DNA of 50,694 nt. Origin: a virus (taxonomy: Duplodnaviria > Caudoviricetes). Below are positions 1 to 50,694 of this stretch, one piece after another. The notes beneath the pieces are model-generated. The model worked only from the letters and a program-made list of their open reading frames with translations. It did not search any database and was not told the origin of the DNA. The stretch spans positions 1 through 50,694 of IMG/VR virus record IMGVR_UViG_3300045136_000360. One strand, written 5' to 3'. How positions within the stretch are numbered: position 1 is the first letter of the stretch; the number at the start of each line of letters is the position of its first letter. Position numbers and translations under genes: made by a program.

Positions 1-16
1 CGTACTCGCTGACCAC

Positions 17-493
17 GTTTCAATCCTCACCCGACCCCGCGGCCGGGTGCGACCCGCCGCACCGGCTGCTGGTGGCGCTGACGAGCAAGTTTCAATCCTC
101 ACCCGACCCCGCGGCCGGGTGCGACGCGTGAAGGCGGTCTCGGGCGCGACCGCGGCGGAGATGTTTCAATCCTCACCCGACCCCGCGGCCGGGTGCGACC
201 TGGCGGCGCTCGGCTACGGCACCCAGTTCGCCGCCGTTTCAATCCTCACCCGACCCCGCGGCCGGGTGCGACGATGCAGGCGCTAGAGCAGGCAGGGGGG
301 AGTGGGACGCGTTTCAATCCTCACCCGACCCCGCGGCCGGGTGCGACGCGCCCCGTGATGAGCGACCGCGACCCCGGCGACGTTTCAATCCTCACCCGAC
401 CCCGCGGCCGGGTGCGACGTGGGGAGATCGGCGAGTTGGTAGCCGGCGAGGGCCAGGTTTCAATCCTCACCCGACCCCGCGGCCGGGTGCGAC
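17..493 (-). CRISPR. CRISPR array, 7 identical 37-bp repeats and 6 full spacers (34-38 bp), truncated by the window edge
   Basis: GTTTCAATCCTCACCCGACCCCGCGGCCGGGTGCGAC at 17, 89, 163, 236, 311, 382, 457. Its reverse complement ends in ATTGAAAC and has an internal hairpin, so minus-strand transcription is inferred. Confidence 0.98.
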
Positions 494-760
494 GCCGCGG
501 CGCTGCATGGCATCGAAGATCCAGGCGGCGAACCGGGCCAGGATCGCCGGGTCGCGGGCCTCGGGGGGGCGCGGCGCGACCGGGGCGGGATCGTGTGGGC
601 GCGGGCGTGGCGGGGTCGGCCTGGCCGTCGAGGGACCAGTCGTGGTTTCGGTCGGCGGTGGAGTGGGGGCTTGATGATGGGGCTCTCCTTGATGAGATGA
701 TGAGGGGTCGCGATACCCGCGCCTGTCATGCTGGCCTCACTGTATCAGTAACCCCGGCGC

Positions 761-807
761 TTGACAAGTAGTCAACCCTAGAGTATCATTGATACCCTAG
801 GACGGTG
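761..807 (+). promoter_or_regulatory. sigma70-type promoter overlapped by tandem operator-like sites
   Basis: TTGACA(761)-17 bp-TATCAT(784); GTCAAC-CCTAGA-GTATCA at 771 and TGATAC-CCTAGG at 790. Confidence 0.7.
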
Positions 808-1158
808 CCGGGCGTTGGACGCCCGGGGGAGTGCATGGAGGGCAGACCGGGAGATGCCGCGGCATGCACGGGAGAGAGTATGGGGTGGCCGCGCCCCGCA
901 CGATTATTCGTTGGGATGGATTGGCGGCGGAGGCGCAAAGGAGGGCGGGATGCCGCTGCGTGCGTCGATCTTGCGCCGTGAAAGGCGACTGAGATGCTTT
1001 CCCCCTCCCCGCGGCCGGGTTCCCGCCCGGCCCCACGGCTACCCGCCCCGTTTCGCCACGAGCGCTGGCCTCGTGCGCGCACCCTCACCCACCACAAGGG
1101 CGGCGCCGGGCGTGTCCCGGCCGCCCTGCTCCCGCCGCGCGCGCGGCGGGGTGGTCCG

Positions 1159-1293
1159 GTGGTCCGGCGGCCGGCCTGGCTGCGCGACGAGCCGCTGGCG
1201 ACGGTGCTGACTGGGATGGCGGTCGTGCTGGACGCCGGGCTGCTGATCCTGGCGGCGGTGCTGCTGGCGGCGGGGCGCTGGCCGTGGGCGTGA
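1159..1293 (+). CDS. small membrane protein
   Basis: Hydrophobic 3' part of ORF 994..1293; start uncertain. Confidence 0.35.
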   Translation: MVRRPAWLRDEPLATVLTGMAVVLDAGLLILAAVLLAAGRWPWA

Positions 1294-1315
1294 CGATGTG
1301 GGGGCGGCGGCGCTG

Positions 1316-2200
1316 ATGGCCTGGATCGAGTCACACCAGACGCTGGCCCGCCACCCGAAGGCGATCAAGGCGGCGCACCTGCTGGGCATCGGCCGGGCGC
1401 AGGTGATCGGCCACCTCCACCTGCTCTGGTGGTGGGCGCTCGACTATGCGCAGGACGGCGACGTGAGCGCCTTCGGCGCGGTCGAGCTGGCCGAGGCGGC
1501 GGCCTGGGAGGGCAACGCGGAGGCGTTCGTCACGGCGCTGCTCGACTGCGGGCCGGGCGGCCGGCCGGGCTTCCTGGAGCGGACCGCCGACGGCCGGCTC
1601 GTCATCCACGACTGGTGGGAGTACGCTGGCAAGCTCATCGCCCGGCGCACGCTCGACGCCGCCCGCAAGCGCGCCGACCGCGCCCGTACGTCCGACGGAC
1701 GTCCCGCCGCCGCCCCGCCGGACGGGCAGGGGACGTCCCCTGCCCGTCCAGCGGACGCGGCCACGGACGTCCAGCGGACGTCCAGCGGACGTCCAGCGGA
1801 CGTCTCGCGTACCGTACCCAACCCAACCGTACCCAACCAACCCAACCCAACCGACCAACCGCGAGATGCCTCCCGCGCGCCGAACGGCCGGGCGGCGGTC
1901 GCCTCCGGGGGGCGGCCGGCGGGGCGGCGGAAGCCGGAGGAGATCGCGACCTGGGAGCCGCTGGCCTTCGCGCGGTTGTGGAACTTCTTCGGCAAGCTGG
2001 GGGGGTGCGAGGACGCGGCGCGGGAGTGGGACCGGCTGCAGCCGGACCGCGAGCTGATGCGGGCGATGCGGCTGGCGATCGAGCAGCAACGCGAGGCGTT
2101 CGGGTGGGGCCAGCCGGGCGGGCAAGCGCAGCCGTACCTGTCCACCTGGCTGCACCAGCGGCGGTGGACCTGGGAAGCGGTGCCGAACAAGGTCGAGTAA
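1316..2200 (+). CDS. phage replication initiator / replisome-organizer-like protein
   Basis: N-terminal MAWIESHQTLARHPK...GHLHLLWWWALD...IHDWWEY, central repetitive linker, C-terminal YLSTWLHQRRW; typical initiator layout. Confidence 0.75.
   Translation: MAWIESHQTLARHPKAIKAAHLLGIGRAQVIGHLHLLWWWALDYAQDGDVSAFGAVELAEAAAWEGNAEAFVTALLDCGPGGRPGFLERTADGRLVIHDWWEYAGKLIARRTLDAARKRADRARTSDGRPAAAPPDGQGTSPARPADAATDVQRTSSGRPADVSRTVPNPTVPNQPNPTDQPRDASRAPNGRAAVASGGRPAGRRKPEEIATWEPLAFARLWNFFGKLGGCEDAAREWDRLQPDRELMRAMRLAIEQQREAFGWGQPGGQAQPYLSTWLHQRRWTWEAVPNKVE
1689..1860. repeat. putative replication origin: 11-bp iterons plus an A/C-rich tract inside the initiator gene
   Basis: CGGACGTCCAG x3 plus a partial copy at 1764-1804, degenerate copies near 1689-1756, then a CCAA/ACCCA-rich tract at 1811-1860. 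Confidence 0.6.
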
Positions 2201-2213
2201 GCGAGGTGAGCGG

Positions 2214-2546
2214 ATGGGCAACGAGGACGTCTTCCCCGACGGGCCGGCGCCAGCGCGGCGGGTGGTCCGACGCGTCCGGCCGGGGCAACCGGCCGGGGAC
2301 GGCCGCGGCGAGGGCGGGCCGGGCTGGGAGCGGGCGCGGGCGCTGCACGCGGCAGCGGTGCGCTGGCTGCGGGCCGAGCCGGACCCGCCGGACCTGGCCG
2401 CGCCGCTGGCCTGCCCGGTCGGGGGCCACGCCCACCGGCTGGCGCTGCCGGGCGCGGGCCTGCCGCGCGACGGCGAGGCGCGGTCGTATCTCGGCCGGGC
2501 CTGGCGCTGGGACGCGGCGGCCAATGCCTGGCGCCGCGTGGGATGA
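2214..2546 (+). CDS. hypothetical protein
   Basis: ORF with GAGG RBS directly after the initiator gene. Confidence 0.5.
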   Translation: MGNEDVFPDGPAPARRVVRRVRPGQPAGDGRGEGGPGWERARALHAAAVRWLRAEPDPPDLAAPLACPVGGHAHRLALPGAGLPRDGEARSYLGRAWRWDAAANAWRRVG

Positions 2547-2705
2547 GGACGCTGGAGGAGAACGGCCACCTCTTCACCTGCTGGGGGAGCCGCGAGGCTG
2601 TCCCCTGCACCCACGACGGCTGCCGCGCCGTGCGCGCCGCCGTGGCACTCGCCCGCGAGCGGGGCTATCTCGACCGATCGACCGCCACCCATGGAGGGAC
2701 TGGGC

Positions 2706-3143
2706 ATGAGCGAGCATAGTACGATCGCCTGGACGGACGCCACCTGGCCGGTCGTCGTCGGCTGCGACCGCGTGTCGCCCGGCTGCGCTGCCTGCTATGC
2801 CATCCGCGACGCCTGGCGGATGGCGCACAACCCGAACCCGAAGATCAGCGACGTTTACCGTGGGCTGGTGGAGCCGTGCGGGGCGGGTCATCTGATGGAT
2901 CGCGATCCAGGGTGCGAGCACTGTCGCGGCACCAGGTGGCGGCCCACCGTAGAGGGGTTGGCCTGGGCGCGGTCGCTGCGGGACCAGTGCCAGGCGGCTG
3001 GGGTTGGCTTCTGGTGGAAACAGTGGGGCGGCCCCGGCCCGGAGAGTGGCGGGAGTCTGCTGGACGGACGCCGCTGGGAGCAGATGCCGGACGGGACGGG
3101 CGGGATCGTGGACTTCGGTCTTGACACATCCGCTATCAAGTGA
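2706..3143 (+). CDS. DUF5131 (Gp37/Gp68)-family protein, apparently internally deleted
   Basis: IAWTDATW..VVGCDRVSPGCAACYA N-terminus and WARSLRDQC...FWWKQWGG...LLDGRRWEQMP C-terminus, but only 145 aa. Confidence 0.75.
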   Translation: MSEHSTIAWTDATWPVVVGCDRVSPGCAACYAIRDAWRMAHNPNPKISDVYRGLVEPCGAGHLMDRDPGCEHCRGTRWRPTVEGLAWARSLRDQCQAAGVGFWWKQWGGPGPESGGSLLDGRRWEQMPDGTGGIVDFGLDTSAIK

Positions 3144-3172
3144 GACACTGGCATTGACACGTTAGAGCATCG
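3121..3172 (+). promoter_or_regulatory. promoter plus operator
   Basis: TTGACA(3121)-17 bp-GACACT(3144), then TGACAC-GTTAGA-GCATCG at 3155; same layout as promoters at 42803, 45763, 46586, 48803. Confidence 0.7.
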
Positions 3173-3200
3173 CTGATGCGTTACCGGGAGGAGATGCGCG

Positions 3201-3389
3201 ATGGCACTTGGGCACACCGGGGTTCAGCGGGGCAAGCGGGTACTGGTGATCCTCAAATCGGGGGAGCGCCTGATCGACCACTTCAAGTATCGCAACGACC
3301 TGGCGGTGTTCCTGCGGGAGGCGGGGCGGGTGGAGAAGGAGCGGATGCGCTCGCTATCGATCTACAAGGGGCCGGTCGCTGGGGAGTGA
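3201..3389 (+). CDS. hypothetical protein
   Basis: 62-aa ORF with GGAGG RBS downstream of a promoter. Confidence 0.65.
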   Translation: MALGHTGVQRGKRVLVILKSGERLIDHFKYRNDLAVFLREAGRVEKERMRSLSIYKGPVAGE

Positions 3390-3423
3390 CACTCAAGAGT
3401 ATCATTGACACGTTAGGAGAGAC
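3387..3423. promoter_or_regulatory. tandem operator-like sites before the sigma factor gene
   Basis: TGACAC-TCAAGA-GTATCA at 3387 and TGACAC-GTTAGG at 3406 (19-bp spacing). Confidence 0.65.
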
Positions 3424-3425
3424 GA

Positions 3426-4022
3426 ATGCGGGTGCTGGGAGATCGGGAGGCGGAGATCGTGGCGCGGGCGCGGGCGGGCGACTCCGAGGCGCAGGGGGAG
3501 ATCTACGGGGCGTTCCGGTGGGTGATCTACGCCTTCATCTACCGGATGGTGGGCGACGAGGATGAGGCGGAGAACCTGACTCAGGACACCTTCATGCGGG
3601 CGTTTCGGGGGCTGTCGGCGACCAGGGAGGACACGAACGTGTCGGCCTGGCTGCACCGGATCGCCTCGAACGCCTGCCTGGACGTGCTGCGCCGGCGGCA
3701 GCGGCTGCGCTGGCAGCCGTGGGAGGGAGAGAAGCACGACCACCTGGTCGTCAGCACGGCGCTCGACGACCCGGAGCGCTCGGCCGAGCGGCGGGAGACG
3801 ATCCTGTTCGTCCGGCGGGTAATGGACCAGATGTCGAGCCGCCACCGGCTCGGGCTGATGCTGCGGGAGTACGAGGGCCTGAGTTGCGCGGAGATCGGGG
3901 AGGTGATGGGCCTGAGCCGGACGGCGGTCAAGTCGATGCTCTTCCGGGCGCGGGAGGAGTTCCGGGCGGTGTATGCCCGGCTTGAGCAGGAGGACCGGGA
4001 GTGGGCGGGGGCGGCGGCGTGA
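3426..4022 (+). CDS. ECF (sigma70-family) RNA polymerase sigma factor
   Basis: Region 2 AENLTQDTFMRAF...AWLHRIASNACLDVLRRR; region 4 REYEGLSCAEIGEVMGLSRTAVKSMLFRAR. Confidence 0.93.
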   Translation: MRVLGDREAEIVARARAGDSEAQGEIYGAFRWVIYAFIYRMVGDEDEAENLTQDTFMRAFRGLSATREDTNVSAWLHRIASNACLDVLRRRQRLRWQPWEGEKHDHLVVSTALDDPERSAERRETILFVRRVMDQMSSRHRLGLMLREYEGLSCAEIGEVMGLSRTAVKSMLFRAREEFRAVYARLEQEDREWAGAAA

Positions 4023-4415
4023 CGGTGGGGACGCGGAGCCTGCTGTTCGGGGTGCACCAGTTCCTTCTTCACCCGGTGATGGTGGCCCTGGGGTGGAGGA
4101 TGCTGTATGGGCGGTTCCCGAGGGACCCGCGAGTGTCGCACCCGGCCGCGGGGTCGGGTGAGGATTGAAACCCGCCACTGCTCACGCGAGATTGGGGTGC
4201 CGCCATCGCCCCTGTGCTGGGCGGACAAGCTGGCGACCGCGCTGTACCCCGCCTGGTTATTCCTGTTCCTGGCCCGGCTGAGTGGGGAGATAGGGGAGTA
4301 TCTGGCGCGGGCGCGGGAGGATGGTTCTATCGGCCCCGAGGCGACAGAGCGGGAGTGTCTGGCGACGTTACAGACCGACTGGCGACGGCAAGCATACGAG
4401 TATGGGGATCGTTGA
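4019..4415 (+). pseudogene. phage hypothetical (possibly HD-like) gene interrupted by a CRISPR repeat
   Basis: 5' part MTVGTRSLLFGVHQFLLHPVMVALGWRMLYG (GTG 4019, overlapping the sigma stop); 3' part PSPLCWADKLA..LYP..LARLSGEIGEY in another frame after 4171. Confidence 0.7.
4135..4171 (+). CRISPR. solitary CRISPR repeat identical to the terminal arrays
   Basis: GTCGCACCCGGCCGCGGGGTCGGGTGAGGATTGAAAC, single exact copy. Confidence 0.97.
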
Positions 4416-4438
4416 GCGACACGGCGGAGGAATGAGCA

Positions 4439-5761
4439 ATGGACCGGACGATCACCGAGCGCGACCCGTTCCTGGCAATGCCGCGCATCACGCCGGAGGG
4501 GTTCGCGGGGGCGATGGACGGCTCGCCAGCGCTGGCCGAGCGGCCGGCGCGCGCCTACTGGGAGGCCATCGCGGCCACGGGGGTGGACCCCCTGGTTGTG
4601 CTGGCCATCTTCCAGCATGAGAGCAGGATGGGCCGGCTGGGCGTGGCGACGGTGACGAAAAGCTGGGGGAACGTGAAGGCGACCAGTCGGCAGTTCGGGC
4701 CGCCGCCCGTGGGGACCTACACGACCGAGGATGGGCGGGCCTTCAGCAAGTACGCGACCTGGCTGGATGGTTGCGTGGCGACGGCGGCGCGGCTGGCAGC
4801 GCCGGAATGGGTCTACCGGGGCCGGGCGGGGATGGGGGAGGTGTTCGATCATCCGAGCGGGATGGTGTGGGCGCCGGCCGGCGACCGCAACGACCCGGCC
4901 GGCTACCTGGCGAGCGTGCTGCGGTTCATGAACGACCACGCCGACGCCCCGCACCTGGTGGAGGGGCGGTGGGCGATGGTCAACTCCGATCCGGAGCGGG
5001 GCGGGGCGGTGGAGGCGATCGTGCTGCACATCGCCGATGGGACCTATGACGGGACGATCAGTTGGTTCCGGAATAGCGGGTCAGGGGTCTCGGCGCACTT
5101 CGTGGTGGCGCTGGACGGGCGGATCGGGCAGTGCGTGCCGCTCGATCGCGTGGCCTGGGCGAACGGTTGGGACTTCCGCAAGGGGCTCGCCCGCTACCGG
5201 CCGAATCTGGCGAACCACCTGATCGCTCGCTGGTGGCGGGAGGGGAAGAACCCGAATGCGGTGACGGTGAGCATCGAGCATGAGGGCGTGTCCGGGCAGG
5301 GGATGCCCGAGGCGCAGTTGCGGGCCTCGGTGGCGCTGACCCGGTGGCTGTGCGACACCCTGGGAGTGCCGCGGGACCGGGATCACATCCTCGGGCACCG
5401 CGATCTCGACTCGGTGGAGCGGTCGAGGTGTCCGGGGCTGAGTGACCAGGAGTGGGGAGTGTACCTGTGGATGGTAGACGATGGGCCGGCTCCGGCCGCC
5501 GGGGGTGGGGATGAGTTCTACGCCCCGGACAACCCGTTCGGGGCGGTGCCGATGCGCCCACCAATCTGGACCAGGTGGAACCTGCTGCACCAGCAGGGGC
5601 TGGCGCTGCCGATGGTGGGCTACCCGATGGCCCCGCCGCAGGATGCCGGTGGGCGGATGATCCAGCGGTTCGAGCGGGGATGGCTGGCGGCCCAGGGAGA
5701 GCCGGAGCCGTGGGACGTGGTGATGCTGATGCCCCATGAGATCGCCAGCGGGCCGTCGTGA
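4439..5761 (+). CDS. endolysin: lysozyme/glucosaminidase-like domain + N-acetylmuramoyl-L-alanine amidase + C-terminal binding domain
   Basis: LAIFQHES...F..YATWLDG; amidase IVLHIADG, SAHF, SIEHEG, ILGHRD, CPG; C-terminal GYPM...QRFERG. Confidence 0.88.
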   Translation: MDRTITERDPFLAMPRITPEGFAGAMDGSPALAERPARAYWEAIAATGVDPLVVLAIFQHESRMGRLGVATVTKSWGNVKATSRQFGPPPVGTYTTEDGRAFSKYATWLDGCVATAARLAAPEWVYRGRAGMGEVFDHPSGMVWAPAGDRNDPAGYLASVLRFMNDHADAPHLVEGRWAMVNSDPERGGAVEAIVLHIADGTYDGTISWFRNSGSGVSAHFVVALDGRIGQCVPLDRVAWANGWDFRKGLARYRPNLANHLIARWWREGKNPNAVTVSIEHEGVSGQGMPEAQLRASVALTRWLCDTLGVPRDRDHILGHRDLDSVERSRCPGLSDQEWGVYLWMVDDGPAPAAGGGDEFYAPDNPFGAVPMRPPIWTRWNLLHQQGLALPMVGYPMAPPQDAGGRMIQRFERGWLAAQGEPEPWDVVMLMPHEIASGPS

Positions 5762-5855
5762 TGGGGTGGGGACTGGTGGCGCCGGCGCGGCCGGGGAGGC
5801 GAGATAATACCCTGAGAGATCGGTGATACGTTATACTGGCGATGGGAGGTGACGC

Positions 5856-5957
5856 GTGGCGAGCGAGGTGATGGCGGCGACGGTGCTGGTGGTGCTGTTC
5901 GGGCTGATGATCTGCCTGGGGGTGATCGTCCTGCAGGCGATGCTGCTGCCGCTGTGA
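5856..5957 (+). CDS. small transmembrane peptide
   Basis: 33-aa hydrophobic ORF with GGAGGT RBS; stop overlaps the next start. Confidence 0.4.
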   Translation: MASEVMAATVLVVLFGLMICLGVIVLQAMLLPL

Positions 5958-6214
5958 CGGGCGAGACGCTGGCGGCCCCGGACCTGGCGGGGCTGCCGGA
6001 GGATGGCGGGCGGGACCACGTGCGGATGGCCCGGACCGGACCGCTGCGCTCCGCCGAGGGGCAATGCCCGGCCTGCCGGCGGTTCGACACCTGGGCGCGG
6101 TGGCCGAACGGGGGGCAGGTCTGCACGACCTGTCACCCGGTCGGGTTCACGATTGTGGCCGGGGTGATCCAGGTGCCCTGGGTGACGACCACGAGGTTGA
6201 CGGGAGGTGGGTGA
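5954..6214 (+). CDS. small zinc-finger-like protein
   Basis: CPAC...CTTCH motifs; GTGA coupling with the upstream ORF. Confidence 0.5.
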   Translation: MTGETLAAPDLAGLPEDGGRDHVRMARTGPLRSAEGQCPACRRFDTWARWPNGGQVCTTCHPVGFTIVAGVIQVPWVTTTRLTGGG

Positions 6215-6463
6215 GTCCGTCTACGAGGCTGACGGCATCACCCTCCACCGGGGGGACGCGGCGGCCGTGCTGCCCGGCCTGGCGGGGCCAGCGTCGACGC
6301 GATCGTGACCGATCCCCCGGCGGGCATCTCCATGATGGGCCACCACTGGGATAGCGACCGGGGCGGGCGGGATGCCTGGGTGGCCTGGCTGGCGGGCCTC
6401 CTGCCCTCCTGGGCGCTGGTGCGGGGCCTGTGGCTGGCCAAGCGGCGGGCGTGGGATGCCTGA
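6207..6463 (+). pseudogene. frameshifted, truncated N4/N6 DNA methyltransferase
   Basis: ESVYEADGITLHRGDAAAVLPGLA, then a frameshift near 6285 to SVDAIVTDPPAGISMMGHHWDSDRGGRDAWVAWL and an early stop. Confidence 0.7.
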
Positions 6464-6476
6464 GGGGGGAGATGCC

Positions 6477-6872
6477 GTGGCGTGGCGGTTCGCGGGGGCG
6501 GTGGGACAGGCCAGGCGGAAGGCGGCGGCGGCCCCGGCCCTGAAGGAGCGGGAGGCCGGCTTCCAGCGGTACGTGATCGACCTGGCCGAGCGGAACGGCT
6601 GGCTGGTGTATCACATCCGGGACAGTCGGGCGGTGGTCAACAACGCCACGGGGGCGGGCTTCCCGGACCTGGTGATGGCGCACCCGACCCGGACGCTGCT
6701 GGTGATCGCCGAATTGAAGCAGGACCGGCGCTACCCGCGGGCGAATCAGCGGACCTGGCTGGCGGCCCTGGGGGCGGTGGCGGCGCTGGTGCCGGACGGC
6801 CGGGTGCGGGTGGAGGTCTGGCGGCCGAAGGACCGGCCGATGATCGAACGGTTCTTGCGTGGGACCGCCTGA
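6477..6872 (+). CDS. VRR-NUC-like (PD-D/ExK) nuclease
   Basis: EAGFQ..VIDLA...GW...GFPDLV...AELK...Q..WL...VWRP. Confidence 0.8.
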   Translation: MAWRFAGAVGQARRKAAAAPALKEREAGFQRYVIDLAERNGWLVYHIRDSRAVVNNATGAGFPDLVMAHPTRTLLVIAELKQDRRYPRANQRTWLAALGAVAALVPDGRVRVEVWRPKDRPMIERFLRGTA

Positions 6873-6928
6873 CGTGGCATGATACGGGCTGGAAGCTACT
6901 CGCCTCTGGTCGCCTGCGGGAGGGACTG

Positions 6929-8113
6929 ATGCCGCGGAAGTACGACCCGGAGCGGTTGCGGCCCTACTGGAACGGCACGCACGCGAGTTTCCGGAAGGGG
7001 TGCGCGGCCCTGGGCTGGGACTGGCGAAACGCGGAGCGGGCCTATCTGCGCCTCAAGCAGGAGATGGCGATGGCCGCTGCCCCGGTGGGCGACCAGCAGG
7101 ATGCGCCCGTGACCGGCGGGAAGCCCGAGACGGCGGTCGAGCGGCTGGCGCGGCTGGAGCGGGAGCGGCGGGAGGCGGAGGCGACGGTCATCCGGGAGCA
7201 GGTGCTGACGAATGAGGAAGCGGCGCTGCGGGTGATCCCGGACGCCCCGCGGGCGCGAGGCTACCAGGGGGCCAAGCAGCGGGAGACGGCCGTGCTGGCG
7301 ATGAGCGACCTGCACTGGGGGAAAAAGACCCTGACCTTCGACAACCGCATCCTCCGCGCCCGGCTGGAGGCGTTCGGGGTGAAACTGGCGGCTATCCGGG
7401 ACCTGATGAGCGAGTACGAGTTCGACGAACTGGTGATCCTGCTGCTGGGGGACGTGAACGACGGGACGGAGATCTACCCGAGCCAGGCGCACCATCAGGA
7501 CACCAGCAACGTCGAGGACCAGGCCAGCGACCTGAGCGCCTTCCTGGCCCCCTGGTTGCGGGCGCAGGCCGACGTGTGGGGGCGGGTCCGGGTGGAGGCC
7601 GTGCCCGGCAATCACGGCCGGGCGGGCAAGGGCGCGCACGAGGCCGCCAACTGGGACATCGTGGCCTACAAGTACACCAGTTTCCGGCTGGGGGACAGCA
7701 TCCCCGTGCACCTGAACCGGCAGGGGAGCCCCTTCATCCGCAAAACGCGGGTGTACGAGCACGACCTGCTCCTGCACCACGGCCACGAGATCAAGATGCA
7801 CATGAGTATCCCGTGGTACGGGCTGCAACTGCGGCTCGGGCGCTGGGCCACCAGCAACCTGGCCCCGTTCGATCTGTTCGTCTGCGGGCATTTTCACTCC
7901 GTGGGCTACTGGCAGATCAATCGTATCCCGGTGTTCCTGAACGGGACGGCGGTGACGGACGACAACTGGGCGCTGGAGGGGCTGGGCTACGACTCGGGCA
8001 CGAAGTGGTGGCTGTGGGGGATGAGCCCGAGCCGGCTCGTCACCTGGCAATTCGGCCTCTCGATCGCCGGGGACGGGCCGGCGGCGATACCCAAGGGCAT
8101 AGGAGATGCGTGA
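6929..8113 (+). CDS. calcineurin-like metallophosphoesterase
   Basis: SDLHWG, LGDVNDG, PGNHGR, HHGH, CGHFH motifs. Confidence 0.88.
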   Translation: MPRKYDPERLRPYWNGTHASFRKGCAALGWDWRNAERAYLRLKQEMAMAAAPVGDQQDAPVTGGKPETAVERLARLERERREAEATVIREQVLTNEEAALRVIPDAPRARGYQGAKQRETAVLAMSDLHWGKKTLTFDNRILRARLEAFGVKLAAIRDLMSEYEFDELVILLLGDVNDGTEIYPSQAHHQDTSNVEDQASDLSAFLAPWLRAQADVWGRVRVEAVPGNHGRAGKGAHEAANWDIVAYKYTSFRLGDSIPVHLNRQGSPFIRKTRVYEHDLLLHHGHEIKMHMSIPWYGLQLRLGRWATSNLAPFDLFVCGHFHSVGYWQINRIPVFLNGTAVTDDNWALEGLGYDSGTKWWLWGMSPSRLVTWQFGLSIAGDGPAAIPKGIGDA

Positions 8114-8896
8114 ATGACTGAGGTCGGGCGGGCGATCGACGCGGGGGGCTGGGCGATCCGGGTGGTCGGCCACGATATGGTGGCCCCGGACCAACTCCTG
8201 GCGAACCCGCGCAACTGGCGGCTGCACCCCCGGAGCCAACAGCAGGCGCTCGATGAGGCGGTGGCCGAGGTGGGGTTCATCCGGAGCGTGACGGTCAACC
8301 GCCGGACGGGCTTCATCGTGGACGGGCACCTGCGGGTGGAGCGGGCGCTGGCGGCCGGGGTGACGGCGATCCCGGTGGAGTACGTGGACCTGTCGGAAGA
8401 GGAGGAATGGAAGGCGCTGCTGTTCTTTGACCCGATCGCGGCGCTGGCGACCAAGGACGAGGCGGCGCTGGCGGCGCTGCGGGGCGAGGTGGACCTGAAG
8501 GGCGAGCAACTGCGGAAGCTGGCCGACGACCTGACCGGCGGGGCGAAGGAAACCAGCGACGGCTCGCTGCTGGCGCTGGTGGACGTGACGATCGGGGAGC
8601 CGCGGCATCAGGTGGCCGGGGGCGACGTCTGGCGGGTGGGGCCGCACATCCTGATCTGCGCCGACGTGATGGCCGGCTGGCCCGTTTGGGCGGACTACCT
8701 GCAGGAGGGGACGCTGTTCGTCCCCTACCCCGGCCCGTTCGTGCCCCTCTCGCTCCGGGCCGATGAGACGGCGCTGGTGCTGGTGCAACCGGACCCCTAC
8801 ATCGCCGGGCACCTGCTGGACCGCTACGCCGACGTCCGGGGAGAGGAGGCGGTGGGGCTGGAGCAGCGCACCGCCGAGCCGGGGGGTGCCCGATGA
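8114..8896 (+). CDS. ParB/Srx-like N-terminal domain protein
   Basis: ANPRNWRLH...GF...VTVN..TG.IVDGHLRV; later GDVWRVGPHILICAD linker. Confidence 0.8.
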   Translation: MTEVGRAIDAGGWAIRVVGHDMVAPDQLLANPRNWRLHPRSQQQALDEAVAEVGFIRSVTVNRRTGFIVDGHLRVERALAAGVTAIPVEYVDLSEEEEWKALLFFDPIAALATKDEAALAALRGEVDLKGEQLRKLADDLTGGAKETSDGSLLALVDVTIGEPRHQVAGGDVWRVGPHILICADVMAGWPVWADYLQEGTLFVPYPGPFVPLSLRADETALVLVQPDPYIAGHLLDRYADVRGEEAVGLEQRTAEPGGAR

Positions 8897-9093
8897 GCGA
8901 GATCGGGCCGCCCTCCCCGGTGGGCATCGGGCTGGCCTGCCTGGGGGCCGTGATCGCGGGACGGGCGCTGCTGGCGCTGGGCGGCGACCTGCCCCCGTCC
9001 CCGCCCGGCCCCGAACAACTGTTCGCCTGCCTGGCGACCGCGCTGGCCCTGGGGCTGGCGCTGCTGCGGGCGGGCGGGGGGATGCGGCCATGA
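8893..9093 (+). CDS. small membrane protein
   Basis: Two hydrophobic segments; ATGA overlaps on both sides. Confidence 0.5.
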   Translation: MSEIGPPSPVGIGLACLGAVIAGRALLALGGDLPPSPPGPEQLFACLATALALGLALLRAGGGMRP

Positions 9094-10004
9094 CCGAGCG
9101 CATCCGGACCGGCGGGACCTGGGACCCGGCGGCGCCCCCGATCTATTTCCTGGCCTCCAACGTGGACCGGATGCAGTGGGGCGTGCCGTGCCATGACCAC
9201 CTGCTGGTGGCGGTGAACGAGCTCCAGACCGAGGGCAATATCGAGAAGGTGGGGGGCTGGATCGCCGCCGGCAAGCAGGTGTTCATCGACAGTGGCATCT
9301 TCTGGCTGACCAACGAGCATGCCCGGCGCAATGGCGTGTCGATGGACGCGGCGCTGGCGCTGGCGCCGGAGGAGATCGACGGCTTCGAGGACCTCTGGAA
9401 GCGCTACCTCTACATCGTGAACCGCTACGGCGACCGGGCCTGGGGCTATATCGAGCTCGACCAGGGAGGGCGGGAGAACAAGCTCCGGACCCGCGCCCGG
9501 CTGGAGGCCGCCGGCCTGCGCCCGATCCCCGTCTATCACCCCCTGAACGATGGCTGGGACTACTTTGACGAGTTGGCAACCCGGTATGACCGCATCTGCT
9601 TCGGCAACATCGTGCAGGCCGACCAGTCGACCCGGCTGCGGCTGCTGGCGACGCTCTGGGAGCGCAAGTGCCGGTACCCCGACCTGTGGGTGCACGTGCT
9701 GGGGATGACCCCCAACGAATGGTTCAACGCCTACCCGCCGTCGAGTTCCGACAGCTCGACCTGGCTCTCCATCGTGCGCTGGGACTGCTACCGGGACGCG
9801 GCGGCGGGCAAGGGGTTCGGGAGGATGCCGAAGAACTTCCAGTACGCGCTGGGGGGCGACCCGGAGGGCGACACCGGCAGCCGGAAGGCGGTCCGGATGG
9901 CGAGCTACGGGAGCAACCTGATCGAGCGCAACCTGCGGAACCACCTGGCGGCCCTGCGGCGGCTGGGCTGCGTCATCCACCCCCCGGAGGACACCCGTGG
10001 CTGA
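9090..10004 (+). CDS. dpdA: DpdA-like 7-deazaguanine DNA transglycosylase (TGT fold)
   Basis: VFIDSG, PIPVYH, VHVLG, SSDSSTW motifs; sits directly upstream of queD/queE/folE. Confidence 0.78.
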   Translation: MTERIRTGGTWDPAAPPIYFLASNVDRMQWGVPCHDHLLVAVNELQTEGNIEKVGGWIAAGKQVFIDSGIFWLTNEHARRNGVSMDAALALAPEEIDGFEDLWKRYLYIVNRYGDRAWGYIELDQGGRENKLRTRARLEAAGLRPIPVYHPLNDGWDYFDELATRYDRICFGNIVQADQSTRLRLLATLWERKCRYPDLWVHVLGMTPNEWFNAYPPSSSDSSTWLSIVRWDCYRDAAAGKGFGRMPKNFQYALGGDPEGDTGSRKAVRMASYGSNLIERNLRNHLAALRRLGCVIHPPEDTRG

Positions 10005-10374
10005 GACGATGCTGGCGATCGTGCGGTTCGCGGCCGAGGGCTGGCACCGCTGGCCGGACGCCCCCGACCGGCGCCGCTACCTGCGGGACCCCCACCGCCA
10101 TCTGTTTCACATCGAGGTGGCGATCGAGGTGCGGCACGACGAGCGGGAGATCGAGTACCACGACCTGCTGGACCTGTGCCGGCGCCTGTGGCCCGACCGG
10201 GAGTTGGACGGCCGCGCGCCCGGCGACTGCGCCGCCTGGTCGTGCGAGACGCTGGCCCGCTCCCTGGCCGACCGCCTGGGGGCGATCTACCCCGGCCGGG
10301 CGCTGCAGGTGCGGGTGTTCGAGGATGGGGAGGTGGGCGCGCTGCTGGCCCGCCTCCCCACCAGTCAGGAGTAG
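9997..10374 (+). CDS. QueD-like T-fold protein, DpdL-like (predicted CDG decarboxylase)
   Basis: EGWH...LRDPHRHLF...EIEY...SCETLA...EDGE; LxxxHRHxF instead of CxxxHGH. Confidence 0.65.
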   Translation: MAETMLAIVRFAAEGWHRWPDAPDRRRYLRDPHRHLFHIEVAIEVRHDEREIEYHDLLDLCRRLWPDRELDGRAPGDCAAWSCETLARSLADRLGAIYPGRALQVRVFEDGEVGALLARLPTSQE

Positions 10375-10379
10375 CACGC

Positions 10380-10772
10380 ATGTTCCGAATCACCAAGGAG
10401 TTCTCGTTCTCGGCCTCGCACGTGCTGGCGGGCTTGCCCGAGGGGCACCCCTGCGGCCGGCTGCACGGGCACAACTACCGGGTGGAGGTGGTCCTGGAGG
10501 GGGAGGTGGACGGGATCGGGTTCGTGCTGGACTACAACGCGCTCGCCCCGCTGGCCGACCACCTGAAGGCGCGGTTCGACCACCGGCATCTGAACGACGT
10601 GCTGGCGCCATTGAACCCCACGGCCGAGCACCTGGCCTACTACCTGTATCACTGGATCGCTGGGGCATTCCCCGACTGGCCGCTGGCGGAGGTGCGGGTG
10701 AGCGAGACGGCCAAGACGTGGGCCAGCTACCGGCCAGATGGTCCGGATGGGATGGAGGTTCCGGGTGACTGA
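10380..10772 (+). CDS. queD: 6-carboxy-5,6,7,8-tetrahydropterin synthase
   Basis: FSASH, CGRLHGHNY, FDHRHLND, PTAE, VSET. Confidence 0.95.
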   Translation: MFRITKEFSFSASHVLAGLPEGHPCGRLHGHNYRVEVVLEGEVDGIGFVLDYNALAPLADHLKARFDHRHLNDVLAPLNPTAEHLAYYLYHWIAGAFPDWPLAEVRVSETAKTWASYRPDGPDGMEVPGD

Positions 10773-11448
10773 TCACACCTACCGGGTGAATGACGTGTAC
10801 GCCTGCATCCAGGGGGAGGGGGCGCTGGCGGGCCTGCCGATGGTGCTGCTGCGCCTGCATGGCTGCGGCGTCGGCTGCCCCTTCTGCGACACGAAGGAGA
10901 CGTGGGAAACCACGGCAGCCAACCGGGTTCCAACCCTCGACGATGCCCTGGGGGCCAACCCCCGCTGGTGCGAGATGACCGCGGACGCGCTGGCCGCCGC
11001 CCTGCGGGAGCGCTTCCCGCGCCTGGGCTGGGTGCTCGTGACCGGGGGCGAGCCCGCCGACCAGCCCCTCGGCCCGCTGGTGGAGGCGCTGCACCGCAAG
11101 CACTTCATCGCCGCCCTGGAAACCAGCGGCACCGCCCTGGGCCACGTGGGGGCGCGCTTCCACTGGGTCTGCGTCAGCCCCAAGATCGGCATGCCCGGCG
11201 GCCGGCCCATCCTGCCGGACGCGCTGGCGAGCGCCAATGAGATCAAGATGGTGATCGGCCGGCAATCCGACCTGGATAAGCTAGACACCCTACTGGCCGA
11301 CCACCGGGGGCATATCCCGGCCAGCGCCATGATCTCGCTCCAGCCCATGAGCGCGAATGCAACCGCCACCCGGCTCTGCTTGGAGACGGCCCTGGCGCGG
11401 GGCTGGCGACTCTCCCTGCAATTGCACAAGTACATCGGCGCGAGGTGA
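10765..11448 (+). CDS. queE: 7-carboxy-7-deazaguanine synthase (radical SAM)
   Basis: IQGEG, GCGVGCPFCDT, VTGGEP, ETSG, VSPK, LSLQLHKY. Confidence 0.95.
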   Translation: MTDHTYRVNDVYACIQGEGALAGLPMVLLRLHGCGVGCPFCDTKETWETTAANRVPTLDDALGANPRWCEMTADALAAALRERFPRLGWVLVTGGEPADQPLGPLVEALHRKHFIAALETSGTALGHVGARFHWVCVSPKIGMPGGRPILPDALASANEIKMVIGRQSDLDKLDTLLADHRGHIPASAMISLQPMSANATATRLCLETALARGWRLSLQLHKYIGAR

Positions 11449-11452
11449 CGGC

Positions 11453-12001
11453 ATGAGCGTGGACACGGCCGCGATCGAGAACGCCATCCGGACGATCCTG
11501 GCCGCCATCGGGGAGGACCCCGAGCGGGAGGGGCTGCGGGACACCCCGGCGCGCGTCGCCCGCTTCTGGCGGGAGTTCGTGGACTACGACCCCGGCGAGA
11601 TCGAGCGGGTGTTCACCGCTACCCGGCGGGGCCAGCTCGTGGCCGTGGCCGGGATGCGGGTCTGGAGCCTGTGCGAGCATCACCTGCTGCCCTTCTGGTG
11701 CGACGTGACGATCGGCTACCTGCCCCGCGGGCGGGTGCTGGGCCTGAGCAAGTTCGCTCGGGTCGCCCACCAGCACGCCCACGGGCTGCAAATCCAGGAG
11801 CGGCTGGCCGGGCAGATCGCCCGCTCGATCGAGGAGGCCACCGGCTCGCCCGACGTGGGCGTGATCGTGACCGGCGAGCACCTGTGCATGACGATGCGGG
11901 GCATCCGGACGCCGGGGCGGATGACGACCCTCGACTTCCGAGGGCGGCTGGACGAGGACCCGACCCTCCAGGCGCACTTGCTGCGCCTGGCCGGGGTTTG
12001 A
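11453..12001 (+). CDS. folE: GTP cyclohydrolase I
   Basis: EGLRDTPARV, SLCEHHLLPF, GLSKFAR, QIQERL, HLCMTMRG. Confidence 0.96.
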   Translation: MSVDTAAIENAIRTILAAIGEDPEREGLRDTPARVARFWREFVDYDPGEIERVFTATRRGQLVAVAGMRVWSLCEHHLLPFWCDVTIGYLPRGRVLGLSKFARVAHQHAHGLQIQERLAGQIARSIEEATGSPDVGVIVTGEHLCMTMRGIRTPGRMTTLDFRGRLDEDPTLQAHLLRLAGV

Positions 12002-12016
12002 GCGTGGGGCTTTGAG

Positions 12017-12577
12017 ATGGCGGCGCCGAAACGGACGCGGCAGCAGCGGGAAATGGACCTGAGCCTGATCGCCGACTGGATGGCGGAGGGCCGGGGGCTG
12101 ATGGAGATCACCAGCTTGCTCAACGGCCGGCGGGGGCCGGACGGCTATACCCTGACCTACCAGCAGATTCATCTCGACATGCGGGAGGTGGAGAAACGCT
12201 GGAAGCTCAACCAGCTTGAGAAGTTCGACGAGCTCAGGGGGAAGCGCCGGGCGGAGTTGGAGCGGCTGAAACGGGTGGCCTGGGATGAATGGTACGCCTC
12301 CAAGCGGGTCAAGGAGATTAGCACCTCCGAGCAGGCCGGGGAGCGGCGGCGGGTGAGCCTGCGGCGGGAGGAGCGGGTGGGGGACCCGCGCTTCCTGGAG
12401 GTGATCCACAAGTGCATCGACCGGCTGATCAAACTGGACGGGGTGGACGTGCAGGAGACGGTGGAACTGGTGATCCGCAAGGAGGCGGAGGAGATCGCGC
12501 GGGAGTTCGGGCTGGACCCGGCGGACGTGCTGCGGGAGGCGCAGGACGTTCTCAGGCGCTCCCGAGGGGAGTCCTGA
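12017..12577 (+). CDS. putative terminase small subunit
   Basis: Helical HTH-like protein immediately upstream of the large terminase. Confidence 0.6.
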   Translation: MAAPKRTRQQREMDLSLIADWMAEGRGLMEITSLLNGRRGPDGYTLTYQQIHLDMREVEKRWKLNQLEKFDELRGKRRAELERLKRVAWDEWYASKRVKEISTSEQAGERRRVSLRREERVGDPRFLEVIHKCIDRLIKLDGVDVQETVELVIRKEAEEIAREFGLDPADVLREAQDVLRRSRGES

Positions 12578-12578
12578 C

Positions 12579-14261
12579 GTGGTGGCGGCCCGGTCGGAGC
12601 GGCTGGAGGCGACGCTGACCGCGCTGACGGCGGTGCGGTTGCGCCGGCTCTATCACCAGCGGGCGGCGGCGGCGATGGGCCGGGAGGTGCCCGAGCCGAC
12701 CGACCGGGACCTGCGGGAGTTGGAGGGGGACTGGGAAGGCTGGCTGGGGGCGATGTTTCCCGGGGCAATGGCGGCGCCGTTCGGGGAGCACCATCGGCGC
12801 TACTGGGAGTTGATCTGGTCGATCGAGGCCGGGGAGCGCCCCCGCCCGATCGTGATGATCCTGGCCCGTGGGGGAGGCAAGTCGACCTGCGCGCAGGGGG
12901 CGGTCGTCGCCCTCGGGGCGCGGCGCAAGCGCCGGTACGGGCTGTACGTGTCGGGGACGCAGGACCAGGCCGACAAGCACCTGGCGGACGTGGAGAACCT
13001 GCTGGGCTCGCCCGGCATCGAGCGTTATTACCCCGACCTGGCCCGCCGCAAGGTCAACAAGTACGGCCACTCGCGGGGCTGGCGGCGCAACCGGCTGTGG
13101 ACCGCCAGCGGGTTCGTGGTGGACGCGATGGGCTTCGATACCGCCATCCGGGGTATCAAGGCCATGAACCAGCGCCCGGACTTCATCGTGATCGATGACG
13201 TGGACGCCCAGCACGACTCCCCCGAGGTGGTGCGGAAGAAGATCGACATCCTGACCGGGAGCATCTTGCCGGCCGGCTCGGGGGATTGTGCCGTGCTGGC
13301 GATCCAGAACGTGGTGCACCCGGACGGGGTGTTCGCCCGGCTGGGCGGGGTGAGCAAGACGCCCGCCGACTTCCTGGCCGACCGGGTGCTGATCGGTCCG
13401 ATCCCTGCCGTGGTCGGGCTGACCTACGAGCAGCGGGAGGATGACGAGGGCCGGCTGCGGTTCGTCATCACCGGGGGGACCGCCACCTGGGAGGGGCAGT
13501 CCCTGACGGTCTGCCAGCATCAGATCGACACGATGGGCATGAGCGCCTTCCTGCGAGAGGCGCAGCATCAGGTTGGCGCGCCACCGGGCGGGATGTTCTC
13601 ACACCTGCGCTACCAGCACGTGACGCGAGGCGAGATGCCGGCGCTGGTGCGGGTGGAGGTGTGGGTGGACCCGGCGGTGACGGACACGGATCAGTCGGAC
13701 GCCCACGGCATCCAGGCTGACGGGCTGGGCGTGGATGGGCGGGTCTACCGGCTGTTCTCCTGGGAGGACCGGACGACGCCCGAGGACTCGCTGCGGCGGG
13801 CGATCGCCAAGGCCGTGGAACTGGGGTCGCTGGTGGTGGGGGTCGAGACGGACCAGGGGGGCGACACCTGGCGGAGCGTGTACGAGCGGGCCTGGGAGCG
13901 CTTCGCGGCCGACTGGCGGGAGGCGCGGCCGGGCCGGGACCTGCCCCGGCGACCCGACTTCGTGTGGGCCAAGGCGGGCCAGGGGCACGGCCCCAAGGTC
14001 CACCGGGCCAGCCAGATGCTGGCCGACTACGAGGCGGGTGGGATCGTGCACGTGACCGGGACGCACGAGACGCTGGAAGCGGCGCTGTTCCGCTACCCGC
14101 TGACCAAGCCGCTCGATCTGGTGGACGCCGGCTACTGGTCGTGGGCCAGCCTGCGGAACCGATTCACCCCGACCGCGCTCCCGGAGAGCCTGGAAGCGCC
14201 GAGTATCTGGAGCATGGAGCGGGGCGATACCCTTGGGGATGATGAATACGGCGACGACTAG
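12579..14261 (+). CDS. terL: terminase large subunit
   Basis: Walker A ARGGGKST, Walker B FIVIDDVD, nuclease VDPA...DLVDA; upstream of portal. Confidence 0.9.
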   Translation: MVAARSERLEATLTALTAVRLRRLYHQRAAAAMGREVPEPTDRDLRELEGDWEGWLGAMFPGAMAAPFGEHHRRYWELIWSIEAGERPRPIVMILARGGGKSTCAQGAVVALGARRKRRYGLYVSGTQDQADKHLADVENLLGSPGIERYYPDLARRKVNKYGHSRGWRRNRLWTASGFVVDAMGFDTAIRGIKAMNQRPDFIVIDDVDAQHDSPEVVRKKIDILTGSILPAGSGDCAVLAIQNVVHPDGVFARLGGVSKTPADFLADRVLIGPIPAVVGLTYEQREDDEGRLRFVITGGTATWEGQSLTVCQHQIDTMGMSAFLREAQHQVGAPPGGMFSHLRYQHVTRGEMPALVRVEVWVDPAVTDTDQSDAHGIQADGLGVDGRVYRLFSWEDRTTPEDSLRRAIAKAVELGSLVVGVETDQGGDTWRSVYERAWERFAADWREARPGRDLPRRPDFVWAKAGQGHGPKVHRASQMLADYEAGGIVHVTGTHETLEAALFRYPLTKPLDLVDAGYWSWASLRNRFTPTALPESLEAPSIWSMERGDTLGDDEYGDD

Positions 14262-14273
14262 GAGGGGTGGGCG

Positions 14274-16742
14274 ATGGTGGCGGAAGAGGCGCGGCCGGCG
14301 GGCCGGCTGGTGCTGGAGGAGATCGGGCGCACCGGCCTCACTCAGCACGGGGGGTACATCTATGAGGAGTACACCCGCGAGCTTCATGGCACCCGCTGGC
14401 GGGACACCGTGCGGGACATGGTGGACAACGACCCGATCGTGGGGGCGATCCTGTTCGCGGTGGGGATGTTGCTGCGGGGCGTGACCTGGACGATTGTGCC
14501 GGCCTCGGACGATCCAGAGGATGAGGCGGTCGGCCAGTTCTTCTCCGAGTGCTGGCAGGACATGAGCCATACCCCGGAGCAGTTTCTGGCCGAGTGCCTG
14601 AGTTTCCTGCCCTGGGGGTGGTCGCTGCACGAGATCGTCTATAAGCAACGCCTGGGCCCCAACCAGACCGACCCCAGCAAGCGGAGCCAGTACGACGACG
14701 GGCGGATCGGCTGGCGCAAGTTTGCCATCCGGTCGCAGGACACCCTCTTGAAGTGGGAGATCGATGACGCGGACGGCTCGGTGCGGGGCATGTGGCAGCA
14801 ACTGCCCACCACCGGGAAACTGGTGTTCATCCCGATCGAGAAGTCCTTGCTCTTCCGGACGACCAGCCGCAAGGGGAACCCCGAGGGGCGGAGCATCCTG
14901 CGGAACGCGGTGCGGCCCTGGCACTTCCGCAAACACATCGAGACGATCGAGGGGATCGGGGTCGAGCGGGACCTGGCGGGGTTGCCGGTGCTGTACGCCC
15001 CGAGCCAGATCATGCTGGACAACGCCAGCCCGGCCGAAAAGACCCTGTACAGCCAACTCAAGCGGATCATCCGGAACATCAAGCGGGATGAGCAGGAGGG
15101 CCTGATCATCCCCGGCGACCGGGATGACAAGGGCAACCGGCGGTACGAGTTGACCCTGCTGTCGACTGGCGGGCAGCGGCAGTTCGACACCAACACGATC
15201 GTCACCCGCTACGCCCAGCAGCTCGCCATGACCGTGCTGGCGGATTTCGTCTTGCTGGGCCATGAGAAGGTTGGGTCCTTCGCCCTCTCCAGCGACAAGA
15301 CGGGCATGTTCACCTTCGCGCTGAACACCTGGGCGGCCGAGATCGCGGGGGTGCTGAACCGCTACGCCGTCCCCCGGCTGATGGCCCTCAACGGCATGGA
15401 CCCGCGTCGCCGGCCGACCTTCCAGCCCGGCGAGGTGCAGGCCCCCGACCTGGGCGCTCTGGCCGACTACGTGACGAAACTGGCCGGATCGGGGGTGCCA
15501 CTGTTCCCCGACCCGGAGCTTGAGGGCTACCTGCGCCGGGTGGCCAAACTGCCGACCCCGCCGCTCGAGGAGCTTGAGGCGCGGGCGAACGAATTGCGTC
15601 AATTGCGTCAGGAGGAGGCGGAACGCCGGGAGGTCGAGATGGCGGTGATGGCGACGCGGGGACAGGGTGGCGGGCCACCGGAGGGCGAGGCGCCGGACCA
15701 GGGGCAGCAGGCGCGGGAGGTGGCGCTATGGCCCGGCTGGGGGGAATACAACCGGCGGGTGGGCATGACCCGGCGCACGGCGGAGGATGACATCGACGTG
15801 GACCATGAGGCGCGCCGGCAGGGGGACGGCTGGCGGGAGGCGGCGTTGCCGGTCGATCCGCGGGTGCCGGCCTACGCGACCGGGCCGGTGAGTCTGGACA
15901 CGGCGGTGGCGGAGATCATCGCGGACCAGCGCTGGGAGGCCGAGGGCCGCAAGCGGGCGGAGCGGGTGCAGGACGAGCGGGCGCGCCGGGGGGAGGCGGG
16001 CGCGCCACAGACGTTCCACCTGGCCGGGCAGCACGACCAGAAGACGCACGGACACGGCGGGACCGGGGCCGGTGGTGGCCCGGCGGGCACGCCGGTGAGC
16101 AAGGCGCTGACGCACGATCCGCTCCACCCGCCGATCATCGCCACGACACTGGCGGAGACGATGGCGGTGATCGATGCCGTGCACGGGGACGGCGACCTGC
16201 CGACGATCCCCGTGCGCCTGGGGGGCAACACGGCCGGGGTGTACAACTACACCGTGGCCCCGGACGGGCGCAAGGTCGCCCGAGAGATCGGGGTAAGCCC
16301 GGGCCTGGCGATGGGGAGCCCTCACTGGGCATTGACGCACGAGGTGGGGCACCTCCTGGATCAGCAGGGGTTCGGCGGGGGCAAGGGCTGGAGTTCCCGC
16401 CACGACCCGCACCCGGCCTGGCAGGCGTTCCGGGACGCGGTTGACGCCTCCCCAACCATTCAGCATCTCCGGGCGCTGCATACCGGGAAGGCCCAATTGC
16501 CCGGCCAGGGGAAATCCCTGCTCCAGCAGGGCAAGTACGTGGATTACCTCTTGAAGCCGGAGGAGGTGTTTGCGCGGGCCTACACCCAGTGGATCGCGGT
16601 GAAGGCGAACCACAAGGGGATGCTGGGGGTGATCAACAAGACGACCAGTGGGCCGATCCCGATGCACTGGCCCAAGAGCGAGTGGGGGCCGATCGGGGCG
16701 GCATTGGACGCGCTGTTCGCGGCGAAGGGCTGGACGCAGTAG
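14274..16742 (+). CDS. portal protein (Mu gp29/DUF935-like) with a C-terminal HExxH zincin-like extension
   Basis: GNPEGRSILR...GIGVERDLAGLP...GSFALS portal motifs; HEVGH at 16338 and EEVFARAY in the extension. Confidence 0.85.
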   Translation: MVAEEARPAGRLVLEEIGRTGLTQHGGYIYEEYTRELHGTRWRDTVRDMVDNDPIVGAILFAVGMLLRGVTWTIVPASDDPEDEAVGQFFSECWQDMSHTPEQFLAECLSFLPWGWSLHEIVYKQRLGPNQTDPSKRSQYDDGRIGWRKFAIRSQDTLLKWEIDDADGSVRGMWQQLPTTGKLVFIPIEKSLLFRTTSRKGNPEGRSILRNAVRPWHFRKHIETIEGIGVERDLAGLPVLYAPSQIMLDNASPAEKTLYSQLKRIIRNIKRDEQEGLIIPGDRDDKGNRRYELTLLSTGGQRQFDTNTIVTRYAQQLAMTVLADFVLLGHEKVGSFALSSDKTGMFTFALNTWAAEIAGVLNRYAVPRLMALNGMDPRRRPTFQPGEVQAPDLGALADYVTKLAGSGVPLFPDPELEGYLRRVAKLPTPPLEELEARANELRQLRQEEAERREVEMAVMATRGQGGGPPEGEAPDQGQQAREVALWPGWGEYNRRVGMTRRTAEDDIDVDHEARRQGDGWREAALPVDPRVPAYATGPVSLDTAVAEIIADQRWEAEGRKRAERVQDERARRGEAGAPQTFHLAGQHDQKTHGHGGTGAGGGPAGTPVSKALTHDPLHPPIIATTLAETMAVIDAVHGDGDLPTIPVRLGGNTAGVYNYTVAPDGRKVAREIGVSPGLAMGSPHWALTHEVGHLLDQQGFGGGKGWSSRHDPHPAWQAFRDAVDASPTIQHLRALHTGKAQLPGQGKSLLQQGKYVDYLLKPEEVFARAYTQWIAVKANHKGMLGVINKTTSGPIPMHWPKSEWGPIGAALDALFAAKGWTQ

Positions 16743-16754
16743 GAGGAGCGCGGG

Positions 16755-16964
16755 GTGGATGACCGGCTGAAGGCGATCATGGACTTCCTGGGAGTGGATG
16801 AGGGGATGGCCCGGCTGGTGATGGCGGTCGAGGACGGGGAGGTGCCCGGGGATGCCTACGCCGTGGATGAGGCCGGCAACCCACTGCCCGATAGCGAGGA
16901 TTTCGACCGCTGGGCGGAGAGCGCGGGGCGCTGGAATGGGGAGGGCAATGAAGGCGGTGATTAG
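16755..16964 (+). CDS. small acidic hypothetical protein
   Basis: AGGAGG RBS; follows portal. Confidence 0.6.
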   Translation: MDDRLKAIMDFLGVDEGMARLVMAVEDGEVPGDAYAVDEAGNPLPDSEDFDRWAESAGRWNGEGNEGGD

Positions 16965-17250
16965 CATCGTGGTCGAGGTGGCCGATGAGGCGGCGGCGCA
17001 CCGGCTGGGGGCGGCGCTGCTGGGCCAGTTCATCGAGCCGGCCGAGGGGCGGGTGAGCCTGCTGCCCGAGGGGAGCGAATTCCTGGGCATCTGCTACGGG
17101 GAGCCGGCGGCGGGGGAGGATGCCGGGACGGCGGTGGAGGTCGCCCCGGAGCCGGCCCCGGAGCCCGAGACCGGGCCGAGCGCGGTGGAGATCGCGGAGG
17201 AGATCATCCGGCAGAACCGGAAGAAGAAGCGGGGGGACCGGGGGGCATGA
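16948..17250 (+). CDS. hypothetical protein
   Basis: Overlapping operon arrangement, RBS. Confidence 0.55.
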   Translation: MKAVISIVVEVADEAAAHRLGAALLGQFIEPAEGRVSLLPEGSEFLGICYGEPAAGEDAGTAVEVAPEPAPEPETGPSAVEIAEEIIRQNRKKKRGDRGA

Positions 17251-17477
17251 CGATCTGGCTGGCCCTGTGTCTGGACGATGGCGAGCCGGCCCCGCTGGGA
17301 GCCTACATCGACCTGCCGACCTTGCAGCGGCACGTGGAGTCCTGCCCGGCGGTGCGGGACGCGGCGGCCAGCGGCGAGCCGGTGGCCTGGCGGCGGCTGG
17401 CCCCGGACAAATGGCAACTGGACGTGCTGTGGACGACCTACCAGGCATTCCGGCTGACGGTCGAGGGCGCGGCCTGA
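17247..17477 (+). CDS. hypothetical protein
   Basis: ATGA/TGATG coupling on both sides. Confidence 0.55.
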   Translation: MTIWLALCLDDGEPAPLGAYIDLPTLQRHVESCPAVRDAAASGEPVAWRRLAPDKWQLDVLWTTYQAFRLTVEGAA

Positions 17478-20400
17478 TGGTCCTCACCGCCCGGCCCGCG
17501 CCCGCGCCGGCCCTGCCCGGCGACGCGGCGCCTGATGCCGACGAGGGCATGCACGCCCTGGCCGACGCCGCCCTGCCCGTGTGGTCGGCCACGCTGCACG
17601 CCGGCTGGCGGCTCCTGGTGGGCGGGGTAGACGCTGGGAAGCTCGCGGGCTATCTGGCGGCGCGGGACGGGGAGAGCGCGCTGGATGCCTTCGATTGGGG
17701 GGGGCACCTGGCCTGGCTGCGAGGCCGGCTCACGCCGCTGGTGCGGGACCTGGCCTGGGACGCGGGGACCGAGGCCGGGGAGGTGCTGGGCGGGGCGATC
17801 CTGGCCGGGGCGGGGCGGCGGTTCGCGGAGGTGGGGAGCGTCACCTATCGGTTCGACGTGCTCAATCCACGGGTGCTGGACTGGATCGACCAGGGCGCGG
17901 CGGCGCTGGTGACGGAGATCGGGGAGGAGACGCGGGCGGCGCTGCGCGAACTTATCCGGCGGGCCTGGCTGGAGGGGATCGACGTGCCCACGCAGGCGCG
18001 GCTGATCGCCCAGTTCGTGGGGCTGCATTCCCGGCAGGCCGGCGCTGCCCTGAACCTGCAGAAGCGCCTCACGGCCGCCGCGTTGAAACCGTTCGCCGGC
18101 AAAAAGAGCCTGACCCCGAAGGAGGTCGCGGCCGTGGCGGCGGCGCTGGCGAAGGTGCAGGCGACCGTCGACCAGTACGTGGCCCGCGCCCGGCGGCAGC
18201 GGGCGGTGACAATCGCTCGGACCGAGACGATCCGGGCCGCCAACATGGGGCAGCAGTTGCTCTGGAAGCAGGCGGCCGACCAGGGCTTGCTGGTGCCGGG
18301 GCTGACGCGGCGGCGCTGGATCGTGACCCGCGACGATAAGCTCTGCCCCTACTGCCGGCGGCTGGTGGGGGTGACGGTCGGGCTCGACGAGCCATTCCCG
18401 ACCGAGTTCGGCCCCCGGCTGACCCCGCCGCTGCATCCCCGCTGCCGCTGCGCGATGGCGCTGGAGTTCGTGGAGGCCGCCGGGGCTGGGGAACGGGTGC
18501 GCGCGTCGGCCGCGGCCCCCGCCGTCCTGGTGGAAGGCGAGACGTATCAGCACGCGAACGGCGACCAGTACACCGTGGTGAAGGTGGCCAGCACCGGGGG
18601 GGCGGCCAAGATTCACTGGCTGACCGGGAGCAAGGCCGGCCAGGTCAAATGGGTGACGGGCTGGGACAAGCTGGTGGCGACCGGCAAGCATACGCTCGTC
18701 GCGGCCCCCGCGCCGCCGCCAGCCCCGATGATGGCCGTGGGCATGGTCTTCGAGCACCCGAGCGGGGACCAGTACACGGTGATCAGTATCGCCAGCACCG
18801 GCGGGGCGCAGAAAATCCAGTGGCTGACCGGGAGCAAGGCCGGCCAGGTCAAGTGGGTCACGGGCTGGGACAAGCTGGTGGCGACCGGCAAGCACCTGCC
18901 GGTGGGCGGCCACGGTGCGGCCCCCGCGCCCCCGCCCCCGCCGCCGGCTCCCGCCCCGGTGGCCCCGGCGGCCCCGGCGGCGCCATTCCCGGTGGGGACG
19001 AAGATCGAGATTTCCCCCGGCGATGAGTACCTGGTCGTGGACGCGACCGGGGGCGATGTTGTGCTGAAGAATCTGACCACCGGACTCACGCACACGGGAA
19101 AGGTGAGCATCCTCCAGAACCAGGTGACGAGCGGCGGGTGGAAGGTAACGCTGCCCGCAGGGGGAGCCGCCCCGGCCCAACCGCCGCCCGGCGCGCCGGG
19201 GAGTCCTGCTGTCGGGGACATTGTGGAACTCTCGGGGGGTGGCAAGATCAAGATCGTCGACAGTGGCGCTTACGGCTATTCGTTCGAATGGCTGACCGGG
19301 CCGCTGGCCGGCCAGCTGGATACCGTCGACACGGCAGTGCTGGACGCGCAGATCGCCACTGGCAACGCCAAGAAGGTGGTCGGTCCCGCCACCGCGCCAG
19401 GTGGGTTCGTCGCCGGTGGGACGTACCAGAACAGTCAGGGGGTGCAGTACACGGTCGTCAAAGCCCCCACGGCCGGCGGGGCGATGAAGATCGAGTACCT
19501 GACCGGCCCCAACGCCGGCAAGCAGAAATGGGTGACGGGCTGGGACGCCCAACTGGCGGCCGGCAAGCATAAGCCCCTGACCGTGGCGTCCCCGGCCGCC
19601 CCGCCATCGGGGAGCCCACCGGCCCCCGCGCCCGCGCCCCCACCGCCCCCGCCACCCCCACCGCCCCCGGCGGCGCCCCCCACGGTCACGGCGGGCGGGC
19701 CGAAGCCCTGGGAGACGCCGGACCCGCCGTTCGCGCTGTCGAGCCTGACGCCGAAAGCCCGCGGCAACGTGGGCGGCTACCACGAGAAGAGCATCTATAC
19801 CGACCAGCAGGGCCGGACCTGGATGTTCAAGCCGGATGAGACGGCCGGCTATGCCGAGCTCTCGGGCTACTGGGTGATGCACGCCCTGGGGATCGAGGCG
19901 CCGGAGGTCTACTACGTCACGCTGGGGGGCAAGAGGGGCACCCTCCAGCGCTTCCACGACGGCGTGACCGGGGATCTTGCCTACGACGAGGTGAAGGGGC
20001 TGAGCGCGGACCAGTTGGCCGACCTGCAGGTGCATCAGGTGATCGACTGGCTGATCTCCCAGCACGACACCAACCAGGGCGCGATCGTGAAGGGTCCGGG
20101 TGGCCGGCTGCTGGCGGTGGACAAAGGGCAGTCATTCAAGTTCCTGGGCCGCGACACCCTAGGGTGGCAATACAACCCCAACCTATTGAAGGTGATGTAC
20201 CGCCAGATGTGGGAGGACTACCTGGACGGGCGGATCGCGCTGGACCGGGGGGCCATCCAGGGGATCATCGACCGCATCGAGCGCCTGGACGATGACCTCT
20301 ACAAGCGCCTGCTGGCCCCCTACGCCCGCCACGCGGTGAAGCAGGGCTGGTACCCGACCGAGGATGCCTTCTATCAGAAGGCGCTGGCCCGCAAGCATGG

Positions 20401-22162
20401 CATCCGGGCCGACTTCGAGGACCTGTACCACCGGGCGGCGGCGGAGCGGCAGCGGCGGGGCCATGGGCTGCCGGCGCCGGCGCGCCGGCCCGTCACGCCG
20501 GTCGATCAGGGGCTGGCGAGCGACCTGGCCCGCACGGGGTGGGCGGGGCGGTCGATCCTGGTGCGGGGGCCGGAGTTCGAGAACGGGAACCTGCTGGCCT
20601 ACGTGGTCGAGATGGCCGGGGGCGGGCGGCGGCTGGTGCTGGAGGGGAAGGTGCGGCCGCAGGCAGAGGCGGCGCTGCTGGCCCGCCTGGACGTGGCTGG
20701 GGGGGCGGCCACGGCCGCCGCCCCGGTGGTGAACGATCCCATCTGGCCGAGCCTGCTGACGACGATCAAGCACGTGGCGCATCACCTGAAACCGACCTCT
20801 CCCGGCTACGACGGGAAGCTGAACCCGGCGAAGGTGACGCCCATCCAGCAGGCAGCGCAGGCGGTGGGGCAGTTGCCCGCCGGACCGATGCGGGACCACT
20901 ATGCCGGGATCATCCAGGAGATGACCGGGCATACGGTGGCGGAGGTGGCCGCGGCGAGCCTGCCGGAGTTGGACGCCTGGCTCAAGGCGGGCTACCAGGA
21001 CAAGGTCTATACGTTCTACGTGCCGCCGCCGCCCACCGCGAGCGCTGGCGCGGGGAGGGTGAAGGCGACCAGGGATCACCCCTGGCAGCACGACCTGCGG
21101 ATGGAGAACGGCCGGCTCGTGGAGGCCGGGGGGCGGCGAACGCTTCACGGCCAGACGATGCTGACCATCGACCTGGGGCACGGGCTGACGGCCACCTATA
21201 CTCCTCAGGGGGAGTTGATGAGCAGGGCTGGCCGGCTGCGCATCTACCGGGACAACTTCACCGGGACCGAGGCCGAGTTGCAGGAGGCGCTGAACCAGTT
21301 GCAGCGGCTGGGTCTGGACGGGACCCTGGCCGACGCCGCCGATGTTGAATTGCTGTACCTGCATCACCAGGCGCACGCGGCCAAAATGGAGCTCGACCCG
21401 GACTACCAGCGGGACGTGGTGCAGGCGATTGCCAGCCAGCCCGGCATGACCGTGGTGGAGCAGATCGCCGTGCATAAGGCGTTCTGGAACAAGCGGCTGG
21501 GCGTGGCCGACGTGGCCGCCCTGGCCAGCTACGACCCGATGCCGAAGTTCGACCGGGTATGGGCGCCGGGGGCGGGGGCGCGGCTGGAGGAGGGCGGCTG
21601 GGCCTACTGGACGCGGTTCGACATTACCGAGGCCGATCTGCAGCGGGAGATGGGGGACTATGGGTTGACGCACTCCCTCTCCAGTGATCTGGAGAGCTTC
21701 TTGACCACCGTGCTCGACAACAACGGGCACATGCTGAACACCGAGGAGCGGATCAGGACCGGAACGTTCGGCGGGGAGGGCATGAGCCCGGTCGCCGACA
21801 TGCAGACCGGCGGCGCGAGCTACGTGTTCACCCGGATCAAGCGGAAGTCGGAATGGGACCATGGGAACCTGGTGTTCGACCTGCGGCTGGCGCTGCGGAC
21901 GGATATCATCGCCTATGACAGCGACAAGTTCGGGCGGTCCGACGCCGCAACCAAACAGACGCGGATCGTTGACATAGCAGGGTGGAAGAGGTCGGCAACT
22001 CGTTCGGTGAACGAGTTGATCGTAAAAAACGGCTTCTCCATCCTCGAGCATCTGGTGCGGATCAACACGTTCGGTGGGGATCGGGCGAGGGTGATCAGGC
22101 TGTTCCGCGACCGTGGGATCACGCACATCAATGGGCGGAAGGTGGAGGATATCGTCGTCTAA
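17477..22162 (+). CDS. MuF (SPP1 gp7-like) minor head protein with repeat modules, a HipA/PI3K-like kinase domain and a putative C-terminal toxin domain
   Basis: RAVTIARTETIRAAN, W...DDKLCPYC, PPLHPRCRC (MuF); WMFKP, DWLISQHDTN, LLAVDKG (kinase-like); 1561 aa. Confidence 0.85.
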   Translation: MVLTARPAPAPALPGDAAPDADEGMHALADAALPVWSATLHAGWRLLVGGVDAGKLAGYLAARDGESALDAFDWGGHLAWLRGRLTPLVRDLAWDAGTEAGEVLGGAILAGAGRRFAEVGSVTYRFDVLNPRVLDWIDQGAAALVTEIGEETRAALRELIRRAWLEGIDVPTQARLIAQFVGLHSRQAGAALNLQKRLTAAALKPFAGKKSLTPKEVAAVAAALAKVQATVDQYVARARRQRAVTIARTETIRAANMGQQLLWKQAADQGLLVPGLTRRRWIVTRDDKLCPYCRRLVGVTVGLDEPFPTEFGPRLTPPLHPRCRCAMALEFVEAAGAGERVRASAAAPAVLVEGETYQHANGDQYTVVKVASTGGAAKIHWLTGSKAGQVKWVTGWDKLVATGKHTLVAAPAPPPAPMMAVGMVFEHPSGDQYTVISIASTGGAQKIQWLTGSKAGQVKWVTGWDKLVATGKHLPVGGHGAAPAPPPPPPAPAPVAPAAPAAPFPVGTKIEISPGDEYLVVDATGGDVVLKNLTTGLTHTGKVSILQNQVTSGGWKVTLPAGGAAPAQPPPGAPGSPAVGDIVELSGGGKIKIVDSGAYGYSFEWLTGPLAGQLDTVDTAVLDAQIATGNAKKVVGPATAPGGFVAGGTYQNSQGVQYTVVKAPTAGGAMKIEYLTGPNAGKQKWVTGWDAQLAAGKHKPLTVASPAAPPSGSPPAPAPAPPPPPPPPPPPAAPPTVTAGGPKPWETPDPPFALSSLTPKARGNVGGYHEKSIYTDQQGRTWMFKPDETAGYAELSGYWVMHALGIEAPEVYYVTLGGKRGTLQRFHDGVTGDLAYDEVKGLSADQLADLQVHQVIDWLISQHDTNQGAIVKGPGGRLLAVDKGQSFKFLGRDTLGWQYNPNLLKVMYRQMWEDYLDGRIALDRGAIQGIIDRIERLDDDLYKRLLAPYARHAVKQGWYPTEDAFYQKALARKHGIRADFEDLYHRAAAERQRRGHGLPAPARRPVTPVDQGLASDLARTGWAGRSILVRGPEFENGNLLAYVVEMAGGGRRLVLEGKVRPQAEAALLARLDVAGGAATAAAPVVNDPIWPSLLTTIKHVAHHLKPTSPGYDGKLNPAKVTPIQQAAQAVGQLPAGPMRDHYAGIIQEMTGHTVAEVAAASLPELDAWLKAGYQDKVYTFYVPPPPTASAGAGRVKATRDHPWQHDLRMENGRLVEAGGRRTLHGQTMLTIDLGHGLTATYTPQGELMSRAGRLRIYRDNFTGTEAELQEALNQLQRLGLDGTLADAADVELLYLHHQAHAAKMELDPDYQRDVVQAIASQPGMTVVEQIAVHKAFWNKRLGVADVAALASYDPMPKFDRVWAPGAGARLEEGGWAYWTRFDITEADLQREMGDYGLTHSLSSDLESFLTTVLDNNGHMLNTEERIRTGTFGGEGMSPVADMQTGGASYVFTRIKRKSEWDHGNLVFDLRLALRTDIIAYDSDKFGRSDAATKQTRIVDIAGWKRSATRSVNELIVKNGFSILEHLVRINTFGGDRARVIRLFRDRGITHINGRKVEDIVV

Positions 22163-22569
22163 TGGACGTGGGCGAGGTGCTGCGGAGGGTCGTGGAGGCG
22201 GGGGCAGTCGTGACGGCGCGACTGCCCTGGTCGGGGGAGGAGATCGGCCCCTACCCGGTGGACTGGCTGCGCTTCGATGGGCGGCAGGTGGCCTGGCTGT
22301 GGACGGGGGAGGGGGCGCGGCTGCACGAGTTCGAGGTGTCCGGGGTCGAGGTGGACGCGGAGGATAGCATCGTCACCATCCGGACGGGCGGGGAGGATGG
22401 GGTGGTGCTGGTGGTGGAGTGGGGCTGGGACCCGGCGGCGCGGGCGACGCTGGACGCATGGGTGGCAGCGCTGGCGCGGGGGGAGGCGTCGCGGGTGTAC
22501 CCGGAGGGGGGCTGGTGGTATGCCGGCATACCGGACGATTCTCGAACGCCGTCGCCAGTCGGACGGTGA
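22162..22569 (+). CDS. hypothetical protein, candidate immunity protein
   Basis: TAATG-coupled to the MuF gene; acidic, 135 aa. Confidence 0.65.
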   Translation: MDVGEVLRRVVEAGAVVTARLPWSGEEIGPYPVDWLRFDGRQVAWLWTGEGARLHEFEVSGVEVDAEDSIVTIRTGGEDGVVLVVEWGWDPAARATLDAWVAALARGEASRVYPEGGWWYAGIPDDSRTPSPVGR

Positions 22570-22840
22570 GTGGCGACCGCTGGTGGCCTGGGGCTGGGCC
22601 GGGCGGGGTCTGGTGCGGGTGATGGTTGCCCACGGGGAGCGGGCGCTGGCGGCGGGGTATGCGGCCATCCTGACCGAGATGCGGGGGCGGGGCCTGACCG
22701 AGAGCGACATCTGGCAGGCGATCCGGGACGGGACGCCCGGCTATACGGTGCTGCGGGATGCGGAGCGCATAATCGAGGCCCCGAGCCTGGCCAGGGCGAT
22801 GGGGGAGGCGCTGTATGCCGGGCGGCCGGCGGGGGGATAG
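22520..22840 (+). CDS. hypothetical protein
   Basis: 3' part of ORF 22277..22840 with GGAGG upstream of the ATG. Confidence 0.55.
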   Translation: MPAYRTILERRRQSDGEWRPLVAWGWAGRGLVRVMVAHGERALAAGYAAILTEMRGRGLTESDIWQAIRDGTPGYTVLRDAERIIEAPSLARAMGEALYAGRPAGG

Positions 22841-22845
22841 GCGGG

Positions 22846-23037
22846 ATGGTGGTCGATCTGGTCAAGCAGGCGATCATGGAGGAGATCGAGCGGCACCGAG
22901 AGCGGTTGGAGGCTGATCGGTCGCTGACCCGGATCGATGTGGTGGTCAAATTGGACTACCGAACGCGGGAGCCGGCGGTGATCCTGCTGCGGACCGAGGG
23001 GGAGCGGCTGGTCGGACGGGCGCGCCGGTCCGGGTGA
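22846..23037 (+). CDS. hypothetical protein
   Basis: 63-aa ORF with plausible composition. Confidence 0.55.
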   Translation: MVVDLVKQAIMEEIERHRERLEADRSLTRIDVVVKLDYRTREPAVILLRTEGERLVGRARRSG

Positions 23038-23109
23038 CGTTGCGAAACTCAAGGGGATCACATACACTCTAAGGGACAGGACAACGCTGCTCCGCCACAG
23101 GAGAAGGGT

Positions 23110-23153
23110 CGGCGGCGGTCCCCTGGGATGAGGGGGCTGCCGCCGTTATGTTT
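23110..23153 (+). terminator. GC-rich hairpin / possible terminator upstream of the protease gene
   Basis: CGGCGGCGGTCCCT...AGGGGGCTGCCGCCG followed by TTATGTTT. Confidence 0.45.
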
Positions 23154-23170
23154 GTCCGGTTGGAGGCGCG

Positions 23171-25246
23171 ATGCCCTATTCGGGTCCGAACGATCCCGAC
23201 CTGCCGGCCAACGTGCGAACGCTGCCCGAGGGGGAGCGGGCGCGCTGGGTGGCCGTGTGGAATGACGCCTACCGGGCATGCCGGGAGCGTGGGGGGAAGG
23301 ACTGCGAGGGCGCGGCCTTCCGGACGGCCAACGGCGCGCTCAAGAGATCGGCCAATCAGCCCGACGCGGGGGATGTGCACATGCCACAGCCGGTCAAGGT
23401 GAAGCGGGACCGGGATGCGAAACCGACGCGCTACTTCCTGGCCCGCCTGCGGGACCTGCTCAAGGAGTACGTGGGCAAGGGCGAGATGACCGACCAGGAC
23501 TACGCGGCGGCCGTGCGCAAGGCGCGGGCGCACGCCGGGGGGATGATGCGGGCGCGGCGGCGCTCCGAGATGGCCGCCCACTGCGGGATGCCCCACGCGG
23601 GGGAGAGGCAGGCCGCCGAGGATGACGGGGAGCACACCGGCCTGATCGTGGCGCTGTGGGTGCCGGCGCCGCAGGCCGACCTGCTGGCGGTCGCGGGTGG
23701 GGAGCCGGCGGCGGACCTGCATCTGACGCTGGCCTACCTGGGGGAGAGCACGCCGGACCTGGCGGCCAAGGTGCACACGGCGGTCGGGCGCTTCTGCGAA
23801 CGGCGCGGCCCGGTGACGGCGACGGTGAGCGGCATCGGGCGCTTCGCTGCCCCGGCCGGCGAGGATGACGCCTATGAAGCGGTGTACGCCTCGGTGGACT
23901 GTCCCTACCTGGGCCGGCTGCGGGAGGAGTTGATCGACTGCCTGATGGCCTGCGGACTGCCGGTGTCGATGGATCACGGGTTCACCCCCCACATCACGCT
24001 GGCCTACGTCCCGGCCGGCGAGCCGTCGCCCATCGACCAGGTGGAGCCGATGGAGATGCGCTTCACGACCGTCTGTGTGGCGGCCGGCGAGGACCGGACG
24101 GAGTTCGCCCTGGCCGGCCCCGACCCGCACGCGGCCAATGGCGGCCTCTACCCCGGCATGATGCCGGCCGCCTACCGCGAGGTGCACGACCTGGTCGCCC
24201 GGCGGGAGGGGCAGACGCACCGGCTGTTCCTGGAGGCGCGGTTCGGGGAAGCGCCGGAGTGGATTCCGGTGCTGCCGGCGCCGGGGACCTATGCCCACCC
24301 GCGCTATGGGGAGATCGTCATCACCCGCGCGCGCAATGAGCGGTTCGTGCAGCAGTTCAACGGCGGGGTGTACCAGAGCCAGGTGCCGGTGGATGCCGAG
24401 CACGAGACGAAGCTGTCCGGGGCCTGCGGGTGGATCACGGAGCTCCGGCTGAATGCGGACGGCTCGGCTGACGCGCGGGTGGAGTGGACGGACCGGGGGA
24501 TCGCCCTGATGGAGGGCGGCCGGTTCAAATACGTGAGCCCCGAGTGGTACGACGAATGGACGGACCCGGCCACGCGGCAGGTGCATCGGGACGTGTTGAT
24601 CGGGGCCGCCCTGACCACGCGACCATTTTTCAAGGAGGGGGCCTTGCGGTCCCTGGTGGCCTCGGAGCGGGGGCTGGAGTGGCCCGATGAGGCGGCCGGG
24701 ACGGACGGCCGCGGTGATCAGGAGGAGAGCAGGATGGCGGAGCAGCAGGTGGCGATGACGGAGGAGCAGGCCCGGCGGTTCGCGGAGATGGAGCGGCAGC
24801 TTACCGAGGCGCAGGCGCAGGCCAAGCAGCTCGCGGAGCGGCTGGCGAGCCAGGAGCGGGCGGCCCGGACCAAGCGGTTCACCGATGAGGTGCTGGGCCG
24901 GTCGGATGAGAACGGCCACGCCTGGACGGTGGGTGAGGTGAAGGCGCACGTGACCTTCATGGAGAAGCTGGCGCTCGCTTTCGGCGAGCAGAGCGAGGAG
25001 TTGGCCTACTACATCGCCACGATGCGGTCGGCGACCGAGCAGGCGCGCCAGGGCAAGCTGTTCGCGGAGGTGGGCACGGACGCCACCCGGCCGGCCGGCG
25101 AGGACGCGGTGGCGCGGGCGCGGGGCCTGGCGGCCAAGCGGGCGGCGGAGGAGAGGATCAGCCTGGGCGACGCCCTGGGGCTGGTCTTCCAGGAGGACCC
25201 GGCGCTGTACGCGGCCTACACCGCGCAGACCACGCAGACGCTCTAA
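23171..25246 (+). CDS. ChaB-like + 2H phosphoesterase + Mu gpI-like prohead protease/scaffold fusion
   Basis: MPY...LPANVR.LP...W..VWNDAY; HLTL (23720) and HITL (23990); VDAEH, ACGWI, YVSPE, GAALTTRPF; coiled-coil tail. Confidence 0.85.
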   Translation: MPYSGPNDPDLPANVRTLPEGERARWVAVWNDAYRACRERGGKDCEGAAFRTANGALKRSANQPDAGDVHMPQPVKVKRDRDAKPTRYFLARLRDLLKEYVGKGEMTDQDYAAAVRKARAHAGGMMRARRRSEMAAHCGMPHAGERQAAEDDGEHTGLIVALWVPAPQADLLAVAGGEPAADLHLTLAYLGESTPDLAAKVHTAVGRFCERRGPVTATVSGIGRFAAPAGEDDAYEAVYASVDCPYLGRLREELIDCLMACGLPVSMDHGFTPHITLAYVPAGEPSPIDQVEPMEMRFTTVCVAAGEDRTEFALAGPDPHAANGGLYPGMMPAAYREVHDLVARREGQTHRLFLEARFGEAPEWIPVLPAPGTYAHPRYGEIVITRARNERFVQQFNGGVYQSQVPVDAEHETKLSGACGWITELRLNADGSADARVEWTDRGIALMEGGRFKYVSPEWYDEWTDPATRQVHRDVLIGAALTTRPFFKEGALRSLVASERGLEWPDEAAGTDGRGDQEESRMAEQQVAMTEEQARRFAEMERQLTEAQAQAKQLAERLASQERAARTKRFTDEVLGRSDENGHAWTVGEVKAHVTFMEKLALAFGEQSEELAYYIATMRSATEQARQGKLFAEVGTDATRPAGEDAVARARGLAAKRAAEERISLGDALGLVFQEDPALYAAYTAQTTQTL

Positions 25247-25258
25247 GGGGAGGGTGAG

Positions 25259-25660
25259 ATGGCGATCGAGAGCAATGAGGTCTTCGACTACGGGCAGATG
25301 ACGGCGAACGCCGACCTGAGCGCCAAGCAGTACTACTTCGTCAAGGTCGCGTCGGCCACGCAGGTGGCCCTCTGCGCGGCGGCGACCGACCGGGCGCTGG
25401 GCGTGCTGCGGAACAAGCCCAAGAGCGGCGAGGCGGCGCTGGTGCGGGTGCTGGGCGTGGCGAAGGTGGTCTCCGATGGGTCGGTCACCGCGATCGCGGC
25501 CGGCGATTATGTTGGGCCGAACGCCGCCGGCAAGGCGGTGAAGAAGGCGATCGCGGACTACTCGGTGGCCGGCATTGCCCTGGAGGCCAGCGCGGCGGAC
25601 GGGGCGGTGATCTCGGTGCTGCTGATCCCCGGAGCGTTCTTCCGGACGGCGGCGGGCTAA
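25259..25660 (+). CDS. capsid decoration/cement protein (DUF2190-like)
   Basis: Ala/Gly-rich 133 aa between protease and capsid; GIALEASAADG.VISVLL. Confidence 0.75.
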   Translation: MAIESNEVFDYGQMTANADLSAKQYYFVKVASATQVALCAAATDRALGVLRNKPKSGEAALVRVLGVAKVVSDGSVTAIAAGDYVGPNAAGKAVKKAIADYSVAGIALEASAADGAVISVLLIPGAFFRTAAG

Positions 25661-25707
25661 TCGCTGGTGTGAGGTGCCCGGCCACCGGGCAAGAGGGGGA
25701 ATGACCG

Positions 25708-26661
25708 ATGCAGCCAACCGCTCGTGATCTGCACGTCGATGCGCTCCTGACGGAGCTCAGCATCGGCTACACCAACCCGGAGTACATCGCCGACCGGATT
25801 TTCCCGCTGGTGCGGGTAAACAAGCAGTCGGACATCGTGCCGAAGTACGACCAGAGCCACTGGTTCCGCAACCTGGCCGCGCCGCGGGCGCCGGGCGGGC
25901 GCTCGGCCCGGTCCGGGTGGACGGTGAACAACAGCGATACCTACTTCGCGATGCGGTACTCGATAGGCCACGAGATCCCGGATGAGGTGCGGGACAACGC
26001 CGACGCCCCGTACAACGTCGACCGGGACGCGGTGGCCTTCGTGACCGACAAGATTCTGATGAACCGGGAGGTCTCGTTCGCCAGCGACTTCTTCAAGACC
26101 GGGGTGTGGGGCGCGGACAAGACCGGCGGGGTCGATTTCACCAAGTGGAGCGACTACGCCTCCAGCTCGCCACTGGTCGATTTCACCACCTTCCGGGACC
26201 TGGTGGAATTGAAGATCGGGCGGGAGCCGAACACGCTGGTGCTGGGCAAGCCGGCGTGGAACAAGCTGAAGTGGCACCCGGACCTGATCGACCTGATCAA
26301 GCACACCCAGCGGGGCCAACTCTCGGTGGACCTGTTCGCCACGCTGACGGAGTTCTCGCGGGTGCTGATCGGCAAGGCGATCTACACCACGAGCGCCGAG
26401 GGGACCGCGGAGGGGAGCGTCACCTACACGCGCATCTGGGACGATGACGCGCTGATGCTGTGGGTGCCGGAGGCGGCGAGCCTGCTGACCCCGGCCGCCG
26501 GCTACACGTTCGTCTGGCAAAGGGTGCCGAACATGATCCAGTACATCAAGCGGATGCGGGACGAGGAGCGCGAGGTCGATATTATCGAGGCCAACACCTA
26601 CTACGACCAGAAGGTGACGGCCGCCCGCGCCGGGCTGTTCATGGCCGATGCGGTGGACTAA
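25708..26661 (+). CDS. major capsid protein (lambda gpE-like)
   Basis: LTELSIGY.N..YIADRIFP.V.V.KQS, KWSD...S.P, PNTLVLG, LKWHP; position in the head operon. Confidence 0.85.
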   Translation: MQPTARDLHVDALLTELSIGYTNPEYIADRIFPLVRVNKQSDIVPKYDQSHWFRNLAAPRAPGGRSARSGWTVNNSDTYFAMRYSIGHEIPDEVRDNADAPYNVDRDAVAFVTDKILMNREVSFASDFFKTGVWGADKTGGVDFTKWSDYASSSPLVDFTTFRDLVELKIGREPNTLVLGKPAWNKLKWHPDLIDLIKHTQRGQLSVDLFATLTEFSRVLIGKAIYTTSAEGTAEGSVTYTRIWDDDALMLWVPEAASLLTPAAGYTFVWQRVPNMIQYIKRMRDEEREVDIIEANTYYDQKVTAARAGLFMADAVD

Positions 26662-26697
26662 AACCCTAGGATGCGATTGATACTCTAGGATGAGGGC

Positions 26698-26731
26698 GGG
26701 GGGCCGGCCACCATCAGACGGCCGGCCCCCC
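26698..26731 (+). terminator. 12-bp-stem hairpin after the capsid gene
   Basis: GGGGGGCCGGCC-10 nt-GGCCGGCCCCCC, no U tract. Confidence 0.5.
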
Positions 26732-26744
26732 TGCGGAGGGCGAG

Positions 26745-27104
26745 ATGCCACGTCGACAGGGGGAGCCGACGCCGATGCCGGTGGATGCGTACACGCACGT
26801 CGCCAGGTGGCCGATGACCTACAACGGCCAGGAGCTTGACCGGGGGCAGGCGTTCCGGGTGATCGGGGCGCGCAACGATGAGAAGCTGGTCCGGCTGGGC
26901 TATATCGCGGAGCTTGCGCCGGTGGCGGAGCTCTACGAGTGTGGGGTGTGTGGGGCGCGGTTCATCGGCCTGGGGGAGCGGCAGGGCCACGGTGACAAGC
27001 GGCACTCCCCGGTCCCCCGCACTCCCGAGGAAGAGGAAGCGCGGCAGGAGCGGGAGGAGCGACTGCTGCTGGAGACGAGCCCGCTGGGCGCGGGCGCCCG
27101 CTAG
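26745..27104 (+). CDS. hypothetical protein with a C2H2-like zinc finger
   Basis: YECGVCGARF...H...H. Confidence 0.65.
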   Translation: MPRRQGEPTPMPVDAYTHVARWPMTYNGQELDRGQAFRVIGARNDEKLVRLGYIAELAPVAELYECGVCGARFIGLGERQGHGDKRHSPVPRTPEEEEARQEREERLLLETSPLGAGAR

Positions 27105-27119
27105 GGCAGGGAGGACCGG

Positions 27120-27611
27120 ATGCTCAATCAGCTTTCCGAGGGGGCGGTGCTGGCCGGCAAGCTCGTGATGCCGTCCGGGGCGGCGCTGGTAGTCAAGAAG
27201 TTGGAGATCAACGCCGCGCCGACCGGGGCCGAGCAGGACACCGGCTGGGACCTGCCGGCCAAGGCCATCGTGCTGGACGTCTGGGTGGACGTGCGCGTTG
27301 CCGAGGCAACCGGCCTGACCAAGACGCTGGACGTTGGCCTGCTCAGTTCCGAGTCTGGCGGTGACACCGATGGCTTCCTGGCCTCGGTGAGCGTCGCCAG
27401 CACCGGGCTGAAGAAGGGCACGCTGGCCAGCACGGGCCAGACCAGGGGCGCGCTCCTGTATGCCGACGAGTCCGGGACCGGCGGCCTGGTCCCCGAGCCC
27501 CACGTGGTCGGCACGGCCCGCTCGGTCGTCTACGACGCCGATAGTAATGACTGGGTGGAGTTCCGGGGAGACATCTATATCCTGTACCTGGAGCTTGGTA
27601 TCACCAAGTAG
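27120..27611 (+). CDS. virion structural protein
   Basis: Beta-rich ORF with strong RBS in the head-neck region. Confidence 0.65.
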   Translation: MLNQLSEGAVLAGKLVMPSGAALVVKKLEINAAPTGAEQDTGWDLPAKAIVLDVWVDVRVAEATGLTKTLDVGLLSSESGGDTDGFLASVSVASTGLKKGTLASTGQTRGALLYADESGTGGLVPEPHVVGTARSVVYDADSNDWVEFRGDIYILYLELGITK

Positions 27612-27650
27612 GCGCGACCGGGGTGGGCGACCACCACGAGGGAGGCCGAC

Positions 27651-27941
27651 ATGGGGAATCTCCGCAAGCAGGCGGGCCAGGCCGGCGCCGCCACCCGCGT
27701 GAGCGGCGTGACCACCGAGCAGACGATCAGGACGGGGGCCGGGGTGCTGGAGCGCATCGTCGTGGCCAATGGCAACGCGGCCGCGCAGACGCTGACGATC
27801 GCCGACGGGGCGACCGTCAGGCATGTGGCGCGGGTGCCGGCGGGGACGACGCTGGCGCTGGAATACCTGATGGGGTTCGGCACGAGCCTGAAGGTGACAC
27901 CCAGTGCCGTCGAGGTCGACGCGCTGATCCTGTTCAGCTAG
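27651..27941 (+). CDS. virion structural protein
   Basis: RBS; GAGVLERIVV beta-sandwich-like sequence. Confidence 0.6.
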   Translation: MGNLRKQAGQAGAATRVSGVTTEQTIRTGAGVLERIVVANGNAAAQTLTIADGATVRHVARVPAGTTLALEYLMGFGTSLKVTPSAVEVDALILFS

Positions 27942-27956
27942 CAGGGATGGTGCGGG

Positions 27957-28412
27957 ATGGCCTGGACCTATACGGGAGACCCCGCCAGCAGCAACCGGGA
28001 CGCGGTGCGGTTCGCCATCGGGGACACCGATGCGGGGGACCAGCAGGTGCAGGACGCCGAGATTGACTATCTGCTGGGCCTCTACCCCAATCCCCTGATC
28101 GCCGGGGCGCATGCCTGCCGGCGGCTGGCGGCCAAATACGCCCGGCAGGTGAGCAAGGCGGTCGGCTCGGCCAGCCTCCAGGCATCGGACCGGATGCGGC
28201 ACTACGCGGACCTGGCCGAGTTGCTGCTGGCGGAGGCGACCGGCGGGGCGGGCGCGGGTAGTGGGCTGACGGTGTATGCCGGGGGGCTGAGTGAGGCGGA
28301 GAAGGAGAGTGACCGGGAGGATACGGACCTGGTGCAGCCGGCCCTGCGGCGGGACCTGCTGCGGGTGCGGGGCAGCCGGCTGGACGATGAGGACGCCGAC
28401 GCGCTGGAGTGA
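27957..28412 (+). CDS. head-tail adaptor
   Basis: WTY.GDP....DAVRF.IGDT......D.EI.YLL. Confidence 0.75.
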   Translation: MAWTYTGDPASSNRDAVRFAIGDTDAGDQQVQDAEIDYLLGLYPNPLIAGAHACRRLAAKYARQVSKAVGSASLQASDRMRHYADLAELLLAEATGGAGAGSGLTVYAGGLSEAEKESDREDTDLVQPALRRDLLRVRGSRLDDEDADALE

Positions 28413-28415
28413 CGG

Positions 28416-28733
28416 ATGGCCTGGGATACGGATCTGGAGACGCTGTTCCCCCATTGGGTGACGGTCGAGCCCTACGCCGCGCAGGATGCCTACGGGGAGG
28501 CGACCTATGGGGACCCGGCCCCCTACCGGGCGCGGGTGGAGCAGACGACCAGGCGGGTGCTGACCCGAGACGGCCAGGAGCGGGTGAGTGGGACGGTGAC
28601 GTATCTGGTGGCCGACCGGCCGATCGACCCCCGGAGCAAGCTCACTCTCCCGGACGGCACGACCCCGGTGATCCTGTCGGTCGAGAGCGCGGTGGATGAG
28701 GACGGCACCTACTACGTGGCGGTGAGGACCTGA
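28416..28733 (+). CDS. head closure protein
   Basis: DAYGE..YG....ARVE...V....G; position. Confidence 0.65.
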   Translation: MAWDTDLETLFPHWVTVEPYAAQDAYGEATYGDPAPYRARVEQTTRRVLTRDGQERVSGTVTYLVADRPIDPRSKLTLPDGTTPVILSVESAVDEDGTYYVAVRT

Positions 28734-29158
28734 TGAGCGTGCGGGTGACGGCGAGCATCACCGGGGATGAGACGCTGGCGGCCAAACTGGGGCAACTGGT
28801 GGGGAAGGCCCCTCAGGCGGCCGCGGCGGCGCTGTTCCAGGAGGGGGAGCGGGTGATGGCGGCCTCCAAGTTGTTGGTGCCGGTGGACACCGGGGCGCTG
28901 CGGGCCAGCGGCCACGTGCAGCCGCCGCGCGTCGAGGGCACGCTGGTGCGGGTGGAACTCGGCTATGGGGGCGTGGCCGGCGCGACCGTGGGCGGAAAGT
29001 ACGTCGGGTACGCGGTGTACGTCCATGAGAACCTGACGGCCGCGCACCCGGTGGGGAAGGCGAAGTACCTGGAGGAGCCGATGCTGGCGGCCCTGCCGGG
29101 GATGGGCCAGCGGATCGGGAAGGCGCTGGCCGCCGGGCTGGGCCTGGGAGGGCTCTGA
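28733..29158 (+). CDS. HK97 gp10-like neck protein
   Basis: VPVDTGALRAS, YAVYVHE, GKAKYLE. Confidence 0.85.
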   Translation: MSVRVTASITGDETLAAKLGQLVGKAPQAAAAALFQEGERVMAASKLLVPVDTGALRASGHVQPPRVEGTLVRVELGYGGVAGATVGGKYVGYAVYVHENLTAAHPVGKAKYLEEPMLAALPGMGQRIGKALAAGLGLGGL

Positions 29159-29159
29159 G

Positions 29160-29552
29160 GTGGCGGCGGTGGCGCACGACCTGGCGACGCACCTGGCCCT
29201 GATGGGGCACGGGACGCTGGGAGAGACGGTCTTTGCCGGTCGGTTGCCCCCGACCCCGGACGCCGCCGTGGCCGTGCAGGGGCCGTATGGGGGTGAAGGA
29301 CCGATCTGGACGCACGACGGGATGACCGCCGACCGGCAGCGGGTGCAGATCGCCGTGCGGGCCGCGACCTATGCGGCCGCCGAGAGTCTGGCGACCGCGA
29401 TTTACCGGACGCTGGCGAAGGTGGTCAATGGGGCGATGGGGGAGGGGCACTATCAGCGGGTGATGCCCCTCCAGGCGCCGTTCCTGCTGGAGCGGGATGA
29501 GCATGAGCGGGTGATCTTCGCCTTCAACTGCGCGGTGACGCGCAACCTGTAG
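29160..29552 (+). CDS. tail terminator
   Basis: P.TPD.AV...VQI.VRA...LERDE..R..F.FN; position. Confidence 0.7.
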   Translation: MAAVAHDLATHLALMGHGTLGETVFAGRLPPTPDAAVAVQGPYGGEGPIWTHDGMTADRQRVQIAVRAATYAAAESLATAIYRTLAKVVNGAMGEGHYQRVMPLQAPFLLERDEHERVIFAFNCAVTRNL

Positions 29553-29561
29553 GAGATCGGG

Positions 29562-29780
29562 ATGGCAGAGGAAGAGAAGGGCTATACCGAGGGGGCCTGG
29601 TCGGGGCTGCCGGCCTACTGGTGCACGCGGTGCCCCTTCGACACGCTGGACCGGGGGGCGATGGAGCAGCACCAGCGGGAGGTGCACGGCCCGCCGCCGC
29701 CCGTCATCCGGGACACCGGACTGCTCGACCAGCGGGGGAGACGGATCACCAGGGCTGTGCAGGTGACGATGGAGGGATAG
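29562..29780 (+). CDS. small zinc-finger-like protein
   Basis: CTRCPFDTL....H...H. Confidence 0.6.
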   Translation: MAEEEKGYTEGAWSGLPAYWCTRCPFDTLDRGAMEQHQREVHGPPPPVIRDTGLLDQRGRRITRAVQVTMEG

Positions 29781-29784
29781 GACC

Positions 29785-30132
29785 ATGCCGACGACCGCGC
29801 TCACCAAGATCACCGCGCCGGGGCGGTACCCGAGCGCCTGGACGGACCTGACGTTCACGGCCGGGGATGCAGTTAACGGCAATCATTTCGTCAGCACGGG
29901 GAAAGAGTTCATCATCGTCAGGAACAACCACGCCACGCTGGCGCGGACCGTGACCATCGCGGGCTCGGCCGACCCGTTCAACCGGACGGCCAGCATCGTC
30001 AAATCGGTGGCGGCGCTGGGCTACGCGATGTTCGGGCCGGTGCCGGCGAGTTATTGGGCCAATGCCAGTGGGCAGATCGTGCTGACGCCCGAGACGACCG
30101 ATATTCAGTTCGCGATCATCACCCTGCCATAG
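29785..30132 (+). CDS. virion protein, paralog 1
   Basis: Near-duplicate of 30151..30495. Confidence 0.75.
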   Translation: MPTTALTKITAPGRYPSAWTDLTFTAGDAVNGNHFVSTGKEFIIVRNNHATLARTVTIAGSADPFNRTASIVKSVAALGYAMFGPVPASYWANASGQIVLTPETTDIQFAIITLP

Positions 30133-30150
30133 CAGGAGGGGAGGGGAGCC

Positions 30151-30495
30151 ATGCCGACGACGGCCATCACCAAGCAGACGGCGCCGGGGCAGTACCCGAC
30201 CGCCTGGGGCGACCTCACGTTCGCCGCGATGGATCAGGCCAACGGCAATCATTTCGTCAGCACGGGCAAGGAACTGATCATCGTGCGCAATGACGACGCC
30301 GCCGCTCAGACGGTGACGGTGACGGGCTCGGCCGATCCGTTTGGCCGGACGGCCAGCATTCAGAAGTCGATCAACGCCGCCGGCCTGGCCATCTTTGGCC
30401 CATTGCCGTCAAGCTACTGGGCGAACAACTCGGGCCAGATCGTGCTGACCCCGAGCAGCAATAACCTGAAGGTGGCCATCGTCACGCTGCCGTAG
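30151..30495 (+). CDS. virion protein, paralog 2
   Basis: Shares NGNHFVSTGKE, GSADPF.RTASI, YWAN.SGQIVLTP with the upstream gene. Confidence 0.75.
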   Translation: MPTTAITKQTAPGQYPTAWGDLTFAAMDQANGNHFVSTGKELIIVRNDDAAAQTVTVTGSADPFGRTASIQKSINAAGLAIFGPLPSSYWANNSGQIVLTPSSNNLKVAIVTLP

Positions 30496-30528
30496 CGAGG
30501 GCGGCGATGACACCGAGAGGAGGAGCAT

Positions 30529-30963
30529 ATGGCGACCGCTGCGATTCACGCCATCGGGACCCTGCTGAAGATGGGGGACGGTGGCTCCCCCGAGACGTTC
30601 ACGACGATCGCGGAGGTGCTGAGCATCCGCGGCCCCAGCCTGTCGAGCGACACGATCGACGTGACCAACCACGACACCTCGAACGGCTACCGCGAGTTCA
30701 TCATGGGGCTCCAGGACGGCGGGGAGGTGACGTTCTCGATCAACTACCAGCCGACCGCGCCGACCCATAATGCCACCAGCGGCCTGCTCAAGGCGTACGA
30801 CGCCAAGACCAAGAAGAACTGGAGGCTGGTCTTCCCGGACGCCGGCGGGACGACCTGGAACTTCGCCGGCGTCGTCCGGACCTTCTCGGTCAATGCGCCC
30901 ATCGACGCGCAGCTCACCGCCGACGTGACGATCAAGGTGAGTGGCAAGCCGACGCTGGTCTAA
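30529..30963 (+). CDS. tail tube protein
   Basis: FTTIAEV..I.GP....DTIDVT.HD...YREFI.GL.DGG...IKVSGKP. Confidence 0.9.
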   Translation: MATAAIHAIGTLLKMGDGGSPETFTTIAEVLSIRGPSLSSDTIDVTNHDTSNGYREFIMGLQDGGEVTFSINYQPTAPTHNATSGLLKAYDAKTKKNWRLVFPDAGGTTWNFAGVVRTFSVNAPIDAQLTADVTIKVSGKPTLV

Positions 30964-31035
30964 TACCCCGAGGTACGAGCAATGGGGCAGGGTGATCCCC
31001 CTGTCCCGCCACTGGAGACAGGAGTGTGAGCGACC

Positions 31036-31422
31036 GTGACCGTCAAGACCAAGCACCGGGGGGTCCCGATCGTCGTCGTGACCCTGGGAGAAGCCGAACG
31101 GCATCTGCGCCTGGACTTCAACGCGATGGCGCTCCTGGAGGAACACCTGGGGATCAACCTGCTGAGCGGCGATTTCGACTGGACGCAGCTCACCATCCGG
31201 CAGGTGCGGGCGTTCGTCTGGGCCTGCCTCCAGCACGGCGATGATCCGCGCCCCACGCTCGAGGAGGTGGGGGGCTGGATGCACCCGAACAATATGCTGG
31301 AGATTGCTCAGGCGATCGGCTGGCTATGGAGCGAGGGGCAACCCGAGCCCGACCAGGAGGCGGCCTCCCCTTTGGTGCATCGGAGCAAGGCGGAGCGGCG
31401 GGCGGCCCGGACGGGGGGCTGA
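31036..31422 (+). CDS. tail assembly chaperone (G-like)
   Basis: LRLDFNAMALLEEHLG; between tube and tape measure genes. Confidence 0.8.
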   Translation: MTVKTKHRGVPIVVVTLGEAERHLRLDFNAMALLEEHLGINLLSGDFDWTQLTIRQVRAFVWACLQHGDDPRPTLEEVGGWMHPNNMLEIAQAIGWLWSEGQPEPDQEAASPLVHRSKAERRAARTGG

Positions 31423-31763
31423 CCTGGGATGCCGTCTGGTCGGTGGCGCGGATCGACCTGGGGCTGTCGGACGATGAGTTCTGGCGGCTGGTGCCGCGCC
31501 AGTACGCGGCCTTGCTCAAGCGGAGGCGTGAGGTGAATCGGCGGGCCGACCTGCGGGCCGGCATCGTGGCGGCGGTGATCGCCAATGCGCACCGGGGAAA
31601 GGACAGCCAGCCGTTCAGGCCGAAGGACTTCATGGTCGACCCGCCGCCGGCCGCGGCCCCCCGGCCGCAGACGCCGGCCGAGATGCTGGCGATGGTCGAG
31701 ACGCTGAACGCGCTGTTCGGCGGGGAGGATCGGCGGGGACGGCCGGAGGAGGGGGCGGAATGA
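31368..31763 (+). CDS. tail assembly chaperone -1 frameshift extension (GT-like)
   Basis: Slippery C CCT TTG at 31368-31374; -1 frame reads LGLSDDEFWRLVPRQY...FRPKDFM. Confidence 0.75.
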   Translation, partial: PFGASEQGGAAGGPDGGLTWDAVWSVARIDLGLSDDEFWRLVPRQYAALLKRRREVNRRADLRAGIVAAVIANAHRGKDSQPFRPKDFMVDPPPAAAPRPQTPAEMLAMVETLNALFGGEDRRGRPEEGAE

Positions 31764-34700
31764 GCTTCGGGCCGCAGATGACCCTGGCCGACCTGATGGT
31801 CCGCCTGAACCTGGACACGTCGAACTTCGAGCGGGGAGCGCGGCGGGCCGAGCAATCCGCTCGGGGGTTCCGGCGGGTGTTGCAGGACACCCTCTCCGGG
31901 GCGACGATGGGCGCCGGCATGGCGGTGGCGAACGCGGCGCTGAGCGTGCTGGTGCAGGCGTTCAACGCCGCCCAGGACGCGGTGATCGGGTTCAACAGCA
32001 CGCTGGAGCAGGCCGACCTGGCCTTCGGCAAGATGCTGAAATCGGGGGAGGCCGCCAGGTCCTTCCTGGCCGACCTGAAGCGCTTCGCGGCGCAGACGCC
32101 GTTCGAGTTCCCCGAGTTGCTGACCGCCAGCCGGCGTCTGCTGGCCTTCAAGTTTCAGGCCGGGCAGATCATCCCGCTGATGACCGCCATCGGGGACGTG
32201 GCGGCGGCCAGTGGCAATGCCGGGGCGGAGGGGATTGGGCGGCTGACGACGGCCCTGGGGCAGATGCAGGCCAAGGGGCGGGTGCAGCAGGAGGAGTTGC
32301 TGCAACTGCAGGAGGCGGGCGTCGCCACCAGTGAGATTCTGGCGATCGTGGCCCGCGACGTCGGCATGACGATGGATGAGGTGGAGGAGGCGCTGAGCAA
32401 GGGGCGCATCTCCAGTGACGCGTTCATCAAGGCGTTCATGGAGTGGAGCCAGGCCAACGTCGGCGGGATGATGGCGGAGCAGGCCAAGACCTTCCAGGGG
32501 GCCATGTCCACCATCTCCGACAGCCTGCGGGACGCGGCGGCGACCGCCTTCCGGGCGCTGTTCGTGCGGTTGAGCGAGGCGGCCCAGCGGTTCGCCCAGT
32601 TCGTGCAGTCGGCCGAGTTCGGGGAGTGGGTGCAAAAGACGGCGCTGTACGTGGAGTTCGTGATCCGGGCGCTCGCGGTGCTGGCGAACGCCTTCCAACG
32701 GACGATGGTGGCGATCGCGACGATCGTGGTGACGGCCGGAGCGGTGATCCTGAAGGGGATGGCCCTGCTGAACCCGTTCGTGCGGCACTCCCCGAGCCTG
32801 GTGGAGTCGGTGGAGGAGGGGTTCGGGCGGCGCATCCCGGCGGCGATCGCCGGCATGGCGGAGCAGGTGCGGGAGAAGCTGGCGATCGCCGGCCGGGCGG
32901 TGGCGGCCTTCAAGGCGATGGCGAGCGGGGGGCTGGCGCGGGCGGAGGGGCTGCGGGAGTCGGAGACGGTGGGCCAGGTGGCGCGGCTGGGGCCGGGGGC
33001 GACCGGGGCCTATGTCGAGGCCCGGAACGCGATGCGGGACCTGGAGAGCCAGGCCGAGAGCCTGGGTGGGGAGATTCGGGAGGGGGAGGCGGCGCTGCGG
33101 GAGATGGAGCGGGCGCTGCGGCCGCTCCAGGATGCGTTCGACGCCGCGTCCCGGCGGGTGCAGGGCTACCGGAACACCATCGCCGAGGCGCAAGAGGCGA
33201 TGCGGCGGCTGGTGAGCGAGGGCAAACTGCCCGGCGAGGAGCATCACGAGAACCAACTGGCCGACAACCGGCGCCGGCAGGCCGAGACGGAACTGCGGAT
33301 GCTGGAACTGAAGGCGAAGGGGTCCCCGACCGCGACCGATGAGCGGGAGTACCAGCGGTTGCAGAAGCAACTGGAGGGGTTGCGGACGGAGGAGCAAAGG
33401 CTCCGGTTGCAGGGGGAACTGACCTTCGGGGAGCAGCGGCGGAAGTTGGCTCAGGCTGCCGGTGAGCATAAGGAGGTGAGCGCCAGGGACCGGCTGGCAG
33501 GGATCCTCAAGGCCAAGGAGGCACTCCAGCAGGCCCAGCAGGCGCTGCCGGCAGCCGAGGCCGAGATGAAGGGGGCCGGGGAGGCGCTGGAACTTGCCAA
33601 GGGGAAGATCGAGCTCCAGCGAACGGCGTTGCAGGACCTGAAGGATGAGTACGCGGAGATCACGCGGGAGTTGCAGGCGCAGCGGGCGGCGATGGACCAG
33701 ATGCTCGCCGAGGCGCGGGAGTTGGACCAGGCGGCGAAGGCTGGCGCTGGTGGGGCTGGCAAGGGCGATATTGGGAAGGGGCTGACGTTCGGGGCGGGGA
33801 CCGCGCCGCCGTGGGCGAAGAAGGCCGACGACTGGGCCACGGAGAACAACGCCCTGCGCTCGCTGGCGACCGAGCTTGAGGAGACACTGAAAACGCTGGA
33901 GAAGAACCTGGACACGGGCGTGGGCAAGATCGAGGCGTTCGCGACCGGGTTCCAGAAGCAATTCGGGATCGAGGGCGGGCTGCCGGGGGCACTGGCCGCG
34001 TTCCGGCAGGGGTGGGATGACAACTTTGGGCCAATGATGGAGAAACTGGGCGAGTTTGGGACCTGGCTGAGTGAGAACACGCCCGCCGCGATGCAGGGGT
34101 TCCAGCGTGGGTGGGAGACTTATCTGCGGCCGACCTTCGAGGCGATCCGGGAGGGGGCCAAGACGGTGGGGGTGGACGTGAACACGGGCCTGGTGCAACT
34201 GTTCTCGCTGTGGCTGCCGCTGAGCCTTGGGAACTGGCAGCGGTCCTGGGCAGTGGCGGAGGCGGTGTTCAAGGGGATGGGTCCGCTGTTCGACCCCCAT
34301 GGGCCGATGAAGCCGCTGTACGATTTCGAGGTGTTCTGGCGGGTGACGCTGCCGGTGGCGGTGAATGGGTTCCTGGGCAACACCCTGGACAAGTTGTTGG
34401 AGGGGCTGGGCAGCCTGTTGGAGAAATTGCGGCCGATTGGGGAGGTGCTGGGGGCGATCAAGAAGGGGTTCGAGTCGATCAAACCCCCGGACTGGATGGG
34501 GGGCGGGAACGCCGCGCCAGGCATGGACGGCGGCAACGGCCGGGGGAGCGGCGGGGGCCGGCGGCAGATGTACGCGACCGGGGGGAGTTTCGTGGTGGGC
34601 GGCCACGGGGGGCTGGACAGCCAGCTCGTGAGCTTCATGGCGACGCCGGGGGAGCGGGTGACGATCACGCCGCCGGGGAATGGGGGCGGTGCGCTGGCGC

Positions 34701-34852
34701 TGACCGGGCCGCTGGTGGGGAGCATCTCGATCCAGGGGCGAGAAGACGTGACGGCGCTGCTGCGGGCGCTGGAGGGGATGCTGATGCAGGCGCTAGAGCA
34801 GGCAGGGGGGAGTGGGACGCGATTCCCGCTGGGGATGGAGCGGCGGATGTAG
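31760..34852 (+). CDS. tape measure protein
   Basis: FAAQTPFE, ALGQMQAKG...EELLQLQEAG, coiled coils, 1030 aa. Confidence 0.93.
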   Translation: MSFGPQMTLADLMVRLNLDTSNFERGARRAEQSARGFRRVLQDTLSGATMGAGMAVANAALSVLVQAFNAAQDAVIGFNSTLEQADLAFGKMLKSGEAARSFLADLKRFAAQTPFEFPELLTASRRLLAFKFQAGQIIPLMTAIGDVAAASGNAGAEGIGRLTTALGQMQAKGRVQQEELLQLQEAGVATSEILAIVARDVGMTMDEVEEALSKGRISSDAFIKAFMEWSQANVGGMMAEQAKTFQGAMSTISDSLRDAAATAFRALFVRLSEAAQRFAQFVQSAEFGEWVQKTALYVEFVIRALAVLANAFQRTMVAIATIVVTAGAVILKGMALLNPFVRHSPSLVESVEEGFGRRIPAAIAGMAEQVREKLAIAGRAVAAFKAMASGGLARAEGLRESETVGQVARLGPGATGAYVEARNAMRDLESQAESLGGEIREGEAALREMERALRPLQDAFDAASRRVQGYRNTIAEAQEAMRRLVSEGKLPGEEHHENQLADNRRRQAETELRMLELKAKGSPTATDEREYQRLQKQLEGLRTEEQRLRLQGELTFGEQRRKLAQAAGEHKEVSARDRLAGILKAKEALQQAQQALPAAEAEMKGAGEALELAKGKIELQRTALQDLKDEYAEITRELQAQRAAMDQMLAEARELDQAAKAGAGGAGKGDIGKGLTFGAGTAPPWAKKADDWATENNALRSLATELEETLKTLEKNLDTGVGKIEAFATGFQKQFGIEGGLPGALAAFRQGWDDNFGPMMEKLGEFGTWLSENTPAAMQGFQRGWETYLRPTFEAIREGAKTVGVDVNTGLVQLFSLWLPLSLGNWQRSWAVAEAVFKGMGPLFDPHGPMKPLYDFEVFWRVTLPVAVNGFLGNTLDKLLEGLGSLLEKLRPIGEVLGAIKKGFESIKPPDWMGGGNAAPGMDGGNGRGSGGGRRQMYATGGSFVVGGHGGLDSQLVSFMATPGERVTITPPGNGGGALALTGPLVGSISIQGREDVTALLRALEGMLMQALEQAGGSGTRFPLGMERRM

Positions 34853-34861
34853 GAGGGGCGT

Positions 34862-35203
34862 GTGCCGACGTATGCTGGCGTGACCTTTCAGGTGCACCTG
34901 GACGGCTCCTGGGTGCCGGAGTGGGACCGGGAGGTGGTCATCACCCGGACGCTGATCCCTGGGAGTGGCAAGGAGAACGTGCAGAGCGCCGGGTTCCAGA
35001 ACCGGCGTATCCGGGTGGTGGCCGACTTCACCAGCCTGGCCGACCTGCAGACCATGCAGGGTGCGGTAGGGACGACGCTGCGGACGTTGGGGAGCTTCCT
35101 GGGGGCGACGCACACGGCGATGCTGACGGCAGTCCGGAATCCACGGAAGGTCTACGGGCAGGGGGTGTATCGGGCCGAGTTGGAGTTCGAGCGGTTCAGT
35201 TGA
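34862..35203 (+). CDS. putative distal tail protein
   Basis: Follows tape measure gene; AGGAGG RBS. Confidence 0.6.
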   Translation: MPTYAGVTFQVHLDGSWVPEWDREVVITRTLIPGSGKENVQSAGFQNRRIRVVADFTSLADLQTMQGAVGTTLRTLGSFLGATHTAMLTAVRNPRKVYGQGVYRAELEFERFS

Positions 35204-35218
35204 CACCCTTGGGTATCA
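35201..35218. promoter_or_regulatory. operator-like palindrome within the tail operon
   Basis: TGACAC-CCTTGG-GTATCA. Confidence 0.6.
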
Positions 35219-35261
35219 TTTACTCGTTATGGTAGTAGTGCGATCGGGGTAGGGGTCAGGG

Positions 35262-38042
35262 ATGGGGCTGTCAGACCGGATCGACGCCGACAATCAGTTG
35301 ATCTCGGCCGTGGTGTACGCGGGTGGGCGGCGGTTGAGCGGCGTGGTCTCGGTGACGGTGGACCTGGGGTACGACGTGGTGAGCGCCTCCGCGACCGTGA
35401 CGCTGGATGGGGCGGTGCCCTCGCACGTGACGTTCCGGCAGAAGCTGGAGGTGTGGCTGGGCTGGGACGGCTACCTGGCGGCGGTGTTTGTCGGCTTCGT
35501 GGAGGATGACGGGCGGCGCTATTTCCCCCAGCAGGGGACGATCCGGGGGGCGGGGTGGTTGCGACTGGCCCAGTATTCCTACCCGAGCGACCTGAGCTAC
35601 AGCAGCCAGACGGATACGGCGATCGTGGAGAGCCTGCTGGGCCTGGTTGGGGTGCCCGAGCGCTCGATCCAGGGTCGGGGCTACACGATGGGCGTGACGA
35701 AGGCCGTGACCGTGCGGGCGGGGCAACCCGTGTGGGACCGCATCAATGAGTTGGACCAGGTGTGGGGCTATAAGACGTTCGACAGCCCGGACGGGAAGGT
35801 GCGGCGGCGCCGGATCAGCGGGAACCCGGCCGGCGGGAGCGTGTGGACCTATACCGAGGGCGACAACATCATCCAGATCGACCGGCCGCGGACGATCCGG
35901 GGCGTGCACAACAAGGTGATCGTACGGGGGCTGCCGGGGACGCTGTTCACCCCCAGCAGCACCCGGCAGGCGACCAGTCCCTACGTGCCCACGCCGCCCA
36001 CCTACGTGCCCTACGAGTTCGTGTCCGATCTGATTGAGGACAACACGGCCGCTGAGGAGATCAGTCTGCGGCTGATGAGTGACGTGAACAAGCTGGTGGA
36101 GGAGGTGCAACTGGAGGTCGGGGGCAACCCGCTGCTGCGGCCGGGTCAGACGATCTCGGTCACGGCCCCCAGCGTGGGCATCGGGAGCGCCACCCGCTAC
36201 CGCATCCGGCACATCAGCCACCGGATGACCGGGCGGGAGTTCAGGACGAGCCTGCTGGTCGAGGGTGGGGCCGGGGAGGCGGGCTACGAGGTAGACCTGG
36301 ACCCAGAGGCGGCCTTCACCTACCGCGTGACGCGGGAGACCTTCCAGATCTGGAACGGGGCAGGCTACGACGCCAGCGCCCAGTATTACACCGTCATGTG
36401 CGACGCCTCGCCCTCCTGGGACCCGGACGGGACGATCGCCGCCTATAGCTGGTCGAACAACAAGAACGGCGACGTCGGGAGCGCGTCCACCTACCAGACC
36501 AAGTTCACCGCCGCCCAGATTGCCACCGCGACCATCACGCTGACCGTGACCGACAACGACGGCAATACAGCCAGTGTGACCCACAATGTGGGGGTGGGCG
36601 GGGAGGTTGCGCCCCAGCTCGTTCGGAAGCTGGCCGTGGCGGCCGGCAGCCAGGCCGAGTGGTCCCCGGATGGCGGGACAACCTGGTACACCTGGGCTCC
36701 TGGGGCGGGGGCCGTGGTGAGCACGCCGGAGATCGCGCCCGAGGACATCACCTACTTTGGGCTATCGGACGGCAAGCTCTACCGGCTGGAGGACTGGGAC
36801 AGCAGCTCGGCGCCGGCGCTCCTCACCACCTTCGACGCCCAGGTGAACTGCATCTGGGTGAACGAGGCCGACAACAACCGGATCTGGGTGGGGCTGGCGA
36901 ACGGGAAAATCCACCTGAGCGTCGACGGGGGCGTGACCTGGACGCTGAAGAAAACCTACGGCAACCCGGTGCTGCGGCTGATCGAGAGCGCGTTCGAGCC
37001 GGGGCAGGTGCGGGTGGCGGTGGGGAATACGATCAGGATCACCTACACCGAGTTCGCTGACGACGCGACGCTGATCCTGTTCGACGCGGGGGCGACGGCG
37101 CGGCACACGGCCGGGGCGCTGGGGTTCGGGGGCTACGGCTGCGGGAGTGTGAGTAGTGGGCAGACGAACGCCGTGCAGAAGGAGGATGGCACGGTCATCA
37201 CCTTCCCGGCGCTGACGCCGGCGGTGGAGGACGTGCGGGGGATCGCCCATCACATCCGGGATGACGTGCTGTTCGCGGTGGACGCGCAGGGACGGTCGTT
37301 CCGTAAGGGGGCGGGGAGCACGACCTTCACCCAGATGGGGACACTGAACGGATCGGGGACGGTGAATCACGTCATTCGGGACGGGGACGCGCCGGAGATC
37401 ATCTACGCGGCGGCCGATGACGGGCTCTACAAGACCTGGGACGGGGCGGCGACCTGGGTGCGGCTGCGGGACTACACGGCTGTGGGGCTGGTTGGTCGCC
37501 AGGTGGGGTACGGCGGGGCGGGGGCCTGGTCCATCGCTCCGGTGACGGTTGTCAGCACGGGTGGGGTTGGCAAGGTCGCGAACCTATGGAACGGGGTATC
37601 CAACGACACCCCGCCGGCTGGCTGGACCGACGTGGGATTTGCCGATAGCGGCTGGGCGGCCAGCATGCAGATGACCCAGAACATTAGCGCCTATTATCTC
37701 CCGCCGAGTGGGGCGCAGTGGGTGAGCACGCACGGGACCGGGATCGGGGTAGCGGCCAATAACGAGTTCCTGTTCCGGCAGACGTTCACCGTCGGGGATG
37801 GGGAGATTACGGCCGTGACGCTCGCCCTCAACTATGACGACTACCTCATCGGCTTGTGGATCAACGGCGTGCTGGTGGTTCAGGACCTGTCCCACTCCGA
37901 TCCCCAGCCGGACCCGGCCGACAATTACGCCATCAGTCCGAGCCTGCTGGTGAATGGGACCAACGTCATCGCCGCCCACGTGCGGCAATCCAGCGCGGTG
38001 AACTCGCCCCAGGCCATCAGTTTCCGCTTGGAGGTGCGCTGA
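35262..38042 (+). CDS. baseplate hub / tail tip protein with PKD-like, BNR/propeller and lectin-like domains
   Basis: GNPLLRPGQTI hub motif; DASPSWDPDGTI..YSW...TLTVTDNDG (PKD); SPDGGTTW and SVDGGVTW repeats. Confidence 0.8.
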   Translation: MGLSDRIDADNQLISAVVYAGGRRLSGVVSVTVDLGYDVVSASATVTLDGAVPSHVTFRQKLEVWLGWDGYLAAVFVGFVEDDGRRYFPQQGTIRGAGWLRLAQYSYPSDLSYSSQTDTAIVESLLGLVGVPERSIQGRGYTMGVTKAVTVRAGQPVWDRINELDQVWGYKTFDSPDGKVRRRRISGNPAGGSVWTYTEGDNIIQIDRPRTIRGVHNKVIVRGLPGTLFTPSSTRQATSPYVPTPPTYVPYEFVSDLIEDNTAAEEISLRLMSDVNKLVEEVQLEVGGNPLLRPGQTISVTAPSVGIGSATRYRIRHISHRMTGREFRTSLLVEGGAGEAGYEVDLDPEAAFTYRVTRETFQIWNGAGYDASAQYYTVMCDASPSWDPDGTIAAYSWSNNKNGDVGSASTYQTKFTAAQIATATITLTVTDNDGNTASVTHNVGVGGEVAPQLVRKLAVAAGSQAEWSPDGGTTWYTWAPGAGAVVSTPEIAPEDITYFGLSDGKLYRLEDWDSSSAPALLTTFDAQVNCIWVNEADNNRIWVGLANGKIHLSVDGGVTWTLKKTYGNPVLRLIESAFEPGQVRVAVGNTIRITYTEFADDATLILFDAGATARHTAGALGFGGYGCGSVSSGQTNAVQKEDGTVITFPALTPAVEDVRGIAHHIRDDVLFAVDAQGRSFRKGAGSTTFTQMGTLNGSGTVNHVIRDGDAPEIIYAAADDGLYKTWDGAATWVRLRDYTAVGLVGRQVGYGGAGAWSIAPVTVVSTGGVGKVANLWNGVSNDTPPAGWTDVGFADSGWAASMQMTQNISAYYLPPSGAQWVSTHGTGIGVAANNEFLFRQTFTVGDGEITAVTLALNYDDYLIGLWINGVLVVQDLSHSDPQPDPADNYAISPSLLVNGTNVIAAHVRQSSAVNSPQAISFRLEVR

Positions 38043-39829
38043 TGTTCGCTGACTGGCTGCGGTCCCTGCGGGAGCAATGGGAGCGGGACATTCGCCGGCA
38101 CCTGCTGGATGCCGGCATCTCCGGCCGCACCATCGACGCCAGCAACCTATCCGGCGTCACCACGGCCGTGGCCCGGGTGGGGGTGCGCAAAAACAGCGGC
38201 GGCAGCACCTACTTCCGGCGACGGGTGAATCTGGTCGAGGGGATCGGGGTGACGCTCACGCTGACCGATGACGGGGCGAATGAGGAGGTCGACGTCATGG
38301 TGAGTGCCACCGGGTCATCGGCTGGGGTATTCAACGTGCGGGAATACGGGGCCGCCGGGGACGGCGTGGCTGACGACGCGGCGGCCTGCCAGTCGGCGAT
38401 CGACGCCGCCGTGACGGCCGGCGGTGGCGACGTCGTTTGGCCCGCCGGGACCTACAAGCTTGGCAGCGGGCTAACCGTGACCGGGAACGTGAGGATCAGG
38501 CTCATCGGGCGCGGGGCGACGCTCAAGCCGCAGGCGAACGTCACGGCCATCCGCGTCACCCAGGCCCTTGGCGGGACAAGCGTCGGCTGCCTGATCGACG
38601 GATTCGTGATCGACGGGGACGACCTGGCCGGCAGCATCGGCATCCAGCTCAAGGACACCGACCGGCCCACCGTGCGAAACTGCTGGATCACCGACTGTGC
38701 CATCGGGATCAGCTTCGCCGTCACCACCGCCGGCTCCACGTGGGTTGAGGGCGCCGCCATCTATGACACGTTCATACACTCCTGCACCAATGGCGTCACG
38801 TTCGAGCGGCTGGGTGGGGTCAGCACGGCCTCCTTCGGCGAGACGGTGATGGTCAACGTCGGGATCAATGACTGCACCGTGGGCCTGTCGATCAACAACG
38901 CTTGCAACATGTACCGGAGCAGCATCAAAGGGATGACCATCTGGTGCTACGCCGGCCAGAAGGCCCTCTACCTGAATGGCGTGTTCCACGGGACGATTTT
39001 CGAGATCGGGCTGGAGAGTTTCAGCGGTTCCGGGACGACTGGCATCCACGTCGGCCCAAACGCCAGCAATACCCACCTGATGCAGCTCTACACGAATTTC
39101 ACCGGACCATTTGGCACCCCATATAACATTTACTCAGGCAAATATATTCGTTTCCAGGAGGGGCAGCGCCTCTGGACCAATGCCGGCCAAGCGTATTTTG
39201 AGGGTATCCAGATCAACGACACCGCGGGTCGCCTGGTGCTGGCCGGGTGGTATGCCGGTGGCGGGGGGATCGAGGCCGGTCCCGGAGGGACCGGCAGTCG
39301 GGATGTGAATCTGTACCGCAAGGCGGCCAACGTCTGGGCCACCGACGACGTGTTCGTGTTGGGGAGCTTCACCACGGCGGCGCTGCCGGCGGCGGCGACG
39401 GCCGGGGCCGGGGCGCTGGCCTACGTGAGCGACGCCGCCAGCAAGCTGCAAATCAGCGACGGCACGGCATGGTATGCGGTGATGATCAACCCGATGACCG
39501 CGGCGGGGGACCTCATTCTGGGCGGCACATCGGGGTCGCCACAGCGGCTGGCAGTCGGGTCCGAGGGGAAGGTGCTCAAGGTGGTGAGTGGTAGCCCGAA
39601 CTGGGCGACCCATAACGCCGGGCACGCCATCGAGGACGAGGGGATCGCGCTCACCCAGCGTGATGCGCTGAACTTCACGGGGAGCGGCGTGGCGGCGACG
39701 GACGACGCCGGTGCCGGCAAGACGGTGGTGACGGTCAACCGCTGGGAGCCGCTGACGAATGGGGTCGCGGCGACGCCGGAGTTGGTGTATGCCGATGGCG
39801 ACGTGATCATGGTGGAGGAGACGGCGTGA
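38042..39829 (+). CDS. tail spike with pectate-lyase-like beta-helix
   Basis: FNVREYGAAGDGVADDAAACQSAIDAA...GG.V.WPAGTY. Confidence 0.85.
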   Translation: MFADWLRSLREQWERDIRRHLLDAGISGRTIDASNLSGVTTAVARVGVRKNSGGSTYFRRRVNLVEGIGVTLTLTDDGANEEVDVMVSATGSSAGVFNVREYGAAGDGVADDAAACQSAIDAAVTAGGGDVVWPAGTYKLGSGLTVTGNVRIRLIGRGATLKPQANVTAIRVTQALGGTSVGCLIDGFVIDGDDLAGSIGIQLKDTDRPTVRNCWITDCAIGISFAVTTAGSTWVEGAAIYDTFIHSCTNGVTFERLGGVSTASFGETVMVNVGINDCTVGLSINNACNMYRSSIKGMTIWCYAGQKALYLNGVFHGTIFEIGLESFSGSGTTGIHVGPNASNTHLMQLYTNFTGPFGTPYNIYSGKYIRFQEGQRLWTNAGQAYFEGIQINDTAGRLVLAGWYAGGGGIEAGPGGTGSRDVNLYRKAANVWATDDVFVLGSFTTAALPAAATAGAGALAYVSDAASKLQISDGTAWYAVMINPMTAAGDLILGGTSGSPQRLAVGSEGKVLKVVSGSPNWATHNAGHAIEDEGIALTQRDALNFTGSGVAATDDAGAGKTVVTVNRWEPLTNGVAATPELVYADGDVIMVEETA

Positions 39830-40761
39830 CGAAGTTGAACGAGGTTATCCTGAGGGACACGCTCGCCAACCGGCCGGCGGCCGGGGTGGCCGGGAGACTG
39901 TTCTACGATACGACCAACAATCAGCTCCAGCGCGACAACGGCTCGGTCTGGGAGAGTGTGGAGGGGTCCGGGGGCGGGGGTGGTGCGCCGGTCAGCGCCA
40001 CCTACGTGGTGGAGGACGCCGATGGGACACTGACGGCCGAGCGGGTGCTGGGGACGACGGTCATCACCCAGGCGGCCTATGGGAGCCGGCAGGCGGCGGC
40101 CAAGGCGGGGAGATTGTTCTTTCCGACCGACGGGTTCACGCTCGATCGAGATAATGGCTCGGCCTGGACCCCATACGGGCCAATTTTCCCACTCACACCC
40201 CCCGTCGATGGCGATTTCGCCTGGGTCAATCAGGGTAGCGCCACGGTGACGACAGCAAACGGCGGCATCCACCTCTCAGACCCGGCTAATGTGGGCGGCG
40301 GGTTCCGAATCAGGAAGAAGGCGGCCCCAGCGACGCCGTATTCCATCGTCGTCTGCATGCTGCCGCTCATCGCCACGATGGCGGTAGGGGGGAACAACCC
40401 CGAGGTGGGGATGTGCTGGCGCCAGTCGACTGACGGGAAGCTGGTGGTGGTACGGTTTGCGAATGATGTGGAGGTGATCAACCTCTTTGTCGACAAGTTC
40501 ACCAATCCCACGACGTTCAGTGCACGCTATACGTCAATGAAGGCCAACCATTTCCTTGCAGCGGGGGCGCTCTGGCTCAAGCTGGAGGATGACGGGACCA
40601 ACCGGAAGGTGCACTACGGTGTGGACGGGGTGAACTGGCAGCAGCTTCACTCGGTGTCTAGGACTGATTTTCTGACCGCGGATGAGGTGGGGTTCTACGC
40701 CTCGGCGGGGAATGCGACGTACAAAGCTGGGGTGACGCTGCTGAGTTGGAAGCAGGGGTAA
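39826..40761 (+). CDS. tail fibre / receptor-binding protein
   Basis: RPAAG..GRLFY.T repeats; C-terminal lectin-like W.KL...YGVDG.NW. Confidence 0.7.
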   Translation: MTKLNEVILRDTLANRPAAGVAGRLFYDTTNNQLQRDNGSVWESVEGSGGGGGAPVSATYVVEDADGTLTAERVLGTTVITQAAYGSRQAAAKAGRLFFPTDGFTLDRDNGSAWTPYGPIFPLTPPVDGDFAWVNQGSATVTTANGGIHLSDPANVGGGFRIRKKAAPATPYSIVVCMLPLIATMAVGGNNPEVGMCWRQSTDGKLVVVRFANDVEVINLFVDKFTNPTTFSARYTSMKANHFLAAGALWLKLEDDGTNRKVHYGVDGVNWQQLHSVSRTDFLTADEVGFYASAGNATYKAGVTLLSWKQG

Positions 40762-40774
40762 GGGGGAGGGAGCG

Positions 40775-41161
40775 ATGGCGTGCATCTACGCGGCGGAGTC
40801 GGGGGAGATTGTGGCGCTCTATGCCAACGACGAGGAGGAGCGGCGTTACGGGCCGCCGCCGGCCTGGGCGCACCGGCTGCGGTTTGACGAGAGGACGAAC
40901 GCGCACATCCTGGCCGGGTATGGCCGCGATCACAATGGGCATCGGCTGGTGGGGTCGGAGTTGCGGCACAACGGGGTGCTGGTGACGGTGAACCCGGATG
41001 GTGAGGAGGAGGGGGACACCGGGGCGACGCTAGCGCGGACGCTCCGGGACTATCTGGAGGAGACGAGGAACCCGACCGGGGCGCAGACGGTGAGGGCGGT
41101 GAGGGCGCTCTGTCAGGTGGCGCTCTCGCTGATGCGCCAGGGGCGGCGGGTGGATGGCTGA
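40775..41161 (+). CDS. hypothetical tail-associated protein
   Basis: RBS; follows the fibre gene. Confidence 0.6.
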   Translation: MACIYAAESGEIVALYANDEEERRYGPPPAWAHRLRFDERTNAHILAGYGRDHNGHRLVGSELRHNGVLVTVNPDGEEEGDTGATLARTLRDYLEETRNPTGAQTVRAVRALCQVALSLMRQGRRVDG

Positions 41162-41182
41162 GGGTCGTGGGGAGGAGGGGGG

Positions 41183-41470
41183 ATGGACGGGAATCTGATG
41201 CCGTGGGCGCAGTTCGGCGCCCTGGGGTTGGTGGCTGGGACTGTCATGCTCGCCTATCGGTCGCTGGTGGAGCGGCTGCTGGGGGTGGTGAAGGACAATA
41301 CGACGGCGATGGTGGAGGTATCTGGTGCGGTGCGGGCAAACACGGAGGCGATGGGGCGGCTGACGTGGATGGTGGACCGACTGCGGGACATCGTGGACGA
41401 CCTGGACGACCGGGTGATGACGCTGGAGGGGCAGGGGGGACAGGGTTCACGGCGGAGGGAGGTGCGCTGA
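41183..41470 (+). CDS. holin-like protein (one TM segment plus coiled coil)
   Basis: AQFGALGLVAG TM segment; VKDNTTAM. Confidence 0.55.
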   Translation: MDGNLMPWAQFGALGLVAGTVMLAYRSLVERLLGVVKDNTTAMVEVSGAVRANTEAMGRLTWMVDRLRDIVDDLDDRVMTLEGQGGQGSRRREVR

Positions 41471-41781
41471 TGCTGGACGGGGTGGACCCCGATGGGGTGA
41501 TGCAGGCGGTGCTGGTGGTGAGCCTGGCGATCGCGTCGCTGGTGCAGGGGACAGTCGCGGTGATTCGGATGGCGGTGGCCCCGCCGCGGTGGGTGGTGCC
41601 GCTGGTGGCGATCCTGGCCGGGGTAGGGGCGGCCGAGTTGCTGATCCTCGCGCCCCGGAGCATGCACGCGACGGCGCTGCTGGGGGGCTGGATGGCGGCG
41701 CTGGCGGCGGTGGGGACGGTGGAGCTCGTGGGGCGGGCGAAACCTAGAGGTGTTAGCAATACTCATGGGGAGCGGTCGTAG
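41470..41781 (+). CDS. holin-like membrane protein
   Basis: About three hydrophobic helices; TGATG coupling. Confidence 0.55.
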   Translation: MLDGVDPDGVMQAVLVVSLAIASLVQGTVAVIRMAVAPPRWVVPLVAILAGVGAAELLILAPRSMHATALLGGWMAALAAVGTVELVGRAKPRGVSNTHGERS

Positions 41782-42125
41782 TGGAGCGTGGGGTGCTGGT
41801 CGGGCAGGGGCCGGCGGCCTGGTCGGGGGAGCATGGGGTCGTGGCGGCGATGTGGGGGCTGCTGCGGTCCGACCTGGCGCTGGGCTGGGCGCGGGGGGCG
41901 AGGGGCCGGCTGGGGCTGGCGGCCTTCTATTTCCTGCACCGGCCGTCGTTCGCCCGGTGGCTGGCGGTGTCGGGGGTGAGGGAGGACCCGGCCATGGTGC
42001 GGGATACCCTGCTGGTCGGCTGCTGGCCTCGGGGCGGTGGGGGGGCGGAGTATCCCGAGCCCCCTGGGGAGGATGAGGCGCTGGAGGCGTGGCTGAAGCG
42101 GCAGCGGAGGGGGTGGGGGGCGTGA
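41781..42125 (+). CDS. hypothetical protein
   Basis: Coupled ORF. Confidence 0.45.
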   Translation: MERGVLVGQGPAAWSGEHGVVAAMWGLLRSDLALGWARGARGRLGLAAFYFLHRPSFARWLAVSGVREDPAMVRDTLLVGCWPRGGGGAEYPEPPGEDEALEAWLKRQRRGWGA

Positions 42126-42127
42126 GC

Positions 42128-42379
42128 ATGCGGTATCGGATGGTGGGCGGGGGCGGGGTGGGGCCGGTTGGGCGGCCCGGCAAGCGGGCGGTGCCATGGG
42201 GGCGGGTGCTGGTGGGGGCGCAGCTCGCGCTGGACCTGGCGCTGGGCGCGGGGCTGGTGGGGATGGCGCGGCGGGCGGAGGCGGCCGAGGCGCGGGTCGT
42301 GCGCCTGGAGTGGCAGATGCGAGACGTATCGGGGTACGTGCACGAGCTGATGCGGGCGTTGATGCCGAGGGGGCGATAG
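42128..42379 (+). CDS. hypothetical membrane protein
   Basis: TM segment plus coiled coil. Confidence 0.45.
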   Translation: MRYRMVGGGGVGPVGRPGKRAVPWGRVLVGAQLALDLALGAGLVGMARRAEAAEARVVRLEWQMRDVSGYVHELMRALMPRGR

Positions 42380-42391
42380 AGGGAGGCGACA

Positions 42392-42700
42392 GTGGGGGGG
42401 GTGGTAGTCCGGATGTTCCCCGAGACGCGGTGCTGGATACGGGGCGAATTCCTGGACGCCTGGGATGAGGTGGTCGGGGAGGTGGGGGAGGAGGCGGCGG
42501 TGAGGCTGCTCGGGCGGCCGATCGCGAACGCCCGGTGGGACGGGGACGTGGCGATCCAGGTGTTCGAGCGCTGCCGGATGGAGCGGTTGGGAGCGGGGCG
42601 GGCTCGCGTGGTGCCGGAGGGTGCGGGAGCGGTGCTGGTGCGGTCAATGCTGCGCGGGTTGGGATGCATGGCCGTCCGGGAGGGGGAGCCGGCGACCTGA
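42392..42700 (+). CDS. small protein with an FPET...QxFER (LGFP-like) unit
   Basis: FPETRCWIRGEFLDAW...LGRPI...IQVFERCRME. Confidence 0.6.
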   Translation: MGGVVVRMFPETRCWIRGEFLDAWDEVVGEVGEEAAVRLLGRPIANARWDGDVAIQVFERCRMERLGAGRARVVPEGAGAVLVRSMLRGLGCMAVREGEPAT

Positions 42701-42731
42701 TCGCTGCCCGAGAGCGCAAGCGCGCAAGTCG

Positions 42732-42763
42732 GCCCCCGCTGATAATCCAGCGGGGGCTTTCTT
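42732..42763 (+). terminator. rho-independent terminator ending the late operon
   Basis: GCCCCCGCTG-ATAATC-CAGCGGGGGC then TTTCTT. Confidence 0.8.
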
Positions 42764-42802
42764 GTGTCCGTGGTGGCGGGCCAAATTGGGCGACTGGAGC
42801 AC

Positions 42803-42856
42803 TTGACTAATCCCGGTTGTCATGAGATACTGGGGATGCGATACTCTAGGGTATCG
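42803..42856 (+). promoter_or_regulatory. promoter plus operator
   Basis: TTGACT-17 bp-GATACT; CGATAC-TCTAGG-GTATCG at 42839. Confidence 0.75.
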
Positions 42857-42889
42857 GTGATGCAGTAGCGAGATACGGTGGGATGGACG

Positions 42890-43309
42890 ATGGCGAAGCG
42901 GGGCCTGGAATGGGTTGACGCGACGATCGAGGCGGTGAACGACAAGGGCCTGAAGTGGGGCGGGGAGTGGCACAACTTTTCGAAGTGGGCCAACAAGGAC
43001 CGGCATGTGCCCAGCAAGGGCGAGACGGTGCTGGTGGGGATGGACGGGGAGTTCGTGATGGACGTCGCGCCGGCGGGTGAGAAGGCGAGCGGCGTGGCGG
43101 GCGCGGTCCCGGTGGCGGCGGCGGCGCTGGCGAGCGCCGAGCGGGAGCGGACGATCACCCGCCTGGCGGTGCTGAAGGCGGCGGTGGAGTTCCTGGGGAC
43201 CCGGATGCAGGCGCATCCGGAGCAGGAGATCAAGGCCGATCACGTTCTGGCGCTGGCCACCAAGTTCGAGTCGTGGGTGAACCGTCCGTCTGAGGAGGGG
43301 GGTGAGTAG
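42890..43309 (+). CDS. hypothetical protein, possibly ssDNA-binding
   Basis: Small beta-rich N-terminus and ITRLAVLKAAV...LATKFESWV helices. Confidence 0.6.
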   Translation: MAKRGLEWVDATIEAVNDKGLKWGGEWHNFSKWANKDRHVPSKGETVLVGMDGEFVMDVAPAGEKASGVAGAVPVAAAALASAERERTITRLAVLKAAVEFLGTRMQAHPEQEIKADHVLALATKFESWVNRPSEEGGE

Positions 43310-43310
43310 G

Positions 43311-43571
43311 ATGGCGGGGACGTTCCCGGAGATCGTGACGGTGGCCGTGGTGGCGGAGTTGAGCGATCGGTGGTCGATCGAGTTCCGGCCGCGCCGGGAC
43401 GGCCGGCTGACGGCGATCCTGCGGGACGCCGCGACCGGGCAGTCCTGGCGGCAGGTGGTCGTGCGGCCGGTCACGGCGTTCAATTCGGCCTACTGGTCGC
43501 TGCTGCGGAGCGATCACGAGGCGGCCGAGCGGGCGGGTGAGTTGGGCGGGTTGCGGAGCGTCGGGCGGTGA
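43311..43571 (+). CDS. hypothetical protein
   Basis: Operon-like spacing. Confidence 0.55.
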   Translation: MAGTFPEIVTVAVVAELSDRWSIEFRPRRDGRLTAILRDAATGQSWRQVVVRPVTAFNSAYWSLLRSDHEAAERAGELGGLRSVGR

Positions 43572-43673
43572 GCTCATGACGGAGCAGGGGACCGCGGATC
43601 ACGCGATCCTGCACCTGCGCCCGTATGGCCGGGGGCCGATCCCGGCCTTCTACCAGGATCGAGTCGAGGAGGT

Positions 43674-44750
43674 GTGACGGTGGTCGATGCGTTGGCCCTG
43701 GCCGCGTTCAGTGGGGCGTTCGGGCAGTCGAGGGCGCTGGTGCGCGGGGACGGGCTGGTGGCCCTGGAGGGGGAGGACGCGACCGCGTACCTGCCTGCCG
43801 AGCCGCTCGCGGAAGGGGCGCACCTGGAGGTGCCGGCAGGCGACTGGGATTGCATCGCGCTCCCTGAACTCAAGCGGGGCGACCTGCGCTGGCGGACCCC
43901 GGCGAGGCCGCAGGGGACGCTGTGGCCGGTGGCGCGGGGCGGGCGGGCGATGCTGCGCCTGGACGGGCAGGAGGCGCGGCTGGTGGGCCTGGCCTCGCGG
44001 ATGGCTTCGGCCGATGACTACCGGCCGCTGCTGGGGAACGTCTGGTTCCAGCCGGCCGATGGGCGGTGGCACGCGGTGGCGACCGATGGGTGTCGCCTGA
44101 TGGCCGTCCACCTGGGTCCGACCGCCCGGACGGCGATCGGGGGGAAACTGGAGGGGGAGGGGCTGTTCCTGCCGCGGGGGGTGGCGCTGGCGCTGGGCCG
44201 GGCGCGGCCGGACCGGGTGGTGATCTCCCTGGGTCTGCGGGACCAGGCGCCCCGGACGATCAAGGTGCGGTGCCTGCGAGAGATCGATGGGGAGATGCGG
44301 GCGGTGGCCCTGGTGGGGGTGAAGCATCTGGTGTCCGGCTGTCCGAACTGGCGGGCGGTGCTGGAGATGGCGACCAGGACGGTGACGGCGCGGGCGACGC
44401 TCCACCGCTCCCAGCTCGGCTACCGGCTGGCGGCGCTGGTGGCGGAGCACCGGGCCGCCCAGCGGGCGGGCCAGAAGGGGAGGTACGACCGGACGGTGTT
44501 CTGGTGCGGGCGGGTGGCGTTCGACCACGAATTGCTGCTGACGCTGGCGGACCCGTGGCTGGGGGACGCGACGATCGCGTTCGGCTGGGAGGACCGGCCC
44601 GAGAGCGAGGCGCCGATGCACGTCCGGATCGGGGAGCGGGTCGAGGGGGCGATCATGCCGCTGGTGCTCGGGAGGGACGGGGACGGCAACGGCGTGGCGC
44701 CGGACCTGGCTCCCGAGCGGGAGCCCGAGGCGGCGGGCATCGCCCCCTGA
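43674..44750 (+). CDS. DNA polymerase III beta-clamp-like protein (divergent)
   Basis: SADDYRPLLGNV...AVATDGCRL, PNWRAVL, C-terminal AIMPL. Confidence 0.6.
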   Translation: MTVVDALALAAFSGAFGQSRALVRGDGLVALEGEDATAYLPAEPLAEGAHLEVPAGDWDCIALPELKRGDLRWRTPARPQGTLWPVARGGRAMLRLDGQEARLVGLASRMASADDYRPLLGNVWFQPADGRWHAVATDGCRLMAVHLGPTARTAIGGKLEGEGLFLPRGVALALGRARPDRVVISLGLRDQAPRTIKVRCLREIDGEMRAVALVGVKHLVSGCPNWRAVLEMATRTVTARATLHRSQLGYRLAALVAEHRAAQRAGQKGRYDRTVFWCGRVAFDHELLLTLADPWLGDATIAFGWEDRPESEAPMHVRIGERVEGAIMPLVLGRDGDGNGVAPDLAPEREPEAAGIAP

Positions 44751-45427
44751 TACCTCGGGGGATGGACCACACGGTGGGTGATGGAAGGGGAGGTGAAGGT
44801 GGGGGCGGTCGATGCGTGAGGCGATCGAGCGGGCGGCGTTGCTGGAGCGCATGGCCGACGTGCTGGGCCGGCTGGGTCCGGGGTGTCGGGCCATGGGGGA
44901 GCGGCACCGGGCGGCGGCGGCCCGGCTGCGGGAGGCTGGGCGATGCGGGGGGGGGCGATCGCCACGGGGTCGCGTTGCACTGGCGGTATGCCTGGTATGC
45001 CTAGCGGCGGGAGCTACGAGCCGGCGTACGGGGCAGAGAAGGCAGTCTGGAATAGGAAATTAGGAGGGGATGGGATAGTCGCTTAGTAGGGCTGAAATTG
45101 ATTGACTGGGGGAGAACATGAGGCGTATAACGTGGAGTAGGCAAGATCGGAGGGAGAGGAATGGGAGAGCCGACTCTGGTCGAGATCACCACTACGAGGT
45201 TCGTAGCTCGGACGGGGTGGTGATCCTGGTGGCGCTGCGGTTCGCGGACGCGGCGTCCTGGGTGCGGGGCCTGCCTGTCCGCGAGTGGGGGACTATTCGA
45301 TCCTGGAGATTGCCGACGCGAGTCTGGACGGGGAGGTAGCGGCCGCCATGGGGCGATGGCGGGCAGTGGTGATGGGCGTGGTCAGGGGCGCGTGATCGCG
45401 AGATCGTGTTAGTGAGGAATGGGGTTG

Positions 45428-45736
45428 ATGGCGGCAGAGTATATCTGCGACTGCTGTGGGAGGCGAGCGCCGGGAGTGGCGATCGACCATCGGTTCCGTC
45501 CCCCATCGGACTGGTTCACTCGGAGTTTCACCCTGCCGAGCGGGCGGCACGTGATCCTGTGTGGGTGCTGTCAGGAGTGCATGGAGCAGATGGACCTGGT
45601 GGATGGGGAGAGGGGAACGGACCGGCTGGTGGCGCAGTGGCCGATCACATTCGGGGGAGAGCGGGACGGTGCGGACGGTGGAAACCTGGGTCGCCATCTC
45701 TGGCGGGGTGGTTGGGGGGGGGATGGCGCTGATTGA
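45428..45736 (+). CDS. zinc-binding hypothetical protein
   Basis: CDCCG...CGCCQEC. Confidence 0.5.
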   Translation: MAAEYICDCCGRRAPGVAIDHRFRPPSDWFTRSFTLPSGRHVILCGCCQECMEQMDLVDGERGTDRLVAQWPITFGGERDGADGGNLGRHLWRGGWGGDGAD

Positions 45737-45757
45737 GGCGCGACCGATCGCGTGTCG

Positions 45758-45816
45758 GGCGCTTGACAGATCAGCGATCAGGTGAGATACTACGGGTATG
45801 ACACGCTAGGGTGTCA
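45758..45816 (+). promoter_or_regulatory. promoter plus operator (partial copy of the 114-bp cassette)
   Basis: TTGACA(45763)-17 bp-GATACT; TGACAC-GCTAGG-GTGTCA at 45799. Confidence 0.8.
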
Positions 45817-45847
45817 CCGATTGGCGGGTGCGTGAAGGGAGGGGGCG

Positions 45848-46267
45848 ATGCCCTGCAACCTGGCGGTGTCGATCACGAAGGTGGCCCTGACGGGGCCGGC
45901 GGCGAGCCTGGTGACGCCGGAGGCGGTCAGGGCGCTGGTAGAGGCGCACCTGCTGGAGGCATTTGGGGTCACGAGCCAGGTGTATGTCAGCAACGGGTCG
46001 GTGTATGGGAGCGCGACCGTCCGGGGGGAGGGGGTGTCGATCGCGGTCTGTGGGGGCCAGGTGACGGTGCGGGCGGTGACGGCGGCGACCCGTGAGGCGA
46101 TCCTGGCGGGGCTGACGGGGCTGCTGGGGCAGGCGGGGGAGTTGGCCCTGGCCTCGGCGGTGGCGGAGGTGCTGGCCGAGTTCGGGGGGGACCTGGTGGC
46201 GGACCAGGTGGCCGTTGACGATGGTGGGACGGTGCGGCCGGCGCACCGGCTGACGCTGAACTTCTGA
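45848..46267 (+). CDS. hypothetical protein (possibly DUF1257-like)
   Basis: RBS after promoter; size and position next to DUF2997-like and AAA genes. Confidence 0.6.
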   Translation: MPCNLAVSITKVALTGPAASLVTPEAVRALVEAHLLEAFGVTSQVYVSNGSVYGSATVRGEGVSIAVCGGQVTVRAVTAATREAILAGLTGLLGQAGELALASAVAEVLAEFGGDLVADQVAVDDGGTVRPAHRLTLNF

Positions 46268-46278
46268 GGGGGTGCGCG

Positions 46279-46488
46279 ATGCGGGAGGTCGTGGCGCTGG
46301 TCTACGGGGGGACGGTCGAGGTGCACTGCAACGGGATGTCGTTCGGGGAGGCGGAGGCGCTGAGCCGGCTGTTCGCGGAGCGGCTGGGCCTGCGGGTGCC
46401 GATCACGATGACCCAGGAGCCGGAGCAGCACCGGGAGGATGGCCCCCGGCACGTGCACGTCGTGGGGGCGCACCGGCTGGGGCACTGA
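46279..46488 (+). CDS. DUF2997-like small protein
   Basis: GTVEVHCNG..FGEAEALSR..AERLG......EPEQH. Confidence 0.55.
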   Translation: MREVVALVYGGTVEVHCNGMSFGEAEALSRLFAERLGLRVPITMTQEPEQHREDGPRHVHVVGAHRLGH

Positions 46489-46517
46489 GGCGTCCCGAGC
46501 CGACCAGTCCGGGTGGG

Positions 46518-46562
46518 GGAGCCCGGCGGGCCGATGGACCGGCCTGCCGGGCTCCTGCTTTT
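46518..46562 (+). terminator. rho-independent terminator
   Basis: GGAGCCCGGCGGGCCG / CGGCCTGCCGGGCTCC stem then TGCTTTT. Confidence 0.7.
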
Positions 46563-46676
46563 CCTGGTGGCCCGCCACCAGGCGCTTGACAGATCAGCGA
46601 TCAGGTGAGATACTGGGCGCATGACACGCTAGAGTGTCAGTGATGCAATCACGAACGGGAGGGAGACGCGATGGGG
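46563..46676 (+). repeat. 114-bp expression cassette, copy A (hairpin, promoter, operator, RBS, ATG)
   Basis: Matches 48780..48893 with one mismatch (46633 A vs 48850 G). Confidence 0.93.
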
Positions 46677-48503
46677 GCAACGATCGCCAGTCCAACGATC
46701 GCCAGTCCGGCGTGGTATCAGGAGTTGAGCCAGGCGTACGGGTCGGGGGAGGCGCACGCCTTCATCCTGTCGGGGGACACCGCGGGGTACGTGGAGCAGA
46801 CCCGGACGCTGCGGGGGTACCTGGAGGAGGTGCTGAGCCGGCCGCGCAACGAGGCGCGCAGGGACGGCATCGAGAGCATTCTGGTCCGGTACGACCGGGC
46901 CTCGGGGGTGACGTTCGGGAGCCCGGAGCAGGAGCGGCGGGCGATCGCGCTCGTGACCGGGAAGGAGGCCGGGGCGAAGCCGGCCAGCCCGACCGCTGCC
47001 GCGCTGGGGGCGATCGGGGGGAGCCTGCCGGGGGCCGGCAATCCGTTCGCCAGCACCCAGCCCCTCGCCGCCCTGACGGCGATTGATAAGCTGGTGCGGG
47101 CCTCGGGCGGGGTGAATCAGGTGAGCGTGGTGATCGATGAGGCGCAGACGATCTGCCCGGCCGCCGACGTGGCGACGATGAGCGGGGAGGATCGGACGCT
47201 GCTGGTGCTGCTCAAGACGTGGGCGCGGGATGAGCGGGTGGCCCGGACCAAGGCGATCATCGTCCTGCTGGTGGGCGACCTGACCGAGCTCCACCCCGAC
47301 CTGCGGGCGGCCTCGGGCGGCTGGCGGTCGGTGCTGGTGCCCCTGCCCGATCAGGCGCGCCGGGAGGGGTTCATCGCCTGGTGGCTGGCCCAGCGGGCGG
47401 CGAAGGGTAGGGCGGTGGACCTGGACGGGCTGACGGTGGAGCAATTGGCCCGGGCGACGGCGGGGCTGAACCTGCGTGGCGTTGAGGACGTGCTGCTGCG
47501 GGGGGCGAAGGCGGGAGCGGTGACGGCCGGGATCGTGAAAGCGCGCAAGGATGAGATCATTCGGAGCGAGTACGCGGAAGTGGCGGAGATGCTGGAGCCG
47601 CTGCCGGGCGGGCTGGAGGACGTCGGGGGGCTGGATTTTGTGAAGGGGTGGCTGGCCCGGCGGCTGCTGGGTCCGATCGAGGCGGGGCGGACGGCGGACG
47701 TGCCGAAGGGGCTGCTGCTGGTGGGGCCTCCGGGCACCGGCAAGACGTACCTGGCCCGGGGGATCGCCGGGGCGACCAGGATGAACGCGATCCAGATCAG
47801 GATGGAGAAGGTGCAGGATAGCCTGGTGGGGGCCAGCGAGCGGAAGATGGCGCGAGTGCTGGGGTTCGCCCTGGCCCTGGCCCCGACGATTATTTTCGTG
47901 GACGAACTGGACCAGACCGATATCGGGACCCGTGGGGACACGTCGGGGAACCCCGTGGCGAAGAACCTGTTCAACCAACTGCTGACCTTCCTGGGGGATG
48001 AGGTGATCCGGGGGCGGGTGGTGCTGATCGCGGCCAGCAACCGGCCCGAGAAGTTGGACCCGGCGCTGTTGCGGTCGGGCCGGATGGACGCGATCCTGCC
48101 GGTGCTGCTGCCGGGGATGGCCGACCGGGCGGCCATCGCGGCGCGGCACCTGCTGAGCCGGGGGATGGACCTGAGCCGGTGTGCCACGGGGATGCTGGCC
48201 GCTGGGACCGAGCGGTACAGCTCGGCCGACGTGGCGGCCGTGGTGGGGGAGGCCGTGCTGCTGGCGCGGGACGAGGGCCGGGACTACATCAGCCCGGCCG
48301 ACGTGGAGGCGGCGCTGGCGGACGTGCTGCCGAGCGTCAGCCCGCAGCAGAACGACCAGTACACGCGGCTGGCGATCGCGGCCTGCAACCGGCGGAGCCT
48401 GCTGCCGCCGGAGTGGCGGGACCGGATGGAGGCGGCCCGCGAGACGGCCACGGCCGAGTCCGGCGGGGGCCGGTGGGAGTGGGCGGAGGAGCGGAGCCTG
48501 TGA
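46671..48503 (+). CDS. AAA+ ATPase (Ycf46/CDC48-like; degenerate first module)
   Basis: GLEDVGGL, GPPGTGKT, IIFVDELD, ASNRPEKLDPALLRSGRMD. Confidence 0.93.
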   Translation: MGATIASPTIASPAWYQELSQAYGSGEAHAFILSGDTAGYVEQTRTLRGYLEEVLSRPRNEARRDGIESILVRYDRASGVTFGSPEQERRAIALVTGKEAGAKPASPTAAALGAIGGSLPGAGNPFASTQPLAALTAIDKLVRASGGVNQVSVVIDEAQTICPAADVATMSGEDRTLLVLLKTWARDERVARTKAIIVLLVGDLTELHPDLRAASGGWRSVLVPLPDQARREGFIAWWLAQRAAKGRAVDLDGLTVEQLARATAGLNLRGVEDVLLRGAKAGAVTAGIVKARKDEIIRSEYAEVAEMLEPLPGGLEDVGGLDFVKGWLARRLLGPIEAGRTADVPKGLLLVGPPGTGKTYLARGIAGATRMNAIQIRMEKVQDSLVGASERKMARVLGFALALAPTIIFVDELDQTDIGTRGDTSGNPVAKNLFNQLLTFLGDEVIRGRVVLIAASNRPEKLDPALLRSGRMDAILPVLLPGMADRAAIAARHLLSRGMDLSRCATGMLAAGTERYSSADVAAVVGEAVLLARDEGRDYISPADVEAALADVLPSVSPQQNDQYTRLAIAACNRRSLLPPEWRDRMEAARETATAESGGGRWEWAEERSL

Positions 48504-48560
48504 CGGATGGGGGCGGCGGGGCGTTGCCCCGCCGCTTCGTATCAGCGAGGGAGGGGCGCG

Positions 48561-48776
48561 ATGGGCACGCGGTACGGGGAGTTCGAGTTCGAGTTGTTGC
48601 TGGAGGGTGGGGAGATCGTCACCTGGACGGGGACGGACGGGGTGGACGCCGCGCATCGGTACGCCGCCAGCCACCAGGGAGTGGCCGTGATCGCCTGGCG
48701 GGAGCCGGTACGCCGGTGGGGCGTGTACGTATGGGGCGGCGCCAGGATCATCGAGCCTGGTGATGACCGGCGCTAG
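48561..48776 (+). CDS. hypothetical protein
   Basis: GGAGG RBS. Confidence 0.6.
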   Translation: MGTRYGEFEFELLLEGGEIVTWTGTDGVDAAHRYAASHQGVAVIAWREPVRRWGVYVWGGARIIEPGDDRR

Positions 48777-48779
48777 CTC

Positions 48780-48893
48780 CCTGGTGGCCCGCCACCAGGC
48801 GCTTGACAGATCAGCGATCAGGTGAGATACTGGGCGCATGACACGCTAGGGTGTCAGTGATGCAATCACGAACGGGAGGGAGACGCGATGGGG
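48780..48893 (+). repeat. 114-bp expression cassette, copy B
   Basis: TTGACA 48803, GATACT 48826, operator 48839, ATG 48888. Confidence 0.93.
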
Positions 48894-49013
48894 CGCGTGC
48901 TGACCGAGGAGGAGGCGCGTGCCGCCTGGGGTCGGGAGGGGTTCCACCGGGTGGCCCCCTGGTGTGGCCTGGGGGACGTGGTGGCGGTTCGCGAGCAGCT
49001 ATTGGAGGGATAG
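48888..49013 (+). CDS. 41-aa hypothetical protein
   Basis: Uses the cassette RBS/ATG: MGRVLTEEEARAAWGREG... Confidence 0.55.
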   Translation: MGRVLTEEEARAAWGREGFHRVAPWCGLGDVVAVREQLLEG

Positions 49014-49017
49014 GACC

Positions 49018-50223
49018 GTGGCAACTGACGTGCAGGAGATGGTGACGGACGCGGGGGTGCGGTCGGTGGACGCTCGGGCGCTGATGCAGGACGGCGTGGT
49101 GGCGCGGGTGCGGATTCAGCGCTGGCGGCCCTATGCCGGACTGGATGAGGCCGACCTGGGCCTGCCGGCGATGGACGACGAGGAGAAGCGGCGGGTGCGC
49201 CGGGTGATCGACCTGGGGCGGAAGCTGCTGGTCACGCCCGAGTGGGAGCGCCGGGTGCACAAGGATGAGGAGGCGATCCGGGGCGTGCTGGAGCGCAACA
49301 GCTTCAACATCGGGGGGGCGCGGTTCATTCCGGCGCGGTCGTACCTGCGCTGGAAGGCCGAGCACGCGGCGGCCGTGCAGCGGCTGCTGGAGACCAGGGA
49401 CGCGATGGTGGCCGCCTGGGATGAGATCGGGGAGACGTTGCGGGCTGAGTTCGCTCGGGCGGCCGACGTTGCCTATCGCAATGCCTCGGCGGTGAGCGGC
49501 GAGGTTGCCGCGATGGGGCCGGTCGCCTTCCGGGAGGAGTACGTGGGGCGGGTGATGGCCCTGCGGCCCGGCCCGGAGGCGGTGGCGCAGTCGTTCTCGG
49601 TGACGGTGGAACTGGACTACCTGGACTCCAGCGCGGCCCCGGCGGGTCCGGTGGCCGAGCAGCCTGGGACGGCTCGGGAGATGATGGCCGCCGACGTGGC
49701 CGCCGACGTGGCGAGACGGCGGGAGGCGCTGGCCGAGGGGTTCCTGCGGGACGTGCTGGCGCAGATCGGGGAGATGGTCTACCAGGCGGCCGGGGATGTG
49801 CTGGGCAGCCTGGCCCGCAACGGCCGGCTGACCGGGAGCAGCGCCCGTCAGCTCGAGAACCTGGCGCGGCAGGAGCCATTGCTGACCTTCGCCGACGACC
49901 CGGAGATGGCAGCGATCGTCGGGCAGGTGAAGCGGATCGTGGACACGCCGGCCGAGGCGCGGGAGGCGGGGGAGATCGCCAGGGTGCTGCGGGCGGTGGC
50001 GGTGCTGGCCCGGCGGCAACTGATCGACCTGGGCCGGGACGTGGACAGCCTGCGGGAGTTGGGCGTGCCCGACCGGCCAAGCGAGGCCGCGGTGCGGGAG
50101 GCGCGGGACCTGCTGCTGCCGGCCTCGGCGCAGATGACGCTCGACCAGGCGGAGATGGGCGAGCTCGACCCCGGCGCGATCGTGGCTCCCGATCTGGAGC
50201 AGGAGGATCGGGACCTGGGGTGA
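49018..50223 (+). CDS. DUF3150-like helical protein
   Basis: LG...LGRKLL.P......R..L.R.S....G.RFIP pattern; GGAGG RBS; near the AAA ATPase. Confidence 0.6.
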   Translation: MATDVQEMVTDAGVRSVDARALMQDGVVARVRIQRWRPYAGLDEADLGLPAMDDEEKRRVRRVIDLGRKLLVTPEWERRVHKDEEAIRGVLERNSFNIGGARFIPARSYLRWKAEHAAAVQRLLETRDAMVAAWDEIGETLRAEFARAADVAYRNASAVSGEVAAMGPVAFREEYVGRVMALRPGPEAVAQSFSVTVELDYLDSSAAPAGPVAEQPGTAREMMAADVAADVARRREALAEGFLRDVLAQIGEMVYQAAGDVLGSLARNGRLTGSSARQLENLARQEPLLTFADDPEMAAIVGQVKRIVDTPAEAREAGEIARVLRAVAVLARRQLIDLGRDVDSLRELGVPDRPSEAAVREARDLLLPASAQMTLDQAEMGELDPGAIVAPDLEQEDRDLG

Positions 50224-50268
50224 GCCGTTGGGAGAACAGGCGGTGCGGCCCCGGAGCGCGATCGGCGC

Positions 50269-50668
50269 GTCGCACCCGGCCGCGGGGTCGGGTGAGGATT
50301 GAAACCGGTGGAGGGGGTGGCGTGCGCCAGTGCAGGGACGTCGCACCCGGCCGCGGGGTCGGGTGAGGATTGAAACGCCAGCCCGCGGATGGCTGCCTCC
50401 CCGAGCTTGAGTCGCACCCGGCCGCGGGGTCGGGTGAGGATTGAAACAAACCCTGAGATCGCGTCATTGATGCCTTTGCCGCCGACTGTCGCACCCGGCC
50501 GCGGGGTCGGGTGAGGATTGAAACGGCCTTGATACCCCGGATGGCGGTATCGAAGCCCGTCGCACCCGGCCGCGGGGTCGGGTGAGGATTGAAACGGCGG
50601 CGAACTGGGTGCCGTAGCCGAGCGCCGCCAGGTCGCACCCGGCCGCGGGGTCGGGTGAGGATTGAAAC
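50269..50668 (+). CRISPR. CRISPR array, 6 identical 37-bp repeats and 5 full spacers (34-40 bp), truncated by the window edge
   Basis: GTCGCACCCGGCCGCGGGGTCGGGTGAGGATTGAAAC at 50269, 50340, 50411, 50488, 50559, 50632. Confidence 0.98.
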
Positions 50669-50694
50669 CAGACCCGCCGGCGCGCCCGCGGCCC

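Follow-up and report, generated by a model that had tools for sequence, protein, structure and literature searches.

Junctions between a hot-spring phage genome and host type I-C CRISPR repeats: a case leaning towards spacer–protospacer recombination

In a stretch of 50,694 nucleotides (the window, analyzed here at its full length), the genome of a phage meets copies of a host CRISPR repeat at both ends and at one internal site. The evidence leans towards these junctions being real and having arisen by recombination between spacers and protospacers, a reading to which we give about an even chance. On the best reading, phage DNA was physically joined to the host type I-C repeat at 493/494 and 4171/4172 in the sampled population, and the same is probable for 4134/4135 and 50268/50269. 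The window is the ~50-kb genome of a tailed phage from a hot spring, and its phage portion, portal, head morphogenesis and tail genes (segment B) included, is laid out as follows.

494–4134, + strand: phage segment A
~730–990, segment A: lower-GC non-coding region
1298–2200, segment A: replication initiator
2691–3143, segment A: DUF5131 protein
3426–4022, segment A: ECF-type sigma factor
4172–50268, + strand: phage segment B
4439–5761, segment B: amidase/endolysin
8114–12001, segment B: ParB/methylase-like and deazaguanine genes
12579–14261, segment B: large terminase
25708–26661, segment B: major head protein
31760–34852, segment B: tape measure
46671–48503, segment B: AAA ATPase
48919–50223, segment B: last gene

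The repeat, the arrays and their spacers

The 37-nt repeat is present in 14 exact copies, with no copy carrying one to three mismatches and no further copy in the window even at up to 12 mismatches; the number expected from shuffled sequence is 0 (100 shuffles). Seven copies lie on the + strand at 17–493, one on the – strand at 4135–4171 and six on the – strand at 50269–50668, in agreement with an earlier reading of the sequence alone, which had described arrays of one repeat at both ends plus a single internal copy. That reading placed the outer junctions correctly at 493/494 and 50268/50269, and its internal interval of 4134–4172 is here corrected to 4135–4171. With 7 + 6 perfect repeats at regular spacing, separated by unique spacers of uniform size (n = 11 complete spacers, 34–40 nt), the two end regions have the make-up of CRISPR arrays. 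Both termini of the record fall within them, and the record contains no host genes.

1–493, crRNA sense on –: left CRISPR array, 7 repeats (17–53 to 457–493), 6 complete spacers (35, 37, 36, 38, 34 and 38 nt), one 16-nt spacer stub
200–235, – strand: spacer L3, identical to the right-array spacer at 50596–50631 (other strand); neighbors differ on both sides
273–310, – strand: spacer L4, perfect match (38/38) to phage 34783–34820
419–456, – strand: spacer L6, adjoining the junction repeat; the same 38 nt end a longer non-array contig
494–529, – strand: phage flank of the left junction, 36 nt, spacer-like in size, preceded by TTC (530–532 = GAA on +)
13130–13163, – strand: protospacer of R2, flank CAT, with TTC two nt further out
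34783–34820, – strand: protospacer of L4, flank ATC, not TTC
50269–50694, crRNA sense on +: right CRISPR array, 6 repeats, 5 complete spacers (lengths outward from the phage: 34, 34, 40, 34 and 36 nt), one 26-nt stub
50525–50558: spacer R2, perfect match (34/34) to phage 13130–13163

The same 37-nt repeat is found on a metagenome contig (L009), downstream of cas1c (TIGR03640, 441.9 bits against a cut-off of 385), cas2 (TIGR01573) and a leader of ~180 nt. Cas3, Cas5, Cas7 and Cas8c are not seen on L009, as this contig is only 1513 nt long. The cas1-cas2-leader context gives the true orientation of the repeat as that ending ATTGAAAC, and in this orientation the repeat is predicted to fold with –20 kcal/mol (z –3.6), compared to –13.1 kcal/mol in the opposite one. 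Among 80 loci of Cas1c relatives, 14 carry repeats of the same style (32–40 nt, ending ATTGAAA plus one base, cas1 strand). The window repeat is thus of an ordinary host kind, type I-C, and the 100% identity across its 14 copies points to a very recent host origin. Because the true orientation ends ATTGAAAC, by gene context as well as by folding, both arrays read outward from the phage.

No cas gene had been noticed before, and we likewise found no Cas protein among 30 scanned ORFs or ORF pieces of the window; in tblastn searches of the window with Cas1 and Cas2 of L009, no match was better than E = 1.4. The L009 leader is also absent, its best matches in the window being 14 nt. The previous remark that the junctions lack an AT-rich leader is correct, yet it has no diagnostic value, since the leader that this repeat has on L009 is itself GC-rich (GC content 0.74).

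Of the 11 complete spacers, two (L4 and R2) are perfect matches to the phage, and the two arrays have one spacer in common. Given these matches, the outer arrays are genuine host arrays directed against this phage, as the first reading had supposed. The protospacer-adjacent motif (PAM) of type I-C systems is TTC. The flanks of both proven protospacers, ATC and CAT, differ from it, perhaps through target escape or slipped acquisition, which has no bearing on what the repeat is. Whether the junctions are real or artefactual, the arrays tie the phage to a type I-C host of ~70% GC.

It had also been proposed that the ~35 bp beside each junction are themselves spacers. An occurrence both between two repeats and at the end of a long non-array contig is seen for L6; for the flank at 494–529 the indication is a TTC at 36 nt, and the flanks at 4134, 4172 and 50268 were not encountered between two repeats. 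At the implied spacer length of 34–40 nt, where TTC occupies 6.1% of positions by background, it is found at a fitting distance in one of three testable junction flanks. As both proven protospacers also lack TTC, the spacer-like character of the flanks is weak.

The split gene and a recombination scheme

The internal copy lies within a phage gene, 3.6 kb and 46 kb from the arrays on the same record.

4001–4397, + strand: split phage gene, from a family of 140–250 aa proteins; the repeat separates its two parts
4135–4171, crRNA sense on + (the phage gene strand): solitary repeat, perfect copy

The N-terminal remnant comprises 44 codons (4001–4134). Its first 132 nt (4001–4132) align to residues 3–38 of the closest homolog, P0154, and gave 264 protein matches at E ≤ 1e-3, the match being N-terminal in nearly all of the 150 listed. 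The C part (4173–4394) aligns to residues 97–167 of P0154, and also to residues 88–130 of P0007 and 138–185 of P0012. Hence ~58 codons are absent relative to P0154, and 50 relative to P0007; an alignment of the family (A1) shows that a conserved middle block is what the window gene lacks. A TGA within the repeat (4166–4168) terminates the truncated ORF, and the downstream remnant is still an open frame. No Pfam family was assigned to any of the four homologs scanned. By these alignments, the internal repeat is a replacement, in which ~170 nt of phage sequence gave way to 37 nt, and not a clean insertion.

Junctions of this kind would be generated by homologous recombination of phage protospacers with identical spacers of the host array. 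The prerequisite would be two adjacent array spacers whose sources lie close together on the same strand of the phage. One repeat would then take the place of the phage DNA between these sites, either through a double crossover or when a gap made by CRISPR is repaired on the array template, and such a state is seen in the gene at 4001–4397. That a repeat joins two points of the gene ~170 nt apart is supported as the outcome to be expected from a crossover, or an assembly walk, via two neighboring spacers. The same origin is suggested for the repeat at 457–493, which stands between spacer L6 and phage position 494. The outer arrays could belong to the same molecule, with phage DNA embedded in a CRISPR locus, or could reflect an assembler switching from the phage to a host array. 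Such a switch, if any, would fall within the ~110-nt spacer-repeat-spacer stretch common to phage and host array.

A tentative extension, which we consider unlikely, is that the host array acts as repair template for the attacked phage and that the solitary repeat is a scar carried by a phage that is still viable. Attack by the type I-C system on two protospacers close to each other would open a gap, to be bridged via two neighboring spacers. The scar would delete the PAM side of one target, may serve as a repeat decoy, and could be a natural route to viral solitary repeat units (SRUs) and RNA anti-CRISPRs (Racrs). Two or three sites of this one phage would show the event soon after it took place.

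Some observations speak against the recombination reading. Opposite, outward-reading arrays that share a spacer in different contexts are the outcome to be expected of two walks into a mixed array population, and a single simple crossover is unable to yield them. The phage also retains perfect targets for L4 and R2, and would thus be targeting itself if active cas genes were present together with the arrays on one molecule or in one cell.

Junctions in k=31 contigs

The junctions were compared to Logan k=31 contigs from two runs (X1 and X3) of the likely source sample, whose reads are possibly those behind the window itself, so that the contigs are not independent data. Record 3 (3199 nt) corresponds to 466–3664 and record 11 (3230 nt) to 466–3695, while records 8 and 15 (14504 nt each) begin at 4143 and extend beyond 9000. 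Over the whole compared length, records 3, 8 and 11 show no difference from the window, and record 15 has one other letter. Thus, in both runs, contigs that begin within the repeat enter the phage unbranched, at 494 (for 3.2 kb) and at 4172 (for 14.5 kb). Against a bridging criterion of 31 letters on each side, the repeat side amounts to 28 letters in records 3 and 11 and 29 in records 8 and 15, so that none of them counts as bridging. This support covers 494 and 4172; the junctions 4134/4135 and 50268/50269 are known from the window alone.

L6 behaves in a similar way. It is present between repeats in the window, and in X1 and X3 it also ends long contigs (records 1 and 9; 1978 nt and 711 nt), which close with L6 plus 29 nt of repeat and whose leftward continuation is non-array DNA. 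The repeat itself is held by a contig equivalent to 456–495, extending 1 nt (G) past the repeat on the left and 2 nt (GC) on the right. These edges are compatible with 4 of the 14 window neighbors on the left and 4 of 14 on the right, among them L6 and the phage flanks at 494, 4172 and 50268. The depth of the repeat contig is 493 and 496, that of the phage contigs 28–36.

A run from another study (X5) contains relatives of these regions. Its record 23 follows the window without difference over 4171–4296 and continues with 178 non-fitting letters; its record 17 matches 494–598, beyond which 47 letters diverge. The X5 relative leaves the window exactly at both points, and a near-identical relative that lacks the repeat there therefore exists.

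Alternative explanations and related systems

The sequence-only reading had favored a pure assembly chimera. Set out in full, this means that the phage is uninterrupted in nature and that the assembler left it through identical host spacers, at 494–529, ~4100–4134, ~4172–4206 and ~50234–50268, skipping ~170 nt between the protospacers of neighboring spacers. In a De Bruijn graph, a spacer of 34–40 nt identical to the phage is a shared path at k of ~33 or less, and contig ends inside arrays are typical of such graphs. Much of what we observe fits: perfect anti-phage spacers in arrays of the same contig, one spacer in two contexts, contig ends within arrays, a window devoid of leader and cas genes, an internal repeat that links two close sites within a single gene and on the same strand, a TTC 36 nt away from the left junction, the uninterrupted relative in X5, and fewer than 31 repeat letters in the Logan records. 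If the linkage were an assembler path, however, uninterrupted phage should appear as a competing branch no more than ~35 nt from every junction, and the two half-junctions covered by the separate k=31 assembly show no such branch. Uninterrupted phage at ~28–36x would branch within 494–529 and 4172–4206, and contigs would stop there or follow the phage; instead, in both runs they pass unbroken from repeat through a flank of spacer size and on into the phage, for 3.2 and 14.5 kb, and the same argument applies to L6 and its 1.9-kb contig. From contigs that hold repeat letters, such a flank and kilobases of phage, we infer that no uninterrupted-phage branch enters the flank, given the way in which Logan/Minia is assumed to drop branches. 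Clipping of short dead ends (a genome end within ~77 nt) cannot rescue the chimera at the internal junction, because the missing piece is intragenic. The earlier proposal is thus supported in part, as regards host arrays aimed at the phage and spacer-like junction flanks; its view of the linkage as a mere assembler choice is not supported, and we rate a pure chimera as somewhat unlikely.

A variant of the recombination reading would make the whole window a single molecule, in which a defective phage sits in the host chromosome with a diverging array on either side. Crossovers at spacers in each array would have put the phage there and, in doing so, eliminated the leaders along with the cas operon that lay between the arrays. 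Given the outward reading, the leader ends of both arrays faced the phage, and leader, cas1 and cas2 are all absent from the window; loss of cas would render the self-matching L4 and R2 harmless. The depth of the repeat contig is ~14–17x that of the phage contigs, compared to 14 repeats in the window, depth not being copy number. Yet with array links at phage depth the repeat contig should end at the repeat edges, because the window neighbors begin with G, C, A and T, and its extension by 1 and 2 nt is compatible with the long links only. In X1 as well as X3, moreover, L6 continues as non-array DNA; the record, which has no host gene, ends inside arrays, and four crossovers would be required. 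We regard this variant as improbable.

Very improbable, in our estimate, is an evolved phage function, with the internal copy acting as a Racr and the terminal arrays as phage-borne weapons against competing phages. The internal copy is perfect, is predicted to form the repeat hairpin noted above, and lies in sense on the phage gene strand. A type I-C Racr that inhibits interference is described by Camara-Wilpert et al. 2023 and shown to work, according to the available part of that text (PMC10651486), and viruses are known to carry mini-arrays directed at their relatives (Medvedeva et al. 2019; PMC6858448, available part). But the copy at 4135–4171 truncates a gene, with the downstream remnant still open, and does not occupy the intergenic position behind a promoter associated with Racrs. 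The arrays target their own carrier (L4 and R2 match at 100%), whereas the viral mini-arrays described in the available part of PMC6858448 spare theirs, and 14 identical copies speak for a very recent host origin.

Several known systems bear comparison with the preferred reading, recombination between spacers and protospacers. In staphylococci, Varble et al. 2019 reportedly obtained hybrids as rare products that were packaged, yielding transducing CRISPR loci. As far as that system is described in the available text, the window resembles it in that ~35 nt of spacer/target homology would join phage DNA to repeat-spacer arrays, in the order phage, spacer-identical sequence, repeat. It differs in that, within the sample, the form with the window junctions seems to dominate, a double-sided internal patch deletes ~170 nt, and the end arrays are inverted. 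Should the junctions be real, this would be a natural population with phage-CRISPR recombination as its main form, not a rare by-product. Substitution of a repeat for the DNA between two targeted sites would then offer a concrete origin for viral solitary repeats, and a new escape or scarring route under type I immunity that could be tested in the laboratory. If they are artefacts, a contig rated 100% complete lacks ~170 nt of a gene plus an unknown stretch between its ends; this would be a warning for virus catalogues, since such arrays would mislead searches for virus-borne CRISPR arrays.

The available part of PMC8616872 reviews spacer–protospacer recombination between phages and CRISPR loci, cites Faure et al. 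2019 for SRUs in viruses, and reports a proposal that viruses integrate into CRISPR loci via a solitary repeat. Like SRUs and Racrs, the internal copy is a single host-like repeat in a viral genome without cas genes, although the same record has arrays at both ends. The SRUs described there were sought between genes, many of them following a promoter or beside acr genes; this copy, by contrast, stands in place of the central part of a coding gene, with spacer-like flanks. The term 'recombination' is absent from the available part of PMC10651486. For leaderless phage mini-arrays, spacer gain by recombination with host arrays is suggested in the available part of PMC6858448. The window shares with these mini-arrays the presence of host-type repeats on a viral contig. 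The mini-arrays, so far as that text describes them, target related viruses and not the carrier, which here is matched by 2 of the 11 complete spacers, and the window has 6–7 repeats per array, at both contig ends.

Repeats, arrays and their origin

The IMG/VR record (50,694 nt) has the class linear, and CheckV puts its completeness at 100%. It contains 14 copies of a 37-nt repeat, all mismatch-free; there are no copies with 1–3 mismatches, and a search of the window for further copies with up to 12 mismatches returned none. The copies are arranged as follows.

17-493: left array, 7 repeats
4135-4171: lone internal repeat, single copy
50269-50668: right array, 6 repeats, orientation opposite to the left array

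These exact copies bear out the layout described in the sequence-only reading, namely two inverted arrays at the ends plus an internal copy. Spacers in both arrays are 34–40 nt long. One spacer of the left array (L3, 200-235) is identical to a spacer of the right array (50596-50631) on the opposite strand, with neighbours that are unlike on either side.

The exact repeat has a sole match in metagenome_contigs, a contig of 1513 nt (L009), and 0 matches in viral_contigs and genome_contigs. On L009, cas1 and cas2 are followed by a non-coding stretch of ∼180 nt, after which come the repeat and the first part of a spacer. Its Cas1 is of type I-C (TIGR03640, 441.9 bits versus a cut-off of 385). This context establishes that the true orientation of the repeat is the one ending ATTGAAAC, and hence that both arrays of the window read outward from the phage. 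Folding gave –20 kcal/mol for that strand versus –13.1 kcal/mol for the opposite one, and of 80 loci fetched for relatives of this Cas1, 14 have repeats of like style on the same strand as cas1. As had been noted earlier, no cas genes were seen in the window: Cas1 and Cas2, searched with the L009 queries, are both absent. It had also been remarked that no AT-rich leader is present. The leader sequence of L009 (65-245) was indeed absent from the window, but this leader has a GC content of 74%, so AT-richness cannot be used for leader recognition in this host and its lack is not diagnostic.

Relatives of the L009 Cas1 (47–63% identity) are spread over many phyla. With ≤3 mismatches allowed, the repeat was found in 0/4 genomes reached from the loci of these relatives, and in 0/401 and 0/364 genomes of two phyla, the 401 being a sample of their group. 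One sequencing run (X6) contains a repeat-spacer-repeat unit, showing that the host type occurs there too. The closest homolog of the gene split by the internal repeat (P0154; 86% identity over 36 aa) bears the source label of a Thermomicrobiales MAG, a hint of the host lineage or of a related prophage.

As spacer matches show, both arrays are directed against this phage. Spacer L4 of the left array (273-310) matches the phage at 34783-34820 (38/38), and R2 of the right array (50525-50558) matches it at 13130-13163 (34/34). The remaining 9 complete spacers showed no match >18 nt in the window, and spacer L6 of the left array (419-456) had 0 exact matches in viral_contigs. The type I-C PAM is TTC. 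Neither matched protospacer is flanked by it: the flank is ATC for 34783-34820 and CAT for 13130-13163, with a TTC two nt farther out in the latter case. The two protospacers may have escaped through a changed PAM or stem from slipped acquisition, and in type I systems such targets would favour primed acquisition of more spacers. Among the phage flanks beside repeats, one of three has TTC at a fitting distance; the signal is weak, given that 6.1% of positions fit in the background.

The gene split by the internal repeat

An ORF from 4001 enters the internal repeat and terminates at a TGA within it; coding periodicity restarts directly after the repeat and continues up to a stop at 4395-4397. 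The initial 44 residues align with the N-termini of a large family that has no name (264 proteins at E ≤ 1e-3 for the N part, typically 140–250 aa long), and the 74 residues encoded past the repeat align with C-terminal regions in members of this family (P0007, 88-130; P0012, 138-185; P0154, 97-167). When used as sole query, the C part found only the window's own ORF. An alignment of the family (A1) shows that a conserved middle block is missing from the window gene. Compared to P0154, residues 3-38 and 97-167 are kept. The loss amounts to 50–58 codons as judged by the homologs, and to ∼58 codons (roughly 170 nt) versus P0154, with 37 nt in place. These missing codons, despite the in-frame halves, rule out a clean insertion of the repeat. 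A join of unrelated genome parts is likewise ruled out, as the flanks are the N and C parts of one gene. The internal join is the outcome expected if two neighbouring array spacers derive from a single strand of the split gene, at sites separated by ∼170 nt, and either an assembler or a cell could make a join through the repeat between two such spacers.

Excising exactly 37 nt brings both gene halves into one frame, and by our own reading the frame is likewise kept at 494 when reading goes on with L6. Agreement at these two places may be fortuitous, the odds being about 1 in 3 for either.

Contigs at the junctions and possible origins

Four sequencing runs (X1, X3, X5 and X6), all as Logan contigs with k=31, were compared with positions 400-9000 of the window. 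Two of the runs, X1 and X3, come from a single sample, possibly the window's own source, and their contigs probably derive from the window's own reads. Both of these runs have a 40-nt contig spanning 456-495, with depths of 493 and 496. One contig (record 3; 3199 nt, depth 28.3) corresponds exactly to 466-3664 and another (record 11; 3230 nt) to 466-3695, while records 8 and 15 (14,504 nt each; depths 31 and 36) start at 4143 and extend beyond 9000. Records 1 and 9 (1978 and 711 nt; depths 25.7 and 30) end in L6 plus 29 nt of repeat and show no fit to the repeat left of 419; L6 is found in two settings, between array repeats and at the terminus of long DNA. With bridging defined as 31 letters on each side, the junction contigs of X1 and X3 hold 28 and 29 letters on the repeat side.

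Contigs of a de Bruijn graph are paths free of branches, with adjoining ones sharing 30 letters at k=31, and Logan clears tips and weak links when building them. Uninterrupted phage at ∼30x would bring in a second predecessor within 494-529 and within 4172-4206, and contigs would then stop there or follow the phage, unable to unite repeat letters, flank and kilobases of phage. Like reasoning applies to L6. The contig of the repeat (456-495) extends leftwards by one letter (G) and rightwards by two (GC), a reach that fits the neighbours of 4/14 window repeats on the left and 4/14 on the right, including L6 and the phage flanks at 494, 4172 and 50268. This suggests that ordinary array links were dropped from the graph or are weak, whereas phage links were kept. 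For the junctions at 4134/4135 and 50268/50269, the basis is the window sequence itself. Among the records listed, none of X1 or X3 covers about 3966-4142, which speaks neither for nor against the junction at 4134/4135.

In X5, which comes from another study (depth 2–3), one contig fits 4171-4296 without difference and then has 178 non-fitting letters; another fits 494-598, followed by 47 non-fitting letters. These contigs leave the window at 494 and 4171, so that a near-identical phage lacking the repeat at exactly those two points exists elsewhere. Within 560-566, X5 (depth 2.2) is one letter short at 563, in a run of G, probably an error due to the low depth.

That the junctions are real recombinants is the reading we favour, at about even odds. 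Homologous recombination between protospacers and identical host-array spacers would create junctions of the form phage, then spacer-sized sequence, then repeat. This form, together with the one fitting TTC, the presence of L6 in both contexts and the small one-strand internal deletion, points to such a process, and spacer–protospacer recombination is known from staphylococci, as cited in PMC8616872. The internal repeat would represent a double-sided patch event, and the repeat at 457-493 could be another. Were the phage the recipient, its solitary repeats would be scars, and the assembler would have stepped into the host array within a shared stretch of ∼110 nt; this version is favoured by how far the repeat contig extends and by the L6 contig. 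The converse, in which the host CRISPR locus lost its leaders and cas genes and received phage DNA, now flanked by two diverging arrays, strikes us as improbable. In its favour, the window path runs 490 nt into an array, and the rough depth ratio of ∼14–17 repeat copies per phage resembles the 14 in the window, a hint only, since repeat versus phage contig depth fits several models.

The sequence-only reading had preferred an assembler path through host spacers. This stands in so far as the arrays are of host type and aimed at the phage, and two neighbouring spacers from sites ∼170 nt apart would let an assembler make the internal join. However, the X1 and X3 contigs run from repeat to phage unbranched, holding repeat letters, flank and kilobases of phage at k=31, and a pure assembly chimera is therefore rather unlikely, though less so than the chromosome-embedded arrangement. 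An evolved phage function is more doubtful still, and we regard it as very improbable. Viral solitary repeat units have been described, as has their employment as RNA anti-CRISPRs, one of them of type I-C (PMC10651486; PMC8616872), and viral mini-arrays are likewise on record (PMC6858448). Compared with these systems, the window's solitary copy differs in lying inside a gene, which it truncates, and in being bordered by spacer-like sequence, and its arrays differ from mini-arrays in targeting their own carrier. The literature passages searched hold no account of a phage in which the stretch between two protospacers has given way to a repeat, which is no proof of absence.

Phage genome content and relatives

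The phage between the arrays is tailed, with 70% GC and nearly all genes on the + strand. Its genes include the following.

Replication initiator, ECF-type sigma factor, amidase
ParB/methylase-like and 7-deazaguanine pathway genes
Large terminase, portal, head morphogenesis protein, major head protein, tape measure, tail proteins
AAA ATPase

Deposited phages include no close relative: a search of INPHARED (query 494-8000) gave a single 100-nt match of 74% identity. In viral_contigs, neither the phage amidase nor the exact 30 nt of 4172-4201 had a match, and the – strand frame of 494-640 yielded no homolog. A synteny search around the contig ends recovered 80 loci with relatives of the replication initiator (30–57% identity); among the best 25 of the 80 (most genes shared), none held any of five right-end genes and none had more than one further common gene.

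The 7-deazaguanine DNA modification set (8763-12001) comprises a DpdA-type queuine tRNA-ribosyltransferase-like gene (8763-10004), a QueE-like gene (10738-11448) and a GTP cyclohydrolase (11357-12001), possibly an anti-restriction trait of the phage. The ECF-type sigma factor (3426-4022; Sigma70 regions 2 and 4) lies directly upstream of the split gene and overlaps its start. A 42-nt stretch within it (3913-3952) forms its own Logan contig in X1, at a depth of 244.6 (∼8x phage depth), and is presumably common to other genomes of the sample. In the 1680-aa ORF at 17120-22162, the head-morphogenesis domain is confined to residues ∼160–460, and the 691-aa ORF at 23171-25246 has both RNA-ligase-like and prohead-protease-like matches. 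Finally, the DUF5131 protein at 2691-3143 (150 aa versus a 243-long profile) matches in two separate stretches, and may be a short form or reflect another internal loss.
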